Shown: positions 1 to 64,000 of the stretch, one piece after another | How positions within the stretch are numbered: the stretch's first letter is position 1 | How the letters are laid out: each line of letters starts with the position of its first letter | NCBI GenBank assembly: GCA_002269645.1 | Contig: NIVC01000012.1 | Coordinates: 248,001 to 312,000, forward strand | Length of the DNA stretch: 64,000 nucleotides | Source of the DNA: Macrostomum lignano | Lineage: Eukaryota | Reading direction: 5' to 3' | The notes under the pieces: generated by a model | The model's database searches: none | The model's input: the letters and a program-made list of their open reading frames with translations, nothing else | Told to the model about the DNA's origin: nothing | Program-made: the position numbers and the translations under genes

Positions 1-2120
1 GACACTAGGACAGACACCAGGACAGACACTGAGACAGACACTAAGACAGACACTAGGACAGACACTAGAACAGACACTGAGACAGACACTAAGACAGACA
101 CTAAGACAGACACTAGCACAGACACCGAAACAGACACTGAGACAGATACTGAGACAGACACTAGGACAGACACTAGGACAGACACTAGAACAGACACTGG
201 GACAGACACCAGGACAGACACTAAGACAGACACTGAGACAGACACTAGGACAGACACCAGGACAGACACTAAGACAGACACTGAGACAGACACTGAGACA
301 GACACTAGGACAGACACCAGGACAGACACTGAGACAGACAATAAGACAGACACCAGGACAGACACCAGGACAGACACTAGGACAGACACTAAGACAGACA
401 CTAAGACAGACACCAGGACAGACACCAGGACAGACACCAGGACAGACACTAAGACAGAAACTAAGACAGACACCAGGACAGACACCAGGACAGACACTGA
501 GACAGACACTAAGACAGACACCAGGACAGACACTAGGACAGACACCAGGACAGACACCAGGACAGACACCAGGACAGACACTAGGACAGACACTAGGACA
601 GACACCAGGACAGACACCAGGACAGACACCAGGACAGACACCAGGACAGACACTAGGACAGACACCAGGACAGACACTAGGAGAGACACCAGGACAGACA
701 CTAGGACAGACACCAGGACAGACACCAGGACAGACACCAGGACAGACACCAGGACAGACACTAGGACAGACACCAGGACAGACACTAGGACAGACACCAG
801 GACAGACACCAGGACAGACACCAGGACAGACACTGAGACAGACACCAGGACAGACACTAGGACAGACACGAGGACAGACACTAGCACAGACACTAGGAAA
901 GATACTGGGACAGACACTAGGACCGACACCGGGACAGACACTAGGACAGACACTAGGACAGACACTAGGACAGACACCAGGACAGACACTAGCACAGACA
1001 CTAGGAAAGATACTGGAACAGACACAGGGACAGACACTGGGACAGACACCAGGACAGACACTAGGACAGACAGTAGGACAGACACCAGGACAGACACTAG
1101 GACAGACACTTGGACAGACACTAGGACAGACACTGAGACAGACAATAAGACAGACACCAGGACAGACACTGAGACAGACACTAAGACAGACACCAGGACA
1201 GACACTAAGACAGACACCAGGACAGACACTAGGACAGACACCAGGACAGACACTAGGACAGACACTAGGACAGACACCAGGACAGACACTGAGACAGACA
1301 CTAAGGCAGACACCAGGACAGACACTAAGACAGACACTGAGACAGACACTGAGACAGACACTAGGACAGACACCAGGACAGACACTGAGACAGACACTAG
1401 GACAGAAACTAGGACAGACACTAGGACAGACACTAGTACAGACACCAGGACAGACACTAGGACAGACACCAGGACAGACACTGAGACAGACACTAAGACA
1501 GACACCAGGACAGACACTAAGACAGACACTAAGACAGACACCAGGACAGACACTAAGACAGACACCAGGACAGACACTGAGACAGACACTAAGACAGACA
1601 CCAGGACAGACACTAGGACAGACACCAGGACAGACACCAGGACAGACACCAGGACAGACACTAGGACAGACACTAGGACAGACACTAAGTCAGACACCAG
1701 GACAGACACCAGGACAGACACTGAGACAGACACTAAGACAGAAACCAGGACAGACACTAGGACAGACACCAGGACAGACACCAGGACAGACACCAGGACA
1801 GACACTAGGACAGACACTAGGACAGACACCAGGACAGACACCAGGACAGACACCAGGACAGACACTAGGACAGACACCAGGACAGACACCAGGACAGACA
1901 CTAGGACAGACACCAGGACAGACACTAGGACAGACAACAGGACAGACACTAGGACAGACACCAGGACAGACACCAGGACAGACACTAGGACAGACACCAG
2001 GACAGACACTAGGACAGACACTAGGACAGACACTAGGACAGACACCAGGACAGACACCAGGACAGACACCAGGACAGACACCAGGACAGACACCAGGACA
2101 GACACCAGGACAGACACTAG
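1..2120. repeat. 12-bp tandem minisatellite (GACAGACAC[T/C][A/G][G/A]), truncated by window start
   Basis: Continuous 12-nt periodicity: gacagacactag / gacagacaccag / gacagacactaa / gacagacactga. Confidence 0.97.
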
Positions 2121-2937
2121 GATGGTGTGTGGTAAAACCCTGTTTTGACGTTATGCCATTTCGTACCGGCGATTTATCGTTGTTAAATAAGTTGAATAAA
2201 ATTAACGCAAAGATTTTGTGACAGGCGTTGTAAAGTTTTAACTTTAGGTAGTAAATTTTGATTACGCAATATTTTAATCTGGTCGATTTCAGCGCGTGAC
2301 CCATCCGCTGATGTTATCAAGTAACAGTCTCTTCAGTTTGACCTTAACCTTGGCTTCTACCTTTTACAAAACAATGTCTCCAGTAAACCAGAAGCTACAC
2401 AAAATTGCCGAGTGCAAAAGATGCTAAAGGTAGTTAATTTTTGACCAGATATTTGCAGCCGCAAAGAGAGCCTGTTATCCTCAGTGACCCTAAATTTGTT
2501 CCTGTGGTTCAGCCAGTATTTTCCTTAAGCCAGTAAAGTGCCTCTTGGCCAAGATCAGGTACTCGTTAATCACAAGGATTGTTTCTTTTCGGAAGACCAG
2601 GGGTCTTTCGCCCGCGATATGGATACCAACAGCTGACCTGCAGGGAGCCAATGAACCTACCTAGCTGGCGTCGCTGATATTTATATCAGCAAGCATTGAC
2701 GACTTCTATTGCGGCAGAGCGCAATCAGAATCAACATTGACCAGTCCTCGTACCAGCTAGCAGTTCAAAAGTAAATATATTTACTTTCGTATTTTTTGGC
2801 AATTTTAAAAGTACATGGCCAGTTTAATTTCAGTATAGTTTCTTAGAAAAGAGCTGAAGGCACTGGAAAAATAAGATTTTTTGTCGATTGAATTTGTCTA
2901 GGGCAAAAGTCCATTCAGCGCTATGCATTCTCTAGAG

Positions 2938-3050
2938 CAGGTACTGGCAACCTCCGGCCCGTGAGCCACATGTGGCCCGGAAAGCCTCTCTATCCTCTCT
3001 ATCCTCTCTAACTTCGAAACTTCACAATAGCAATCCGGCCCGCTCAAGGC
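2938..3050 (+). mobile_element. Left end of a hAT (Charlie-like) non-autonomous element
   Basis: CAGGTACTGGCAACCTCCGGCCC start, immediately preceded by CTCTAGAG (hAT-Charlie-type target). Internal motifs aaagcctctctatcc and caatagcaa are shared with copies at 46982 and 54835. Confidence 0.55.
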
Positions 3051-3915
3051 TCCCTTCTCTCTAATCTCCTCTCTCGTCTCTTTTCTCTCCTCTCCTCTCC
3101 TCTCGTCTCCTCTCTCCTCCTCTCCTCTCCTCTCCTCTCCTCTCCTCTCGTCTCCTCTCTCCTCTCCTCTCCTCTCCTCTCCTCTCCTCTCCTCTCCTCT
3201 CCTCTCGTCTCCTCCTCTCCTCTCCTCTCCTCTCTCCTCTCGTCTCCTCTCTCCTCTCCTCTCCTGCTATCCTCTCCTCTCCTCTCTCCTCCTCTCCTCT
3301 CGTCTCCTCTCTCCTCTCCTCTCCTGCTATCCTCTCCTCTCCTCTCCTCTCTCCTCTCTCCTGCTTTTCCTCTCCTCTCTCCTCTCGTCTCCTCTCTCCT
3401 CTCCTCTCCTGCTATCCTCTCCTCTCCTCTCTCCTCCTCTCCTCTCGTCTCCTCTCTCCTCTCCTCTCCTGCTATCCTCTCCTCTCCTCTCTCCTCCTCT
3501 CCTCTCGTCTCCTCTCTCCTCTCCTCTCCTGCTATCCTCTCCTCTCCTCTCCTCTCTCCTCTCTCCTGCTTTTCCTCTCCTCTCTCCTCTCCTCTCCTCT
3601 CTCCTCTCTCCTCCTTTTCCTCTCCTCTCCTCTCCTCTCCTCTCCTATCCTCTCCTCTCCTCTCCTCTCCTCTCCTCTCCTCTCCTCTCCTCTCCTCTCC
3701 TCTCCTCTCCTCTCCTCTCCTCTCCTCTCCCCTCCTCTCCTCTCCTCTCCTCTCCCCTCCTCTCCTCTCCTCTCATCTCCTCTCCTCTCCTCTCCTCTCC
3801 TCTCCTCTCCTATCTCCTCTCCTCTCTCCTCCTCTCCTCTCGTCTCCTCTCCCTCTCGTCTCCTCTCTCGTCTCCTCTCTCCTCCTATCCTCTCCTCTCC
3901 TCTCTCCTCTTCTCT
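3050..3915. repeat. CT-rich (CTCTC-type) microsatellite
   Basis: Almost pure C/T, with (TCTCC)n stretches. Confidence 0.95.
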
Positions 3916-4120
3916 GTTCTATATTTTCTATCAAAATAAATGCACAGCTTTTACGTCATTTTCTACTCAAGTTTTAACAACTTGCTTTTAAAATGTCAAA
4001 ATTAGATTTTATGTTTAAACTAGTTCCATCGAAACAGAAGTGTTTTGAAAAGCGTTACAGTGTATAATAAATCAATGTTCCGGATTCGTATACCAGAAGA
4101 AACAATAATGATTCACTCAC

Positions 4121-4243
4121 GTCTAATACACGATTTTTCATAATTCGAATCAGGATCCCGGAGCTGGCTTGGCTGATGCGCTGGTAGCACTGGAACGCTA
4201 CGCTGTTCTCGTCTCCGCAATCTCCAGTGAGAACAAAAACCAC
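4121..4243 (-). CDS. HMCN1: Hemicentin exon 3 (VWA domain, VVFVLTGDC...RVLD)
   Basis: Acceptor tag|GTG at 4243 and donor GTGAGT after 4121; 41 codons, phase 0/0. Matches hemicentin VVFVLTGDC. Later exons were not found in the window. Confidence 0.9.
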
Positions 4244-4314
4244 CTATCCCGTGTGTGCATTAATTAATTAGCTGACGAATTCTATTGCTCAATTATATTT
4301 TAGTCATCACATAC

Positions 4315-4544
4315 CTGACTCTCTTTCCGTTGAATGAGTTCAAGAACTGAGTCAAGCAGTTCCGGATCTTTCGCGCTGGCGTCGGTGAACACGTAGATGA
4401 AGGAGCGCGGCTGTGCAGCCTCCAGTGCCAGCTTGATGCCCTGCAGTGTCGCTTCGGGGCAGTCGCCGCCTCCTTGCACGAATATGTCCTCGATCATTTC
4501 TTGGAATTCCTCCGGGTCGTTGGTGACCTGCGGCTGGCTGACCA
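4315..4544 (-). CDS. HMCN1: Hemicentin exon 2 (VQGGGDCPE...FIYVFTDASAKD...LIQRKESQ)
   Basis: Acceptor cgcag|TG (phase 1) completes the G left by exon 1; donor GTATGT. Motifs GGGDCPE and FIYVFTDA are as in the hemicentin N-terminal VWA domain. Confidence 0.93.
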
Positions 4545-4590
4545 CTGCGAGAATGAGATTGATACAGAGATAGTTAAGTGATAGCTAATG

Positions 4591-7500
4591 TTACAGTGAG
4601 CTACAGTGAGTTACAATGAGTTACAGTGAGCTACAGCGAGTTACAGCGAGTTACAGTGAGCTACAGTGAGTTAAAATGAGTTACAGTGAGCTACAGTGAG
4701 TTACAGTGAGTTACAGTGAGTTACAGTGAGCTAAAGTGAGTTACAGTGAGCTACAGTGAGTTAAAATGAGTTACAGTGAGTTACAGTGAGCTACAGTGAG
4801 TTAAAATGAGTTACAGTGAGCTACAGTGAGTTAAAATGAGTTACAGTGAGTTACAGTGAGTTACAGTGAGTTACAGTGAGTTACAGTGAGCTACAGTGAG
4901 TTACAGTGAGTTACAGTGAGTTAAAATGAGTTACAGTGAGTTACAGTGAGTTACAGTGAGTTAAAATGAGTTACAGTGAGTTACAGTGAGCTACAGTGAG
5001 TTACAGTGAGTTACAGTGAGTTACAGTGAGTTACAATGAGTTACAGTGAGTTACAGTGAGTTACAGTGAGTTACAGTGAGCTACAGTGAGTTACAGTGAG
5101 TTACAGTGAGCTACAGTGAGTTACGGTGAGCTACAGTGAGTTAAAATGAGTTACAGTGAGTTACAGTGAGCTACAGTGAGTTACAGTGAGTTACAGTGAG
5201 TTACAGTGAGTTACAATGAGTTACAGTGAGTTACAGTGAGTTACAGTGAGTTACAGTGAGCTACAGTGAGTTACAGTGAGTTACAGTGAGCTAAAGTGAG
5301 TTACAGTGAGCTACAGTGAGTTAAAATGAGTTACAGTGAGTTACAGTGAGCTACAGTGAGTTAAAATGAGTTACAGTGAGCTACAGTGAGTTAAAATGAG
5401 TTACAGTGAGTTACAGTGAGTTACAGTGAGTTACAGTGAGTTAAAATGAGTTACAGTGAGTTACAGTGAGCTACAGTGAGTTACAGTGAGTTACAGTGAG
5501 TTACAGTGAGTTACAGTGAGCTACAGTGAGTTACAGTGAGTTACAGTGAGCTACAGTGAGTTACGGTGAGCTACAGTGAGTTACAGTGAGCTACAGTGAG
5601 TTACAGTGAGTTACAGTGAGTTACAGTGAGTTACGGTGAGCTACAGTGAGTTACAGTGAGCTACAGTGAGTTACAGTGAGTTACAGTGAGTTACAGTGAG
5701 TTACAGTAAGTTAAAATGAGTTACAGTGAGCTACAGTGAGTTACAGTGAGCTACAGTGAGTTACAGTGAGTTACAGTGAGTTACAGTGAGTTACAGTGAG
5801 CTACAGTGAGTTACAGTAAGTTAAAATGAGTTACATTGAGTTACAGTGAGTTACAGTGAGCTACAGTGAGTTACAGTGAGTTACAGTGAGCTACAGTGAG
5901 TTACAGTGAGTTACAGTGAGCTACAGTGAGTAACGGTGAGCTACAGTGAGTTACAGTGAGCTACAGTGAGTTACAGTGAGCTACAGTGAGTTACAGTGAG
6001 CTACAGTGAGTTAAAATGAGTTACAGTGAGTTACAGTGAGTTACAGTGAGCTACAGTGAGTTACAGTGAGTTACAGTGAGTTACAGTGAGTTACGGTGAG
6101 CTACAGTGAGTTACAGTGAGTTACAGTGAGCTACAGTGAGTTACGGTGAGCTACAGTGAGTTACAGTGAGTTACAGTGAGTTACAGTGAGTTACAGTGAG
6201 CTACAGTGAGCTACAGTGAGCTACAGTGAGTTACAGTGAGTTACGGTGAGCTACAGTGAGTTACAGTGAGTTACAGTGAGTTACGGTGAGTTACAATGAT
6301 GAGTTACAGTGAGTTACAGTGAGTTACAGTGAGTTACGGTGAGCTACAGTGAGTTACAGTGAGTTACAGTGAGTTACAATGATGAGTTACAGTGAGTTAC
6401 AGTGAGTTACAGTGAGTTACAGTGAGCTACAGTGAGTTACAGTGAGTTACGGTGAGTTACAATGATGAGTTACAGTGATTTACAGTGAGCTACAGTGAGT
6501 TACGGTCAGCTACAGTGAGTTACAGTGAGTTACAGTGAGCTACAGTGAGTAACGGTGAGCTACAGTGAGTTACAGTGAGCTACAGTGAGTTACAGTGAGC
6601 TACAGTGAGTTACAGTGAGCTACAGTGAGTTAAAATGAGTTACAGTGAGTTACAGTGAGTTACAGTGAGTTACGGTGAGCTACAGTGAGCTACAGTGAGT
6701 TACAGTGAGTTACAATGATGAGTTACAGTGAGTTACAGTGAGTTACAGTGAGTTACGGTGAGCTACAGTGAGTTACAGTGAGTTACAGTGAGCTACAGTG
6801 AGTTACAGTGAGTTACAGTGAGTTACAGTGAGTTACAATGGTGAGTTACAGTGAGTTACAGTGAGTTACAGTGAATTACAGTGAGTTACAGTGAGTTACG
6901 GTGAGCTACAGTGAGTTACAGTGAGTTACAATGATGAGTTACAGTGAGTTACAGTGAGTTACAGTGAGTTACAGTGAGTTACAGTGAGTTACAGTGAGTT
7001 ACAGTGAGTTACAGTGAGTTACGGTGAGCTACAGTGAGTTACAGTGAGTTACAATGATGAGTTACAGTGAGTTACAGTGAGTTACAGTGAGCTACAGTGA
7101 GTTACAGTGAGTAACGGAGAGCTACAGTGATGAGCTACAGTGAGTTACAGTGAGTTACAGTGAGTTACAGTGAGTTACAGTGAGTTACAATGATGAGTTA
7201 CAGTGAGTTACAGTGAGCTACAGTGATGAGCTACAGTGAGTTACAGTGAGTTACAGTGAGCTACAGTGAGTTACAGTGAGTTACAGTGAGTTACAGTGAG
7301 TTACAGTGAGTTACAGTGAGTTACAGTGAGCTACAGTGAGTTACAGTGATGAGCTACAGTGAGTTACAGTGAGTTACAGTGAGTTACAGTGAGTTACAGT
7401 GAGTTACAATGATGAGTTACAGTGAGTTACAGTGAGCTACAGTGAGTTACAGTGAGCTACAGTGAGTTACAGTGAGTTACAATGATGAGTTACAGTGAGT

Positions 7501-10500
7501 TACAGTGAGTTACAGTGAGTTACAGTGAGTTACAGTGAGCTACAGTGAGTTACAGTGAGTTACAGTGAGTTACAATGAGTTACAGTGAGTTACAGTGAGT
7601 TACAGTGAGTTACAGTGAGTTACAGTGAGTTACAGTGAGTTACAGTGAGTTACGGTGAGCTACAGTGAGTTACAGTGAGTTACAATGATGAGTTACAGTG
7701 AGTTACAGTGAGTTACAGTGAGTTACAGTGAGTTACAGTGAGCTACAGTGAGTTACAGTGAGTTACAGTGAGTTACAGTGAGTTACAGTGAGCTACAGTG
7801 AGTTACAGTGAGCTACAGTGAGTTACAGTGAGCTACAGTGAGTTACAGTGATGAGCTACAGTGAGTTACAGTGAGTTAAAATGAGTTACAGTGAGTTACA
7901 GTGAGTTACAGTGAGTTACAGTGAGTTACAGTGAGCTACAGTGAGTTACAATGATGAGTTACAATGAGTTACAGTGAGTTACAGTGAGTTACAGTGAGTT
8001 ACAGTGAGCTACAGTGAGTTACAGTGAGCTACAGTGAGTTACAGTGAGTTACAGTGAGTTACAGTGAGTTACAGTGAGCTACAGTGAGTTACGGTGAGTT
8101 ACAATGAGTTACAGTGAGTTACAGTGAGTGACAGTGAGCTACAGTGAGCTACAGTGAGTTACGGTGAGCTACAGTGAGTTACAGTGAGTTACAGTGAGCT
8201 ACAGTGAGTTACGGTGAGCTACAGTGAGTTACAGTGAGTTACAGTGAGTTACGGTGAGCTACAGTGAGTTACGGTGAGCTACAGTGAGTTACAGTGAGCT
8301 ACAGTGAGTTACAGTGAGTTACGGTGAGCTACAGTGAGTTACAGTGAGTTACAGTGAGTTACAATGATGAGTTACAGTGAGTTACAGTGAGTTACAGTGA
8401 GTTACGGTGAGCTACAGTGAGTTTCAGTGAGTTACAGTGAGTTACGGTGAGCTACAGTGAGTTACAGTGAGTTACAGTGAGTTACAATGATGAGTTACAG
8501 TGAGTTACAGTGAGTTACAGTGAGTTACGGTGAGCTACAGTGAGTTTCAGCGAGTTACAGTGAGCTACAGTGAGCTACAGTGAGTTACAGTGAGTTACAG
8601 TGAGTTACAATGATGAGTTACAGTGAGTTTCAGTGAGTTACAGTGAGCTACAGTGAGTTACAGTGAGCTACAGTGAGCTACAGTGAGTTACAGTGAGTTA
8701 CAGTGAGTTACAGTGAGCTACAGTGAGTTACAGTGAGTTACAGTGAGTTACAGTGAGTTACAATGATGAGTTACAGTGAGTTACAGTGAGTTACAGTGAG
8801 TTACGGTGAGCTACAGTGAGTTACAGTGAGTTACAGTGAGTTACAGTGAGTTACAGTGAGTTACAGTGAGTTACAGTGAGTTACAGTGAGTTACAGTGAG
8901 TTACAGTGAGTTACAGTGAGTTACAGTGAGTTACAGTGAGTTACAGTGAGTAACAATGATGAGTTACAGTGAGTTACAGTGGGTTACAGTGAGTTACAGT
9001 AAGTTACAGTGAGTTACAGTGAGTTACAGTGAGCTACAGTGAGTTACAGTGAGTTACAGTGATGAGTTACAGTGAGTTACAGTGAGTTACAGTGAGTTAC
9101 AGTGAGTTACAGTGAGTTACAGTGAGTTACAATGATGAGTTACAGTGAGTTACAGTGAGTTACAGTGAGTTACAGTGAGTTACAATGATGAGTTACAGTG
9201 AGTTACAGTGAGTTACAGTGAGTTACAGTGAGCTACAGTGAGTTACAGTGAGTTACAGTGAGTTACAGTGAGTTACAGTGAGTTAAAATGAGTTACAGTG
9301 AGTTACAGTGAGTTACAGTGAGTTAAAATGAGTTACAGTGAGTTACAGTGAGTTACAGTGAGCTACAGTGAGTTACAGTGAGTTACAGTGAGCTACAGTG
9401 AGTTACGGTGAGCTACAGTGAGTTACAGTGAGCTACAGTGAGTTACAGTGAGTTACAGTGAGTTACAGTGAGTTACGGTGAGCTACAGTGAGTTACAGTG
9501 AGCTACAGTGAGTTACAGTGAGTTACAGTGAGTTAAAATGAGTTACAGTGAGTTACAGTGAGTTACAGTGAGCTACAGTGAGTTACAGTGAGTTACAGTG
9601 AGTTACAGTGAGTTACAGTGAGCTACAGTGAGTTACAGTGAGTTAAAATGAGTTACAGTGAGTTACAGTGAGTTACAGTGAGCTACAGTGAGTTACAGTG
9701 AGTTACAGTGAGCTACAGTGAGTTTCAGTGAGTTACAGTGAGCTACAGTGAGTTACAGTGAGCTACAGTGAGTTACAGTGAGCTACAGTGAGTTAAAATG
9801 AGTTACAGTGAGTTACAGTGAGTTACAGTGAGCTACAGTGAGTTACAGTTAGTTACAGTGAGTTACAGTGAGTTACGGTGAGCTACAGTGAGTTACAGTG
9901 AGTTACAGTGAGCTACAGTGAGTTACGGTGAGCTACAGTGAGTTACAGTGAGTTACAGTGAGTTACAGTGAGTTACAGTGAGCTACAGTGAGCTACAGTG
10001 AGTTACAGTGAGTTACAGTGATTTACAGTGAGCTACAGTGAGTTACAGTGAGTTACAGTGAGTTACGGTGAGCTACAGTGAGTTACAGTGAGTTACAGTG
10101 AGTTACAGTGAGTTACAGTGAGTTACAGTGAGTTACAGTGAGTTACAGTGATTTACAGTGAGCTACAGTGAGTTACAGTGAGTTACAGTGAGTTACGGTG
10201 AGCTACAGTGAGTTACAGTGAGTTACAGTGAGTTACAGTGAGTTACAGTGAGCTACAGTGAGTTACAGTGAGTTACAGTGAGTTACAGTGAGTTACGGTG
10301 AGCTACAGTGAGTTACAGTGAGTTACAGTGAGCTACAGTGAGTTACGGTGAGCTACAGTGAGTTACAGTGAGTTACAGTGAGTTACGGTGAGCTACAGTG
10401 AGTTACGGTGAGCTACAGTGAGTTACAGTGAGCTACAGTGAGTTACAGTGAGTTACGGTGAGCTACAGTGAGTTACAGTGAGTTACAGTGAGTTACAATG

Positions 10501-13500
10501 ATGAGTTACAGTGAGTTACAGTGAGTTACAGTGAGTTACGGTGAGCTACAGTGAGTTTCAGTGAGGTACAGTGAGTTACGGTGAGCTACAGTGAGTTACA
10601 GTGAGTTACAGTGAGTTACAATGATGAGTTACAGTGAGTTACAGTGAGTTACAGTGAGTTACGGTGAGCTACAGTGAGTTACAGCGAGTTACAGTGAGCT
10701 ACAGTGAGCTACAGTGAGTTACAGTGAGTTACAGTGAGTTACAATGATGAGTTACAGTGAGTTTCAGTGAGTTACAGTGAGCTACAGTGAGTTACAGTGA
10801 GCTACAGTGAGCTACAGTGAGTTACAGTGAGTTACAGTGAGTTACAGTGAGCTACAGTGAGTTACAGTGAGTTACAGTGAGTTACAGTGAGTTACAATGA
10901 TGAGTTACAGTGAGTTACAGTGAGTTACAGTGAGTTACGGTGAGCTACAGTGAGTTACAGTGAGTTACAGTGAGTTACAGTGAGTTACAGTGAGTTACAG
11001 TGAGTTACAGTGAGTTACAGTGAGTTACAGTGAGTTACAGTGAGTTACAGTGAGTTACAGTGAGTTACAATGATGAGTTACAGTGAGTTACAGTGAGTTA
11101 CAGTGACTTACAGTGAGTTACAGTGAGTTACAGTGAGTTACAGTGAGCTACAGTGAGTTACAGTGAGTTACAGTGATGAGTTACAGTGAGTTACAGTGAG
11201 TTACAGTGAGTTACAGTGAGTTACAGTGAGTTACAGTGAGTTACAATGATGAGTTACAGTGAGTTACAGTGAGTTACAGTGAGTTACAGTGAGTTACAGT
11301 GAGTTACAGTGAGTTAAAATGAGTTACAGTGAGTTACAGTGAGTTACAGTGAGCTACAGTGAGTTACAGTGAGTTACAGTGAGCTACAGTGAGTTACGGT
11401 GAGCTACAGTGAGTTACAGTGAGCTACAGTGAGTTACAGTGAGTTACAGTGAGTTACAGTGAGTTACGGTGAGCTACAGTGAGTTACAGTGAGCTACAGT
11501 TAGTTACAGTGAGTTACAGTGAGTTAAAATGAGTTACAGTGAGTTACAGTGAGTTACAGTGAGTTACAGTGAGCTACAGTGAGTTACAGTGAGTTACAGT
11601 GAGCTACAGTGAGTTACGGTGAGCTACAGAGAGTTACAGTGAGCTACAGTGAGTTACAGTGAGCTACAGTGAGTTACAGTGAGCTACAGTGAGTTAAAAT
11701 GAGTTACAGTGAGTTACAGTGAGTTACAGTGAGCTACAGTGAGTTACAGTGAGTTACAGTGAGTTACAGTGAGTTACGGTGAGCTACAGTGAGTTACAGT
11801 GAGTTACAGTGAGCTACAGTGAGTTACGGTGAGCTACAGTGAGTTACAGTGAGTTACAGTGAGTTACAGTGAGTTACAGTGAGCTACAGTGAGCTACAGT
11901 GAGTTACAGTGAGTTACAGTGATTTACAGTGAGCTACAGTGAGTTACAGTGAGTTAAAATGAGTTACAGTGAGTTACAGTGAGTTACAGTGAGTTACAGT
12001 GAGTGACAGTTAGCTACAGTGAGCTACAGTGAGTTACGGTGAGCTACAGTGAGTTACAGTGAGCTACAGTGAGTTAAAATGAGTTACAGTGAGTTACAGT
12101 GAGCTACAGTGAGTTACAGTGAGTTACAGTGAGTTACGGTGAGCTACAGTGAGTTACGGTGAGCTACAGTGAGTTACAGTGAGCTACAGTGAGTTACAGT
12201 GAGTTACGGTGAGCTACAGTGAGTTACAGTGAGTTACAGTGAGTTACAATGATGAGTTACAGTGAGTTACAGTGAGCTACAGTGAGTTACAGTGAGTTAC
12301 AGTGAGTTACAATGATGAGTTACAGTGAGTTACGGTGAGCTACAGTGAGTTTCAGCGAGTTACAGTGAGCTACAGTGAGCTACAGTGAGTTACAGTGAGT
12401 TAGAGTGAGTTACAATGATGAGTTACAGTGAGTTACAGTGAGTTACAGTGAGTTACAATGATGAGTTACAGTGAGTTACAGTGAGTTACAGTGAGTTACG
12501 GTGAGCTACAGTGAGTTTCAGTGAGTTACAGTGAGCTACAGTGAGTTACAGTGAGTTACAGTGAGTTACAATGATGAGTTACAGTGAGTTTCAGTGAGTT
12601 ACAGTGAGCTACAGTGAGTTACAGTGAGCTACAGTGAGCTACAGTGAGTTACAGTGAGTTACAGTGAGTTACAGTGAGCTACAGTGAGTTACAGTGAGTT
12701 ACAGTGAGTTACAGTGAGTTACAGTGAGTTACAGTGAGTTACAGTGAGTTACAGTGAGTTACAGTGAGTTACAGTGAGTTACAGTGAGTTACAGTGAGTT
12801 ACAGTGAGTTACAGTGAGTTACAGTGAGTTACAGTGAGTTACAGTGAGTTACAGTGAGTTACAGTGAGTTACAGTGAGTTACAGTGAGTTACAGTGAGTT
12901 ACAGTGAGTTACAATGATGAGTTACAGTGAGTTACAGTGAGCTACAGTGAGTTACAGTGATGAGCTACAGTGAGTTACAGTGAGCTACAGTGAGTTACAG
13001 TGAGTTAAAGTGATGAGTTACAGTGAGTTACAGTGAGTTACAGTGAGTTACAGTGAGTTACAGTGAGTTACAGTGAGTTACAGTGAGTTACAGTGAGTTA
13101 CAATGATGAGTTACAGTGAGTTACAGTGAGCTACAGTGAGTTACAGTGATGAGCTACAGTGAGTTACAGTGAGCTACAGTGAGTTACAGTGAGTTAAAGT
13201 GATGAGTTACAGTGAGTTACAGTGAGTTACAGTGAGTTACAGTGAGTTACAGTGAGTTACAATGATGAGTTACAGTGAGTTACAGTGAGTTACAGTGAGT
13301 TACAGTGAGTTACAGTGAGTTACAATGATGAGTTACAGTGAGTTACAGTGAGTTACAGTGAGTTACAGTGAGTTACAGTGAGTTACAGTGAGTTACAGTG
13401 AGCTACAGTGAGTTACAATGATGAGTTACAATGAGTTACAGTGAGTTACAATGAGTTACAGTGAGTTACAGTGAGTGACAGTGAGTTACAGTGAGTGACA

Positions 13501-13640
13501 GTGAGTTACAGTGAGTTACAGTGAGCTACAGTGAGTTACAATGATGAGTTACAATGAGTTACAGTGATTTACAGTGAGTTACAGTGAGTTACAGTGAGTT
13601 ACAGTGAGTTACAGTGAGTTACAGTGAGTGACAGTGAGTA
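4591..13640. repeat. ~9-kb 10-bp satellite (TTACAGTGAG)n filling hemicentin intron 1
   Basis: Units ttacagtgag, ctacagtgag, ttaaaatgag, ttacggtgag and the 13-bp variant ttacaatgatgag. Confidence 0.98.
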
Positions 13641-13650
13641 GACTCCTTAC

Positions 13651-13888
13651 CTGGCTCATTAACCCGTACCAAGATGTAATTAGAAACCGCAGTTCCTCTT
13701 CTCGAGTCCGGCTCCTGCAAAATCCTGGTCACACCGCGTTTCACTCCAACAAGATCGTCTTTCATGGAACCTGTGGTGTCAAATACAATGGCTAGGCTGG
13801 CTCCAGACGAGCTGCTCCACCCGGAAGCAGATATGGGCAGCAGCAACTGCAGTAGGAACAGAAATTGCGGAGATTGCTTCCGCATCAT
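13651..13888 (-). CDS. HMCN1: Hemicentin exon 1 (signal peptide + start of VWA, SLAIVFDTTGSMKDDL)
   Basis: ATG, hydrophobic leader FLFLLQLLLPISASG and MIDAS-type DTTGS. Donor G|GTAAGG at 13650 (phase 1) joins exon 2 in frame. Confidence 0.92.
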
Positions 13889-14569
13889 TGCTTCGGCTTA
13901 TTCTCCAAAAAGACAAACTCGAAGAAGGAAAGCTCCTAGTTAGGCTGGCCTTGCAGATACCCTGGCAGTCATAAATGGATTAGGTGGTTAGGTGAGGTGA
14001 AACACATTCGACCGTGTACTTGTCGGCCAATCAAATTCTGTTTAAAGCAGCTAGCTTGGACCATTTCTTACCTTCTACTGGCCAGCCGCCAGTTAGCAGC
14101 GGGGAGTCTTTGGTAGACAGGGCAGGAGGGAAAAAAAACACCGTTTTAAACGCTATTTACGCCTAACGATCCGGAGTGAGGGTCTGGCTATTCCCTAGAA
14201 ACTTGAAGAGGCCATGTTTGGCTGCCAGATGATGGGCCGTAAGGTGGTGCCTAGGGGATTTTGGCGAACTATTCACTGCAGAATTGGGGACGAGGATTCT
14301 ATTGGGCGCAAGAGCTTTCTGTAAAGCCTACGGGGTGGATATTTTACTTTTATGCGACCAGCCCTCATAGAAAAAATTCATCTTAGCTACTAAGATCCGG
14401 GGCGTTCGTGTTTCACCTTGCACTGGAAGGCCCGGATCCTGCCTTGCTTGGTTGGCGGGCAGCTTTGGGAGTGCACGAGAGGCTTTTAAGCCAGGTGGGT
14501 CGGCCTTTGGGATTTTTGTTTGGCAAAGTGTCTGCGGTATTGCCTTCGGCTTATTATCATTCTACTATC

Positions 14570-15682
14570 TCTCCTATCTCCTCTCCCCTCTCTCCTCTCT
14601 CCTCTTTCCTCTCTCTTCTCTCCTCTCTCCTCTCCCCTCTCTCCTCTCTCCTCTTTCCTCTCTCCTCTCTCCTCTCTCCTCTCCCCTCTCTCCTCTCTCC
14701 TCTTTCCTCTCTCCTCTCTCCTCTCTCCTCTCCCCTCTCTCCTCTCTCCTCTCTCCTCTTTCCTCTCTCCTCTCTCCTCTTTCCTCTCTCATCTCCCCTC
14801 TCTCCTCTCTCCTCTCTCCTCTCTCTCCTCTCTCTCCTCTCTCCTCTCTCCTCTCTCCTCTCTCCTCTCTCCTCTCTCCTCTTTCCTCTCTCTTCTCTCC
14901 TCTCTCCTCTCCCTCTCTCCTCTCTCCTCTTTCCTCTCTCCTCTCTCCTCTCTCCTCTCCCTCTCTCCTCTCTCCTCTTTCCTCTCTCCTCTCTCCTCTC
15001 TCCTCTCCCCTCTCTCCTCTCTCCTCTCTCCTCTTTCCTCTCTCCTCTCACCTCTTTCCTCTCTCATCTCCCCTCTCTCCTCTCTCCTCTCTCCTCTCTC
15101 TTCTCTCCTCTCTCCTCTCTCCTCTCTCCTCTCTCTTCTCTCCTCTCTCCTCTCTCCTCTCTCTTCTCTCTTCTCTTTTCTCTCTCTTCTCTCCTCTCTC
15201 CTCTCTCCTCTCTCTCCTCTCTCTCCTCTCTCTCCTCTCTCCTCTCTCTTCTCTCTTCTCTCCTCTCTCCTCTCTCCTCTCTCTTCTCTCTTCTCTTTCC
15301 TCTCTCCTCTCTCTTCTCTGTCCTCTCTCCTCTATCCTCTCTCCTCTCTCCTCTCTCTCCTCTCTCTCCTCTCTCCTCTCTCTCCTCTCTCCTCTCTCCT
15401 CTCTCTTCTCTCCTCTCTCCTCTCTCCTCTCTCTTCTCTCTTCTTTTTCCTCTCTCCTCTCTCCTATCTCCTCTCTCGTCTCTCTTCTCTCTTCTCTCTC
15501 CTCTCTCCTATCTCCTCTCTCTTCTCTCTTCTCTTTCCTCTCTCCTCTCTCCTCTCTCCTCTCCCCTCTCTCCTCTCTCCTCTCTCATCTCCACTCTCTC
15601 CTCTCTCCTCTCTCCTCTCTCTCCTCTCTCTCCTCTCTCCTCTCTCTCCTCTCTCTCCTCTCTCCTCTCTCCTCTCTCTTCT

Positions 15683-15732
<50 letters not shown>

Positions 15733-15972
15733 CTCCTCTCTCCTCTCTCCTCTCTCCTTCTCCTCTCTCTCTCTCTCTCTCTCCTCTCTCCTCTCTCCTC
15801 TCTCTTCTCTCCTCTCTTTCCTCTCTCCTCTCTCCTCTCTCTTCTCTCTTCTCTCTCCTCTCTCCTATCTCCTCTCTCTTCTCTCCTCTCTTTCCTCTCT
15901 CCTCTCTCCTCTCTCTTCTCTCTTCTCTCCTCTCTCTTCTCTCTCCTCTCTCTTCTCTCCTCTCTTTCTCTC

Positions 15973-16042
<70 letters not shown>

Positions 16043-16097
16043 TCTCTTTCCTCTCTCCTATCTCCTCTCTCTTCTCTCCTCTCTCCTCTCTCCTCTG
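14570..16097. repeat. 1.5-kb CT-rich microsatellite between the divergent genes
   Basis: Pure pyrimidine tract on + strand; source of the S/L/P ORFs. Confidence 0.96.
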
Positions 16098-16937
16098 TTC
16101 ATATTAGTCCTGAGAAAGACTGTAAAATGTTCGAACTATCGGCATTTCACTTAAGCATCTGCGTTACCGCGTCAGTGCTTTCGGGTTTAAAATCTATTCA
16201 ATCTCCCCCTTCTCTCTCTTCCCCTCTTCTCTCTATTCTGCCATTAAAACATAGGATCTGTCTGCAAAGGGAAGAGTGGGATATGATTGAATGGACAATC
16301 TCTTTTTGTCTACCCTCGTATTTCCCAACCTCCAATAATCTTCTACCTAAATACCTATGGGGTAGTCTAAGCAGATATGCTCCAGTGCGCACATGTACAC
16401 TTATCTCCCATTCCCATCCGAACTGGTCAGAGAGAATGAGAGATAATTATAAAGAAGACGGAAGTGAAGCGCAGGGAGGGAAAGGAGGTCCGCTAAACAC
16501 ACTCTACTCGCTCTACCGTACGCGACCAAAGAATAAAATTTGAACTGCTGATGGGCGCAAGGATTTGAGGAACGTTTCTGAGCTTACATGCAGATCAGGG
16601 GGGGGGGACACAGGAAAGCTGAGCTCCCCGTCTCCCTCCTTCACTCGGGGGGAGCAGCTCAATGAGCTTTGCTGAGGGTGGAGGTGACGGATAGGGACAA
16701 GGCTTGGTCAGGCTGTACGCTGCAACCCCTCTCCCTTCCCTTCACTTCCACTCTCTTCCTCTCTCCCCAGTCAGCTCCCAAGCTCTCTGTCTCAAGTAGG
16801 GCGACAGCAGCAGCGGCTGTGGCCACAAATTTTCTCCCTGCAGTTTTAAGTTACCTCACTCAAAGAACCGGAGAGCACCCACAGTGCACAGGCAGGCCCA
16901 CACTCTCCGGCTGTCTCCGTAGAAGATCGAGCTGATC

Positions 16938-17712
16938 ATGTCGTCAGATCACAAGCCGAAACCGCAGCAACAAATTCGAATTCGCGTCGACAGGAGTCGT
17001 CTGGTCGACGCGGATGCCGGCGGCAGCGGCGGCGGCAGCAGAGGCGCTATGGGCTGCATCAGCAAGTGTCGAAGTGTTCCAAGATTTCTACACGGTGGCG
17101 GCGCCGTTGTCAGCGAAGTGGGCGGAGGCGGCGGCGGCGGAGTTGGTCACCTTGAGGTGCCGTTCAAGCAGCTGGCATCGGGCTTGAGCTTCGGTGGTTC
17201 AGTCAGCAGCGTCGGCTCCTTGGGAGGCGGAGGCGGCGGCGGCGGCGGTGCCGCGTCGTCGGCAGGCAGCTTGGATGTTCACGCGCCGTCGGAACCCGAC
17301 GCTGACAGTCCGACAGACTCCTCGCTTCTTTGGAGCCGCCGATCAGAGTCCTGTCCGAGCCTGTTCCTGCTGCAGCGACAGTGGGAGCAGCGACAGCAGC
17401 GACAGCAGCTGTTGGTGGCAGCAGCTGACGGAGACAAGGCACAGAGCCGGTCGGAGAGAGCCAGCCCGGTGCCTCCGCCAAGATGCCCGTCCATTCTGAA
17501 GCAGCCGCCGCCGCTACAGCAGCAGAAGCAACCGGCTGAAGCTGCACAAGTTGAACCGGAAGCACCGCAACCGGAAGGAGACAATTCGAATTTTCGTCGA
17601 TTCACCAGCGGCAGCGCTCTGAACCGGCAGACCCGACGGTCTCGACGAAAATGCGAAGAGTGGATCGTGAAGCTGGGGAACAACTGATCAGTGTCCTGCC
17701 TGCAAATCATAG
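16938..17712 (+). CDS. Probable first exon of the LRR/EF-hand gene: low-complexity G/Q/S-rich ORF (249 aa to TGA 17685), with a donor 25 nt beyond the stop
   Basis: GC-rich ORF starting atcATGtcg; AG|GTAATG donor at 17713 is phase 1 in the same frame. No recognisable domain, and linkage to downstream exons needs the TGA bypassed. Confidence 0.5.
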
Positions 17713-17964
17713 GTAATGCTTCTCTAGTCTATTTTAACCTTATTTGTCCGGCAAATATCAGCTTTAACAAATAATATTCTTATAGCATCCTGTCTGTTAC
17801 TGCCTGGGCTGCTTTTCCACTCCAATATTGATTTTTGTGATCGTATCAGCTTTTCGTATCAGCTTATTGGTTCTCTGTCTGAATAAGTGTCTCAAGCCGT
17901 CTATCTACAGTCTCTGTCTATCTACTATTTCTGTCTATCCACTGTCTCTGTCTTTCTTAGTGTC

Positions 17965-18345
<381 letters not shown>

Positions 18346-19007
18346 GTCTGTCCGGCCTTCCTGTCCCAGCCGCTTGACATGTCATTTTACTATCCTACAG
18401 AATCTTTTCCTTCGTCTCCTCAAAGCTTTTCCGTTTATCAATCAGTCATATTCGTCTTTCCCTTTCCGGTCTTTCGTGTTCGTTCAAAACTTTTTTCTGA
18501 CGTAATTACGCTCGTAGTATACCGAAAAAGGTATACTAAAAGGTAATCTGTCTCTGTACCACTCCTTCAAATTAAAATTATGTTGATGTACTTATTGCAC
18601 TCACAAATAATTAATATTATTACTCCTAATATAAAGATTTTCTTTCGTGTTCGTTCGTCAAGCCTTTTACTTACATGTTTTATCGATACGTTTTAAATAG
18701 ATATTTGATAGCCTGGTAAGCAACTTGTTTTTAGTTTTATTATTTTGAAGGCCTTCAATGCTCGAAAAATTAATCCTAATAATTTTTGTCACAGCGAGTG
18801 TTTGTCCCCAGAACTCTTTACCCAGCTACACGCCACTCACCTGTAATGGGTATTTCTTGATGAGCTTATTATTATCTTCAAACATTCAATAATCAATAAT
18901 TGCGTCCATAAATGATTTTTGCTGACTTTGGCTACTTAAATTTTCTTTAATTTTTCTTCTTAATATTGTATGGCAAATTTAGAAGTTGAGGTAAGCTACA
19001 GTAAAAC

Positions 19008-20550
<1,543 letters not shown>

Positions 20551-20598
20551 TACCTCAAAGTATTTCCTGTTTAAAATTGTAGATGGAATTTTCCTAAG

Positions 20599-20787
20599 CG
20601 CCAAGAGATCGGGGCAGAAAAGTTGAGCTGCGGTTGATGAGGGCGGAGAGCGGTGCTGATGGAGACAGGCCAAGGAGTGCTGTTGGAAAATTAACCGAAA
20701 AGCAACACGCACTCAGACTGATAAGACGCCTTAATCCAGGTAGAATGGACGGCCTTGGGCCCCGGGATGTGAATGTTTCAATAGCAG
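20599..20787 (+). CDS. Candidate exon of LRR gene ([19 protein letters not shown]...NVSIA)
   Basis: Acceptor ttttcctaag|CG and donor AG|GTAAAC; 189 nt, phase 1/1, open frame. No homology recognised. Confidence 0.5.
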
Positions 20788-20955
20788 GTAAACTCAAGCG
20801 GCCCCCTGCAGCTGATACGATTTTATGCTATTCAGACCCGTAAAACTGCTCACACGGTTGACGCATGCAGAATTAATGAAGGCCCCAGCCGGCCAGTTAG
20901 CATAAAATCCAACTGTGAAAGGGAATCAAGACTCGCAGGGATTTTGAGCTTATAG

Positions 20956-21123
20956 CCTGGCACACACCGGTTGCCATGGAGACAGTTAATCAGGAAGCTG
21001 TTCAGTCTAGATTGCGCAAGCGACAGAGCGTTAGATCTTCGGCTGGTAGGGGGCGCGAAGCACCGACCTCGAGAGGCGCTTCGGCGGTCAATTCGGCTGC
21101 GACTACAAGATTGGAGATACGGG
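20956..21123 (+). CDS. Candidate exon of LRR gene (WHTPVAMETVNQE...LEIR)
   Basis: Acceptor cttatag| and donor G|GTGAGT; 168 nt, phase 1/1. Joins 23560 in frame. Confidence 0.55.
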
Positions 21124-21142
21124 GTGAGTTCGTGTCTGAGTG

Positions 21143-22623
21143 TGGTAGTGTGGTATAGTGTGGCATAGTGTGGCAGTGTGTGGCAGTGTGTGGTATAGTG
21201 TGGTATAGTGTGGCAGTGTGTGGTATAGTGTGGTATAGTGTGGTATAGTGTGGCATAGTGTGGCAGTGTGTGGCAGTGTGTGGTATAGTGTGGTATAGTG
21301 TGGCAGTGTGTGGTATAGTGTGGCAGTGTGTGGTATAGTGTGGTATAGTGTGGCAGTGTGTGGTATAGTGTGGTTTAGTGTGGCAGTGTGTGGTATAGTG
21401 TGGTATAGTGTGGTATAGTGTGGTATAGTGTGGCAGTGTGTGGTATAGTGTGGTAGTGTGTGGTATAGTGTGGTATAGTGTGACAGTGTGTGGTATAGTG
21501 TGGCATAGTGTGGCATAGTGTGGTATAGTGTGGCAGTGTGTGGTATAGTGTGGTATAGTGTGACAGTGTGTGGTATAGTGTGGCATAGTGTGGTATAGTG
21601 TGGCAGTGTGTGGTATAGTGTGGCATAGTGTGGTATAGTGTGGCAGTGTGTGGTATAGTGTGTGGTATAGTGTGGTATAGTGTGGCAGTGTGTGGTATAG
21701 TGTGGTATAGTGTGGTATAGTGTGGCAGTGTGTGGTATAGTGTGGTATAGTGTGGCAGTGTGTGGTATAGTGTGGCAGTGTGTGGTATAGTGTGGTATAG
21801 TGTGGCAGTGTGTGGTATAGTGTGGCAGTGTGTGGTATAGTGTGGCAGTGTGTGGTATAGTGTGGTATAGTGTGGCAGTGTGTGGTATAGTGTGGTATAG
21901 TGTGGCAGTGTGTGGTATAGTGTGGTATAGTGTGGCAGTGTGTGGTATAGTGTGGTATAGTGTGGCAGTGTGTGGTATAGTGTGGCAGTGTGTGGTATAG
22001 TGTGGTATAGTGTGGCAGTGTGTGGTATAGTGTGGCAGTGTGTGGTATAGTGTGGTATAGTGTGGCAGTGTGTGGTATAGTGTGGCAGTGTGTGGTATAG
22101 TGTGGTATAGTGTGGCAGTGTGTGGTATAGTGTGGCAGTGTGTGGTATAGTGTGGTATAGTGTGGCAGTGTGTGGTATAGTGTGGTTTAGTGTGGCAGTG
22201 TGTGGTATAGTGTGGTATAGTGTGGTATAGTGTGGTATAGTGTGGCAGTGTGTGGTATAGTGTGGTAGTGTGTGATATAGTGTGGTATAGTGTGGCAGTG
22301 TGTGGTATAGTGTGGCAGTGTGTGGTATAGTGTGGTATAGTGTGGTATAGTGTGGCAGTGTGTGGTATAGTGTGGTATAGTGTGGTATAGTGTGGTATAG
22401 TGTGGTATAGTGTGGTATAGTGTGGTATAGTGTGGTATAGTGTGGTATAGTGTGGTATAGTGTGGCAGTGTGTGGTATAGTGTGGTAGTGTGTGGTATAG
22501 TGTGGTATAGTGTGACAGTGTGTGGTATAGTGTTGTTTAGTGTTGCAGTGTGTGGTATAGTGTGGTATAGTGTGGTTTAGTGTGGTATAGTGTGGTATAG
22601 TGTGGTATAGTGTGGTATAGTAT
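21143..22623. repeat. 10/12-bp mixed tandem repeat (GTGTGGTATA / GTGTGGCAGTGT)
   Basis: Direct reading. Confidence 0.96.
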
Positions 22624-23109
22624 GGTAGAGTTTAAGTTAATCCATGTAGTAGAGTGTAAAGAGTAGAGTACAGAGTGCAGTGCTGTCTTATTTGGTAAAA
22701 GAATTCGCTCTTGTGTTTTTTTTCAATGTTGCAAGCCACTTTTCCAGTCGTCGCTTATAGATATGGTTGACAGCGCATATGAAGGAAATCTGATGGCGTG
22801 TCTTGTACCCAACACAGACTCGCTACAAATCCGTCTCAGCATCCGCCTTTCCTGGTTCCTGCCCCCGACCTCGCAACTGTTTAGAATGCATGGGAGAATT
22901 TCCCATCTCCGGAGCATCCAAGACTGTGGGCGATGGGACTTCCGCTTTGCTATTTACCCAGGGTTTAGGGGCCTGGCCTGGCGTTCATGACAGGGCCGGC
23001 AGAGGGCGGGTGCGACCAAACTAAAGTGTGAGCAGCGATAAATGTAAGGCTTTGACTGACTTTAAAAAGGGACAGGCAGTTATTCAGTTTATATCGGTAG
23101 ATTCCGTTA

Positions 23110-23525
23110 CAATCTGTAGATATCAATTCGAATCGGCAGATATTCAATTAGAATTTGTAGATATTCATTACAATCGGTAGATATTCAATTAGAATCGGTA
23201 AATATTCAATTAGAATCTGTAGATATTCAATTAGAATCGGTAGATAATCATTAGAATCGGTAGATATTCAATTAGAATCGGTATATATTCAATCAGAATC
23301 GGTAGATATTCATTAGAATCTGTAGATATTCAATTAGAATCGGTAGATATTCAATTAGAATCGGTATATATTCAATTAGAATTTGTAGATATTCATTAGA
23401 ATCTGTAGATATTCATTAGAATCTGTAGATATTCAATTAGAATCGGTAGATAATCATTAGAATCGGTAGATATTCATTAGAATCGGTAGATATTCATTAG
23501 AATCGGTATATATACCATTAGAATA
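23110..23525. repeat. 19-20-bp minisatellite (TTAGAATCGGTAGATATTCA[A])
   Basis: About 20 tandem units. Confidence 0.92.
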
Positions 23526-23559
23526 TTCGATATTTACCAATCGTCATTAAATCTCTCAG

Positions 23560-23858
23560 ACTCTCCGCCGTCGCCCCCGGCAACGGGGCTGCAGCAGAAT
23601 GTGCAGTTGTACCTGGACAGGTGCCAGCGCCCCCCGATTCCTCTGGCACCGCTCCGCCGAGTTGTTGCTCAGCTGAACACACTCAGCCTGGATCTGCAAT
23701 TCATGAACCTGGGCCCGAGACACGTGCAAGTCATCTGCGAAGCCCTAAAACAGAATGCCACCGTTGAGAGCATTGATTTGCGTAGCAACGGAATTGACTC
23801 GGCCACCGCCGCTAATATTGCCGATCTGGTTAGGAATAATCCCTGCATACAGATCATT
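23560..23858 (+). CDS. LRRC74A: LRRC74-like protein, first LRR exon (LDLQFMNLGPRHVQVICEALKQN...IDLRSNGI)
   Basis: Acceptor ctctcag|AC (phase 1) and donor |GTGAGT (phase 0). Ribonuclease-inhibitor-type LRRs resembling the LRRC74 LGPRG motif. Confidence 0.85.
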
Positions 23859-23894
23859 GTGAGTTGTTTGTTTTAATCCTTGTGTTGAAGATAA

Positions 23895-24745
23895 TGATGA
23901 TTCTCAAGACCATAAACTGCATTATTTATATAATTCTGAAGACAATAGACAGTACTATTTGTATAGCTCTCAAGATCATAGACTGTACAATTTGTACAAT
24001 TCTCGAGGCCATAAACTGCATTATTTATATAGTTCTCAAGACCATAGACTGTACGATTTGTATGATTCTCAAGACCATTTAGAATGTAAAATTTTTATAA
24101 TTCTCAAGACCATAGACTGTACAATTTGTATAACTCTCAAGACCATAGACTGTACAATTTGTATAATTCTCAAGACCATAGACTGTACAATTTGTATAAC
24201 TCTCAAGACCATAGACTGTACAATTTGTATAATTCTCAAGACCATAGACTGTACAATTTGTATAACTCTCAAGACCATAGACTGTACAATTTGTATAATT
24301 CTCAAGACCATAGACTGTACAATTTGTATAACTCTCAAGACCATAGACTGTACAATTTGTATAATTCTCAAGACCATAGACTGTACAATTTGTATAACTC
24401 TCAAGACCATAGACTGTACAATTTGTATAATTCTCAAGACCATAGACTGTACAATTTGTATAACTCTCAAGACCATAGACTGTACAATTTGTATAACTCT
24501 TAAGACCATAGACTGTACAATTTGTATAACTCTCAAGACCATAGACTGTACAATTTGTATAATTCTCAAGACCATAGACAGTAATATTTGTATAACTCTT
24601 AAGACCATAGACAGTACTATGAACAATCTTCAAGACCATAGACAGTACTTTGAACAATCTTTAAGACCATAGACAGTACTATGAACAATCTTCAAGACCA
24701 TAGACAGTACTTTGAACAATCTTTAAGACCATAGACTGTATTTTA
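23895..24745. repeat. 33-bp minisatellite with a central 66-bp dimer alternation
   Basis: Unit ctcaagaccatagactgtacaatttgtataa(c/t)t; ataact and ataatt alternate in the core. Confidence 0.96.
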
Positions 24746-25257
24746 TATTTGTATGATTCTCAAAACCATAGGCTAATTCTACCTCCTAGCTCACCAAATT
24801 CCAACAGCAGGCATACACGGGGCAAGACACAAAGGAAGATTTTAAGCTTTGAAAAAGCCTAAAAGAGACAGAATGGTTTAAGGTTAGCTAGCAGCTAAAA
24901 ATAAATAGCAAGTGAAATTAAATATCTCTTTAAAACCCTCTACAGCATCGCTCAAAAATGGTAATTTGTTTTTAGCTTCAGCCGCTCGGCTGAGGAGAGT
25001 CAGGAGAGTCGGAGAACTGGGAGCCGCCGCTTACCTCTGATTTCGAGTTCGCTAAAGGTGGCGAGCTAATTTTAAACTATTTTAGGCTGAGTATGCAGCT
25101 TAGTGCAGCCTGCTGCTGCTGTGGCTAATAATTACTGTAGTGCTGGGTGATCGATTAGAGAACCTAAAGGTTCAGGACAAGAGGGGAAACATCAGCTGTC
25201 AGTGAGTTCGATAGATTTCTGCGTAGGTTTGCTCTTTTATCTAATCCTCATTATACT

Positions 25258-25850
25258 CCTCTCTCCTTTTCTCTCTACTCTCCTCTCTCTCTCCTCTCTT
25301 CTCCTCTCCTTTCATCTCCTCTCCTCTGCTCTCCTCTCCTCTCCTCTCCTCTCCTCTCCTCTCCTCTCCTCTCCTCTCCTCTCCTCTCCTCTCCTCTCCT
25401 CTGCTCTCCTCTCCTCTCCTCTGCTCTCCTCTCCTCTCCTCTCCTCTCCTCTCCTCTCCTTTCATCTCCTCTCCTCTGCTCTCCTCTCCTCTCCTCTGCT
25501 CTCCTCTCCTCTCCTCTCCTCTCCTCTCCTTTCATCTCCTCTCCTCTGCTCTCCTCTCCTCTCCTCTCTTCTCCTCTCCTCTCCTCTGCTCTCCTCTCCT
25601 CTCCTCTCCTCTCATCTCCTCTCCTCTGCTCTCCTTTCCTCTCCTCTGCTCTCTCTCCTCTCCTCTCCTCTCATCTCCTCTCCTCTCTCTCCTCTCATCT
25701 CCTCTCCTCTGCTCTCCTCTGCTCTCCTCTCCTCTCCTCCTCATCTCCTCTCCTCTGTTCCTCATCTCCTCTCTCTCCCCTCATCTCCTCTCCTCTCCTC
25801 TCTTCATCTCCTCTCCTCTCCTCTCTTCCCCACTTCTCCTCTTATCTCTT
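25258..25850. repeat. CT-rich (CTCCT)n microsatellite
   Basis: Direct reading. Confidence 0.94.
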
Positions 25851-25968
25851 CTCATTTCGTTACAAATATACGCAGTAGAGTCTATGGTCTTGAGAATCTG
25901 CAGGTGTCGACACAGGTTAATTAAAGAGTTTTCGATTTTATAACACCAAAATTCGTTAACGCCTGCAG

Positions 25969-26112
25969 AATCTGTCAGGCAACTCAGTCTCTGGTGTTGG
26001 CTGCATCAACTTCGGCGAGACTCTGGCTAACAACTCTGGCCTGGTAGAGCTGGATCTGTCAGACAACAACCTCGGAGATGCGGATACCAAAGCGTTGGCC
26101 AACGGTTTGTGC
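25969..26112 (+). CDS. LRRC74A: LRRC74-like exon (NLSGNSVSGVGCINFGETLANNSGLVELDLSDNNLGDADTKALANGLC)
   Basis: ctgcag| acceptor and |GTAAGT donor; 48 codons, phase 0/0; two LRRs. Not in the ORF track. Confidence 0.9.
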
Positions 26113-26239
26113 GTAAGTGGAATTGTCGATTGTACTGCATCAGAACCACAGATTAGTTCCCGAAGACACATTTAAATGCTAGGAGTTACGATTGATGTCA
26201 ACAAATCACCAATTACAGATCAGTGTCAGGAACAACAGG

Positions 26240-26955
26240 GTCGTGTCAGAAATCACATAATTGTTCAGAAACCGCAGATTAGTGTCAGGAACCGAAGATT
26301 AGTGTCAGGATTGCAGATAAGTGTCAGGAACTGCAGATTAGAGTCAGGAACCACAGATTAGAGTCAGGAACCGAAGATTAGTGTCAGAGACCGCAGATTA
26401 GTGTCAGGACTGCAGATTAGTGTCAGGAACCGCAGATTAGTGTCAGGAACTGAAGATTAGTGTCAGAGACCGCAGATTAGTGTCAGGAACTGCAGATTAG
26501 TGTCAGGAACTGCAGATTAGAGTCAGGAACCACAGATTAGTGTCAGGAACCGAAGATTAGTGTCAGAGACCGCAGATTAGTGTCAGAGACCGCAGATTAG
26601 TGTCATGAACCGCAGATTAGTGTCAGGAACTGCAGATTAGTGTCAGGAACTGAAGATTAGTGTCAGGAATCGCAGATTGGTGCCAGAAATCGCAGATTAG
26701 TGTCAGGAACTGCAGATTAGTGTCAGGAATCGCAGATTAGTGTCAGGAACTGAAGATTAGAGTCAGGAATCGCAGATTAGTGTCAGGAACCGCAGATTAG
26801 TGTCAGGAACCGAAGATTAGTGTCATGAACCGCAGATTAGTGTCATGAACCAAAGATTAGTGTCATGAACCGCAGATTAGTGTCAGGAACCGAAGATTAG
26901 TGTCATGAACCGCAGATTAGTGTCAGGAACCGCAGATTAGTGTCAGGAACCGCAG
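26240..26955. repeat. 20-bp minisatellite (GTCAGGAACCGCAGATTAGT)
   Basis: About 35 units, ending about 16 nt before the next acceptor. Confidence 0.95.
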
Positions 26956-26971
26956 TCTCCTATCAACGCAG

Positions 26972-27545
26972 AAGAACTATCAGCTCGTTCGCCTCCGACT
27001 CGGCCGCAACAACATCGAAGTTGACGGCAGCAAGCAGTTAGCCAGGATGTTAATCGAGAATGACACCCTAGAAGAGCTGGACCTCAGCTGGAACCATATT
27101 CGCGGCAAAGGCGGCATTGCGCTAGCCAGATCGTTGAAGGTCAACATAGGCTTGGTGTCGCTCGACCTGTCCTGGAATGGCCTCGGTTACGAAGGCTGCA
27201 TCGCGCTGGAGGAGGCGATCAGCTTCAATCGCTACCTTCAAGAGCTGGACATCACAGCCAACCGCATCAACTGGGAGGGCGCTCAGCTCATTGCTAAAGG
27301 ACTGAAGAAGAATGCAGTTTTGACTGTGTTGAAAATCGGACTCAACACTTTAACCATGACCGGGGTGATGGACATCCTAAGGGCGGTGGACACCGACTCT
27401 TCGTCTGTGCGACACGTCGACTTTGAGGGTCAGATTATTTCGTCGAAAATTTTGTTTAAAATTGAGACCATCGGTCGGCGGAGGCCGTTCACGTGCCGAC
27501 ACGAGGCGGTTATCGACTCGGAGGACGTTCTGGGAACGAGAATTG
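26972..27545 (+). CDS. LRRC74A: LRRC74-like main LRR exon (LEELDLSWNHIRGKGG...LDLSWNGLG...LDITANRI)
   Basis: cgcag| acceptor and G|GTGAGG donor; tandem 28-residue LRRs with LDLSWN motifs as in LRRC74A/B. Confidence 0.92.
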
Positions 27546-27574
27546 GTGAGGGAAGTTTCTAGATTGGAGGGGTG

Positions 27575-27935
27575 TTTTTCTGATTGAGAGAATATTTTTC
27601 GGTTACAGTGGTATTTTTCCTAAAAAGTGTATTCTTAGATTGAAAGCGTATTTTTCGTTCTGAAGGGGTATTTTTCGGAGTAAAGGGGTATTTTTCGGTT
27701 GAAGCGATACTTTAAGATTGAAAGGTTTTTTTGTCGTTTTCAGAGGTATATTTTGGATTGAAAGGGTGTTTTTCAGATTGAAAGGTTTTTCAGTTGAAGG
27801 GGTGTTTTGCAGTTGAAAGGGGTATTTTTTCTTTTGAAAAGGGTATTTTTCGGTTAAAAGAGTATTTTATGAATTAAAGGTGTATTTTCAGATTGAAGGG
27901 GTATTTTTTCTAATGAAATAGGTACTTTTATAGTT
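27575..27935. repeat. Degenerate ~20-bp tandem repeat (GAAGGGGTATTTTTCAGATT-like)
   Basis: Recurrent gggtatttttc...ttgaa. Confidence 0.7.
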
Positions 27936-28050
27936 TGAGTATTTTCCCATTGGAAGTTAGTTTGGGATTAGACGGGGGCCCTGGGCAGGCAGGCACAGCG
28001 CTCACGCTACAGCGGCCCTGACTTTCTCATATTAAATTATACTTTTCCAG

Positions 28051-28187
28051 AGGCCAAAGAAGACCCGCTCAAGCTGTTATTCGATTTTTTGAGCAGTAGA
28101 GCGATTCGAATTGTGGATCTGTACCGAATGATTGACAAGGACAATAAGCAGTTCTGCAGTAGGTCCAAATTCATCCGGAGTCTGAAG
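28051..28187 (+). CDS. LRRC74A: LRRC74-like exon, EF-hand-like (VDLYRMIDKDNKQFCSRSKFIRSLK)
   Basis: ttttccag|AG acceptor (phase 1) and AAG|GTGAGC donor; DxDN loop. Confidence 0.88.
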
Positions 28188-28309
28188 GTGAGCGAGCGGC
28201 ATCATTGGTTACCGTGCGGCGAGGTGTATTATCGATTCATATCGTTTTAAATACTCAAGCAATCCTGAATTGCTGAATAATGAATTTTTAATTAATAGAG
28301 TAAACTAGT

Positions 28310-28765
28310 TAAAGAGCTGGAAAGAAAGAGAAGGAGGGAGAGAGAAGAGGAGAGAAGGAGAGGAAAGTGAGAGAGGAGAGAGGAGAGGAGAGAAGGAGAG
28401 GAAAGGGGGAGAGTGAGTGAAAGGGAGAAAGTGAGAAAGAGGGGGAGAGGTAGAGAGAGAGGCAGAGGGAGATAATGAGAGGAAGCTAGAGAGAGAATGG
28501 AGAGAGGTGGAGCACGGATGTGAGAGAGAATGGAGAAAGGTGGAGCAGGGATGTGAGAGAGAATGGAGAAAGGTGGAGCAGGGATGTGAGAGAGAATGGA
28601 GAGAGGTGGAGCAGGGATGTGAGAGAGAGAATGGAGAGAGGTGGAGCACGGATGTGAGAGAGAATGGAGAAAGGTGGAGCAGGGATGTGAGAGAGAATGG
28701 AGAGAGGTGGAGCAGGGATGTGAGAGAGAATGGAGAGATGTAGAGTAGGGGAGAGAATGGAGATC
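28310..28765. repeat. GA-rich tract plus ~34-36-bp tandem repeat (GAGAGAATGGAGAAAGGTGGAGCAGGGATGT)
   Basis: Direct reading. Confidence 0.88.
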
Positions 28766-28921
28766 TCACTTTGAGGTCAGTGGTCAGTTAACAGCAAAAC
28801 ATTATGGATGATTCGATCAAATTTCGGGTGTCATTAGCGGTTCGCAATTTCGCAATTTCCGCAATAATTTTCCACCCCGATAGAGTTAATTCTACTCATA
28901 TATATGCTCATGCACATGCAG

Positions 28922-29007
28922 CGGATGAAGGTGCCACTGACGGAGATGGAGCTGCTCAGAGTGACTCAACGCATCGATCCGAAGAAGACTGGAAAAATTA
29001 GTTATCA
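28922..29007 (+). CDS. LRRC74A: LRRC74-like exon, second EF-hand-like (RMKVPLTEMELLRVTQRIDPKKTGKISY)
   Basis: catgcag| acceptor and CA|GTAAGT donor (phase 2); DPKKTGKISY loop. Confidence 0.85.
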
Positions 29008-29207
29008 GTAAGTTTAATAAACGATTTATAGTCTGGTTGTGGGATTTGACTCAGGATTCGCTTTAGCCATGAGCTTTTCTTTCTCAGTTGGTTTTCCCTG
29101 GAGACCTTTCTCTTTTCTAATGGGATTTACCTGAGATTCTCTAAATGCTTAAGCAGTGATCCCCTGAGATCACAGTAGGATTTTTACATTTTTTTGAGTT
29201 TATCTGA

Positions 29208-29475
29208 TGTGTCAGCGGCCCAGGCTCGATTCCAAGTGCAGCCACATTAATTTGGGGCTGAATTGGAATCTTGGCTTGGCTCTGCTCGTGCAATTAGCGC
29301 CCAGCTTGAAGGCCAACCCCCCCAAGGCACAGTGAAGTGTACATGCCTAACGATAAATAAAGTTAGGGCCGCTGTACACTCCTGTGTGAGTGTGTGCCTG
29401 CTCAGGGGAGTCGGCGGAATGGGCAGCAATGCCTCTCGCCGGTTGTGTGACAATGTCGCTTAAAGTGCACCAGGG
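29208..29475 (+). mobile_element. tRNA-derived SINE family B, 5'-truncated copy
   Basis: Reverse-complement match to 30725-31017 and 32014-32330; B-box-like GGCTCGATTCC. Confidence 0.8.
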
Positions 29476-29698
29476 TGCACACAACCCCTGTATCTAGTTT
29501 GAAAAGGACTCCCTTGGGATTCCCCCATTATATTATGGAAATCCCTTGGGATTCTCTCGTTATTTAATTACGGGATTCCCCTGCGACTCCATGACTCTTT
29601 ATTGATGGAAATCCCACGAGATTCCGGAACTATTTTCGCTTGGGATTGTCCAACGTATTCCCCCAGAATAAAAACAACATTCAAATTTCCTCATCCAG

Positions 29699-30122
29699 AA
29701 TGCTGGCCAAAGGCCTGCGAAGTCTCCGGGTGCAGCTACGCGACGATGAGAAGAAGCGAGCCGCCCAGGAGCGACGCGAACAGGCCGACCAAAAGCGACT
29801 GCTCGACCAGGTCGGCGAGTTGAGCCTCGACGCCGCGTCGCAGGAGGCGGTCGCCGCGGCGAAACGCCGGCGCAGCATCGCGGCCCGAGCGCTGGACAAC
29901 AGCATGCGCAGCGGGTTCGCCCCAACTCCGCTGGGCATCACGGAGCGGATGTTCCGATCGCCGTCGCCACTGAGCGGCGGCTCGGTGGCTGCCTACTACT
30001 TCTCCAGCGACAGCCGACAGCAGCATCAGCAAGATCCTTCAACTAGGGACACTTCAAGGGCGGCTTCTCGACCGATCAGCCTGCCGCCAATCAGCGCCGG
30101 AGGAGCCACAGGCAAGTCGTAG
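29699..30122 (+). CDS. LRRC74A: LRRC74-like terminal exon (MLAKGLRSLRVQLRDDEKKR...GKS*)
   Basis: tcatccag|A acceptor (phase 2) matches the previous donor; coiled-coil-like segment, then low complexity; TAG at 30120. Confidence 0.8.
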
Positions 30123-30484
30123 TTTAGAGCGTCGACAACCGCCGGAGCTTCCGGGGCTGCCGCCGCCGCCGACGGCAACAGCTCGGCGAGGAGAAGGCGA
30201 AAGCGGCGAGGCACGGTTGGCGGAATTGTCGCCGTGGGAACGGCGGCTGATCGCGATGGCGAGGACGAACTTGATGCGGATTATAATAAAGATTATAAGG
30301 CACCAACTGCCGTTACCTTCACCGAGTAATTTCCAGAACTTTCGTTTCAGAAGGGTGTCAGTGAGGTGTAAAGGTTTAGTTATCAATACTTTTAACACCG
30401 GAAAAGTTACATGCAGCTTATTTTGCTGGATTCAATTGTGGGACAACACAATAACTAAGATACGAGTATCAAGTGCTTTTATTG

Positions 30485-30720
30485 GGTCATCGAAACTCAC
30501 GATTGAAAGGTCGCGGGTTCGATTCTCGACTCACTCTTTGAGCAAGACGCACTCAACTCTGCATTGTTTCAGATCACCAAGCTGTAACATGGGTGCCAGC
30601 ATTAGCTGGGGTAATTGAGGGTGTGTGGCGACCCCCCAGTCCTTGGACTGAACCGTACGCAGCCTTCCGATGCGCCGCGCAATAGCTGCGGCTGAGCTGT
30701 CGGTTGCAGTCATTATTATT
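30485..30720 (+). mobile_element. tRNA-derived SINE family A (CORE-like), 5'-truncated
   Basis: GGTTCGATTCTC B box, tgagcaagacgcactcaactctgcattg central domain and (ATT)n tail; paralogous to 31343-31610. Confidence 0.82.
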
Positions 30721-30724
30721 ATAA

Positions 30725-31017
30725 GGTCATTACTTCCCATTCCGCCGACTCCCCTGAGCAGGCACCCAAGCGCGCGGATACGTACGCAGTCATACGCACA
30801 GGCACACACTCACACAGGAGTGTACAGCAGCCCTAACTTTATTTTATCGTTAGGCATGTACACTTCACTGTGCCTTGGGGGTTGGCCTTCAAGCTGGGTG
30901 TTAATTGCACGAGCAGAGCCAAGCCGAGATTCCAATTTTAGTCCCCAAATTAATGTGACTGCACTGGGAATCGAGCCTGGGCCGCTGGCACACCAGAGTG
31001 CTGCACTAGACCACTAA
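30725..31017 (-). mobile_element. tRNA-derived SINE family B with intact head
   Basis: Minus strand begins TAGTGGTCTAGTGCAGCAC...GGCTCGATTCCCAGTGC (A/B-box-like); body shared with two other copies. Confidence 0.82.
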
Positions 31018-31342
31018 TTGGAATGCAATATTTGCAGCAAGCTATCTTTCGAAATTTTTATTTTTTTAACGTAATCTTTGCGCAACATGATTTTACCTCA
31101 AAAAAGTTTTCATTGTTGATTTTTTGCTAATTTTTAAACCCTGATTGTTTCCCTTAGCTAACAAAACTTTATTAGAATTACCACACCTGCGATAAATCAA
31201 TTCAATTTGAATAAAAAATAAGTTTTCAAATATACTTAGTCACGTAAAGCAGAGTAAAACAAGATTTTACTAACGTGCTCAAGCAGATCACATTGTCGGG
31301 ATTCGGGAAAATTCAGATGTAACAACTACTTGTAGATTTCGA

Positions 31343-31610
31343 GGTTGTAGCCCAGTGGTCAGAGCGTCGGACTCACGACTTGAAGGTCTGGGGTTCGATT
31401 CTCGACCCACTCAGAACAATTTGTGTCCTTGAGCAAGACACTTAACTCTGCATTGCTTCAGTTCACCCAGCTGTAAAATGGGTGCCAGCATTAGCTGCAC
31501 TGGGGTAATTGAGGGCGTGTGTGGCGACCCCCCAGTCCTTGGACTGAACAGCCGTACGCAGCCTTCAGATGCGCCGCGCAATAGCTGCGGCTGAGCTGTC
31601 GGTTGCACAC
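31343..31610 (+). mobile_element. tRNA-derived SINE family A (CORE-like), full head
   Basis: GGTTGTAGCCCAGTGGTCAGAGCG (A box) ... GGTTCGATTCTC (B box), then gtgtccttgagcaagacacttaac...cagtt...ctgtaaaatggg resembling the MIR/CORE domain. Confidence 0.85.
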
Positions 31611-32013
31611 CTGCTCATTAGGGCAGGTGTATTTAATTATTATTAAGAAACAAGTTCTAATTCGTAAGTCACAGAATTTCAGAATTCTTCTTTCTAGTAA
31701 ATTCAATATCGCATAATTAGGTAATTCCATTCAATTTTATGTTTGAAAAACCACCCAAACCCTCAAACTGAAATCAATAAATTTTGGAATGCTCTTCCTG
31801 CAAGCATTAGCTAATCCTGGCATCAAGGCATCCATCAATTTTACTTTTCTAGCAATGGGCTTTAAATACTATGGTAGAGACTTCTCAATGAACCCTGGTA
31901 CCTGGCAGAAAATGAAAATAGCGGAAAATAGCTTATTCTATTATAGCTATAGCCTCGTAGTACGTGCAGCCTGATTCTGTTGAGTCGTTTATTATATCTT
32001 GATTTCTTTTGTT

Positions 32014-32330
32014 CAGCGTAGACCAACCGCATACCGCAAAACCAGCTTACTGGCGCACTTTAAGCGACATTGTCACACAACCGCGGCGAGAGGCATTACT
32101 GCCCATTCCGCCGACTCCCCTGAGCAGGCACACAAGCGCGCGGATGCGTACGCAGTCATACGCACAGGCACACACTCACACAGGAGTGTAAAGCGGCCCT
32201 AACTTTATTTATCGTTAGGCATGTACACTTCACTGTGCCTTGGGGGGGTTGGCCCTCAAGCTGGGCGCTAATTGCACGAGCAGAGCCAAGCCGAGATTCC
32301 AATTCAGCCCCAAATTAATGTGACTGCTGT
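32014..32330 (-). mobile_element. tRNA-derived SINE family B, head missing
   Basis: Near-identical body to 30725-30965 and 29230-29470. Confidence 0.8.
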
Positions 32331-32767
32331 TGAGATATGAGTATAATTTGTCTTGGAAAAATGAAAAGAACTCAAAGTAGCTCGTACTATGTAGAAGTGT
32401 GCTATGCAGTATAACAGTTTTAATAGGCCTTGTGCAGACAGCTTAGACAACAGACAAAAATACAAGAAGAAACTAGATTTCAAACTAAAAAAATAATTAT
32501 AACTGGCTTTAAGAGAAAAAATCGACTTGCAAAAACATGAAGTGCCGCCATGATATAGTTCTTATGGTGTGGGAAAAAACCAGGAATAGTAAATAAAAAA
32601 TTCCCATATTATTTTTGGAATCATTTTGGCTCCGCAGGCACTCTATTGAAGAGGGTCACGTGTCCCCCCTTGCCCCCCGGTGGCGACGCCTCTGGATAAA
32701 AATCAGTGTGTGTATAATTAGAGTTCAAGCTCAGTATTTTCTCACATCTTCAATGCTTCAATATTGC

Positions 32768-33511
32768 TCAATGCACGCTGAACTTGACCCAGTCGGCGCT
32801 CGTCTCGATCTCGGCCTCCACCTGAGCGTCGGTGAACAGCAGCAGGCGGCAGGCTCTCAGCTTGCTGTTGTACAGCACGTGTCTGCAGTTGCCAGAGTTG
32901 AAAGCTGACATGACACAAGCCAGCTCGGAGTGAACATTGGTCAGGTCAGAGTAGCAGTACTCAGAGCTGGCATGGTAGCTGGTCCGCTTAAACGGAGTCA
33001 GTTTAAAATTCAGATGCGTCTGAGAAGCCCTCTGCTTCCACTCGCAAGCGAATCCAAGTGAGCGAGAACAAGGGTAGTTTCCGATTTTTCCATACGACAA
33101 ATGTATTACGCAGTTTTCGATGGTGCCTCCGTTTGGCCCAGTTGAAACACCCCACAGTGAGTCATTCAGCGGCATGATGCCATTGCCATTGACCATCTGC
33201 CAGCCCGATCTGCTCGAAGACCTCTCGTCAGCCAAGTCGGTCACTCCAAACCAGATGTGGCAGCTGCTGCAGGCGAAGCTCGGCATGCTGCTGAGCAGCT
33301 GCAGAGAGCTGTACGAGTTGAGCAGCTCGCCTCCGATCATGGCGCACTGCCGGTTGGCCTCGCACCAGCTGACTCTGTTCACCTTGTTCACGAAGATGCA
33401 CTTCCCGGCCTCAAGGCTGAACGGCGAGGGGCACAGCTGGGCCAGAGCTGACAGCAACAGGCAGTTAAGAACGCCTTGAAGAAGCAACAACATCAGTTCA
33501 AATGGCGACAT
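32768..33511 (-). CDS. Secreted C-type lectin domain + PAN/apple-like domain protein, intronless
   Basis: Signal peptide (MLLLLQGVLNCLLLSALAQ); CPSPF..GKC, W.EA..C, WFGVTD, GW, GPN...ENCV, YPC...FACE; C-terminal C..C..VLYN...C.L PAN-like pattern. Confidence 0.88.
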   Translation of the reverse strand: MSPFELMLLLLQGVLNCLLLSALAQLCPSPFSLEAGKCIFVNKVNRVSWCEANRQCAMIGGELLNSYSSLQLLSSMPSFACSSCHIWFGVTDLADERSSSRSGWQMVNGNGIMPLNDSLWGVSTGPNGGTIENCVIHLSYGKIGNYPCSRSLGFACEWKQRASQTHLNFKLTPFKRTSYHASSEYCYSDLTNVHSELACVMSAFNSGNCRHVLYNSKLRACRLLLFTDAQVEAEIETSADWVKFSVH

Positions 33512-34074
33512 GATATATTGACAGACTTTCTTCAGCTTTCTATAGGTGTTGCAGGTCAAGGATTGAAGTTAGCAAGTTTGAGACCATAGCAATCCATTTT
33601 ATACATTATAAAGGTTTCGAGTTGCGTGTTGCTTCCAATTGGTTAAAATACAGCATGAAGGACTGAGAGGCTTTACGCGTAAGGCCTTACCCCGTCTACA
33701 AAAAAGGTTTTCAGAATGTTTGACTGGCATGGCTCTGTGCTTAAATTCCCTGTTCCAAGGATGCTGGGAATATCCATGATGCAGTTGACAGCGCCTTGAA
33801 CTCTGCTAGGAAAACTTGCAGGTGGCTTTGACAGACTGGCTCAAGCATTTCTAAAGCAACTCAGATCATAAATATTGCTTATTTCGCTTTAGAAGCGATT
33901 GATTTTCTGACAAACTGACGACTTTTTTAAGAACACGATTCGGCTGCTGACTGACAATCTTTGTCTTGAGAATGCCTAGAAGCATACAGTAGTTGGGAAT
34001 TGGTAGAGTTGGCAGAAGTATGCTTTTAGCTTCTCAGCTACAACCTACATGCCCGCTGATATGCATGGTGTCAA

Positions 34075-34285
34075 TTGGCATCAAATGACAGCAGCGCGCA
34101 TACCGTTTGACACTTGTCCATTTGACACTCCACTCGGCACTCCCTTTGACTCCATTTGGTACCCCATTTGACACTCAATTTAGTACCCCATTTGCCAACC
34201 GTTTGACACTCCATTTGACACCCCGTTTGACACTCAATTTGGCACTCCATTTGACACCTCATTTGACACCCCGACTGACACGGTC
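34075..34285. repeat. ~13-bp degenerate tandem repeat (ATTTGACACTCC-like)
   Basis: Direct reading. Confidence 0.75.
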
Positions 34286-34574
34286 ACAATGAAAAGGAAC
34301 TGATAAAGCAGCACTACCAGTGGATAACCAACATGTCATATACATTTAGTTCGGGTCAGGTGGAGCCCAGAGCTATTGGTAAATCAATTGCAACACTTAT
34401 AAACAGTACTCGTAACCGATTTTGTGTGAAGAGGGAGATATATATATATATATTGTCTAATCAAGTAGATGTTGATAATAACCAAAATGTGCGTATTACC
34501 TTAAAAAACCTTTTTAATCAAAAAAGCATACGTTGCGAAGAAAAAAGGTGCAAATAGACTGTGTGGCTATGGAT

Positions 34575-34915
34575 TGATTCTCAGGATTGATTTAAAGGCG
34601 ATTTTTAGGTAAATGGGCTGTTCTCATGATAGATTGGGGGCGATTCTCAGGTAGACAAATGAGCAATTCTCAAAGGTAGATTGGGGTGATTCTCCGGGTA
34701 GATTGGAGTGATTCTCAGGGTATATTGGGGCGATTTTCCGGGTAGATTAGGGTGATTCTCAGGCTAGATTGGGATGATTCTCAGGGTAGATTGGGGTGAT
34801 TCTCCCGGTAGATTGGCGCGATTCTCATGGTAGATTTGGGCGTTTGTCAGGGTAGATTGGGGCGATTCTCAGGTAGTCAAATGAGCGATTCTCCGAGTAA
34901 ATTAGGGGCGATTTT
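34575..34915. repeat. ~20-bp tandem repeat (GGGTAGATTGGGGCGATTCTC-like)
   Basis: Direct reading. Confidence 0.85.
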
Positions 34916-35154
34916 AAGAACTATTAAAAAACGATTTAATAAAGTGGATAGAGAGGAAAGTACACTTATTTTAGAAGCATATATACGAATAGATCGACAA
35001 AAGCTATCAAACAGGAAACTAATAAAACTACAATGATAAGTTAGTTTATCATTTAAAAAAAGAAACAGAATCTCTTGATCAATGTCTTGTCAGCGAGGAA
35101 ACATTAAAGGACGAACAGAAGCACAAAAACTAGAAGCACCGAGTTTGCACCAGT

Positions 35155-35416
35155 TCAAACCCGCTGCTTAATAACCATGGTGATAAGTTTGGGTTTCGAA
35201 CCCAGCTGCGGTGGATCGCAATCTTCATCGGCCTCTAAAACTCTTAGCTGCAGTCGCTTCTTAGCTGGCGTTGGCCTCCTGCGGCACAGGTGCAGCAGGA
35301 ACTGCAGTTGGCTCTCGGCCGATGCCACTTCAGCTTCCAGACGTTGATTGTTGGCAACCAGTTGCGAGTGTCGGGACTTGGCCAGCGAGTTGGATTGGCG
35401 CTGCTTTGCTCTGTAT
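35155..35416 (-). CDS. ATF4: ATF4/ATF5-like bZIP exon 2 (RYRAKQRQSNSLAKSRHSQLVANNQRLEAEVASAESQLQFLLHL...)
   Basis: Acceptor gccctcag|A (phase 2) completes CG from exon 1, giving NREAAYRYRAKQR plus heptad leucines; stop TGA 35157-35155. Not in the ORF track. Confidence 0.8.
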
Positions 35417-35524
35417 CTGAGGGCGGGGGCGAGGCTTGGCGTTGTGTGTGCGACTGTTGGGGCATGTGGACTTAGAGCAGAGATAGAAGGGATAGAGCAG
35501 AGAGGAGTTCACAGAGGAAGAGAT

Positions 35525-35810
35525 CAGGGGGGGGGTTAAAGAGGGGGAGTCAGAGAGGGGAGCGTCAGTGAGGGGGAGGTCGGAGAGCCGATTAGAGAGG
35601 GGGGACGTCAGGGAGGGGGAGGTCCGAGAGGGGATGTCAGAGAGGGGGGAGGGCCGGGAGGGAGCGATCAGAGAGGGGGAGGTCCGGGAGGGAGTGATCA
35701 GAGAGGGGGAGGTCAGAGAGGGGATGTTAGAGAAGGGGAGGGCCGGGAGGGAGCGATCAGAGAGGGGGAGGTCCGAGAGGTCAGAGAGGGGATCCGAGAG
35801 AGGGAGTCAG
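35525..35810. repeat. G/A-rich ~20-bp tandem repeat in the bZIP intron
   Basis: gagagggggaggtccgggagggag-type units. Confidence 0.8.
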
Positions 35811-35832
35811 TGGGCATCAGTTAGCAACCAAC

Positions 35833-36431
35833 CGATAGGCAGCCTCTCGATTAGCCTCGCTTTTAGTCTTCATATTAGAAGATTTCGACTTCCTGCCGAA
35901 ACCGCCGCCTTTGCCTCTGCCTCTGCGAGGCAGCACCTGCGGCGGTGGCGTCTGATCGACAGACGACGTCAATGACGATGACATCACCAAATCTTCATCT
36001 GCGTCGTCATCATCAACATCGTCGAAAACCGGTCGATCCGGCGGCATCAACTCATCGACATCAAAGTCGACACCGTCCAAGTCGAGAAGACAGTCGCGAA
36101 CAGTCGAAGCACCCGCGGTATCTGCCGAGTCTGGCGTAAGAAATGGAAAAATACTATCCATCTCGGCGTCATTAGCAACGGCACTGTTGCTAGGGAAGCC
36201 GTCAAGCAGCACCGATGACACTTCATCATCATCATCGTCCGTACGATGGGAGGCTGGGCCGGACTTAGGCAACAGCGAATCAGTTAGCCAAACTGATGCG
36301 GATGACAGGAGCAGCTCAACGTCTTGCTCAGCGTGACGAGCATCCTGACAGAGACTAAGATATGAAGAGAAATCTCCACCACTGGCATCCGTCATTGGCG
36401 GAGTCACCATTGAAGCCATGTTGGCAGTCAT
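35833..36431 (-). CDS. ATF4: ATF4/ATF5-like bZIP exon 1 (acidic activation-like region + basic region KTKSEANREAAYR)
   Basis: Asp-rich N-terminus and N-x7-R basic motif when spliced at CG|GTTGGT; similar to ATF4 QNKTAATRYRQKKR...L..N..L...L.YLK.L. Confidence 0.8.
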
Positions 36432-36531
36432 GCTTGCAGAAGTGATTATGCTTGGTAGTAGTAGTAGTATTAGTAGCAGTAGTCTTATTGTACTTTGAGC
36501 ACTGAGTTGACTGGCAGGTAAAGGTAGCCAT
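36355..36531 (-). promoter_or_regulatory. uORF2 (58 aa) overlapping the ATF4-like start out of frame
   Basis: gccaacATGg strong Kozak context, 100 nt upstream of the main ATG; open to TAG at 36357-36355; 77-nt overlap. Confidence 0.7.
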
Positions 36532-36605
36532 GTTGGCGTCTGTGTTGGGTTTTCGTTGCGTTTCTTGACTGTCTGGCCTTACGGGGCGCAGCGGTGTAGC
36601 TGGTG

Positions 36606-36635
36606 CTACTGGCGATTCATCTCTGCTGACGGCAT
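36606..36635 (-). promoter_or_regulatory. uORF1 (MNRQ* from 36620, or MPSAEMNRQ* from 36635)
   Basis: ATG AAT CGC CAG TAG; 74 nt from its stop to uORF2, with no intervening ATG. Confidence 0.6.
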
Positions 36636-36687
36636 CCGAGGAATTATGGATGTATATTAGTAGTATGTGATTTAATTGTTGACGCTT

Positions 36688-36789
36688 TCTGTCTGTCTGT
36701 CAGTCTTAGTGCCTCTCTGTCTGTCTGTCAGTCTTAGTGCCTGTCTGTCTGCCTGTCTTAGTGTCTGTCTGTCTGTCTGTCTGTCTTAG

Positions 36790-36846
<57 letters not shown>

Positions 36847-37049
36847 TAGTGTCGGTCTGTCTGTCTGTCTGTCTGTCTTAGTGTCTGTCTGTCTGTCTGT
36901 CTTAGTGTCGGTCTGTCTGTCTGTCTGTCTGCCTTTCCTAGTGTATGTCGGTCTGTCTGTCTGTCAGCCTGTCTGTCTGTCAGCCTGTCTGTCTGTCTGT
37001 CTTAGTGTCTGTCTGCCTGTCTTAGTGTCTGTCTGTCTGTCTGTCTTAG

Positions 37050-37110
<61 letters not shown>

Positions 37111-37422
37111 TAGTGTTGGTCTGTCTGTCTGTCTGTCTGCCTTTCCTAGTGTATGTCGGTCTGTCTGTCTGTCAGCCTGTCTGTCTGTCAGCCTGTCTTA
37201 GTGTCTGTCTGCCTGTCTTAGTGTCTGTCTGTCTGTCTGTCTTAGTGTCTGTCTGCCTGTCTTAGTGTCTGTCTGTCTGTCTGTCTGTCTTAGTGTCTGT
37301 CTGTCTGTCTGTCTGCCTGTCTGTCTGTCTGTCAGTCTTTGTGCCTGTCTGTCTTAGTCTCTGTCTGTCTGCCTGTCCTAGTGTATGTCGGTCTGTCTGT
37401 CTGTCAGCCTGTCTGTCTGTCA
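36688..37422. repeat. (GTCT)n microsatellite interrupted by CTTAGT
   Basis: Direct reading. Confidence 0.93.
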
Positions 37423-38154
37423 GCCATTAAACAGTTGCAAATACATGAACTTAACAACGTCTCTAATATTTTATATCACTTAATGACAATCAATCTAAAT
37501 CCTAGCACAAAGGTAAATGTAAAAATAAAAAATCCAACATTTACGAGCGTATAAATGTAAAAAATCAATAATCAGAGATACATGTACTGCTTTAGACGAT
37601 GAGCACTATTGCATAATGATTTATTGAATCAGAACTCAGGATTACGAGTATTCCTAGCACAGCCTGTAGACTGTAAAATTATGCAAATTAGAGCCTGACT
37701 ACTGTAAGTATACAGGATGATGCGAACTGAACAAAATGAAGCAGCAATTTGCTATTTGCAATTTTTTAGTGTCCATCAATCTGTAGATATGTGTGATAAG
37801 AGCTATGCAATTTTTTATACCCGGGTGCTATTAAACAACCAAACTTGATAGTTTTTTTCTCACAGTACTATGATTGAATTAATCCGGATTAAATTTGCTT
37901 AAGATAGGACTTAACGAGCTTTCCTATAAATTAGCATCTATACTTTAATCACATTTGTTTTGTTGAGCGCTACTGTCTATGGCAGAAACCAAGAAATCTT
38001 AACGTGTTGTCGCAAAATAACTGCTAATGGCAATATAACGTTTTCTATGTGTTTTTATGTTTCCAAGTTCTACGATAATTAGGAAGCATTTTAGGAAGGT
38101 GCTTTGATTGTAGTTAACACGAAGGAAATTGTCCTGTGAATGTTGAATGGTTGA

Positions 38155-38435
38155 GTCAGCCTGTCTGTCTGTCTGTGTATCCGTCTATCTGAGTGTCAGC
38201 CAGTCAGTCAGTCCGTCTATCTGTCGGTCTGTCTGCCTGTCTGCCTGCCTTTCTGTCAGCCTGTCTGTGTCTGTCTGCCTGTCTGTCTGCCTGCCTGTCT
38301 GTCTGCCTGCCTATCTGTCTGCCTGTCTGCCTGCCTGCCTGTCTGTCTGCCTGTCTGTCTGTCTTCCTGTCTGTCTTCCTGCCTGCCTGTCTGCCTGTCT
38401 GCCCGCCTTTCTGTCTGCCTGTCTAAGTGTCTGTT
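38155..38435. repeat. Degenerate (GTCT/GCCT)n microsatellite
   Basis: Direct reading. Confidence 0.85.
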
Positions 38436-38573
38436 TGTTAATTAGACAAAAATGGCATTCAACCGACACTGTCTACTTCGTTATCTAATTCAATAGCCAG
38501 CCTTTTTACATAGAAGTTTACATAACCATCGCTTTTAAATTAGGAATTGTTTTAAATCATCAACTTCAATAGA

Positions 38574-39473
38574 TCAGAATCTACTAACACGAATAGGAAT
38601 ATTTTCAGACACCAAATAGTCGTCTTGAAACACGACAACAATGTTGACTTCGAATTCGATTCGGAAATTGGTAGCCGAAACGCTTGGACAGGTGAACAGA
38701 CGCGGCAGCACCATGTGCAGAGGGATTTTAATCCCTCTGGGAGCGTCTCCATCAGCCACTTGGATATTCTGTATCTCAGTAGTCTCTTTAGCGTAGCCTT
38801 CCAGACAGCCGCAGGTCTCTACGCGTACCAGCTGCAGTTCTACACTTTTAATCCGAGTAGCGCACTGCTCAATGACTAGCTCGCCACTCAGTGGCTCAGA
38901 AATACTAATGTGACTCGATGTGAGTTGGCCGGTGACGCGAAATTTCGGTAGACTGGCCTTGTTCTGAACATTGACTACACTGTCCGGGCTGATAGCGAAA
39001 GTTACTGGCGTCTGCGAGCTCGGTTGGCCAGCATTCTTTGGATTGTATTCGACTAAGAACTCGCAAGTTTTGCTGAGATCTTTGTTCAATAGAGAGCGTT
39101 TTAAGTCCAATTGAAGCACGTACTGAATGTTAATGAACACTCCGTGGTATGTCTCATACAGTGTTTTGTTACCCTTGGATTTGAACGGTATTTCAAATGG
39201 GATTTCTGTTAATCCGGTGGTGAATTTGCCAGGCTTAGCTAGTTCTAGTGTGGCTCCGGTCAGTTGAATCGGCTTGATACTGTTATAGAATGCTTCGAAT
39301 ACTCCGACATTTTTTGAGCTAAGCTGCATGCTAACTGTGCCAGTCAGATTCAATGTGAGACCATTGTGACCGCAGTCTTGTTTGCATCGAATCACGGCAT
39401 AGCCGGAGATTGTGTCACCATCGGTGTACGTTTTGTTAATACGCTTCAAACGAATGTCTAAAGTGGCTGCCAT
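38574..39473 (-). CDS. VPS26C: VPS26C/DSCR3 (Retriever complex subunit), intronless, 299 aa
   Basis: LDIRLKR.NK.Y, MQLSSKNVGVFEAFYNSIKPIQL, LYETYHGVF.NIQY, ELQLVRVETCGC.EGY, PRLFTCP, FE.NIVV.F..DYL..EN all match DSCR3. Confidence 0.97.
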   Translation of the reverse strand: MAATLDIRLKRINKTYTDGDTISGYAVIRCKQDCGHNGLTLNLTGTVSMQLSSKNVGVFEAFYNSIKPIQLTGATLELAKPGKFTTGLTEIPFEIPFKSKGNKTLYETYHGVFINIQYVLQLDLKRSLLNKDLSKTCEFLVEYNPKNAGQPSSQTPVTFAISPDSVVNVQNKASLPKFRVTGQLTSSHISISEPLSGELVIEQCATRIKSVELQLVRVETCGCLEGYAKETTEIQNIQVADGDAPRGIKIPLHMVLPRLFTCPSVSATNFRIEFEVNIVVVFQDDYLVSENIPIRVSRF

Positions 39474-39564
39474 TGCGGTTGTAGAGTTGACACATGCAAA
39501 TAGATGGAGTTGAAATATATTAGAAAGACATGATAATTGATTACACCTGACCTAATAGCCAGAT

Positions 39565-39765
39565 GTACAACCGACAGCTCAGCCGTAGTTATTGCTCCAC
39601 TCCAAGGACTGGGGGGCACCCATTTTAAAGCTGGGTTAACTGCAGCAATGCAGAGTTAATGCGTCTTGCTCAAGGACACAAATTGTTGTGAGTGGGTCGA
39701 GAATCGAACCCCCTTAGACCTTTTAGTCGTGAATCCGACGCTCTAATAACCACTAGGCTGCAACC
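39565..39765 (-). mobile_element. tRNA-derived SINE family A (CORE-like), internally deleted
   Basis: Reverse complement of the head and core of 31343-31610 (cttgctcaaggacacaaattg...gggtcgagaatcgaaccc). Confidence 0.82.
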
Positions 39766-40304
39766 GACGTAGCGGTTGATCTTAATGATTTTAGATGACA
39801 AAAATGACAAATTTCAGTTCTAATGTTGTCAGCGTAAGTTACCCCCGAGGGGGGCTAAGCTGCTAGTCCTATATACTAAATATTAAGCGTTTTAACAGAA
39901 TAACTGAGACTACAGCGGTAGACCTAATTGTATTAGACAATGTAAAAAGCCTAAATTAGTTTAACTAAAGTATTCCTATGAATGCTACTTATGAAAATAA
40001 ACAAATGTAAGGCACAGAAGAGAGTTAATAAAGTAAAAAAACACCTGTCACAACGTATGAAATACTTTTGCATCGATTAGGCAGTTATTGTATTGTGTAT
40101 TATTAGAACAAACATAGTTTTAAATGCTTGACGTATGACTTATGCATGTACCACTGGACCTCTCACTGTGAACCAATGTGTTGAATAAAGATAAAGACTA
40201 CTTATCTACTTTACTCCCGGTGTTCTCAATCTTTATCAAGCAAGTTACTTACTGGCTCAGGTACAAAAGTTTTGTTAGCGCACAAATATTATTCTTTTAT
40301 ACTA

Positions 40305-40898
40305 CTAAGTAGCGATAGTAGTTTTAACCGACAAAGTCTGCAAACAAACTGGGCAAGAGTGCAAAGAGTCGTGCAACAGCCGATCGCAATCGATACAATA
40401 ATGAGACCGACAGTCGCTGCACTGGTAGGCTTCCGTGCTAGCGCCTAGTCTGTCGCCACATCCGCAACAGCCCGTACTGGCCGCCAAGGTGACCTCGGCG
40501 AATGCCTTCAACGGGAACAGGTGCTGATAGGATCTGGCCAGGTGAGCGGCGCTGGCCAAACTTAATCCGCAAATCCGACAATCAACCGGCAGCTCGCAGT
40601 AAAGACAGGCGCACTGGGGGCAGGCGTGAGCGGTGGCCCCGGCTGATAGTACGGTGCCGTGACAGGCGCAAATGCGGATGACATCCTGCTTGGATCTCGG
40701 CTGCTCCTGGCCATCCTGCCCAGCCGAGTAGGGGAAGCCCATTTTGATCAGAGCGGGATCGGGAGCGCTGGCCGGCGGCGGCAGGAAGCTGGACATGATG
40801 TCGGACAGATGGACAGCGTCTAGCGGCACAGAGTAGGTGCCACCAGTGGCCTGGGCGAGTTTGCGCAATACGCGAATATCCGCTGACAGAGATATTAC
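40305..40898 (-). CDS. GTF2H2: TFIIH p44 exon 3 (end of VWA, zinc finger CPQC...C, C-terminal C1/RING-like)
   Basis: tttacag|GTA acceptor; LA..TGG.Y.V.LD..HL, MGFP, CPQC...YCELP..C..CGL.L..A.HLARSY.HLFPL..F, C.DCD...HDSLH.CP.C. Confidence 0.95.
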   Translation of the reverse strand, partial: VISLSADIRVLRKLAQATGGTYSVPLDAVHLSDIMSSFLPPPASAPDPALIKMGFPYSAGQDGQEQPRSKQDVIRICACHGTVLSAGATAHACPQCACLYCELPVDCRICGLSLASAAHLARSYQHLFPLKAFAEVTLAASTGCCGCGDRLGASTEAYQCSDCRSHYCIDCDRLLHDSLHSCPVCLQTLSVKTTIAT

Positions 40899-40999
40899 CT
40901 GTAAATTGGGCAATTTATGGGAAAGGGACGCCAATTGGCAAGGTTTAGAAGGTAAAACAATGTTCCCTAGAGCTTGCACTTTGCCCTTGACGCATCATG

Positions 41000-41590
41000 G
41001 CGGAACAGAGACAGAGAGATGGAGAGAGGCTAGGAAGGAAAGCGTTGGGAGAAAGTAGAAAGAGGGTAAAGAGGGTAGACAAAGGATAGACGAGAGTGAG
41101 GATAGAGGGGAGAGATCTAAGGGGGGGGGGAGGGTAAAATGAGAGAAAGGGAAGCGGGGACGCGAGAGAGAGAGAGAGAGGAAATCAGGTAGAAAGTAAT
41201 TAGAAAGAGGGTAAAGAGGGTAGAGAAAGGATAGACGAGAGTGAGGATAGAGGGGAGAGATCTAAGGGGGGGAGGGTAAAATGAGAGAAAGGGAAGCGGA
41301 GACGCGAGAGAGAGCGGAAATCAGGTAGAGCGGAAAGCGGGTGGAGAGGGGAAGGTGGGTAGACAGGGGAAGGCGGGTAGAGAGAGGAAAGCGGGTAGAG
41401 GGGAAAGCGGGTAGAGGGGAAAGCGGGTAGAGGGGAAAGCAGGTAGAGAGGGCAAGGCGGGTAGAGAGGGGAAAGCGGGTAGAGGGGAAAGCAGGTAGAG
41501 AGGGCAAGGCGGGTAGAGAGGGGAAAGCGGGTAGAGGGGAAGGAGGGTAATTAGAGGAAAGCGGGTAGAGGGAAAGGAGGGTAGGAAGGG
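41000..41590. repeat. G/A-rich intronic repeats: a duplicated ~130-bp block and ~17-bp GCGGGTAGAGGGGAAA units
   Basis: 41060-41200 is repeated at 41215-41330, followed by tandem units. Confidence 0.8.
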
Positions 41591-41658
41591 TACAGATCTA
41601 GGACTTGAAAAACAGTAACAATAAAAGAAAAAAAGGCAGACAGAAATGATTCACTCAC

Positions 41659-42174
41659 CGAACACCTGATCCTAGCCTTGGCCAGTTTGCTAATGGTCGC
41701 ACCGATATCTCCCGGATCGCAGGTGCTCAAGGCTGACACCAGCACGAGAACCTCTTTGCAGGCGTGGCCTGGCAGGGGGCCCAGCGTGTCGTAGGCCATC
41801 TCCAGCAGGTTCTGAAATGACGCCTCCCCTTCGGGACGGGCGGTTTTGCCCGAGCCGGCCTGAGCCAAATCTTTTAGCGCGTCCAAATGTCGCCTGGGAT
41901 TGCCAGTGAGCTCGGTCACTCTCTCGGCCAGCTTCCGTCTGGTCAGCAGTACGCCCAGCTGTCCGATGGGATTCTGATCGAAGAATCCGGACACGAAGTT
42001 GCGCATTGCGGATAGGCAGGCGGCTAAACGGCAGGGTTTGAGATCGGCCAAGCCCATGGTCTCTGAGCAGTCCAGGCACAGCAGCAGGTGCCGCATCATG
42101 CCCAGCTTGCTGGCCCGGCCACCGCCGCCGGGTAGCAGGGCTGCCGCTGCGAGACGGTGCCGGCGCTTGCGGGC
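41659..42174 (-). CDS. GTF2H2: TFIIH p44 exon 2 (Ssl1-like VWA: KLGMMRHL...DLKP.RL...FFDQNPIGQLG...LSTCDPGDI)
   Basis: ccgcag|GCC acceptor and TCG|GTGAGT donor; 172 codons, phase 0/0. Confidence 0.95.
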
Positions 42175-42196
42175 CTGCGGGGTTTGGGGTTCGATA

Positions 42197-42372
42197 CTGA
42201 CTGACTGACTGACTGACTGACTGACTGACTGACTGACTGATTGACTGACTGACTGACTGACTGACTGACTGACTGACTGTCTGACTGACTGACTGTCTGA
42301 CTGTCTGACTGACTGACTGACTGACTGACTGACTGACTGACTGACTGTCTGACTGACTGACTGACTGACTAG
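42197..42372. repeat. (GACT)n microsatellite in GTF2H2 intron 1
   Basis: Direct reading. Confidence 0.95.
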
Positions 42373-42414
42373 CTAACTAAATAAGTCCAATGAGCCCAAT
42401 AACAATTCACCCAC

Positions 42415-42609
42415 CTGCTCCAGACGCCCAACAGCCCCAGCCAGGCGACCCTCCTCATCCTCAGCCAGGGCCTCCCAGGAGCGCTCGAACTGCGACTCCC
42501 AGCGAAAGCCGCCGCCAGAGAGCGCGGCCGCATCCTCGTCCTGAAGCCGGTAGCCGCTGGTGCCCGCTGTGGGTCGCGCAGACGGCTTTGCGAATCCGTA
42601 GTTTGCCAT
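42415..42609 (-). CDS. GTF2H2: TFIIH p44 exon 1 (RWESQFERSWEALAEDEEGRL)
   Basis: Matches the p44 RWE..YERTWE.L.EDE.G motif; CAG|GTGGGT donor, phase 0. Confidence 0.9.
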
Positions 42610-42684
42610 GCTGTTTGCTGTTCAAACTCTTGGCATGCATAAGCATGGGGCTGTGCCTGCTTGACTGACTGGCAATATGATTCA

Positions 42685-43165
42685 CTGGGGATCTGGGAGG
42701 CTGGCCCAGCAACTGAGGATCTGGGAGGCTGGCCCAGCAACTGACACTCTGGGAGGCTGGCCCAGCAACAGACACTCTGGGAGGCTGGCCCAGCAACTGA
42801 GAATCTGAGAGGCTTGCCCAGCAACTGAGCATCTGGGAGGCTGGCCCAGCAACTGGGGATCTGGGAGGCTTGCCCAGCAACTGAGCATCTGGGAGGCTGG
42901 CCCAGCAACTGGGGATCTGGGAGGCTGGCCCAGCAACTGACACTCTGGGAAGCTGGCCCAGCAACTGACACTCTGGGAGGCTGGCCCAGCAACTGGGGAT
43001 CTGGGAGGCTGGCCCAGCAACTGACACTCTGGGAGGCTGGCCCAGCAACAGACACTCTGGGAGGCTGGCCCAACAACTGACACTCTGGGGAGCTGCTGGC
43101 CCGGCAACGGAGGATCTAGGAGGCTGGCTCAGCAACTGGGGATCTGGGAGGCGGGCCCAGCAACT
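42685..43165. repeat. 28-bp GC-rich minisatellite (CTGGGAGGCTGGCCCAGCAACTGACACT) between SURF1 and GTF2H2
   Basis: Period 28 (42721, 42749, ...); about 17 units. Confidence 0.94.
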
Positions 43166-43348
43166 CTAGCATGGGCCCAGCATGTCTAAAACAAAGAAAA
43201 ATAAATAGTCAAGAACGAAAAACCATGTAAGAAGCCTATTTAAAAAAGCACAATAATTTTCATGAAAGATTTAATAGGTCAATAAAGTATTAAACTAATT
43301 CTGAGAGCATATGTATAGTACACAGATTATGATGTATAGTATCTTTCA

Positions 43349-43641
43349 TCATCGAATTCGCATAGCCCAGAACACCAGCAGCAGCGCGCCCAGAGAATAC
43401 CAGGTAACAATATAGGACAGGTGCTCGTTACGCAAGCTCAGTCTAGTCTGCCCGCCAATAGGAAAAGTGCCAGCAGATTCACTAGAATCCATGCCAGAAG
43501 CGCAGGCGTCAACAAAGAATGGCAGGGTGTTGAGCTCGCCGCTCAGAGCTTCGACATCGCGGCGTATGCGGCAGGTGACGCCGCGGCGAGCGCTGCGAGA
43601 CTGAGGCCCGACAGCGCCGCTGTTGGCCGGGCTGCGGGCGT
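43349..43641 (-). CDS. SURF1: SURF1 last exon (PIGGQTRLSLRNEHLSYIVTWYSL)
   Basis: ccgcag|AC acceptor, phase 1; diagnostic SURF1 C-terminal motif; stop TGA. Confidence 0.92.
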
Positions 43642-43659
43642 CTGCGGGCGATTCAAGGC

Positions 43660-44300
43660 ATGCTGCCTTCATCTCTGACCCTTCCCAACATGCTGCCTTC
43701 ATCTCTGACCCTTCCCAACACGCTGCCTTCATCTCTGACGCTTTCCAACATACTGCCTTCATCTCTGACCCTTCCCAACATGCTGCCTTCATCTCTGACC
43801 CTTCCCAACATGCTGCCTTCATCTCTGACCCTTCCCAACATGCTGCCTTCATCTCTGACCCTTCCCAACATGCTGCCTTCATCTCTGACCCTTCCCAACA
43901 CGCTGCCTTCATCTCTGACGCTTCCCAACATACTGCCTTCATCTCTGACCCTTCCCAACATGCTGCCTTCATCTCTGACCCTTCCCAACATGCTGCCTTC
44001 ATCTCTGACCCTTCCCAACACGCTGCCTTCATCTCTGACCCTTCCCAACATGCTGCCTTCATCTCTGACCCTTCCCGACATGCTGCCTTCATCTCTGACC
44101 CTTCCCAACATGCTGCCTTCATCTCTGACTCTTCCCAACATGCTGGCTTCATCTCTGACCCTTCCTAACCTGCTGCCTTCATCTCCGACCCTTCCTAACA
44201 TGCTCCCTTCATCTCTGACCCTTCCTAACATGCTTCCTTTATCTCTGACCCTTCCTAACATGCTGCCTTCATCTCTGACCCTTCCCTCCATGCTCCCTTT
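43660..44300. repeat. 30-bp minisatellite (CATGCTGCCTTCATCTCTGACCCTTCCCAA) filling a SURF1 intron
   Basis: About 21 near-identical units. Confidence 0.96.
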
Positions 44301-44369
44301 ACTTTTTTTCAGCCAACATGTATCTTAAATTTATTCAAGCATGAACCAGCAGCACCAATAGCTCCTCAC

Positions 44370-44594
44370 CGACAAGATAGCCTCCAACCAATCCAGCCGG
44401 TTCAGTCAGCCTCACCAAACCGGTCAATTCCACTCGGCCTCTCTGCTGCCATTGCGGCCTGGTAGCTGGATCGGCCAGCTTAGCCGGTACCCAGCCGCGA
44501 TTCACCAGGACACGCTCGCCGCTATCAGCCAATCGGAACGGAGTGATCACGTGATAGCCAACCCCGGCTCCGCTAGAGAATAGACTGTTGCCGC
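44370..44594 (-). CDS. SURF1: SURF1 middle exon (GYHVITPF...VLVNRGWVP...LTGLVRLTE)
   Basis: tgtgcag|GC acceptor and G|GTGAGG donor; 225 nt, phase 1/1; VNRGWVP motif. Confidence 0.92.
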
Positions 44595-44649
44595 CTGCAC
44601 AGGTGTTTGTGTTATGATAGAGTTTTATTAGTGTTTTTAAATATCTATT

Positions 44650-45200
44650 ACCGTATTAGTGTATTACCTATTACCGTATCAGATAGTGTATTACCTATTA
44701 CTGTATCAGATAGTATATTTCCTATTACCCTAATTAGTGGTAGTACCTATTACCCGAATTAGTGTATTACTAATTACCCTAATTAGTGTATTACCTATTG
44801 CCCTAATTAGTGTATTATCTATTACCCTAATTAGTGTATTACCTATTACCGTATCAGATAGTGTATTGCCTATTACCGTATCAGATAGTGTATTACCTAT
44901 TACCCTAATTAGTGTATTACTAATTATCCTAATTAGTGTATTACCTACTACCCTAATTAGTGTTTATCTATTACCCTAATTAGTGTATTAACTATTACCC
45001 TAATTACCTAATTATTTAATTATCTAATTACTCTAATTATCTATTACCCTAATTAGTGTATTACCTATTACCCTTATTAGTGCATTATACCTATTACCCT
45101 TATTAGTACATTACACATAATTCTCTAATTAGCGTATTACCAATTATCCTAGTTAGTATATTAACTTTTACCGTATCAGATACATGTAGTGTTACCTATT
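44650..45200. repeat. AT-rich ~21-bp degenerate tandem repeat (ATTAGTGTATTACCTATTACCCTA-like)
   Basis: Direct reading; lies in a SURF1 intron. Confidence 0.85.
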
Positions 45201-45395
45201 GTACTTTGTTAAAACTCTTGACACAAGGAGCGTCACTCTAGAACAATAACCACCAAATCTTGTCCTTATTAGTGTTTTATCTATTAGCTAAAACAGTAAA
45301 ACTTTTTAAAAATCAATTAGAACTCTATAAAATACTGGCTTTATATCTCTCACTAGCTACTAATTAGTATGAAATATATTATTATCAAAACTGAC

Positions 45396-45843
45396 CGTCA
45401 GCACCAGCACTTGATTTCGGATCGATAAGATGCCGCGGTCCAATCAGAACCTCGCCATCGTGATCGAATTCGCCTATAATTCTAACAGGTCTGAACTCCA
45501 TGTCGTCTAAAGACTTAGCCATCAGCTCCTTCACCGAGCCGCCATCAACAATCACAGGCGGTTGAGTAGTTCTCCTATTCAACGATTCAATCAAATCCAA
45601 TTTCCATTGCCGTCGATAAACCTGCCAGGTGCCTAAACAGAAGCAGATTGCTGGAAATGCTAGAAACCATTTGTTACGAGGACCGTCGCTATCGCGACCT
45701 TTGTAAGAGTTGGAGTAGCCGCGTTGCACTGTCGTGTATTTGAAAGCATGTTGGCTTGCTGCTTCTAGCAAAGGGTAATGCGGATTTCTCAAGCAGCGAA
45801 GTGGCTGTAGGAGCAGCACCGCTCGTTGACAATGAAAGCTGGA
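45396..45843 (-). CDS. SURF1: SURF1 first identifiable exon (transit-peptide-like N-terminus, LGTWQVYRRQWK, EFRPV...G.FDH); no initiator ATG
   Basis: Acceptor tttctttttcttgcag|TCC (phase 0) and donor G|GTCAGT (phase 1). The ORF-track start is a TTG inside the acceptor. Confidence 0.9.
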
Positions 45844-45884
45844 CTGCAAGAAAAAGAAATTTAACAGTTGCGAGCGCGCAAACT

Positions 45885-46190
45885 TGTACCTTCCTGTACC
45901 CCTGTGTCTACTTCCTGTACTCCCATGTCTACTTCCTGTACTCCCATGTCTACTTCCTGCACTCCCATGTCTACTTCCTGTGCCCCCATGTCTACTTCCT
46001 GTACTCCCATGTCTACTTCCTGTACTCCCATGTCCACTTCCTTTACTCCCATGTCCACTTCCTGTGCCCCCATGTCTACTTCATGTGGTCCCTTGTCTAC
46101 TTCCTGTGCCACCATGTCTACTTCCTGTACTCCTATGTCCACTTCCTGTACTCCCGTGTCTACTTCCTGTACTCCCATGCCTACTTCCTG
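45885..46190. repeat. 21-bp minisatellite (TGTCTACTTCCTGTACTCCCA)
   Basis: About 14 units, just upstream of the SURF1 acceptor. Confidence 0.93.
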
Positions 46191-46981
46191 AGACCTGGGA
46201 CTGCTTAACTTGTTATGTCACTTGCTAAGATAATATCTAAATTTAAATAAATACTTTTTTTATTTTTTTTAAAACAATTTTAACATATTTTAACAATTAT
46301 GAAAGGCCGAACTGCACATGAAAATGATAACAATCACCGTGATTATATAATTTATTGAATGCAATCAATTTTAGAGTATGCAATGGAACATGTCACATTT
46401 AACTAGGAAAGCAGACAAAAACTTATGTTAGATTTTATTAAAACAAATTCAGACAAGGGGTCAATAATTATGACAAGTGTAATCCCCTCTCACATTCTTC
46501 TGCAGGCTAACGGAGTTCAAGGCATTATAAATCATAAGAAAATTCAAAGGGCCTGTCAACTTAAGTTCATAAAGTGGTGTCTTTTATCATCCCCTTGCTA
46601 GTTCTCTATCCCAAGTCCAATTTTGTTGTTTTTTGCCAAACTTAGCTTCCAAGTGTCACTGTGAGCAGAATGACGTATCATTCGGGCAAATAGGTTACTT
46701 GGGCTCCACTTCATGAGCTTAAGTTGACAGGCTCTTTCTTAATTTGCTTTTCTTTCAACCCCGCAATTGCGATTGAAAATTAAATTAAATTTTTATTTGT
46801 CTGTTCTGTTTTAAATTAAATGCAACGCTCTTTATCTTTTTCATCATCCCACAACATGCCACTCTGGACACAAGGAGCGTCACTCTAGAAACAATAACCA
46901 CCAATCTTGTGCAAGGAGTACCACTCCACTCCAAGGCGTACTACGCAAGTCAGATTGAGGTCTTGAAGAGAATTTTTACTT

Positions 46982-47179
46982 CAGGAGGCGGAAAACTTCG
47001 GCCCACAAAGCCTCTCTATCCGGCCCTCGGGTCCTATTAAACCTTACAATAGCAAACCGACCGGCCCAAGGGTTCGCTGAGCTCTCTTCTCTCTTCTGTT
47101 ATTTCCTCGCCTCTCCTTTATCCCACCTCTTTTCCCTATTCTATCTTCTATCTTGAGGTAAAAAGGGTGCCGACCCCTG
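46982..47179 (+). mobile_element. ~200-bp hAT-like MITE with CT-rich interior
   Basis: Right end GGGTGCCGACCCCTG (reverse complement CAGGGGTCGGCACCC); degenerate left end CAGGAGGCGGAAAAC; shares internal motifs with 2938 and 54835. No clean TSD. Confidence 0.55.
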
Positions 47180-47418
47180 GTTTAGTCGAATGTTTAAGAT
47201 AGGTTCAGACGTTGTACTCGTGTATCGATACTTTTCAATAAACATTAGCCTCATTTTATAGCAAATCACAGTGTATACAAGGTGTAGTTTTATATAAAAT
47301 CATAATCTAAGCTGACGTTTGTTATTACTGATGTGGTTAGACTGACGATTTAAATCAAATTTCTTATAGTAAATATTCTAGCCCGAGCACGATCAAATTG
47401 AATGTGTTCACTTCATCA

Positions 47419-48642
47419 TCAATCGGTATCGCTATCGCTAAGCTGTAGATCATTCTGCAACAATTCCAAATCGCTGAGCACTTTTGTCGGAGCGGCAGAT
47501 GTTGCGGTGGTAACAGTAACAGCAGCAGCTGTTGTTGCAGGCTGCGCTGGAGGCTGACTGACGACTTCGACGAATTCTTCATCGGAAGAGGCGGAAGAAT
47601 CAGACGAGACAGAATCGTCATCGTCGTTAGAATTTAAAACTGCCGGCTTAGCCGGTTGAGAAGACTTTTGTTGTTGTTTCTTTAATTTCGGCTTCTGTGG
47701 GGCTTGAGTAGGCTTCTTAGCATCTGAATCGTCATCGTCTGATGAGGATAACGAAGAAGATGAAACTGAAGACACCGATGAAGCATCAGAAAGAGTGGCG
47801 GCGGCCACAACTTTTTCAGATTTCGACTTTTTAGCAACCGGCGGTTGTGGCTGCTTTTTCTGCTTTTTCTGCTGCTGCTCCAGTTCCTTTTTCTTTTGAG
47901 CTTTCTTCTTTTCTCTCTCCTGCTCTCGCTCTCTCTCCCGTTCTCTTTCCCTCTCTTTCTCTCGTTCTTTTTCGCGTTCACGTTCGCGTTTAGCCTCAGC
48001 TTCGGCTTCCGTGTCTGTCCCGTGCTCGTGTTTCTTTTTCTTTTTCTTCTGTGGCTGCTGCTGCTGCTGCTGTGAGGCAGCTTTCTCGGGCTTGCTTTTA
48101 CCAGTCTCACTAGACGATATCTTTCTATGGGAAGCTTGCACAGACGGCTGCTTGTGACTATTTGAACCAGAAACAGTGCCACTAGAAGAAGAAGACTTTT
48201 TCGGCACAGTTGTAGCCGCCGATGCCGCTTCAGCCGCTTTCATGCCCAGCTTCTTTTCAACCAAATCTAATTGGCACACTTCAATCCTAGCCTTCTTTAA
48301 TTGTACGTTCAAATTCACTCGCTCAATACGAGCCTCGCGAGTGATCGGGTCAAGAATTAACACGGCATCCTTGTGACACGGACGCTTGTGACCTTTGAAA
48401 ATAGTGTGCGACAGACTGCTAGCGGAGCCGTGAGCAAGCGAAACCGTGACATCGTCTGTAGAGCCGACCTCAACCAGACCCGGCTTAGACTGGTCCACAC
48501 TGGCTGGCATGAAGTCGTAGCGAAACGTAGAGAAACTTGCTCGATTCCTGGCGGCCGGTGTTGAACCGAACGTGTCGCCAATCTTCAGCGTGTACCGACC
48601 GCGCATGGCCGATGCCAGCGAAGTGTCAGACGATGAAGACAT
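47419..48642 (-). CDS. EAF1: ELL-associated factor (EAF1/2 family), single ORF of ~407 aa
   Basis: F.TFRYDFMPASVD, IFKGHKRPCHKDAVLI, V.LKK.R N-terminal EAF domain; acidic/Ser/Lys-rich middle; C-terminal LQNDLQLSDSD. First in-frame ATG is at 48642. Confidence 0.93.
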   Translation of the reverse strand: MSSSSDTSLASAMRGRYTLKIGDTFGSTPAARNRASFSTFRYDFMPASVDQSKPGLVEVGSTDDVTVSLAHGSASSLSHTIFKGHKRPCHKDAVLILDPITREARIERVNLNVQLKKARIEVCQLDLVEKKLGMKAAEAASAATTVPKKSSSSSGTVSGSNSHKQPSVQASHRKISSSETGKSKPEKAASQQQQQQPQKKKKKKHEHGTDTEAEAEAKREREREKEREKEREREREREREQEREKKKAQKKKELEQQQKKQKKQPQPPVAKKSKSEKVVAAATLSDASSVSSVSSSSLSSSDDDDSDAKKPTQAPQKPKLKKQQQKSSQPAKPAVLNSNDDDDSVSSDSSASSDEEFVEVVSQPPAQPATTAAAVTVTTATSAAPTKVLSDLELLQNDLQLSDSDTD

Positions 48643-48764
48643 CCGATCGGTGTCAATACTTCCAAGATTTATGATTTTCAAACGTCAATGTTTCTATTGT
48701 GAAAATCATGAATAGAAATTATGGTCACAAATTATTTAGGATACGTAAGTTATTGCGATTATTC

Positions 48765-49400
48765 CACTGAGTACTCTACTGAGTATTCTACAGAGTACTC
48801 TACTGAGTATTCTACTGAGTACTCTACTGAGTATTCTACTGAGTACTCTACTGAGTATTCTACTAAGTACTCTACTAAGTACTCTACTGAGTACTCTACT
48901 GAGTATTCTACTGAGTACTCTACTGAGTATTCTACAGAGTACTCTACTGAGTATTCTACAGAGTACTCTACTGAGTATTCTACTGAGTACTCTACTGAGT
49001 ATTCTACTAAGTACTCTACTGAGTACTCTACTGAGTACTCTACTGAGTATTCTACTGAGTACTCTACTGAGTATTCTACTGAGTATTCTACTGAGTACTC
49101 TACTGAGTATTCTACTGAGTACTCTACTGAGTATTCTACTGAGTACTCTACTGAGTATTCTACTGAGTACTCTACTGAGTATTCTACTGAGTACTCTACT
49201 GAGTATTCTACTGAGTATTCTACTGAGTATTCTACTGAGTATTCTACTGAGTATTCTACTGAGTATTCTACTGAGTACTCTACTGAGTATTCTACTGAGT
49301 ACTCTACTGAGTATTCTACTGAGTATACCATTGATTAATCTACTCACTAATCTACTAAGTATTTTATTGAGTACTTTACTGAATACTCTACCGAGGCAAT
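48765..49400. repeat. 12-bp minisatellite (TACTGAGTA[C/T]TC)
   Basis: Direct reading; source of the STEY ORF. Confidence 0.96.
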
Positions 49401-49959
49401 CAGTAAAGTACTAACCGGGACCGGTTCTACTTAACTTACTTAACTTATACCAATGGTTTTTTCTTAGACAATCTTTAATTCAGTCAGTGAGTCTCTCAGA
49501 TATATGATTACGAGTAGAATATAAAAATGACAATATACTATATGGCTCTATCTCTATTGATAATAATTAATGATATAATATTTAGACGAACTTATTAAAA
49601 GGTTATTTTTGTATAAGAGACAAGACAACATAAAAAGGAAGATAATTTTAACCAGATTGGCACTATATATTTTACAATTACTATATATTCATTTAGAAGC
49701 CTTCTAACAACACAAAAGATTAACAAATCATAAACATATTTCAACGACTAATTGTATGCTTAAGCATAAAGTAAATTAACAACGCAAGAAACAAGTTAAT
49801 ATGTTTGACTATTAAGTTAATCTAACATGAAATACAATAAAACAATTTTTCTGAAATAAAATTTTAACAAAATATACAGAATTTAATTCCACAAAATCTT
49901 TATTTCAAACAGATTTTAAACAGGTTTGGATTCAATAGTCTAGCAGGTGGAAGGCGCTC

Positions 49960-50885
49960 GTCAGGGTTAGCGCCAATCTAATTGGTGTCAGGGTTAGCGC
50001 CAATCTAATTGGTGTTAGTGTTAGCGCCAATCTAATTGGTGTCAGGGTTAGCGCCAATCTAATTGGTGTCAGGGTTAGCGCCAATCTAATTGGTGTCAGG
50101 GTTAGCGCCAATCTAATTGGTGTCAGGGTTAGCGCCAATCTAATTGGTGTCAGGGTTAGCGCCAATCTAATTGGTGTCAGGGTTAGCGCCAATCTAATTG
50201 GTGTCAGGGTTAGCGCCAATCTAATTGGTGTCAGGGTTAGCGCCAATCTAATTGGTGTCAGGGTTAGCGCCAATCTAATTGGTGTCAGGGTTAGCGCCAA
50301 TCTAATTGGTGTCAGGGTTAGCGCCAATCTAATTGGTGTCAGGGTTAGCGCCAATCTAATTGGTGTCAGGGTTAGCGCCAATCTAATTGGTGTCAGGGTT
50401 AGCGCCAATCTAATTGGTGTCAGGGTTAGCGCCAATCTAATTGGTGTCAGGGTTAGCGCCAATCTAATTGGTGTCAGGATTAGCGCCAATCTAATTGGTG
50501 TCAGGGCGCCAATCTAATTGGTGTCAGATGGAGCGCCAATCTAATTGATGTCAGGGTTAGCGCCAATCTAATTGATGTCAGGGTTAGCGCCAATCTAATT
50601 GATGTCAGGGCGCCAATCTAATTGGTGTCAGATGGAGCGCCAATCTAATTGATGTCAGGGTTAGCGCCAATCTAATTGATGTCAGGGCGCCAATCTAATT
50701 GGTTTCAGATGGAGCGCCAATCTAATTGGTGTTAGGGGTTAGCGCCAATCTAATTGGTGTCAAATGGAGCGCCAATCTAATTGGTGTCAGGGTTAGCGCC
50801 AATCTAATTGGTGTCAGATGGAGCGCCAATCTAATTGGTGTCAGATAGAGCGCCAATCTAATTGGTGTCAGGTTTAGCGTCAAAC
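49960..50885. repeat. 27-bp minisatellite (GTCAGGGTTAGCGCCAATCTAATTGGT)
   Basis: About 19 identical units, then degenerate variants. Confidence 0.96.
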
Positions 50886-50964
50886 GGAAGGTGTCAGATG
50901 GGACCAAAACGTGTCAGGGAAGCGCCAAAATTGCAAATAGAAATGAAAACAAAAGCAAAATTAA

Positions 50965-51435
50965 TCACAACAAAATGCGATACTTCTCGCTTTTAGGCAC
51001 GTGACTAATCACTAGGCGACCATCGTAGCTCAAGGACGCGAATAGCCAAGGATCCGTTGCGCACCACACAGCGGCATAGACGCTATCCTCGTGTTCTTCA
51101 ACAACTGACACAGTGCGATCCTCGTCTAGCTCTGGCTGCTGCTGTCGTCTATCGTCGTCATCGTCATCATCGTCTAGATCGTCGTCTAGAGACAGTACCG
51201 GTTCGGACGAGATGCTACGATTATTAGTTAGATAAACTTTAGCGTCAGTACCGCCAGACAGTACCAATTGATCATGGTAGGGGTTGAATTGGACGCAACA
51301 GGCCCAGTGCTTGTGTAGGCGAAGCATCTTCACAGGATTGGATGGTTGTCGGGTGTCCCAGAATCTGATTGCACCATCATCTCCGGAGCTGGCTAAATAG
51401 TATTGCTTGTTCGGGTTGTAGTCCACGCACCGAGC
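50965..51435 (-). CDS. EIPR1: EIPR1/TSSC1 WD40 exon 3 (DYNPNKQYYLASSGDD...HEDSVYA..W...DPWLFASLSYDGRLVI.HVP..EKYRILL)
   Basis: cacaag|GCT acceptor, phase 0; diagnostic C-terminus. Confidence 0.95.
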   Translation of the reverse strand, partial: ARCVDYNPNKQYYLASSGDDGAIRFWDTRQPSNPVKMLRLHKHWACCVQFNPYHDQLVLSGGTDAKVYLTNNRSISSEPVLSLDDDLDDDDDDDDRRQQQPELDEDRTVSVVEEHEDSVYAAVWCATDPWLFASLSYDGRLVISHVPKSEKYRILL

Positions 51436-51469
51436 CTTGTGGTGGGTAGGTTTAGGCGCTTACTTAGCT

Positions 51470-52065
51470 GGGTTTCAGGGAGTGATTTAGGGTAGATTTT
51501 AGGGAGTGATTTAGGCTAGGTTTCTAGGGGGTGATTTAGGGTAGGTTTCTAGGGGTGATTTAGGGTAGGTTTTAGGGAGTGATTTAGGTTAGGTTTCTAG
51601 GGGTGATTTAGGGTAGGTTTTAGGGAGTGATTTAGGTTAGGTTTCTAGGGGTGATTTAGGGTAGGTTTTAGGGAGTGATTTAGGTTAGGTTTCTAGGGGT
51701 GATTTAGGGTAGGTTTCTAGGGGTGATTTAGGTTAGGTTTCTAGGGGTGATTTAGGGTAGGTTTCTAGGGGTGATTTAGGGTAGGTTTCTAGGGGTGATT
51801 TAGGGTAGGTTACTAGGGAGTGATTTAGGGTAGGTTACTAGGGAGTGATTTAGGGTAGGTTACTAGGGAGTGATTTAGGGTAGGTTTCTAGGGAGTGATT
51901 TAGGGTAGGTTTCTAGGGAGTGATTTAGGGTAGGTTTCTAGGGTTGATTTAGGGTAGGTTTCTAGAGGGTGATTTAGGGTAGGTTTCTAAGGGGTGATTT
52001 AGGGTAGGTTTCTAGAGGGTGATTTAGGGTAGGTTTCTAGGGGGTGATTTAGGGTAGGTTTCTGA
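51470..52065. repeat. 23-24-bp G-rich minisatellite containing TTTAGGG (GGGGTGATTTAGGGTAGGTTTCTA)
   Basis: About 25 units in EIPR1 intron 2. Confidence 0.93.
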
Positions 52066-52138
52066 GACGACCTATCATGAGTTTCAAAGATGGTTCTTGG
52101 GTAGGTTTAAAGGCCATTTCTAATGCCAATCTGTTTAC

Positions 52139-52613
52139 CTGTCCATTATGCGCGTTGTCAATGACAACAACCGGGCCGTCGCTAGGCGGGCAGCGAACAT
52201 CGAAGCCTCTTAATCCGCCAGAATCGCAGGCGGCGATCACCTGCTGAGCAGAATGATGAGGGTTCCAAGCCGCATGCCAGTACCGCAGTTGAGATCGACC
52301 GTCTTTAGCTGGCAGGTGAGCCAACAGACGGACCGCACCGCTGCCGAGGCCCAGCTGATACAGCCCGCCGTCAGATACCAGCACGGCTTCCGCTCTTTCC
52401 GGATGAAACGCTAAACAGCGCGGCTCACCCTGCTGCTCGAGTTCAATAGAACCAATCGATTGCAGAGATTCAACTGAGGACAATGAAGACGAGGTTAGAG
52501 CGTCCTCTGAGCTATTTCGATGCCGAGGCGTCTGGTTGTCTTCTTCTTCTGGCAGTTTCCATAGGCACCAGCGCTTAGCAACGCTTGGATTCGTGCCCGA
52601 GTCCATGGTTACC
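52139..52613 (-). CDS. EIPR1: EIPR1/TSSC1 exon 2 (LWKLPE...WNPHH...D.R...IDNAHNGQ)
   Basis: aatttag|G acceptor (phase 2) and CAG|GTAAAC donor; WNPHH motif. Confidence 0.9.
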
Positions 52614-52774
52614 CTAAATTAATGAAGTGGTAAATTTGAATAATTTATTATTAGTCACCTTTCTGTGAGCCTAAAATTAAACTTAATGACGCCTGATAAG
52701 TCTACGCAATGATGCCAATTAAATCTAATTGTCTAAATGACGCTAGGAAAATCTCAATTGCGTCATATTTAATA

Positions 52775-53135
52775 ACTTGAGTGAGTTCAAATGGCGCCAA
52801 ATGGATTCGAATGGCGCCAAATTGATTCGAATGGCGCCAAATAGATTCTAATGGCGCCAAATAGACTCTAATGACGCCAAATGGATTCGAATGGCGCCAA
52901 ATGGATCCGAAAATGGCGCCAAATGAAATATAATGACGCCAAATATATCTAAATGACGCCAAACGGATTCAAATGGCGCCAAACGGATTCGAATGGCGCC
53001 AAACGGATTCGAATGGCGCCAAATTGACCCTACTGGCGCCAAATGGATTCTAATGGCGCCAAATAGACTCTAATGGAACTAAATGGTTGGAAATAGCGCC
53101 AAATAGATACAAATAGTGCTAAATAGATTGAAACA
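52775..53135. repeat. 20-bp minisatellite (GGCGCCAAATGGATTCGAAT) in EIPR1 intron 1
   Basis: Direct reading. Confidence 0.9.
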
Positions 53136-53164
53136 GCACCAAAATTAAACAAAACCCTACTAAC

Positions 53165-53427
53165 CTGTTAAAAACAGTAGCACACAGATTGGGGTTATGC
53201 GGCGCCACAGACACAGACCAGATCTCATCTCGGCCATGATCAAATATTCTTTTGCTAACACTATTGGTGTCGGCATCAAATGTCAATAAATGCAGCTGAT
53301 TGTGCTCAACTCGAAGGCCTTGAGTGCCAATAATAAACTGCTGGCTGTCATCTAAGGCTGGCACTGAGCACAGGGCTCTGGCCTGGGTCTCTAGGCCATA
53401 GATTACTGGTGGATCATCAATGTCCAT
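53165..53427 (-). CDS. EIPR1: EIPR1/TSSC1 exon 1 (MDIDDPPVIYGLETQARAL...FIIGTQGLR..NQLH)
   Basis: Matches the TSSC1 N-terminus PVIYGLE.QARAL; AG|GTTAGT donor, phase 2. Confidence 0.93.
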
Positions 53428-54109
53428 CTTGATTTCTGATTTAATGATAGACACTGAAAACATTACAAGGGATACATTATAACAAAATTTGTTAATAACT
53501 TTATCATTTTTTTATCAGGCTATATCTAGAAACTGAATTATATCAAAAATTAAGCCTAACCTAGAACTATTATAAAAGCAATATTGGAAAACTTTCTAAT
53601 AGAGACAGATTCAATAAGTAATTTAGCAATTTAGCAACACCTAAGAGCCTTGACATCTTAATAACTCTTCTATGCGCTTTGATATCTATCTTCTTGTAAG
53701 CCCTAATATTGTGCAATTTCCCCAATAAGCCTTGAAATTTCAAAAAATTATTATGTAAATCATTGGCATCTCAGTAATTATCCCATGAGCACTTTATAGT
53801 TGACAAAGGAAATTTTTTATATTGTTGAATCCTAACCCTAATTTTATATAGCACTATGAGTAGGTTGTAGCATACATGCGCAACTGCTGGCCGACCTGGC
53901 CGATCCGGCCACCGTAAATCGTGGCTGACCAGAGGTAAGTCGCAAAATTGAGAAAACCAAAAACCAAAAACCAAAAACCAAAAACAGAAAAACACAAGAA
54001 CCAAGAAAGGCAAGAGGAAAGCGAAAGAAAGAGCAGTTCAGGGAAAATGGTGAAGCAAAAGAAAAGCAATTCGCAAAAGAAGCAAACTAAGTTGTAAAAA
54101 TAATCAGGT

Positions 54110-54660
54110 AAGTCGCAACAGGAATCAGGTAAGTCGCAAAAGGGTTAGGTAAGTCGCAAAAGGGTTAGGTAAGTCGCAAAAGGGTTAGGTAAGTCGCAAA
54201 AAGGATTAGGTAAGTCGCAAAAAGGATTAGGTAAGTCGCAAAAAGGATTAGGTAAGTCGCAAAAAGGATTAGGTAAATCGCAAAAAGGATTAGGTAAGTC
54301 CCAAAAAGGATTAGGTAAGTCGCAAAAAGGATTAGGTAAGTCCCAAAAAGGATTAGGTAAGTCGCAAAAGGATTAGGTAAGTCGCAAAAAGGATTAAGTA
54401 AGTCGCAAAAAGGATTAGGTAAGTTGCAAAAAGGATTAGGTAAGTCACAAAGGGTTAGGTAAGTCGCAAAAGGATTAAGTAAGTCGCAAAAAGGATTAAG
54501 TAAGTTGCAAAAAGGATTAAGTAAGTCGCAAAAAGGATTAAGTAAGTTGCAAAAAGGATTAGGTAAGTCGCAAAAGGGTTAGGTAAGTCGCAAAAGGATT
54601 AGGTAAGTCGCAAAAAGGATTAAGTAAGTCGCAAAAAGGATTAGGTAAGTCGCAAAAAGA
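54110..54660. repeat. 21-22-bp subterminal tandem array (GGATTAGGTAAGTCGCAAAAA) inside the TIR element
   Basis: About 25 units; the GTAAGTCGCA motif also occurs near both element ends. Confidence 0.93.
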
Positions 54661-54834
54661 AGCAACTAAGTCGCAATAAGAGGGAAGTAAGTCACAATCA
54701 GAGGCAATCAGGGGGTAGTAGGTGCAAGTGTGGCAAGAGAGCAAAAACAGAATAGAAGCCTTCAACCACAGACAAGATCTTTGAAATCAGAAGCCCGCGT
54801 CAACAGTTTCCCATTGATTTCTTAAACTCTGGAG

Positions 54835-55590
54835 CAGGGGTTGGCAAACTCTGGCTCGCGAAGCCCCTCTATCTGGCCCTCGCCCCTCGGGTTCTTTGAA
54901 ACTTCCTAACTACGAGTAGCAAGGTTGGTGTCTCTTCAACTCTCATCTCTCTCTTCTTCTCTACCTTGCCTCCCCTCTTCTCTCTCTCCCCCCTTTTCCC
55001 TCTTCTCTCTCCTCTCATTTTTACTCTCCTCTCTTCTCCCCCTTTCTCTCTACCCTTTCTCCTCAATGCCCTCTTCTCTCCTCTTATCTTCAGCAAAAAT
55101 ATGTGCATATTTTCTTACTTCAAAGTAGAGGGAATAGAAGATTAGAGATAAGCAAACAGAGGAGAGGCGAGCGATGCGATGGGAGAAAAGATAGAAGAGG
55201 AGAGAAAAGCTGAGGGAGGAAAAAGAGATGAGAGAGAAGAGGAGATGAGAGGAAAGAGGAAAGAAAAGATGATGGATGAGATCAGAAGAGAGGAAAGAGG
55301 AAAGAGGAGAGAGTAGATGAGAGAAGAGAGGATAAAGAGGAGATGAGAGGAGAGTGAAGAGAGGAGAGATGAGAGAGTAGAAAAGAGAGGAGAGATAATG
55401 AGAGAGTAGAGTGGAGAGAGACGAGAGGGAAGATAAGATGAGAGAGTAGAGTGGAATGGAGAGAGACGAGAGGAGAGATAAGAATGTAGAGAGGAGACAG
55501 AAGAGATAGGAGAGGAGAGGAAAGAGAGAAGGGATAAGGGATGAGAGAGAAAAGAAAAAGAGGATGAGAAGATTGAGGAATGGAGAGAAT
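54835..55590. repeat. hAT-like left end (CAGGGGTTGGCAAAC) followed by CT-rich then GA-rich tracts, nested in the TIR element
   Basis: Preceded by CTCTGGAG; pyrimidine tract ~54930-55100, purine tract ~55130-55590. Confidence 0.7.
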
Positions 55591-58426
55591 TTGCAAAGGC
55601 CTCAAATCTTAGTTTAACATGCATTACTCCCATCTTTGCCTTTTTCCTAACTGTTAACAAGTTTTTGTTTGAGCATGACTTCAAATTTAGAATCTATGCA
55701 AAAATAGTTCCGGGAATTAGAATTCAGTGGTTTAAAAATCTGTGGGTTTTCACAGCTTGTATCTCTACTGGATTTGTATTCTGCATCTGATGAGCCATCT
55801 GAATCAGGGCTCTCATCTTCCATGCCAAATCGTTCTTGAGCTATAGGTCACACTGTATTCACTTCACTTACTTCTGGACATTCATGAATCATGACTTTTG
55901 TAGTATGCTCACTACACTGTACTGACAATTTACTAATTGCTTCATGCCGCCACTAGATGACATACTGATTAGCTGTTATAAAAACGCGGAATCTGCACGC
56001 AGCACTAATTAGCTGGCGAGGCATTTAGCTTTAAAAAAATAGTCATAGTTACTCCTGCCGTTTACCTAAAGTTTTTGCTTAACTCTTTCATAGGTAAGTC
56101 GCATTTTTTATCGAAAACTAAGTCGCACGGCCAGCGTAATTTCAGAAGTTGCGCATGTATGGGTTGTAGCATCTTAATGATTCATTTTGCTATTACAGTA
56201 TTAGCCTTGAGCTTTAGCATTTTAGCAACTCCCTAATGAGCCTCAATTCCACAATAAGCATTGACATATTAGCAGGTTCTTTTAAAAGCCAAAGCATTTT
56301 AGAAATTACCCAATAAGCCTTGACATCCTTGTAATTCTTTCCAAGAGCCATTGCATTTTACTAATTTCCCTAATAGCTTTAAGATTGCACTAAGTCCCCC
56401 TTGTTATCAATTTAAAAACTAAGCAAAAATTTACTTATATGCCTAAAATTTTTAGAAATTCCCTAGAATTAATAACCATGGCTATGAGCTTTAGTATCTT
56501 TGCAATTCTTCACAAATTCTTCACAATTCTTTAGCATCTTTGCAATTCTTCACAAATTCTTCAGCATCTTTGCAATTCTTCACAAATTCTTCACAATTCT
56601 TTAGCATCTTTGCAAGGCTTTTTATGGTTTTATTAGAAAAAAGGGGATTGCATGCACATGCTAGATAGACAACAAAATAAATTGGCATGCACATACTTGG
56701 ATATACTTGGACATGTTTAAAATTCCTCAAATAAGAAATTGTCAAATTCAAAGTGCACATTAGCTCCATCTTTACCATTCAAATACCAAATAAACTAAAT
56801 AAACTAAACATTGAAAATATATTCTTATGACCCTATGCAACTAATCAACTATATGCCTGGGATCAAGGTTGGTTGATGATTTTGTTGCTTACTACATTTT
56901 TTCTATTGCCTTTTTTGTTTTACTAATATTAATGGAAAGTCATTTTGTTCACCAATTTGGTAATTTTATCTCCTATTATAGCCAACAGACATTATTACAA
57001 TTTTAATTGCAGATTGGAAATAAGGTAAAGTAATGCGCTTAAAAATGGCACATTTGTGCAGTAGTTGGCATTGTGTATAGCAATTGTGCAATGCATAGGA
57101 TGGTAGCATAGCACATAGCAATGGTATAGGGCAAGCAGTATTCCTACTCAGCAATCTTCATTTTTTTCATGCCAAGCCATTCTTTTTTGTGCCATGGATT
57201 TTTTTTCGTGCCATTATCACTCTTTATCTCTAAGGCTTTAATGCAGTGTGATGCCCATTGAAATATAAAAAACTCTAATACTTAACACCTAAGGATCTCA
57301 ATCATAAATCATTCAATTTTGGATAAGATAAAACACTACAACTTGGCAAAAATGGGTCAAAAAAATGGCAACAACAGCATGAGCATCAGACTATTAATTT
57401 CTCTAAATCAATACTGCAATTATAAAACATAATAGTTTCTTTCCGACACCATCAAGGTTGGCTTTGTTATTCTATTGGTACATAAAAAGTGGTCTATTTG
57501 TTACAAACAAGGCCTAATGTGAAAAGCATACAAAAAGCATCCAAAAACACAGAAAAAGGGTTACAATTTAGGTGTGAATTTTCCATATTTTCAGATTTGT
57601 ACCAAATCTTATTAATTAGGTATTTGCACCATATTGCTTTATTTTCTGGCATGGCACGAATTTGTAGCACCAAAGTGGGAACACTGAGGGCAAGGGCACA
57701 AAAAACAGGATACATACAAAGATAGAAGTCCCTATTAGAAAAAGTGAAATCTTCATAGATAGCTATATAGCATGCTTTGAAAAGTGTTGGCACACTTATG
57801 CATCAGAGAGGCTAATGGGTAGCATGCTAGAAGGGCTGAGAAAGCAGCATGCCAAAAGGGCTAGCACACTAGAAGGATAACACACACTTAAAAGATAGCA
57901 TGCAGAAGTGATAATATGCTGAAGAATAGTTCATTCGTGCTATCCCTCTGGCTATGCCAGATTTTTTAAGGCTTTTATTATTTACACAATATTAAAAAGC
58001 TACTAATTAGTTAGTTTTAGCTTGAAAATACTTTAATAATAGCTGCACGTCAAGATAAAGAGGCATACAAAGCTTTACTTTTTTTACAAATTTCTACTAA
58101 ATGAAAAATAGTAAATAGCTTATTAGCTAAATTAATAAAACTTATAAAATAATAAGGTAGACAGCTTAAGCAAGTTTCTTATAGTTTAGTTAATAAAACT
58201 AGACAAATAGCTTATATAAATTAACTAGGACTACTTATTATTAGGGCCTAGCTAACAAGGCAACTTAGTCATAGTTACTCTTGCTATTTACCTATTTGCT
58301 TCCTTGATGTCATATTTTGTACACAAAGTGTGTGACGCTTAATGCACTTTTATAGACTTTGAAAATTTATTCCAATATAAAGATAGATGTTCACTAATCT
58401 TTGATCTTGAGGACTTGTATTAGTAT

Positions 58427-58710
58427 CATACATGTGCAACTGCTAGCTGACCTGGCTGATCTGGCCATTGTAAATTGTGGTGGACCAGGGTTAAGTTGCA
58501 AAAATTCCCATCCAAAAGAATATAGACATTGTACTAATTAGATGATGAGGCATTTAGCCTAAATAGGACAGTCATAGTTACTCCTGCCATTTACCCAAAA
58601 TTGGGTTAATTTGGTTTAGGGTTAATCATTACATAGGTAAGTTGCATATTTGGTCAAAAAGTATGTTGCATGACTAGTGTAAATCAGGGGGGGGGGGTTG
58701 CACATGTATG
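58427..58710. mobile_element. 284-bp MITE of the CATACATGYGCAAC family, TSD ATTAGTAT
   Basis: Perfect TIR pair CATACATGTGCAAC / GTTGCACATGTATG; identical flanking 8-mers. Confidence 0.9.
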
Positions 58711-59079
58711 ATTAGTATGGTCTAATTTAAGAAAGACATCTAGCATAGTTTAGACCTTGGCTGCAATATGAATTTTATCTACTACAAAAGTTTATAGCCT
58801 ATAGCCCCACACTCTAGATCATGTAGTATGAGTATATGCCCAAAATTCAGGAGCACAAGAAATGCCCACAGACAAATTGCCCATAGGAGATTTGCCCTAA
58901 TAATCTCTTTATGGGCAATTTTGCCTGCTGAGGATTTGCCTACTGAGCTTGTCCTGCCAAGATTTGCCTGCAGTGCATTTTGTCCATGAGCAAATTGCCC
59001 ATGGAGATTTGCCCAACTGAGAATTCCCTACTAAGATCTGCCTGCAAAGCATTTTGCCCGTAAGTGAATGGCTTGCAAG

Positions 59080-59377
59080 CATACATGTGCAACCTCCAAA
59101 ATTCGGTCAGCCATGCGACTTAGTTTTAACAAAAATGCGACGTAGTTTTTGGCCAAAAATGCGACTTACATTTAAAAAAACCCGAAAGCAAAATTAACGC
59201 AACTTTGGGTAAACGGCAGGAGTAACTATAACTGTTTTATTAAGCTAAAATGCCTCGTCAGCTACTTAGTACTACTCTTCAGGTTATTTTTTGGGTGGGC
59301 ATTTTTGCGACTTCCTTGATTGGCCGCCAAATCGGTCGGCCGGATCGGCCGACTCGGCCGACTGTTGCGCATGTATG
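59080..59377. mobile_element. 298-bp MITE of the same family in opposite orientation, TSD CTTGCAAG
   Basis: TIRs differ at 1 position; identical flanking 8-mers; subterminal blocks homologous to 53871 and 56040-56161. Confidence 0.9.
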
Positions 59378-60095
59378 CTTGCAAGCGAGTTGCCCATCGA
59401 GTTTTTCCTGCCAAGGTTTGCCTGCAAAGATTTTTTCCTGTACCACATTTATAGCCACATGGCAGATTTTGTCTGCATTGCCTCTCCAATGCTTTATAAG
59501 TCTAAATAAAGAGATAATCCCAATCAAATGTTTTGATAGTAACTGCATATCAAATGCATAATTTTTGGGAGGGGGCATTACAGACAGAATCTAGCTGTCA
59601 AATGCGCTGCAAGAAAAAAGCATTGCAGGCAAACCTTAGTAGGAAAAAACTTGGCAAGCAATTTATTCATGGGCAATTCACTAGTGGGCAAAATGCACTG
59701 CAGGCAAATCTTGGCAGGCAATTTGCTCATAGGCAAAATGCACTGTAGGCAAATCTTGGAAGGAAAAGCTTAGCAAGCAAATCTTGACAGGCAAATCTCT
59801 TGCAAGCAAATCTTGGTGGGCAATTCTCATGGATCCCAAAAATTTGGGCATGCATTAGCTTTGCATGCCAAAAGTAGGCCTAGGCATACACAGTTGGTGT
59901 GCATTACTCCTAGGCCTAAGAAAATAATGTGCATGCAAACTTGGCATATACTTTATTGAATTGCATGGAAAAGTTAGTGTTAAGTAAAAAAACATGAAAA
60001 AAAGTTTATTTTTAAATGTAAATTTAAAGCTTTCCAGGTTTTTTAAGCTTATAATAAGGCATTTAAATAAATCTTTGCAAAGTATAAATTTTCTA

Positions 60096-60417
60096 TATAC
60101 ATGCCCAACACCTATCCAACCTGTCTAGACTAGACAGATGAGATGGCCATTGGCCAAGGTAAGTTGCAAAATCAAAAACGTGAAAAACAAAAAATTGGGA
60201 GAAAAAAGAAAGGAAAAGAAGAGAAAAGAAAAGAAAAGAGGGAGAAGAAAGAAAAGGGAAAGAGAAGAGAGAAAAGGAAAGAAAAGAAAAGAGAAAAAGA
60301 CAAGAAAAGTCATATAAAAAAGTGAAAATTAAGTCACAATTGGGAGAAACTAAGTCACAAATCTGGACAAAAGTAAGTTGCACTAGACAGGTAAAATTTT
60401 GAGGTTGGGCATGTATG
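60096..60417. mobile_element. Older ~320-bp copy of the same family
   Basis: TATACATGCCCAAC / GTTGGGCATGTATG; flanks ATTTTCTA vs ATTTTGAC (5/8 match). Confidence 0.65.
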
Positions 60418-61239
60418 ATTTTGACTACAAATAGTATTGCTAAAAAAGCATAAAAATCAATCAAATTATCTGCCAAAAGGTTCATTTATGCAATTCAAAG
60501 AACGGCGATTGTGCAGTTTCCCGCTCTAAATTATTTTCACCTTTTTTTGAACTTTTCAACTACTGCTAGTATGGCTAGCTGACCTCCAGCATTGCGGTTC
60601 ATTGTTCCGGTGGGCAAAGTTATGAACAGCATCGTGCTCTGCAACCTAGATGTTACCCATCAAGGACTGGTTGCGCTGGTCCCAGATGTGGACGAAGCCA
60701 TGCTGTGGATGGCGCAGCACTATCTGCTTGCTAATACTAGGTTGTGTGAAGCGTGCGACATTCTTATTGGCAATATCCTCTACTAGATAATGCACTACTA
60801 CCCTATGTAGTGCAAATGTGCGGACGTGAACTTGAACTTGCTTTGAACTTGCATTGTTACACTTGTTTAATATCTAAAAAGTTCGAAAAAAAGGGTGAAA
60901 ATAATTTAGAGCAGGAAACTGCACAATCGCCCAAGGAAGTTTTATTTATATTTACAAAATATACAAAGGTCATTTATTGTTGCATATAGTCGCATACAGT
61001 TTTGGGAATGGATATGCACTCAATTTTTTGGTGTGCATATATAATTATTTAATTTTTGCTTAGGTATGCACTGCATCTAGCATGATCAGGACTATGGCTA
61101 TAACTGCCTAAGCTATATTATATAAGTTACAGAACTTAGAACTCTAAATAAAAAGTTTGAGTCTTAGTAGGCCTAGGAACCTTAAAATGATTTTTACTTA
61201 TCTTTATTTAAGATATTCTATAAAAAAACTTATAAAATG

Positions 61240-61815
61240 TAGAGGTTAGACGGGATCCCGATCCTGATCTTAAAATCTCGGGATCCCAAGGAAAATTGGA
61301 TTCATACATGCGCAACTTTGGGATTCACCCGGCCATTTCTATTGGCAACACACGCATGTAAATCGCTATTGGACAGAACAGTAGTCACGTGACTGCTCTC
61401 AGCCAAAAGCAACTTACATGCGTGTGTTGCCAATAGAAACGGCCGAGTGAATCCCAAGGTTGCGCCCAAGCATGATTGGATTCCTGTAGGACTAGAATCC
61501 TAACCCTAAAAAACACGAGAAACGGGAACAGGTCTTTTGACTAAAAATTTATACTCGTAGAATTAGTGATTACTTGAATGTATTTTGTTTTACCTTGTAC
61601 TCATTACATTATTAATTTGTTGGTTACAAAACTTTGCATCAACCATCAATTTTGTTGTATTTTACTTTTTGATCTTGATATTTTTAGCTCAATTTTATTT
61701 AACTTTATATGGACCTACAAGCTACAATACACTAAAAGACCTGATCCCAATCCTGAGAAAAAAATTATTCCTAATCCCGATCCTGCCCGAAGATTTCAAT
61801 CCCGTCCAACCTCTA
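61240..61815. mobile_element. Possible hAT-like element with 17-bp TIR TAGAGGTT(A/G)GACGGGAT
   Basis: TIR pair with 1 mismatch; GATCCCG-type subterminal repeats at both ends. No matching TSD found. Confidence 0.5.
61303..61474. mobile_element. 172-bp foldback MITE with the CATACATGCGCAAC left end, TSD ATTGGATT
   Basis: Identical flanking 8-mers; ~60-bp inverted arms around a GTCACGTGAC palindrome; right TIR degenerate. Confidence 0.82.
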
Positions 61816-64000
61816 CTATAATCACCTAAGCCCTAAATGTGTATATCTTGCAATCTGCTTTGCTAGACCTAGGCAACTAAGCAACTTTTTGTTTGAATTT
61901 GTTCTTTAAAATTAAATTCATCATCCATGATATTGTCAAGTCACAAGACCCTCACTTGACACTCACTCATTGAGACTAAAGTCCCTACCTGCATATAACT
62001 TAAGCAACTTCTATCTATAGTAAAACCCTCTAAATAAGCCTAGAACTAAAAAATAAATGAAATTAGGCCAATAGGATTTCGGACCTAAAAATATTTTACT
62101 TATTACAAAAAATTACATTAAGTAAAACATTGACAATTGGCATTGGGGCATTGTAATTTTTTTGTAACTAAGATTAAGAAACAAACACAATGAGTCAATG
62201 ACAATGCCTTAGCTTACATAAAATTAGTTAGACCTACTTAACGCCAAAGTAGCTTATTAAGTTATTAGAGGCTACGGGCTACGGCTTACGGTACGCCGCT
62301 AGATATTGCTAGCTCATTAGATCATAGATTTCTCAACAATATTACATTAGATTTCGTCATTAGACATTCGTTTTTTTTCCTGCAAAAAAAACTTAAAATC
62401 TAATTAACTTAAACTACCGTTCGTTAATTTTATCAATAATGTGTCAATACTATTTGTAATGAAAAGTTTTTTGGTTGCGGAATGCATTCAGTCAGTAAAT
62501 TGTATTTAAATAGTTACTATTTGTTGTTCTTCTAAAACCAGACACTAAATTTAAGTTAACATTTTCTTAGAAATCTTTTGCTGAACGTCGCGACATATCG
62601 CACAGTAAACATTTTTTTTTGTGAATAATAATTCAAAACAATTCATCACGAACACGAAGCAAGGCCAACTGACGAATCTTGGCTACAAAAAAACAATACC
62701 TACATTCTAATGATATTTTTTTACTCATTTTACGAATAAAAAAATTTCTTCTTCACTGTTGTCGTGTTGACTCATTTATAGTTTATGGGCATGGCAAAGG
62801 TTCTTTTATGCAAGTAATATGCGTTTCGTTCAGCATTGGCCGTGTTGTATAATAAAAGTGGCACACCCTTTTTGAAACTGCTCTAAAATGACAAGGATGT
62901 TGTTGCCTAAAAACTATTTTAAGATGGTAGGCCTAGCCTATATTCATATCATTACAACCCTTAGCTTCATTTTAGCTTTAATTTGATCTTTTGATGTTAG
63001 TCTACATACTTATACGAGTATTTATTAAGTAACAAGGCACTTTTTCGTCTGGTAAATTTTGGTGACAGACTTAGGATAAAAGCCTAAGTAGACCTACAGG
63101 CTACATATAAATGATATAGTCAGTATAGTTGCTGAGTTGGGCCAAGATAGACTGAGACATATATTAATTTTATCAGTCTTGGGCACAATTCTGATTAGGG
63201 ATGCCAAAAACTGTCAATTTTGTGGAACTAGTTAACTGGTTTTAAAACCCAGTTTTGGCCAAAACTGGTTTCAAAACTGGTTTACTGATTTTTGCTGCCA
63301 GACCATTCAAAAAAGGTCATTTAGCATGCTCGCTCCATAAAAATATGCTTGAAATTGAGTTTGTATCATATCTTCTTTCTCTAGTATACTCGTCTATCAC
63401 CAAATGAATGGTACATTCAATTTACTATTCATTTTCAACCAGAAATTTTGTTAAGTTTGGTAGTTATTTTCCCATGCAAATGGATAAGACCTAAAGTGGA
63501 ATAATAGGCCTAACTAGAAAAAGTAAATCAGTGCAATAGTACACATGCTTTGCTTTCTCAATTGATTTCATGGTCTCATTATCAATAGAAACTAACTGTT
63601 TAAGGCTATATAAATAATATTATAATGTATTTATTAAAAAATAGAAAATTTACTTTCAAGTTAGAGAAGTTGTCAATAACATATATAGGCCTAGTATACA
63701 CAACACAGACTTATTAGTTGACAGTCAGTTTAAATATTGAATCAAAATCTATTATCTAACCACATAGCAAAATCATATTTATTAATGGCAATAGGTAGTA
63801 CAGTTGATAATTTGATATTAAAATAGATTTATTGTATATTGCTTTGTTTATTTGATCAATATGATTATTAGATTAGGCTCTATTCCTTTTCATAATATAT
63901 ATTTCATCTACAAATTGTGATTCGTGATTAATAATTGATAAATGATGGTTGAATAGATACAAATCTTGCATAGAAATAGTTTGTATTGATTATGACATAC

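What the first reader, a model, noticed from the sequence alone, without database searches (positions are those of the whole stretch)
35155..53460. Operon-like run of six co-directional housekeeping genes, a candidate polycistron resolved by SL trans-splicing
EIPR1, EAF, SURF1, GTF2H2, VPS26C and the ATF4-like gene are all on the - strand with no intervening opposite gene. Stop-to-start gaps are ~2.3, 1.6, 0.74, 0.83 and ~2 kb, largely filled by tandem repeats or SINE/MITE insertions, leaving little unique sequence for promoters. Unpaired acceptor-like sites sit just upstream of several starts: ttttcag ~20 nt before the EIPR1 ATG, ttttcacaatag before EAF, tttgaacag before GTF2H2, and the SURF1 acceptor. 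Operons of functionally unrelated conserved genes processed by spliced-leader trans-splicing are established in nematodes, tunicates and flatworms. That this cluster is one is inference, and VPS26C lacks an obvious proximal AG. Two endosomal-recycling genes (EIPR1, EARP/GARP interactor; VPS26C, Retriever) and two Pol II factors (EAF, TFIIH p44) co-occur.
Basis: partly seen in the sequence, partly recalled or inferred. Interest (0 to 1): 0.75.

Follow-up and report, generated by a model that had tools for sequence, protein, structure and literature searches.

The report
Known flatworm operon-type gene cluster
The six same-strand genes lie in the published genome of the flatworm Macrostomum lignano, where spliced-leader operons are already catalogued, so this is an ordinary example, with shared transcripts on record for only parts of it.

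Summary
The window is Macrostomum lignano assembly Mlig_3_7, scaffold NIVC01000012.1:248001-312000. EIPR1, EAF, SURF1, GTF2H2, VPS26C and an ATF4-like bZIP gene all lie on the minus strand, with the stated gaps and many minisatellites.

Spliced-leader (SL) trans-splicing and operons of 2-9 genes with repeat-inflated spacers are already published for this species and assembly.

No reads were available, so support for SL splicing is indirect:
- SURF1 has no genomic ATG, and the SL's terminal AUG is in frame.
- At GTF2H2 and VPS26C the window carries TGCATG, the SL 3' end, where a paralogous copy has a canonical ..YTNCAG acceptor. I read these as scars of the published RNA-seq (Pilon) polishing. 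This explains why VPS26C "lacks an AG".

Polycistronic transcription is recorded in locus tags of paralogous copies. SURF1 and GTF2H2 share one transcriptional unit, as do VPS26C and bZIP.

No unit joins EIPR1 to EAF, or GTF2H2 to VPS26C, in any copy. A single six-gene polycistron is therefore plausible (about 0.35) but unproven.

Verdict: a known kind of feature, of low novelty. The useful by-products are the polishing scars and the SL-donated SURF1 start codon.

The parts
50965..53460 (-). EIPR1. Acceptor TTTTCAG at 53460-53454, ATG at 53427. Coding exons 53427-53165, 52613-52139 and 51435-50965 (the annotated 5'-partial CDS starts at 53445). NCBI PAA94269, locus tag Mlig031360g1.
   Evidence: Pfam Beta-prop_EIPR1. 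The model equals the deposited protein. In paralog L005 the annotated CDS starts in the first full codon after TTTTCAG|.
47419..48712 (-). EAF, a single coding exon with ATG at 48642 and stop at 47419. Candidate SL junctions: ..TTCATG|ATTTTCAC (exon from 48706, possible scar) or cacaatag|AAAC (exon from 48693).
   Evidence: Pfam EAF. Annotated 417-aa 5'-partial CDS at 48672-47419. L002 has TGCATG| where the window has TTCATG|.
43349..45849 (-). SURF1. Acceptor tttctttttcTTGCAG at 45849-45844. Exons 45843-45396, 44594-44370 and 43641-43349. There is no genomic ATG before the first transmembrane helix, and the SL-terminal AUG is in frame, giving MSSFHCQRAV... NCBI PAA94267, locus tag Mlig021063g4.
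   Evidence: UniProt models start at an internal Met or are fused to GTF2H2.
40305..42639 (-). GTF2H2 (TFIIH p44). TGCATG at 42639-42634 is an SL 3'-end scar over the acceptor TTCCAG that L002 retains. The exon starts at 42633 and the ATG is at 42609. Coding exons 42609-42415, 42174-41659 and 40898-40305. NCBI PAA94266, locus tag Mlig009498g2.
38574..39499 (-). VPS26C, intronless. TTGCATG at 39499-39493 is an SL 3'-end scar over the acceptor TTTTCAG that L001 retains. The exon starts at 39492, the ATG is at 39473 and the stop at 38574.
   Evidence: In L001 and L002 the annotated 5'-partial CDS starts in the first full codon after the junction.
35155..36639 (-). ATF4-like bZIP gene. Possible scarred junction ..TG|CCGTCAG, with the variable block at 36639-36635 and the exon from 36632. 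uORF1 at 36620-36606. uORF2 at 36531-36355 overlaps the main ATG (36431) out of frame. Coding exons 36431-35833 and 35416-35155. NCBI PAA94264, locus tag Mlig009092g1.
48760..50883 (.). EIPR1-EAF spacer, with minisatellites of 27 bp x 34.6 copies (49960-50883) and 24 bp x 26.5 copies (48760-49395). 698 nt of this spacer is not tandem repeat.
45890..46190 (.). 21-bp minisatellite in the EAF-SURF1 spacer, with 14 copies here and 52 in L002. 1274 nt lies outside tandem repeats between the EAF stop and the SURF1 junction.
42684..43165 (.). 28-bp minisatellite that fills most of the SURF1-GTF2H2 spacer. Only 233 nt is not tandem repeat, including the SURF1 3'UTR (ATTAAA 73 nt after the stop).
39530..39765 (.). 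SINE-like dispersed repeat in the GTF2H2-VPS26C spacer, with other copies at 31343-31643 and 30497-30597.
   Evidence: ARAGORN finds no tRNA gene.
36688..38424 (.). VPS26C-bZIP spacer, with a (CTGT)n tract at 38161-38424 and a 20-44-bp repeat array at 36688-37421.

Best explanation
[quoted passage not shown] Their mRNAs are capped by trans-splicing of the single 35-nt spliced leader (SL, ...TTGCATG).

The genes are transcribed, at least in blocks, as polycistronic precursors. Polyadenylation of the upstream cistron and SL addition to the downstream one then cut these into mature mRNAs.

Shown or recorded:
- Gene order, strand and gene models.
- SURF1 has no start codon of its own.
- SL 3'-end sequence sits exactly over the GTF2H2 and VPS26C acceptors.
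- In paralogous copies, SURF1-GTF2H2 and VPS26C-bZIP each share a transcriptional-unit name.

Inferred:
- EAF belongs to the SURF1 unit.
- The five spacers pass the published rule for M. lignano operons (repeat-adjusted distance below 1 kb).

Whether the blocks [EIPR1], [EAF-SURF1-GTF2H2] and [VPS26C-bZIP] are one six-gene operon or two to three adjacent units is open.
For: Organism and background:
- The window is 100% identical to Mlig_3_7 scaffold NIVC01000012.1 (species).
- Published for this assembly: 30% of genes are SL-spliced and 15% are in operons of 2-9 genes. The acceptor motif is [T/C]TNCAG. Repeats inflate operon spacers, and the operon rule is a repeat-adjusted distance below 1 kb.

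SL junctions:
- SURF1 exon 1 opens at tttctttttcTTGCAG| and has no in-frame ATG before the transmembrane helix. All three deposited CDSs are 5'-partial, and UniProt models start at an internal Met. The SL AUG is in frame.
- SL-donated start codons are documented in flatworms.
- GTF2H2: the window and L001 have cttaTGCATG|CCAAGAG, where L002 has cttaTTCCAG|.
- VPS26C: the window and L002 have tattTGCATG|TGTCAAC, where L001 has tattTTTCAG|.
- These two sites and a block at the bZIP 5' end are the only multi-base substitution clusters in unique sequence between copies.
- Only 23 TGCATG occur in 128 kb counting both strands.
- The assembly was polished with Pilon using RNA-seq mapped by STAR. End-to-end alignment is stated for the transcriptome mapping. 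This would overwrite the bases next to a junction with the SL end.
- The annotated 5' ends of VPS26C (L001, L002) and EIPR1 (L005) fall in the first codon after the CAG|.

Polycistrons:
- Locus tags: Mlig032346g2 is SURF1 and g3 is GTF2H2. Mlig009232g1 is VPS26C and g2 is bZIP.
- The naming rule 'TU Mlig030697.1 contains genes .g1 and .g2' is stated in Supplementary Fig. 5a.
- A UniProt model fuses SURF1 and GTF2H2. Such chimeric models are used as operon indicators in flatworms.

Spacers:
- Non-repeat sequence from the stop codon to the next junction is 698, 1274, 233, about 576 and about 943 nt before subtracting 3'UTRs.

Synteny:
- The gene order is kept in all three assembly copies.
Against: - No RNA reads, SL track, poly(A) track or cap data could be examined. 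All SL evidence is indirect.
- Transcriptional-unit prefixes differ between EIPR1 and EAF, and between GTF2H2 and VPS26C, in every copy. These could be true unit boundaries with internal promoters.
- In the window copy itself, GTF2H2 (Mlig009498g2) and bZIP (Mlig009092g1) carry unit names of their own.
- EAF locus tags could not be retrieved, so its link to SURF1 is inferred from the g-numbering.
- The evidence for junctions at EAF and bZIP is weak.
- Several annotated 5' ends lie 2-21 nt from the inferred junctions.
- The EAF-SURF1 spacer passes the 1-kb rule only if the EAF 3'UTR is at least about 275 nt.
- About 60% of SL-spliced genes in this species are not in operons.
- Regions of 2 kb or less are sufficient promoters in transgenes.
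Confidence: 0.78

Rival explanations
1. All six genes form one operon, transcribed from a single promoter upstream of EIPR1 as one precursor of about 18 kb, and resolved by SL trans-splicing.
For: - All five spacers fall under, or plausibly under, the published repeat-adjusted 1-kb limit.
- The authors state that assembled transcriptional units tend to break in repeat-rich operon spacers. The two unlinked spacers hold 1.56 kb of minisatellite and a SINE-like repeat.
- There is no annotated gene for 10 kb on either side.
- Operons of up to nine genes are reported.
Against: - The unit names split at the same two spacers in all copies examined.
- Of M. lignano operons, 93% have two or three genes.
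- EIPR1 itself looks trans-spliced, so even its own promoter is unlocated.
- No read-through evidence was available.
Confidence: 0.35
2. These are six independent genes, each with its own promoter and outron. Each is SL-spliced on its own, and the shared unit names reflect read-through noise or over-merging by the transcript assembler.
For: - Most SL-spliced genes in this species are monocistronic.
- Raw gaps of 0.7-2.3 kb could hold compact promoters.
- StringTie/TACO merging across close same-strand genes is a known failure mode (my own knowledge).
Against: - Two different gene pairs share units in two different copies.
- The SURF1-GTF2H2 spacer has only about 130 nt of non-repeat sequence beyond the likely poly(A) signal. 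This is the modal operon spacing reported for the species.
- An independent gene predictor also fused SURF1 and GTF2H2.
Confidence: 0.12
3. The co-orientation is chance and SL trans-splicing is not involved. The acceptor-like motifs are coincidental.
For: - Six co-oriented genes has p of about 0.03 on its own.
- YTNCAG is a short motif. In the window itself only two of six genes have it within 30 nt of the ORF start.
Against: - SURF1 cannot be translated into a full protein without a donated AUG.
- The SL 3' end sits exactly on two acceptors.
- The species-wide data argue against it.
Confidence: 0.02

Closest known systems
Macrostomum lignano transcriptional units and operons (Wudarski et al. 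2017, PMC5730564; Ustyantsev & Berezikov 2021, PMC8629364)
   Same: - Same species and the same assembly.
- A single 35-nt SL ending in AUG.
- Same-strand conserved genes, with spacers inflated by minisatellites and transposable elements.
- Unit names shared by neighbouring genes.
- A cluster size of six lies within the reported range of 2-9.
   Different: Nothing in kind. Six genes would be in the rare upper tail, since 93% of operons have 2-3 genes. The full six-gene unit is not recorded as one transcriptional unit.
Caenorhabditis elegans SL2-type operons
   Same: - A polycistronic precursor.
- 3'-end formation of the upstream gene coupled to SL addition downstream.
- Functionally unrelated housekeeping genes.
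- A modal spacing of about 100 nt once repeats are removed.
   Different: M. lignano has one SL and no SL2 specialised for downstream cistrons. The raw spacers here are 0.7-2.3 kb, not about 100 nt.
Operons and SL-donated initiator AUG in parasitic flatworms (Schistosoma, cestodes; Cheng et al. 2006 as cited in PMC9851317; PMC12582326)
   Same: - The SL ends in AUG and can supply the start codon, as inferred here for SURF1.
- Chimeric gene models mark operons, as with the SURF1-GTF2H2 fusion model here.
   Different: Operon calls in those species use a gap of 300 bp or less. The gaps in this free-living species are much longer because of repeats.
Tunicate operons (Ciona, Oikopleura)
   Same: SL-resolved polycistrons of conserved genes.
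   Different: Ciona operons have no intercistronic sequence. Here there are long spacers.

Membership tests
M. lignano operon (rule of Ustyantsev & Berezikov 2021) | Immediately adjacent genes on the same strand, with no opposite-strand gene between them | tested here: met
   Six annotated minus-strand genes with none between them. Plus-strand ORFs are repeat-derived.
M. lignano operon (rule of Ustyantsev & Berezikov 2021) | Downstream gene is SL trans-spliced: SURF1, GTF2H2, VPS26C | tested here: met
   The evidence is indirect. SURF1 lacks an ATG and the SL AUG is in frame. The SL 3' end overwrites the acceptor that a paralog retains, at GTF2H2 and VPS26C.
M. lignano operon (rule of Ustyantsev & Berezikov 2021) | Downstream gene is SL trans-spliced: EAF and the ATF4-like bZIP gene | tested here: inconclusive
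   Only partial scar-like patterns (..CATG| and ..TG|) and nearby AG acceptors. bZIP is g2 of a unit in L001, which implies an SL cut there.
M. lignano operon (rule of Ustyantsev & Berezikov 2021) | Repeat-adjusted intergenic distance below 1 kb | tested here: inconclusive
   Upper bounds from the stop codon to the junction are 698, 1274, 233, about 576 and about 943 nt. Four of five pass outright. The EAF-SURF1 spacer passes only with a 3'UTR of at least about 275 nt. True 3' ends are not available.
Polycistronic transcription unit | One precursor transcript spans neighbouring genes | tested here: inconclusive
   Recorded through shared unit names for SURF1-GTF2H2 (L002 copy) and VPS26C-bZIP (L001 copy). 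Not recorded for EIPR1-EAF or GTF2H2-VPS26C in any copy. No reads were seen.
Polycistronic transcription unit | A single promoter, with no internal capped transcription starts | not testable with these tools
   This needs RAMPAGE or cap data, or reporter assays.
C. elegans SL2-type operon | A specialised second SL for downstream cistrons | not tested
   The literature reports a single SL in M. lignano. No SL RNA gene lies in the window.
ATF4 family (for the last gene) | bZIP domain plus a short uORF1 and a uORF2 that overlaps the main start out of frame | tested here: met
   bZIP_2 scores 22.9 bits against a cut-off of 22.3. uORF1 lies at 36620-36606 and uORF2 at 36531-36355, overlapping the ATG at 36431. 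Orthology to ATF4 was not tested by phylogeny, and the PDB sequence search found nothing.

The most novel reading that the evidence does not exclude
The TGCATG-for-NCAG replacements might not be polishing artefacts. They could be real germline changes, in which cDNA of SL-spliced mRNA repaired or converted the gene's 5' end and wrote the SL terminus into the genome. That would destroy the acceptor in some homeologous copies, uncouple those copies from the operon, and drive divergence between duplicated chromosomes.
Probability: 0.05. Interest if true: 0.7.

Novelty: already known. Interest (0 to 1): 0.22.

Why it matters
The operon question itself has little weight. SL-resolved operons with repeat-swollen spacers are an established, genome-wide feature of M. 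lignano, and parts of this locus are already annotated as shared transcriptional units.

Two by-products have practical value.

1. The reference assembly seems to carry RNA-seq polishing scars that erase trans-splice acceptor AGs and replace them with the SL's last bases.
   - This would bias motif surveys. Only 9551 of 21,754 annotated junctions showed the acceptor motif in the published survey.
   - It would also bias gene models and guide or primer design at 5' ends.
   - The scars can serve as read-free markers of SL junctions.

2. SURF1 appears to depend entirely on the SL for its start codon. This is a clean test case for SL-AUG initiation in a flatworm in which stable transgenesis is available.

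Tried and rejected
- Exact look-ups of the 299-aa VPS26C ORF and of several EAF forms found nothing. EAF locus tags therefore stayed unknown.
- No Logan or RNA-derived contigs exist for these proteins in the collection, so transcript 5' ends could not be read directly.
- Supplementary tables of the two M. lignano papers held no entry for these genes.
- I considered that VPS26C is a retrogene carrying a full-length fossil SL. I rejected this because the 28 nt upstream of TTGCATG are no more SL-like than random genomic 38-mers (p about 0.18), and the same upstream sequence occurs in the copy with an intact acceptor.
- Neither an SL RNA gene nor any Rfam family is in the window. There are no tRNA genes.
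- Brute-force intron enumeration gave hundreds of models or none. I replaced it with homology-guided models that match the deposited proteins.
- Differential conservation of spacers versus coding sequence among copies carries no information, because the spacers are as conserved as the exons.
- Bacterial promoter and terminator scans were not used, as they do not apply here.


Full report
**What the window is.** The intronless VPS26C ORF (38574-39473, minus strand) is 99% identical to a Macrostomum lignano protein and only about 60% identical to other animals. Fetching the contigs that encode it gave three loci of assembly Mlig_3_7 (GCA_002269645.1). One of them, L003, is 100% identical over 20,915 bases to window 49488-28574. 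The window is therefore NIVC01000012.1:248001-312000. L001/L005 (NIVC01001060.1) and L002 (NIVC01001395.1) are paralogous or duplicated copies. They are 90-99% identical to the window and carry the same gene order.

**Check of the observation.**
- Pfam confirms EIPR1, EAF, SURF1, TFIIH p44 (Ssl1, VWA_2, C1_4) and a bZIP domain.
- Homology-guided exon models reproduce the deposited proteins exactly:
  - EIPR1: 53445-53165, 52613-52139, 51435-50965.
  - SURF1: 45831-45396, 44594-44370, 43641-43349.
  - GTF2H2: 42609-42415, 42174-41659, 40898-40305.
  - bZIP: 36431-35833, 35416-35155.
  - EAF and VPS26C are single coding exons.
- All six genes are on the minus strand, and nothing is annotated between them or within 10 kb on either side.
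- Stop-to-start gaps are 2322, 1575, 739, 831 and 2142 nt.
- From each stop codon to the next SL junction, tandem repeats make up 69, 19, 67, 0 and 47% of the sequence. The fourth gap holds a SINE-like dispersed repeat of about 236 nt.
'Largely repeats' is fair for two gaps, with a third about half repeat.

**What is already known for this organism.**
- M. lignano adds one 35-nt spliced leader (SL), CGGTCTCTTACTGCGAAGACTCAATTTATTGCATG, to about 30% of its genes.
- About 15% of genes are assigned to operons of two to nine genes.
- The trans-acceptor motif is [T/C]TNCAG.
- The authors showed that repeats inflate the spacers between operon genes. Once repeats are subtracted, the modal spacer is about 100 bp. 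They call an operon when the adjusted distance is below 1 kb and the downstream gene is SL-spliced.
- The genome paper reports that nearly 7% of assembled transcripts are multi-gene precursors. These 'transcriptional units' are cut into genes at SL and poly(A) signals.

**Evidence for SL trans-splicing: SURF1.**
- No reads were available, so I looked for traces in the sequence.
- SURF1 exon 1 begins right after tttctttttcTTGCAG|. It has an open frame but no ATG before the first transmembrane helix.
- The deposited CDS is 5'-partial in all three copies.
- Independent UniProt models either start at an internal Met that would remove the helix, or are fused to GTF2H2.
- Joining the SL puts its terminal AUG in frame and yields MSSFHCQRAVLLLQPLRCLRNPH..., which I judge to look like a mitochondrial presequence (not tested with a predictor).
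- SL-donated initiator codons are documented in Schistosoma.

**Evidence for SL trans-splicing: polishing scars.**
- Comparing the copies gave an unexpected result.
- At VPS26C, L001 reads ctattTTTCAG|TGTCAAC, a canonical acceptor 19 nt before the ATG. The window and L002 read ctattTGCATG|TGTCAAC.
- At GTF2H2, L002 reads cttaTTCCAG|CCAAGAG, 24 nt before the ATG. The window and L001 read cttaTGCATG|CCAAGAG.
- GCATG is the last five bases of the SL.
- TGCATG occurs only 23 times in 128 kb counting both strands.
- These sites, plus a block at the bZIP 5' end, are the only multi-base substitution clusters in unique sequence between the copies.
- The Methods of the genome paper explain them. The Canu assembly was polished with Pilon using Illumina DNA reads and RNA-seq reads mapped with STAR. 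End-to-end alignment is stated for the transcriptome mapping.
- Reads that begin a few bases inside the SL would then align with terminal mismatches. Where RNA depth exceeds DNA depth, they would overwrite positions -2 to -5, which is exactly the extent seen.
- The distribution does not follow the relatedness of the copies. The VPS26C scar is shared by the window and the more distant L002, but not by L001. This fits stochastic polishing better than inheritance.
- On either reading, the scars imply mature mRNAs with the SL joined at 42633 and 39492.
- At the junction I propose, the SL AUG opens only a 4-codon uORF. At aacag it would open an 83-codon out-of-frame ORF across the start.

**Weaker junction evidence.**
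- EAF shows ..TTCATG|ATTTTCAC in the window and L001, and TGCATG| in L002.
- The bZIP gene shows ..TG|CCGTCAG in all three copies, preceded by a five-base block that differs in each copy.
- For EIPR1 the acceptor TTTTCAG is intact. In L005 the annotated CDS starts in the first codon after it.

**Evidence for polycistronic transcription.**
- GenBank locus tags keep the authors' unit names. Supplementary Fig. 5a states that unit Mlig030697.1 contains genes Mlig030697.g1 and .g2.
- In L002, SURF1 is Mlig032346g2 and GTF2H2 is Mlig032346g3.
- In L001, VPS26C is Mlig009232g1 and the bZIP gene is Mlig009232g2.
- SURF1 is Mlig021063g2 in L001 and g4 in the window, which implies a two-gene unit in each copy.
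- The upstream partner is most likely EAF, but the EAF tags could not be retrieved.
- The SURF1-GTF2H2 spacer has only 233 non-repeat bases including the 3'UTR. That leaves about 130 nt beyond the ATTAAA signal, which is the classic operon spacing.
- A chimeric SURF1-GTF2H2 UniProt model is the kind of artefact used elsewhere to flag flatworm operons.

**What is not shown.**
- In every copy the unit name changes between EIPR1 and EAF and between GTF2H2 and VPS26C.
- The authors warn that units break in repeat-rich spacers. These two spacers hold 1.56 kb of minisatellite and a SINE-like element.
- A real internal promoter is equally compatible with what I could see.
- By the published rule the whole run would probably be called one operon. 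Upper-bound adjusted distances are 698, 1274, 233, about 576 and about 943 nt before removing 3'UTRs. That rule is a heuristic.
- Several annotated 5' ends sit 2-21 nt from the inferred junctions. I attribute this to assembler-defined rather than SL-defined ends, but I could not verify it.

**Verdict.**
- SL trans-splicing of most or all of the genes, and polycistronic transcription of at least the SURF1-GTF2H2 and VPS26C-bZIP pairs, are well supported (about 0.78).
- A single six-gene polycistron is plausible at about 0.35.
- Six independent genes is about 0.12.
- The co-occurrence of two endosomal and two Pol II genes has no support beyond co-occurrence. The operon genes reported for this species are mostly evolutionarily conserved.
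- The phenomenon is already known for this species and assembly, so novelty and interest are low.

**Side findings.** The assembly scars, the SL-dependent SURF1 start codon, and the ATF4-type uORF pair in front of the last gene.

Noticed in passing
window 42639-42634 and 39499-39493 (weaker at 48710-48707 and 36639-36633); intact acceptors at L002:7131-7136 and L001:9994-10000: The last bases of the spliced leader (..GCATG) replace the trans-splice acceptor (..NCAG) in some assembly copies but not others. This is most simply a scar of the published Pilon polishing with RNA-seq reads. It erases acceptor AGs in the reference genome and can serve as a read-free marker of SL junctions.
   Followed up: yes
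window 45849-45396 (SURF1 exon 1): SURF1 has no genomic start codon. Only the AUG at the end of the spliced leader, in frame after TTGCAG|, gives a full protein with an N-terminal presequence and the first transmembrane helix. Database models start at an internal Met or are fused to GTF2H2.
   Followed up: yes
window 36632-36355: The bZIP gene has the classic ATF4 leader. A very short uORF1 (36620-36606, MNRQ*) is followed by a 58-codon uORF2 (36531-36355) that overlaps the main ATG (36431) out of frame. If the SL joins at 36632, its AUG extends uORF1 to MPSAEMNRQ*.
   Followed up: partly
window 33559-32768 (minus strand): A seventh same-strand ORF of 263 aa has a C-type lectin domain (Pfam E=4.7e-5). 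It is not in the NCBI annotation and is much more diverged between the assembly copies than the six operon-type genes.
   Followed up: partly
window 38574-39473 and 47419-48642: VPS26C and EAF have no introns in the coding region here. Every intron of the other four genes (two each in EIPR1, SURF1 and GTF2H2, one in bZIP) contains a minisatellite. A retrogene origin for VPS26C with a full SL fossil was tested and is not supported.
   Followed up: partly
window 1-26955: Satellite content is extreme. It includes a 9-kb array of the 10-mer GTTACAGTGA (4590-13639), a 2.1-kb array of a 12-mer (1-2122), (ACAG)n over 1.5 kb (19006-20550), and several other arrays of 0.5-1.5 kb.
   Followed up: no
window 39530-39765, 31343-31643, 30497-30597: A SINE-like dispersed repeat with a GGTTCGATTCTC box sits about 40 nt upstream of the VPS26C junction and recurs twice elsewhere in the window. 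ARAGORN calls no tRNA.
   Followed up: partly
window 45890-46190 versus L002:2677-3772: The 21-bp minisatellite in the EAF-SURF1 spacer has 14 copies in the window and 52 in the L002 copy. Spacer length in this cluster therefore varies by more than 0.8 kb between copies without any change in gene order.
   Followed up: no
window 27047-27562 (plus strand): A 171-aa ORF that looks like leucine-rich repeats (LDLSWN motifs) is not annotated in the NCBI record.
   Followed up: no

What the first reader, a model, noticed from the sequence alone, without database searches (positions are those of the whole stretch)
35155..36635. Hidden ATF4-like bZIP gene with the complete two-uORF stress switch
The ORF track shows only an acidic 204-aa ORF. 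Splicing CG|GTTGGT (35833) to cag|A (35416) builds a full ATF4/5-type bZIP. Upstream lie a 4-codon uORF1 (MNRQ*), a 74-nt ATG-free spacer, and a strong-Kozak 58-aa uORF2 overlapping the main start out of frame by 77 nt. This closely mirrors mammalian ATF4 (3-codon uORF1 and an overlapping ~59-codon uORF2), which is induced by eIF2alpha phosphorylation through delayed reinitiation. Inference: integrated-stress-response translational control in this lineage. If the mRNA is trans-spliced at the AGs near 36626-36623, a leader AUG would create another tiny uORF (MQR* or MR*).
Basis: partly seen in the sequence, partly recalled or inferred. Interest (0 to 1): 0.72.

Follow-up and report, generated by a model that had tools for sequence, protein, structure and literature searches.

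The report
Flatworm ATF4-like gene with two-uORF switch
This is the already-annotated ATF4-type stress transcription factor gene of the flatworm Macrostomum lignano, and its mRNA leader carries the same short-uORF plus overlapping-long-uORF arrangement that controls ATF4 translation in other animals, so it is a real but expected feature.

Summary
The window is Macrostomum lignano (assembly GCA_002269645.1, contig NIVC01000012.1). The spliced product scores as Pfam bZIP_2; the unspliced ORF does not. A profile of the domain from M. lignano and two related species hits human ATF4 as best solved structure, 10 bits above any other bZIP.

The strongest new evidence is comparative. RNA-seq contigs encoding orthologues (35-45% identical) from two other species begin with the 3' part of the Macrostomum spliced leader. 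It is joined 2 nt upstream of a 2-codon uORF1. A strong-context 60-64-codon uORF2 follows and overlaps the main start out of frame by 77-86 nt. The leaders are otherwise unalignable.

Neither the M. lignano mRNA 5' end nor stress induction was tested. Paired ATF4 uORFs are already reported across Metazoa except nematodes, so this is a new member of a known kind. Its small twist is a spliced-leader AUG upstream of uORF1.

The parts
36623..36627 (-). Candidate spliced-leader acceptor AGs (CAG|CAG|AG) just upstream of uORF1. Inferred, not shown for M. lignano.
   Evidence: Orthologue cDNAs carry the Macrostomum SL joined 2 nt upstream of their uORF1 ATG. Splicing after the AG at 36624/36623 would give the same 2-nt distance. 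The published trans-splice acceptor motif YTNCAG is matched only partly. The SL is not encoded in the window.
36633..36635 (-). Upstream in-frame ATG that would lengthen uORF1 to 9 codons (MPSAEMNRQ*). Probably outron or not functional.
   Evidence: It is present in the window. It is replaced by CTG in the homeologous locus L001.
36606..36620 (-). uORF1: ATG AAT CGC CAG TAG (MNRQ*). Proposed reinitiation-permissive short uORF.
   Evidence: Sequence. It is identical in L001. Orthologues have a 2-codon uORF1 (MD*/ME*) at the equivalent first position.
36532..36605 (-). 74-nt ATG-free spacer between the uORF1 stop and the uORF2 start (scanning and ternary-complex reacquisition interval).
   Evidence: The spacer is 75 nt in L001. 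In the orthologues the distance to the strong-context uORF2 ATG is 119 and 111 nt.
36355..36531 (-). uORF2: 58 sense codons plus TAG, start context GCCAACATGG, +1 frame relative to the main ORF, overlapping it by 77 nt. Proposed inhibitory uORF.
   Evidence: It is intact in L001 with two synonymous differences. Orthologues have 64 and 60 codons, context GCCAAGATGG, the same frame offset, and overlaps of 86 and 77 nt. The peptide sequence is not conserved.
35833..36431 (-). Coding exon 1: acidic N-terminal region and the first half of the basic region (...KSEANREAAYR). The first ATG is at 36431. A second in-frame ATG at 36419 has the stronger context GCCAACATGG.
   Evidence: It matches GenBank PAA94264.1.
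35417..35832 (-). 416-nt GT..AG intron made largely of C/T-rich 15/30-nt tandem repeats. The donor is GTTGGT (GTTAGT in L001).
   Evidence: L001 has a shorter intron through repeat-copy loss. The annotated gene span is 1277 nt, which equals 861 + 416.
35155..35416 (-). Coding exon 2: second half of the basic region (YRAKQR...), leucine zipper, C-terminal tail and TGA stop.
   Evidence: The Pfam bZIP_2 match covers residues 190-234 and spans the junction.
35410..35416 (-). Tandem acceptor (CAG|ATACAG|AGC). Use of the downstream AG removes Tyr-Arg from the basic region (AAYRAKQ).
   Evidence: The UniProt model A0A1I8H250 (P0002) of a third copy reads AAYRAKQRQ. Orthologue cDNAs and the GenBank models use the upstream junction.

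Best explanation
The locus is the ATF4/5-family bZIP transcription factor gene of Macrostomum lignano (BOX15_Mlig009092g1). It has two coding exons, and the single intron splits the DNA-binding basic region.

Its mRNA leader carries a very short uORF1, an ATG-free spacer, and a strong-context uORF2 of about 60 codons that ends 77 nt inside the main ORF in another frame.

The most likely mechanism is the delayed-reinitiation switch described for ATF4:
- Ribosomes translate uORF1, and the 40S subunit resumes scanning.
- When eIF2-GTP-Met-tRNAi is abundant, they reinitiate at uORF2 and are carried past the main AUG. Little factor is made.
- When eIF2alpha is phosphorylated, ternary complex is reacquired later. 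Some subunits pass the uORF2 AUG and start at the main AUG 100 nt further on.

The mRNA is probably SL trans-spliced just upstream of uORF1, as its orthologues are. The leader's own terminal AUG then adds a tiny or weak-context uORF0.

Shown: gene model, domain class, presence and conservation of the uORF layout, and SL on the orthologue mRNAs. Inferred: the M. lignano 5' end and SL site, translation of the uORFs, and stress inducibility.
For: Gene model:
- It is identical to GenBank PAA94264.1 on NIVC01000012.1.
- bZIP_2 scores 22.9 bits against a cut-off of 22.3, and only for the spliced product.

Family:
- An exhaustive phmmer search of 1.84 billion representatives found only three relatives outside M. 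lignano itself.
- Two are cDNA-encoded orthologues sharing NREAAYRYRxKQR.
- The third, P0006, matches human ATF4 at E 6e-9, with the next bZIP at 0.058.
- The macrostomid domain profile ranks human ATF4 first in the PDB at 27.8 bits, E 2.2e-5. Next are NFIL3 17.7, GCN4 16.9, ATF2 15.2 and C/EBPalpha 13.8 bits.

Leader:
- All coordinates were verified.
- The layout is intact in homeologue L001.
- Contigs L003-L006 from RNA-seq runs SRR28338163-5 and SRR30276812 start with ...GCGAAGACTCAATTTATTGCATG. This equals positions 12/13-35 of the published M. lignano SL.
- In those contigs the SL is followed by CC-ATG-GAT-TAA or CC-ATG-GAG-TAG. A uORF2 of 64 or 60 codons follows in context GCCAAGATGG, in the same +1 offset, overlapping the main ORF by 86 or 77 nt.
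- The leaders are unalignable between species, and the proteins are 35-45% identical. What is preserved is therefore the architecture, not the sequence.
- Shuffles give the architecture in 0.15-0.4% of trials per leader.

Literature:
- Human ATF4 has a 4-codon uORF1 and a 60-codon uORF2, 27 codons of which overlap the ORF, and it works by delayed reinitiation (PMC12839439).
- Paired uORFs are reported across Metazoa except nematodes, sometimes with a weak-context uORF upstream of uORF1 (PMC4176352).
Against: - No transcript evidence for M. lignano itself could be retrieved. Exact-product look-ups found only the genome record.
- The candidate acceptor only partly fits the published YTNCAG motif.
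- Only about 30% of M. lignano genes are trans-spliced.
- The Pfam score is barely above threshold.
- A single-sequence PDB search put C/EBPbeta (E 0.031) marginally ahead of ATF4 (0.087).
- No full bZIP phylogeny was built, and I could not check whether M. lignano has another, more ATF4-like gene.
- The species behind the orthologue RNA-seq runs are not identified.
- The shuffle criterion was defined after seeing the data.
- Stress induction is untested.
Confidence: 0.75

Rival explanations
1. The uORFs are in the genome but not in the mature M. lignano mRNA. The transcript starts or is trans-spliced downstream. One example is the AG at 36541/36540, where the SL AUG would be in frame with the main ORF and give an N-terminally extended protein. 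In this case there is no two-uORF switch in this species.
For: Several AGs lie in the leader. Splicing at 36574/73, 36565/64 or 36541/40 would put the SL AUG in frame with the main ORF with no intervening stop. No M. lignano transcript was available.
Against: Orthologue mRNAs in two other species keep both uORFs downstream of the SL. uORF1, the spacer and uORF2 are intact in the homeologous copy. The strong-context uORF2 ATG and its frame offset are conserved although the leader sequences are not.
Confidence: 0.1
2. The protein is a lineage-specific bZIP of the C/EBP/PAR/ATF4 super-group rather than the ATF4/5 orthologue. Its uORF control would then be convergent or shared with other uORF-regulated bZIPs such as C/EBPs, CHOP or Drosophila Xrp1.
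For: A single-sequence PDB search ranks C/EBPbeta slightly above ATF4. The Pfam score is marginal. Only the roughly 55-residue bZIP region is comparable. Other ISR-linked bZIPs also have regulatory uORFs (Xrp1, PMC13268129, title and abstract).
Against: The family profile prefers ATF4 by 10 bits. The Tyr in RYR aligns with ATF4's RYR, whereas the GCN4, NFIL3 and Jun alignments show RSR or KSR at that place. The only non-macrostomid relative found in 1.84 billion proteins is itself ATF4-like. The short uORF1 plus long overlapping uORF2 geometry is the ATF4 one.
Confidence: 0.1
3. The uORFs are translated but act only as constitutive dampers of a potent activator, or as NMD triggers. They do not respond to eIF2alpha phosphorylation.
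For: No functional data exist. Overlapping uORFs alone are found in 6-19% of shuffled leaders.
Against: A simple damper does not need a minimal 2-4 codon first uORF followed by a 74-119 nt ATG-poor gap. This full layout is rare in shuffles and conserved in three lineages. The same geometry is the functional switch in ATF4 elsewhere.
Confidence: 0.05

Closest known systems
Mammalian ATF4 (and ATF5) mRNA leader
   Same: Both have a short first uORF: 4 sense codons here, against 4 codons in all (stop counted) in human. Both have a second uORF of about 60 codons with a good start context that overlaps the main ORF out of frame (77 nt here, 27 codons in human). The bZIP basic region is NxxAAxRYRxKxR.
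   Different: The protein is only about 35% identical over the bZIP domain and unrelated elsewhere. An intron splits the basic region. The leader is probably capped by a trans-spliced SL whose terminal AUG creates an extra uORF0. Function is untested.
Invertebrate ATF4 homologues with paired uORFs (Aplysia ApCREB2/ATF4, Hydra, insect crc/ATF4, Tribolium)
   Same: The same paired-uORF arrangement is reported as conserved across Metazoa except nematodes. It includes an occasional weak-context uORF upstream of uORF1 (PMC4176352).
   Different: No flatworm appears in that survey's text or held supplements. Here the upstream weak-context AUG is donated by the spliced leader in the orthologues.
Saccharomyces GCN4
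   Same: It is a bZIP stress activator controlled by reinitiation after a short permissive uORF, and it responds to eIF2alpha phosphorylation (established knowledge; mentioned). GCN4 is among the nearer PDB bZIPs.
   Different: By established knowledge, GCN4 uses four short non-overlapping uORFs. Here the inhibitory element is one long uORF overlapping the main start.
C. elegans atf-4 (formerly atf-5)
   Same: It is an ATF4 homologue in another animal that uses SL trans-splicing.
   Different: The nematode leader is reported to lack the typical arrangement because its uORF1 is too long. The macrostomid leaders keep the typical arrangement.

Membership tests
bZIP transcription factors (Pfam bZIP_2, PF07716) | Basic region followed by a heptad leucine zipper, scoring above the family threshold | tested here: met
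   The spliced protein scores 22.9 bits against a cut-off of 22.3 over residues 190-234. The unspliced 204-aa ORF has no hit. UniProt and GenBank precomputed data also list PF07716 for P0001. The margin is small.
ATF4/ATF5 subfamily | Basic-region signature N-x2-A-A-x-R-Y-R-x-K-x-R, with Tyr where most bZIPs have Cys or Ser | tested here: met
   ANREAAYRYRAKQR aligns column for column with human ATF4 QNKTAATRYRQKKR. The aligned GCN4, NFIL3 and Jun sequences show RSR, RSR and KSR. That the Tyr is diagnostic of ATF4/5 rests on my own knowledge of bZIP families.
ATF4/ATF5 subfamily | Closest known bZIP by sequence is ATF4 | tested here: met
   The profile of four macrostomid domains ranks ATF4 1ci6_A first at E 2.2e-5 and 27.8 bits, with the next bZIP at 17.7 bits. 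The single-sequence search was ambiguous: C/EBPbeta 0.031, ATF4 0.087. The PDB lacks ATF5, CHOP and some other families.
ATF4/ATF5 subfamily | Orthology shown by a phylogeny against all bZIP families, and no better ATF4 candidate in the same genome | not tested
   The word-indexed protein searches returned nothing useful and were then exhausted. No M. lignano proteome was available to scan.
ATF4-type translational switch | Short reinitiation-permissive uORF1, then an inhibitory uORF2 overlapping the main ORF out of frame, both in the mature mRNA | tested here: inconclusive
   The layout is present in the genomic sequence and in the homeologue. It is shown to be in the mature SL-capped mRNA only for orthologues of two other species. 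The M. lignano mRNA 5' end was not retrievable.
ATF4-type translational switch | Evolutionary conservation of the uORF layout beyond sequence conservation | tested here: met
   Three lineages with 35-45% protein identity and unalignable leaders keep uORF1 at 2-4 codons, uORF2 at 58-64 codons, the same frame offset, a 100-109 nt distance from the uORF2 AUG to the main AUG, and a 77-86 nt overlap.
ATF4-type translational switch | Main-ORF translation induced by eIF2alpha phosphorylation and dependent on uORF1 and uORF2 | not testable with these tools
   This needs Ribo-seq or reporter assays.

The most novel reading that the evidence does not exclude
In macrostomid flatworms the spliced leader is part of the ATF4 switch. 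The SL's own 3'-terminal AUG sits 2 nt upstream of the uORF1 AUG.

In M. lignano this would give MR*/MQR*, whose UGA overlaps the uORF1 AUG (AGAUGA). In the two other species it gives a 21-28-codon weak-context uORF0 overlapping uORF1.

Trans-splicing, or the choice between the SL AUG and the uORF1 AUG 5 nt further on, would then set how many ribosomes enter the reinitiation pathway. This would couple SL addition or start-codon stringency to integrated-stress-response sensitivity.
Probability: 0.15. Interest if true: 0.55.

Novelty: new member of a known kind. Interest (0 to 1): 0.3.

Why it matters
It extends the ATF4 paired-uORF design to a flatworm lineage, which the survey I could read did not cover. 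Macrostomum lignano is a transgenesis-capable regeneration and stem-cell model, so the leader could serve directly as an integrated-stress-response reporter.

It also shows how the switch coexists with a spliced leader that ends in AUG. Nematodes, the other well-studied trans-splicing animals, are reported to have lost the typical arrangement.

It does not reveal a new mechanism or an unannotated gene.

Tried and rejected
The same sequence was reached through the cluster of P0001 as P0003.
- Look-ups of the uORF2 peptide and of the unspliced 204-aa ORF in the assembly index found nothing, so no M. lignano transcript contig was obtained. P0002 has no contig on record.
- Word-indexed homology searches with the bZIP region alone and with a four-sequence profile gave 0 and 1 hits. 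One call failed on the E-value limit. Named ATF4 relatives could therefore not be collected, and no tree was built.
- The genomic upstream region of the ATF4-like metagenomic relative P0006 (L007) could not be interpreted. An apparent intron and an unknown transcript start make its uATGs meaningless.
- Paper searches for the SRA run numbers, for the gene identifiers, and for Macrostomum plus ATF4 found nothing.
- Rfam found no RNA family in the window.
- The SL sequence is not in the window, which excludes a cis-encoded leader.
- I considered and rejected the idea that the 9-codon extension from ATG 36635 is the real uORF1. That ATG is missing in the homeologue.

Full report
**What is there**

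Every coordinate holds.

- The acidic 204-aa ORF runs 36431..35817.
- Joining CG|GTTGGT (exon 1 ends at 35833) to CAG|A (exon 2 starts at 35416) removes a 416-nt GT..AG intron.
- The result is an 861-nt CDS of 286 aa ending at 35155.
- The junction falls inside the DNA-binding basic region and restores ...KSEANREAAYR|YRAKQRQ....
- uORF1 (MNRQ*) occupies 36620..36606.
- A 74-nt ATG-free spacer follows.
- uORF2 (58 sense codons, context GCCAACATGG) runs 36531..36355. It starts 100 nt upstream of the main ATG in the +1 frame and ends 77 nt inside the main ORF.
- An in-frame ATG at 36635 would lengthen uORF1 to nine codons.
- There is no further minus-strand ATG up to 36800. The uORF set therefore does not depend on where in that interval the transcript starts.

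**Whose gene it is**

[quoted passage not shown] The 90% cluster of the first contains a 286-aa member, P0003. This is GenBank PAA94264.1, BOX15_Mlig009092g1, UniProt A0A267H9B0, 'BZIP domain-containing protein'.

Its gene span on NIVC01000012.1 is 1277 nt, which is exactly 861 + 416. So the window comes from assembly GCA_002269645.1, and the model is the deposited annotation. The gene is hidden only from a prokaryote-style ORF list.

Two other copies exist:
- A homeologous copy, P0001 (284 aa, 95% identical), lies on another contig (L001) behind the same neighbours SURF1, Ssl1 and Vps26.
- A third copy, P0002, is modelled with an acceptor 6 nt further downstream, which deletes Tyr-Arg from the basic region.

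**What kind of protein**

Pfam bZIP_2 is hit at 22.9 bits against a cut-off of 22.3, and only after splicing. A single-sequence search of solved structures was ambiguous: C/EBPbeta 0.031, ATF4 0.087, GCN4 0.5.

An exhaustive phmmer search of 1.84 billion representatives found only three relatives outside M. lignano.
- P0004 and P0005 share ...NREAAYRYR(L/M)KQR... and the C-terminal FLLxMCRQ motif.
- P0006 comes from a eukaryotic contig in a metagenome. It matches human ATF4 at E 6e-9, with the next bZIP at 0.058.

A profile of the four macrostomid domains ranks human ATF4 (1ci6_A) first at E 2.2e-5 and 27.8 bits. This is ten bits above NFIL3, GCN4, ATF2 and C/EBPalpha. The alignment places RYR on ATF4's RYR.

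I take this as good, but not phylogenetic, support for the ATF4/5 class. The two remaining word-indexed searches gave nothing useful, so I could not assemble a named panel for a tree.

**The decisive comparative evidence**

P0004 and P0005 are encoded on 1.1-kb intronless contigs assembled from RNA-seq runs: L003-L005 from SRR28338163-5, and L006 from SRR30276812. L008, from sibling run SRR30276811, is a 5'-truncated copy of L006.

These contigs begin with (T)GCGAAGACTCAATTTATTGCATG. That is positions 12/13-35 of the published 35-nt M. lignano spliced leader CGGTCTCTTACTGCGAAGACTCAATTTATTGCATG (PMC8629364). The SL is reported to be highly conserved among Macrostomum species (PMC10468722).

Directly after the SL come these elements:

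| Feature | M. lignano (window) | Species A (L003-L005) | Species B (L006) |
|---|---|---|---|
| uORF1 | MNRQ*, 4 codons | CC-ATG-GAT-TAA, 2 codons | CC-ATG-GAG-TAG, 2 codons |
| Gap from uORF1 stop to strong-context uORF2 ATG | 74 nt | 119 nt | 111 nt |
| uORF2 length | 58 codons | 64 codons | 60 codons |
| uORF2 start context | GCCAACATGG | GCCAAGATGG | GCCAAGATGG |
| uORF2 ATG to main ATG | 100 nt | 109 nt | 106 nt |
| Overlap with main ORF | 77 nt | 86 nt | 77 nt |

In all three, uORF2 has the same +1 frame offset. The orthologues' uORF1 has a strong context (G at -3 and +4). L006 also has a weak-context in-frame ATG at -145 that could extend its uORF2 to 73 codons. The orthologues' SL AUG has a weak context (U at -3, C at +4) and opens a 21- or 28-codon uORF0.

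The three proteins are 35-45% identical. The leaders do not align, and the uORF2 peptides are unrelated. What is kept is therefore the geometry.

In dinucleotide-preserving shuffles of each leader, the full geometry appears in 0.15-0.4% of trials. That criterion was chosen after seeing the data. The homeologous M. lignano copy also keeps uORF1, a 75-nt spacer and uORF2. Its two differences inside the non-overlapping part of uORF2 are both synonymous, and it lacks the ATG at 36635.

**Trans-splicing in M. lignano itself**

The SL is not encoded in the window. By analogy with the orthologues, the acceptor should lie just upstream of uORF1. The sequence there is CCGTCAG|CAG|AGATGAAT.

Splicing after the AG at 36624/36623 would put the uORF1 ATG 2 nt behind the SL, as in the other species. 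The SL AUG would then read MR*, with its UGA overlapping the uORF1 AUG. The other AG gives MQR*.

It is still inferred, for these reasons:
- The site fits the published YTNCAG motif only in part.
- About 30% of M. lignano genes are trans-spliced.
- No M. lignano transcript could be fetched.
- Other AGs further down would place the SL AUG in frame with the main ORF, which is the main rival reading.

**Mechanism**

The layout matches the ATF4 design. Human ATF4 has a four-codon uORF1 and a sixty-codon uORF2, 27 codons of which overlap the ORF, and it operates by delayed reinitiation (PMC12839439).

I therefore propose the following sequence:
1. uORF1 is translated, and 40S subunits resume scanning.
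2. With ample ternary complex they reinitiate at uORF2 and terminate 77 nt past the main AUG.
3. With phosphorylated eIF2alpha, some subunits reacquire ternary complex only after passing the uORF2 AUG, and they start at 36431 or at the stronger 36419.

The steps after 'the uORFs are there and conserved' are inference.

**Novelty**

Paired ATF4 uORFs are reported as conserved in all Metazoa except nematodes. Aplysia, Hydra and arthropods are examples, and a weak-context uORF upstream of uORF1 is noted in some species (PMC4176352). That paper's text and its held supplements mention no flatworm. No paper in the library combines Macrostomum lignano with ATF4.

This is a new member of a known kind. 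It is a well-supported and useful annotation, with the modest twist that the upstream weak AUG is supplied by the spliced leader. A specialist would not be surprised, so I score interest at 0.3.

Noticed in passing
window 38574-45849 (minus strand); L002 601-7858; L001 121-7690: SURF1, Ssl1 (TFIIH p44) and Vps26 lie upstream of the bZIP gene, all in the same orientation and with short CDS-to-CDS gaps of about 0.7-0.8 kb. The 2.1-kb gap before the bZIP gene is about half (GACA)n-type repeat. By the repeat-adjusted 1-kb criterion of PMC8629364 this could be an operon-like cluster resolved by SL trans-splicing.
   Followed up: partly
window 35410-35416 (minus strand): A tandem acceptor CAG|ATACAG| is present. 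The downstream AG, used in UniProt model A0A1I8H250 of a third gene copy, removes Tyr-Arg and shifts the N-x7-R register of the basic region. It could be a mis-prediction or a real DNA-binding-defective isoform.
   Followed up: partly
window 35417-35832 and L001 homologous intron: The single intron consists mostly of C/T-rich 15/30/59-nt tandem repeats (CCTCCCCCTCTCTGA...). It differs between the two homeologues by a block of about 70 nt. The donor is the non-consensus GTTGGT (GTTAGT in L001), against the reported GT[G/A]AG consensus.
   Followed up: no
window 36456-36487 (inside uORF2): The middle of uORF2 is an (ACT)n-like trinucleotide repeat encoding a Thr run (TTATNTTTTT). Length changes here would keep the frame.
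   Followed up: no
window 1-2122, 3065-3904, 4590-13639, 14568-16096, 19006-20550, 21139-22631 and others: A large share of the window is tandem repeat. This includes a 9-kb array of the 10-mer GTTACAGTGA (about 890 copies) and several (GACA)n, (TCTCC)n and 20-33-nt satellites. These explain the strong local GC and AT skews.
   Followed up: no
window 32768-33559 (minus strand): A 263-aa ORF downstream of the bZIP gene has a Cys/Trp pattern (WFGVTDL..., CEW) that is reminiscent of a C-type lectin-like domain. This is from memory only and was not searched.
   Followed up: no
L007 2670-3001: P0006 is the ATF4-like gene of an unidentified eukaryote in metagenome assembly ERZ26052449. It seems to have an upstream exon and intron (GT...TTTCAG) that the prokaryote-style gene call missed, so P0006 is probably N-terminally truncated.
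   Followed up: no

What the first reader, a model, noticed from the sequence alone, without database searches (positions are those of the whole stretch)
45396..45870. SURF1 lacks a genomic start codon: the spliced-leader AUG may be its initiator Met
The first recognisable exon opens at a strong acceptor (tttctttttcttgcag|TCC) in phase 0. The first in-frame ATG lies ~105 codons later, after the conserved TM1/LGTWQ motif. Upstream are a 21-bp array and AT-rich DNA in which I found no convincing ATG exon with a phase-0 donor. Flatworm spliced leaders end in a conserved AUG that can act as the initiator (established). Adding it gives M-SSFHCQRAVLLLQPLRCLRNP...QRGY/S, an Arg-rich, nearly acid-free mitochondrial presequence with an R-3-type cleavage motif. 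Trans-splicing would then be obligatory for making this complex IV assembly factor.
Basis: partly seen in the sequence, partly recalled or inferred. Interest (0 to 1): 0.8.

Follow-up and report, generated by a model that had tools for sequence, protein, structure and literature searches.

The report
SURF1 gene without its own start codon
In the flatworm Macrostomum lignano the gene for SURF1, a mitochondrial helper that assembles cytochrome oxidase, has no usable start codon in the genome. It most likely borrows the AUG at the end of the trans-spliced leader RNA, a trick already known in flatworms, so this is a tidy example and not a new mechanism.

Summary
The window is Macrostomum lignano (scaffold NIVC01000012.1). 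SURF1 lies on the minus strand in three exons: 45843-45396, 44594-44370 and 43641-43349. Exon 1 opens in phase 0 at the strongest acceptor of the region (tttctttttcttgcag|TCC). No in-frame ATG lies upstream of it before a stop. The first in-frame genomic ATG is codon 108, which falls after TM1/LGTWQ, inside the Pfam SURF1 domain, and behind four out-of-frame ATGs.

M. lignano has one 35-nt spliced leader, and it ends in ATG. The acceptor fits the published trans-splice motif [T/C]TNCAG. Joining the leader gives a 322-aa protein whose distance from Met to the GxWQ motif (72) is typical of 115 orthologues (median 69). GenBank marks all three genomic copies as 5'-partial, starting 0-12 nt from this acceptor, with no upstream exon.

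I could not reach any reads or transcripts, so the trans-splice junction itself is inferred. One cis-exon rival exists (ATG 46535, donor GTGAGA at 46493, phase 0), but exons of that quality arise by chance in 29% of simulations.

The mechanism is established in flatworms (Cheng et al. 2006). This is a new member of a known kind, of modest interest (0.3), not the 0.8 proposed.

The parts
45844..45863 (-). Proposed SL trans-splice acceptor: pyrimidine tract plus AG (taaatttctttttcttgcag|). The exon starts at 45843.
   Evidence: Read directly. Best of 376 AG sites in 43300-47425. cTTGCAG fits the published M. lignano trans-splice motif [T/C]TNCAG (PMC8629364).
45396..45843 (-). SURF1 exon 1 (448 nt), open from its first base in phase 0. 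It encodes the presequence, TM1 and the LGTWQ motif (motif at 45636-45622).
   Evidence: 100% match to PAA94267.1. The Pfam SURF1 domain starts at residue 63. 0 of the first 160 nt and 4 of 448 nt differ from copy L003, against 3.5% in the intergenic DNA.
45520..45522 (-). First in-frame genomic ATG (codon 108 of the exon, Met109 of the SL-joined protein). It lies after TM1 and inside the SURF1 domain.
   Evidence: It is the start that the older UniRef models of 214 aa chose. Four out-of-frame ATGs precede it in the mRNA.
44370..44594 (-). SURF1 exon 2 (225 nt; GYHVITPF...VNRGWVP).
43349..43641 (-). SURF1 exon 3 with stop codon TGA at 43351-43349. It encodes TM2. An alternative acceptor 10 nt downstream (43632) shifts the frame and gives the 254-aa model annotated for copy L003.
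   Evidence: ATTAAA signal at 43275, 76 nt after the stop.
45890..46190 (.). 21-bp minisatellite in the presumed outron: 14.3 copies here and about 52 in copy L003. Its ATGs are out of frame, and its GT sites score below -1.8 as donors.
46081..46083 (-). First in-frame stop upstream of exon 1. It closes the frame, and no ATG lies between it and the acceptor.
46494..46535 (-). Rival candidate cis exon: ATG plus 13 codons (MIYNALNSVSLQKN), then the phase-0 donor AAT|GTGAGA. It would leave a 649-nt intron.
   Evidence: donor score 3.29. It arises by chance in 29% of simulations. It abuts a 214-bp inverted-repeat element at 46536-46749. It is absent from all three GenBank models.
47419..48672 (-). 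Upstream co-oriented gene, an EAF homologue. Its likely real ATG is at 48642. It may be the first gene of a shared transcription unit with SURF1.
   Evidence: PF09816, E = 1.1e-17. AATAAA signals at 46797, 46439, 46356 and 46264.

Best explanation
The M. lignano SURF1 pre-mRNA is SL trans-spliced at the acceptor ending at 45844. It is possibly transcribed together with the upstream EAF gene. Trans-splicing places the 35-nt leader ...UUAUUGCAUG directly in front of UCC AGC UUU.... The leader's terminal AUG is the only AUG in the SL and becomes the first AUG of the mature mRNA. It then serves as the initiator codon for a 322-aa SURF1: Met, a presequence of about 44 residues, TM1 with LGTWQ, the intermembrane-space domain, and TM2.

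Without the leader there is no in-frame AUG until codon 108. A scanning ribosome would first meet four out-of-frame AUGs, so full-length SURF1 can be made only from trans-spliced mRNA.

Shown here: the gene structure, the missing genomic ATG, the phase and strength of the acceptor, the SL sequence (from the literature) and the 5'-partial public annotation. Inferred: that this acceptor actually receives the SL, that translation starts at the SL AUG, the mitochondrial cleavage site, and the operon link to EAF.
For: 1. Organism and SL. P0001 is PAA94267.1 of M. lignano at 100% identity, on scaffold NIVC01000012.1. The SL is CGGTCTCTTACTGCGAAGACTCAATTTATTGCATG, carried by 30-39% of genes (PMC8629364; PMC5730564). 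The terminal ATG is conserved in M. cliftonense and M. hystrix, and those authors call it a likely start codon (PMC10468722).
2. No genomic start. There is no in-frame ATG between the stop at 46083 and codon 108. The Pfam SURF1 domain begins at residue 63.
3. Acceptor. It ranks 1 of 376 AG sites, fits [T/C]TNCAG and is in phase 0.
4. Annotation. The CDS is 5'-partial in all three GenBank copies, starting 12 nt (L001, L002) or -3 nt (L003, right after a tandem TAG acceptor) from the junction. No upstream exon is annotated, although the annotation was built from RNA-seq with StringTie/TACO and cut at SL-read peaks by TBONE. Two older gene models fall back on Met109.
5. N-terminal length. From Met to the G of GxWQ is 72 residues with the SL Met, against a median of 69 in 115 orthologues. 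No orthologue starts after the motif.
6. Scanning. The SL AUG is the first AUG, in the context uugcAUGu. Four out-of-frame AUGs precede Met109.
7. Constraint. The 5' 160 nt of exon 1 are identical between diverged copies, while the intergenic DNA differs by 3.5%.
8. Precedent. The flatworm SL AUG is a proven initiator (Cheng et al. 2006, cited).
Against: - No read, EST or transcript showing SL joined to TCCAGC could be retrieved. The exact-sequence look-up of the M-prefixed protein found nothing, the N-terminal search found nothing, and the supplements held no entry.
- The GenBank CDS of the window copy starts 12 nt downstream of the acceptor, not exactly at it. This offset is unexplained.
- A cis exon with a consensus-type donor in the right phase exists at 46535-46494.
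- The gene's own intron-1 donor is non-consensus (GTCAGT), so weak donors cannot be dismissed in this species.
- 'Partial' CDS calls are common among the neighbours for trivial reasons: EAF and Vps26 are also 5'-partial.
- The presequence has fewer basic residues than most orthologues.
Confidence: 0.75

Rival explanations
1. A cis-spliced first exon supplies the ATG. The best candidate is 46535-46494 (MIYNALNSVSLQKN), with donor AAT|GTGAGA joined to TCC over a 649-nt intron. Weaker candidates are the ATGGGA|GT and ATG...GAA|GT sites inside the 21-bp array.
For: - The phase-0 donor matches the species' cis-donor motif GT[G/A]AG. Its score of 3.29 sits between the gene's own donors at 2.26 and 3.54.
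- The candidate is retained in copy L003 with one synonymous change.
- The strong acceptor would serve cis-splicing equally well. Sharing of acceptors between cis- and trans-splicing is reported in flatworms (PMC12582326).
Against: - An exon of this quality arises by chance in 29% of composition-matched simulations.
- Its divergence of 1 in 42 nt is like the neutral flanks.
- It sits against an inverted-repeat element, and possibly inside the EAF 3' UTR.
- None of the three RNA-seq-derived GenBank models, nor the older models, contains it.
- The array donors score below -1.8, and the array copy number varies from 14 to about 52 between copies.
- It would add 14 residues to a presequence that is already of typical length.
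Confidence: 0.13
2. Translation starts at a genomic codon inside exon 1. This would be either Met109, giving a 214-aa protein without TM1 as in the UniRef models, or a near-cognate codon such as the in-frame GTG/CTG at codons 9-11. Alternatively, these copies are decaying pseudogenes.
For: - Two older gene models (A0A1I8HSX4, A0A1I8H5Y1) start at Met109.
- All four exon-1 differences between the copies are non-synonymous.
- The L003 model uses a frame-shifting exon-3 acceptor.
Against: - Met109 removes the presequence, TM1, LGTWQ and the first 45 residues of the Pfam domain.
- None of 115 orthologues starts after the motif.
- Four out-of-frame AUGs precede Met109.
- The frame is kept open over 107 codons in all three copies, and the first 160 nt are identical where neutral DNA differs by 3.5%.
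- If the SL is present, its AUG comes first anyway.
Confidence: 0.05
3. The missing ATG is an assembly or polishing artefact of Mlig_3_7, or a missing piece of sequence.
For: The assembly was polished with Pilon using RNA-seq reads (PMC5730564). An odd SL-like change is seen at the Vps26 junction 6 kb away.
Against: - Three separately assembled copies agree on the acceptor AG and the open frame. Two single-base differences in the tract look natural.
- There are no Ns or gaps.
- A polishing error of the kind seen at Vps26 would create an ATG, not remove one.
Confidence: 0.03

Closest known systems
Schistosoma mansoni mRNAs that use the SL 3'-terminal AUG as initiator Met (Cheng, Cohen, Ndegwa and Davis 2006, J Biol Chem 281:733; cited in PMC9851317, PMC12582326, PMC5832876)
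   Same: The SL is a flatworm leader ending in AUG and is joined in frame to an ORF that has no AUG of its own. The SL AUG gives the only correct start. That paper reported the SL AUG in frame with 28% of trans-spliced mRNAs, and more than 40 cDNAs that require it.
   Different: The species and lineage differ: a free-living macrostomorph against a parasitic trematode. The gene differs. Here trans-splicing and initiation are inferred, not shown experimentally.
slORFs, ORFs created by SL-supplied start codons (slORFfinder, PMC9851317)
   Same: It is the same concept: the start codon is contributed by the leader at the trans-splice site.
   Different: slORFfinder calls rest on SL-containing RNA-seq reads and ribosome footprints. 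Neither was available here, and M. lignano was not among the species analysed (0 mentions).
SURF1/Shy1 family (Pfam PF02104), cytochrome c oxidase assembly factor
   Same: There is a full-length domain match (E = 6.2e-45, profile positions 2-205 of 205). The protein has two flanking hydrophobic segments, the LGTWQ and VNRGWV motifs, and 38-45% identity to animal SURF1.
   Different: The orthologues examined have a genomic ATG in exon 1, including the flatworms Echinococcus multilocularis and Calicophoron daubneyi. The M. lignano gene does not.
M. lignano SL-resolved operons (Ustyantsev and Berezikov 2021, PMC8629364)
   Same: Five co-oriented genes (WD40, EAF, SURF1, SSL1/TFIIH-p44, Vps26) sit 0.7-2.3 kb apart, with much of the spacing made of minisatellites. 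The locus-tag series Mlig021063g2/g4 for two SURF1 copies suggests two genes per transcription unit.
   Different: Operon membership needs SL and poly(A) read evidence, which I could not see. The raw EAF-to-SURF1 distance is 1.6 kb, against the 1-kb repeat-adjusted threshold.

Membership tests
SURF1/Shy1 (PF02104) | Significant full-length match to the family profile | tested here: met
   154.5 bits against a cut-off of 23.4; residues 63-310 match profile positions 2-205 of 205. 1512 homologues at E <= 0.001, and the named ones are all SURF1.
SURF1/Shy1 (PF02104) | N-terminal and C-terminal transmembrane segments flanking the domain, with an N-terminal targeting extension | tested here: met
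   The hydrophobic stretch WFLAFPAICFCLGTWQV lies before the domain. The strongest Kyte-Doolittle peak is at residues 298-321. The N-terminal extension of 71 residues is typical of 115 orthologues. Actual import was not tested.
SL-AUG-initiated flatworm mRNAs (Cheng et al. 2006 class) | The organism's SL ends in AUG | tested here: met
   From the literature, not from the window: the 35-nt SL ends in ...TTGCATG (PMC8629364; PMC5173321). No SL gene lies in the window.
SL-AUG-initiated flatworm mRNAs (Cheng et al. 2006 class) | The mRNA is SL trans-spliced at this acceptor | not testable with these tools
   No reads or transcripts were reachable. Indirect support: the motif fits, the acceptor is the best in the region, and the annotated 5' ends of three copies lie at or near the junction.
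SL-AUG-initiated flatworm mRNAs (Cheng et al. 2006 class) | The SL AUG is in frame with the conserved ORF, with no intervening stop | tested here: met
   SL plus exons 1-3 gives one 322-codon ORF starting at the SL AUG.
SL-AUG-initiated flatworm mRNAs (Cheng et al. 2006 class) | No genomic in-frame AUG is able to give the complete protein | tested here: met
   None lies between the stop at 46083 and codon 108. The same holds in copies L002 and L003, and L003 has an in-frame TAG directly upstream. Caveat: a cis exon at 46535-46494 is not excluded.
SL-AUG-initiated flatworm mRNAs (Cheng et al. 2006 class) | Translation actually initiates at the SL AUG | not testable with these tools
   This needs ribosome profiling, reporter assays or in vitro translation.
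M. lignano operon (PMC8629364 criteria) | Co-oriented neighbours, a repeat-adjusted intergenic distance under 1 kb, and a trans-spliced downstream gene | tested here: inconclusive
   The genes are co-oriented. The raw distance from the EAF stop to the SURF1 acceptor is 1575 nt, of which 301 nt are the array and about 214 nt an inverted-repeat element. The EAF poly(A) site and the SL reads are unknown.

The most novel reading that the evidence does not exclude
All M. lignano SURF1 copies have irreversibly lost their genomic start codon, while the parasitic flatworms examined keep theirs. Complex IV assembly in this animal would then depend absolutely on SL trans-splicing.

The SL-tail heptamer TTGCATG, found in genomic DNA exactly at the Vps26 trans-splice junction in two of three copies, would then be real and not a polishing artefact. 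That would show that SL-bearing mRNA sequence can be copied back into the genome, giving a route by which SL-supplied and genome-encoded start codons could interconvert.
Probability: 0.1. Interest if true: 0.6.

Novelty: new member of a known kind. Interest (0 to 1): 0.3.

Why it matters
If confirmed, it gives a clean, conserved-gene example of obligatory SL-AUG initiation in a free-living, genetically tractable flatworm. So far the phenomenon has been documented mainly in Schistosoma.

It has a practical side too. The GenBank '5'-partial' proteins and the truncated 214-aa UniProt models of M. lignano SURF1 are annotation casualties of trimming the SL, ATG included. Other genes are probably affected in the same way. 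Pipelines that re-attach the SL AUG would repair them.

It does not open a new question. The mechanism has been textbook for flatworm trans-splicing since 2006.

Tried and rejected
- Transcript evidence. I looked up the M-prefixed full-length proteins (two allelic forms) by exact sequence; neither is in the collection. A search with the 108-aa N-terminus returned nothing, not even the self hit, so it is uninformative. Supplements of four M. lignano papers and a full-text search for the locus tag gave no hits.
- Transcription unit. A search with the EAF neighbour, meant to read its locus tag and test the shared-unit idea, returned nothing. The query was probably swamped by low complexity.
- Near-relative transcript. 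The best non-self hit, P0002 from a Logan RNA-seq contig, comes from an unidentified organism. It has a SMART-adapter 5' end and its own ATG, so it is not informative.
- Contiguous start. An ORF running upstream through the 21-bp array is open for 79 codons but contains no ATG. The array's ATGs are in another frame.
- Alternative acceptors. CCAG| at 45839 is out of frame. CAAG| at about 45881 is in frame but has no pyrimidine tract.
- SL gene or SL fragments in the window. There are none. The two ATTGCATG hits, at 56647 and 59960, are chance matches in non-coding AT-rich DNA.
- Copy comparison against the cis-exon rival. The candidate exon is too short (42 nt, 1 change) to discriminate.
- N-terminal similarity. 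The amphioxus SURF1 N-terminus (MSSFSFSRAT against MSSFHCQRAV) is suggestive of colinearity from residue 2. I treat it as anecdote, because presequences are not conserved.

Full report
**Identity and gene model**

[quoted passage not shown] The spliced translation of the candidate gene matches GenBank PAA94267.1 ('hypothetical protein BOX15_Mlig021063g4, partial') at 100% identity. The encoding contig is NIVC01000012.1 of assembly GCA_002269645.1, i.e. Mlig_3_7.

The gene is on the minus strand and has three exons:
- exon 1: 45843-45396
- exon 2: 44594-44370
- exon 3: 43641-43349

The two introns are largely filled by 24-bp and 30-bp minisatellites. The product is a bona fide SURF1. PF02104 matches at 154.5 bits over residues 63-310, covering the whole profile. 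The protein is 38-45% identical to animal SURF1 proteins and carries the LGTWQ and VNRGWV motifs and a C-terminal hydrophobic segment.

**The observation**

Exon 1 begins right after taaatttctttttcttgcag, with TCC in phase 0. On a simple pyrimidine-tract score this AG is the best of 376 AG sites between 43300 and 47425.

Reading upstream in frame, there are 79 sense codons with no ATG, then a stop at 46083-46081. These codons run through the 21-bp array at 45890-46190. The array's own ATGs are all in frame 2 and end in a stop before the acceptor.

The first in-frame genomic ATG is at 45522-45520, codon 108 of the exon. It lies 37 residues beyond the G of LGTWQ and 45 residues into the Pfam domain. 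In the mRNA it is preceded by four out-of-frame ATGs with ORFs of 29, 27, 6 and 4 codons, two of them in good context.

Two details needed correction:
- One plausible cis exon does exist upstream (see the rivals below).
- The N-terminus is not especially Arg-rich. It has 3 Arg in the first 30 residues, below the 10th percentile (4) of 93 orthologues. The first acidic residue (position 28) and the hydrophobic moment are typical.

**Does the organism have the required leader?**

Yes. M. lignano has a single 35-nt SL, CGGTCTCTTACTGCGAAGACTCAATTTATTGCATG, present on 30-39% of genes (PMC8629364; PMC5730564; PMC5173321). The terminal ATG is its only ATG. [quoted passage not shown]

The most enriched motif at M. 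lignano trans-splice acceptors is [T/C]TNCAG. The site here is cTTGCAG. No SL gene lies in the window.

**Evidence from the public annotation and the other copies**

The Mlig_3_7 annotation was built from RNA-seq with StringTie/TACO. Transcription units were cut at peaks of SL-trimmed reads by TBONE, and ORFs were called with TransDecoder. All three genomic SURF1 copies that I could fetch are annotated as 5'-partial, and none has an upstream exon:

| Locus | Scaffold | Where the CDS starts |
|---|---|---|
| L001 (the window) | NIVC01000012.1 | 12 nt downstream of the acceptor |
| L002 | NIVC01001060.1 | 12 nt downstream of the acceptor |
| L003 | NIVC01001395.1 | exactly after a tandem TAG in ttcttctag\|cag\|TCC |

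In L003 that TAG is also an in-frame stop, so the frame there cannot extend upstream at all. Two older UniRef models fall back on Met109 and give 214-aa proteins without TM1.

'Partial' alone is weak evidence, because the neighbouring EAF and Vps26 genes are also 5'-partial for trivial reasons. The 12-nt offset in L001/L002 is unexplained. For comparison, Vps26 shows offsets of about 0-4 nt among copies around one junction.

Copy L003 differs from the window by 3.5% in the EAF-SURF1 intergenic DNA but by only 0.89% in exon 1. There is no difference at all in the first 160 nt, the part that would be non-coding if Met109 were the start.

**Fit of the SL-joined protein**

Joining the SL gives one 322-codon ORF, MSSFHCQRAVLLLQPLRCLRNP.... 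The distance from Met1 to the G of GxWQ is 72. In 115 orthologues that begin with Met the median is 69 (range 11-98), and none begins after the motif. No further coding exon is therefore needed.

The context is uugcAUGu, with a purine at -3. QRGY|S fits an R-3-type cleavage motif; that is my reading of the sequence and was not tested.

**Rivals**

- *A cis-spliced first exon.* I enumerated all ATG...GT phase-0 combinations between the EAF stop and the acceptor and found 120. All but one have poor donors; the array sites score below -1.8. The exception is ATG 46535 to AAT|GTGAGA at 46493 (14 codons), which scores 3.29. The gene's own donors score 2.26 and 3.54. A candidate this good appears in 29% of first-order Markov simulations of the same 1235 nt. 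It abuts a 214-bp inverted-repeat element and may lie inside the EAF 3' UTR, since AATAAA signals occur at 46797, 46439, 46356 and 46264. It is absent from every annotation. I give this rival 0.13.
- *An internal or near-cognate start, or a pseudogene.* 0.05.
- *An assembly or polishing artefact.* 0.03.

**Comparison with orthologues**

In Echinococcus multilocularis and Calicophoron daubneyi the annotated SURF1 start is a genomic ATG in an exon that encodes the presequence. The state seen in M. lignano is therefore not general to flatworms.

**What is known, and the verdict**

The flatworm SL 3'-terminal AUG is an established initiator. Cheng et al. 2006 found it in frame with 28% of S. mansoni trans-spliced mRNAs and required by more than 40 cDNAs (as summarised in PMC9851317). 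The general class is now called slORFs.

I found no paper that analyses this phenomenon in M. lignano or mentions SURF1 in this context. The finding is thus a new member of a known kind. I put 0.75 on the SL-AUG explanation. The missing piece is a direct SL|TCCAGC junction read, which is a trivial check in public RNA-seq data but out of reach with the tools here. Interest is 0.3.

Noticed in passing
window 39493-39499 (minus strand); L001 12333-12339, L003 12177-12183, compared with L002 about 12645-12651: At the 5' junction of the Vps26 gene, copy L002 has a normal acceptor (ctatttttcag|TGTCAAC). The window copy and L003 read ctatTTGCATG|TGTCAAC instead. Four adjacent substitutions turn the acceptor into the last 7 nt of the spliced leader, exactly at the junction. 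These are the only TTGCATG occurrences on the gene strand in the three 14.5-kb loci. The cause is either a Pilon polishing artefact (the assembly was polished with RNA-seq reads) or a real allele copied back from SL-bearing mRNA. In this stretch L001 is closer to L003 than to L002, so the change may be shared by descent.
   Followed up: partly
window 38574-52000, minus strand (L001 1-13258): Five co-oriented genes lie in a row: a WD40/EIPR1-like gene, an EAF homologue (48672-47419), SURF1, SSL1/TFIIH p44 (42609-40305) and Vps26 (39488-38574). CDS-to-CDS gaps are 0.7-2.3 kb, and much of that spacing is minisatellite. This looks like one or more SL-resolved operons. The locus-tag series Mlig021063g2/g4 for two SURF1 copies hints at two genes per transcription unit.
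   Followed up: partly
window 1-2122, 4590-13639, 14568-16096, 19006-20550, 21139-22631 and many others: The window is extraordinarily rich in tandem arrays. Examples are a 9-kb array of the 10-bp unit GTTACAGTGA (about 890 copies), a 2.1-kb array of a 12-bp unit, and minisatellites of 20-33 bp in nearly every intron and intergenic spacer around SURF1 (units of 21, 24, 28 and 30 bp). The 21-bp array upstream of SURF1 has 14 copies here and about 52 in copy L003.
   Followed up: no
window 43632 and 43642 (minus strand); L003 protein P0122: Exon 3 of SURF1 has two acceptors 10 nt apart (cgcccgcag|acgcccgcag|). The GenBank model for copy L003 uses the downstream one, which shifts the frame and ends in a 254-aa protein lacking TM2. 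This may be a non-productive isoform or a mis-annotation.
   Followed up: no
window 46536-46749; also 46861-46910 against 45214-45263: A 214-bp element is bounded by 44-bp inverted repeats (84% complementary) in the EAF-SURF1 spacer. It looks like a MITE. Separately, a 50-bp segment (...acaaggagcgtcactctagaacaataaccaccaa...) occurs both in the spacer and in SURF1 intron 1 at 94% identity.
   Followed up: no
window 45390-45395 (minus strand): The donor of SURF1 intron 1 is ACG|GTCAGT. It has C at +3, outside the species' usual GT[G/A]AG motif, yet it is the junction used in the RNA-seq-based GenBank model.
   Followed up: no
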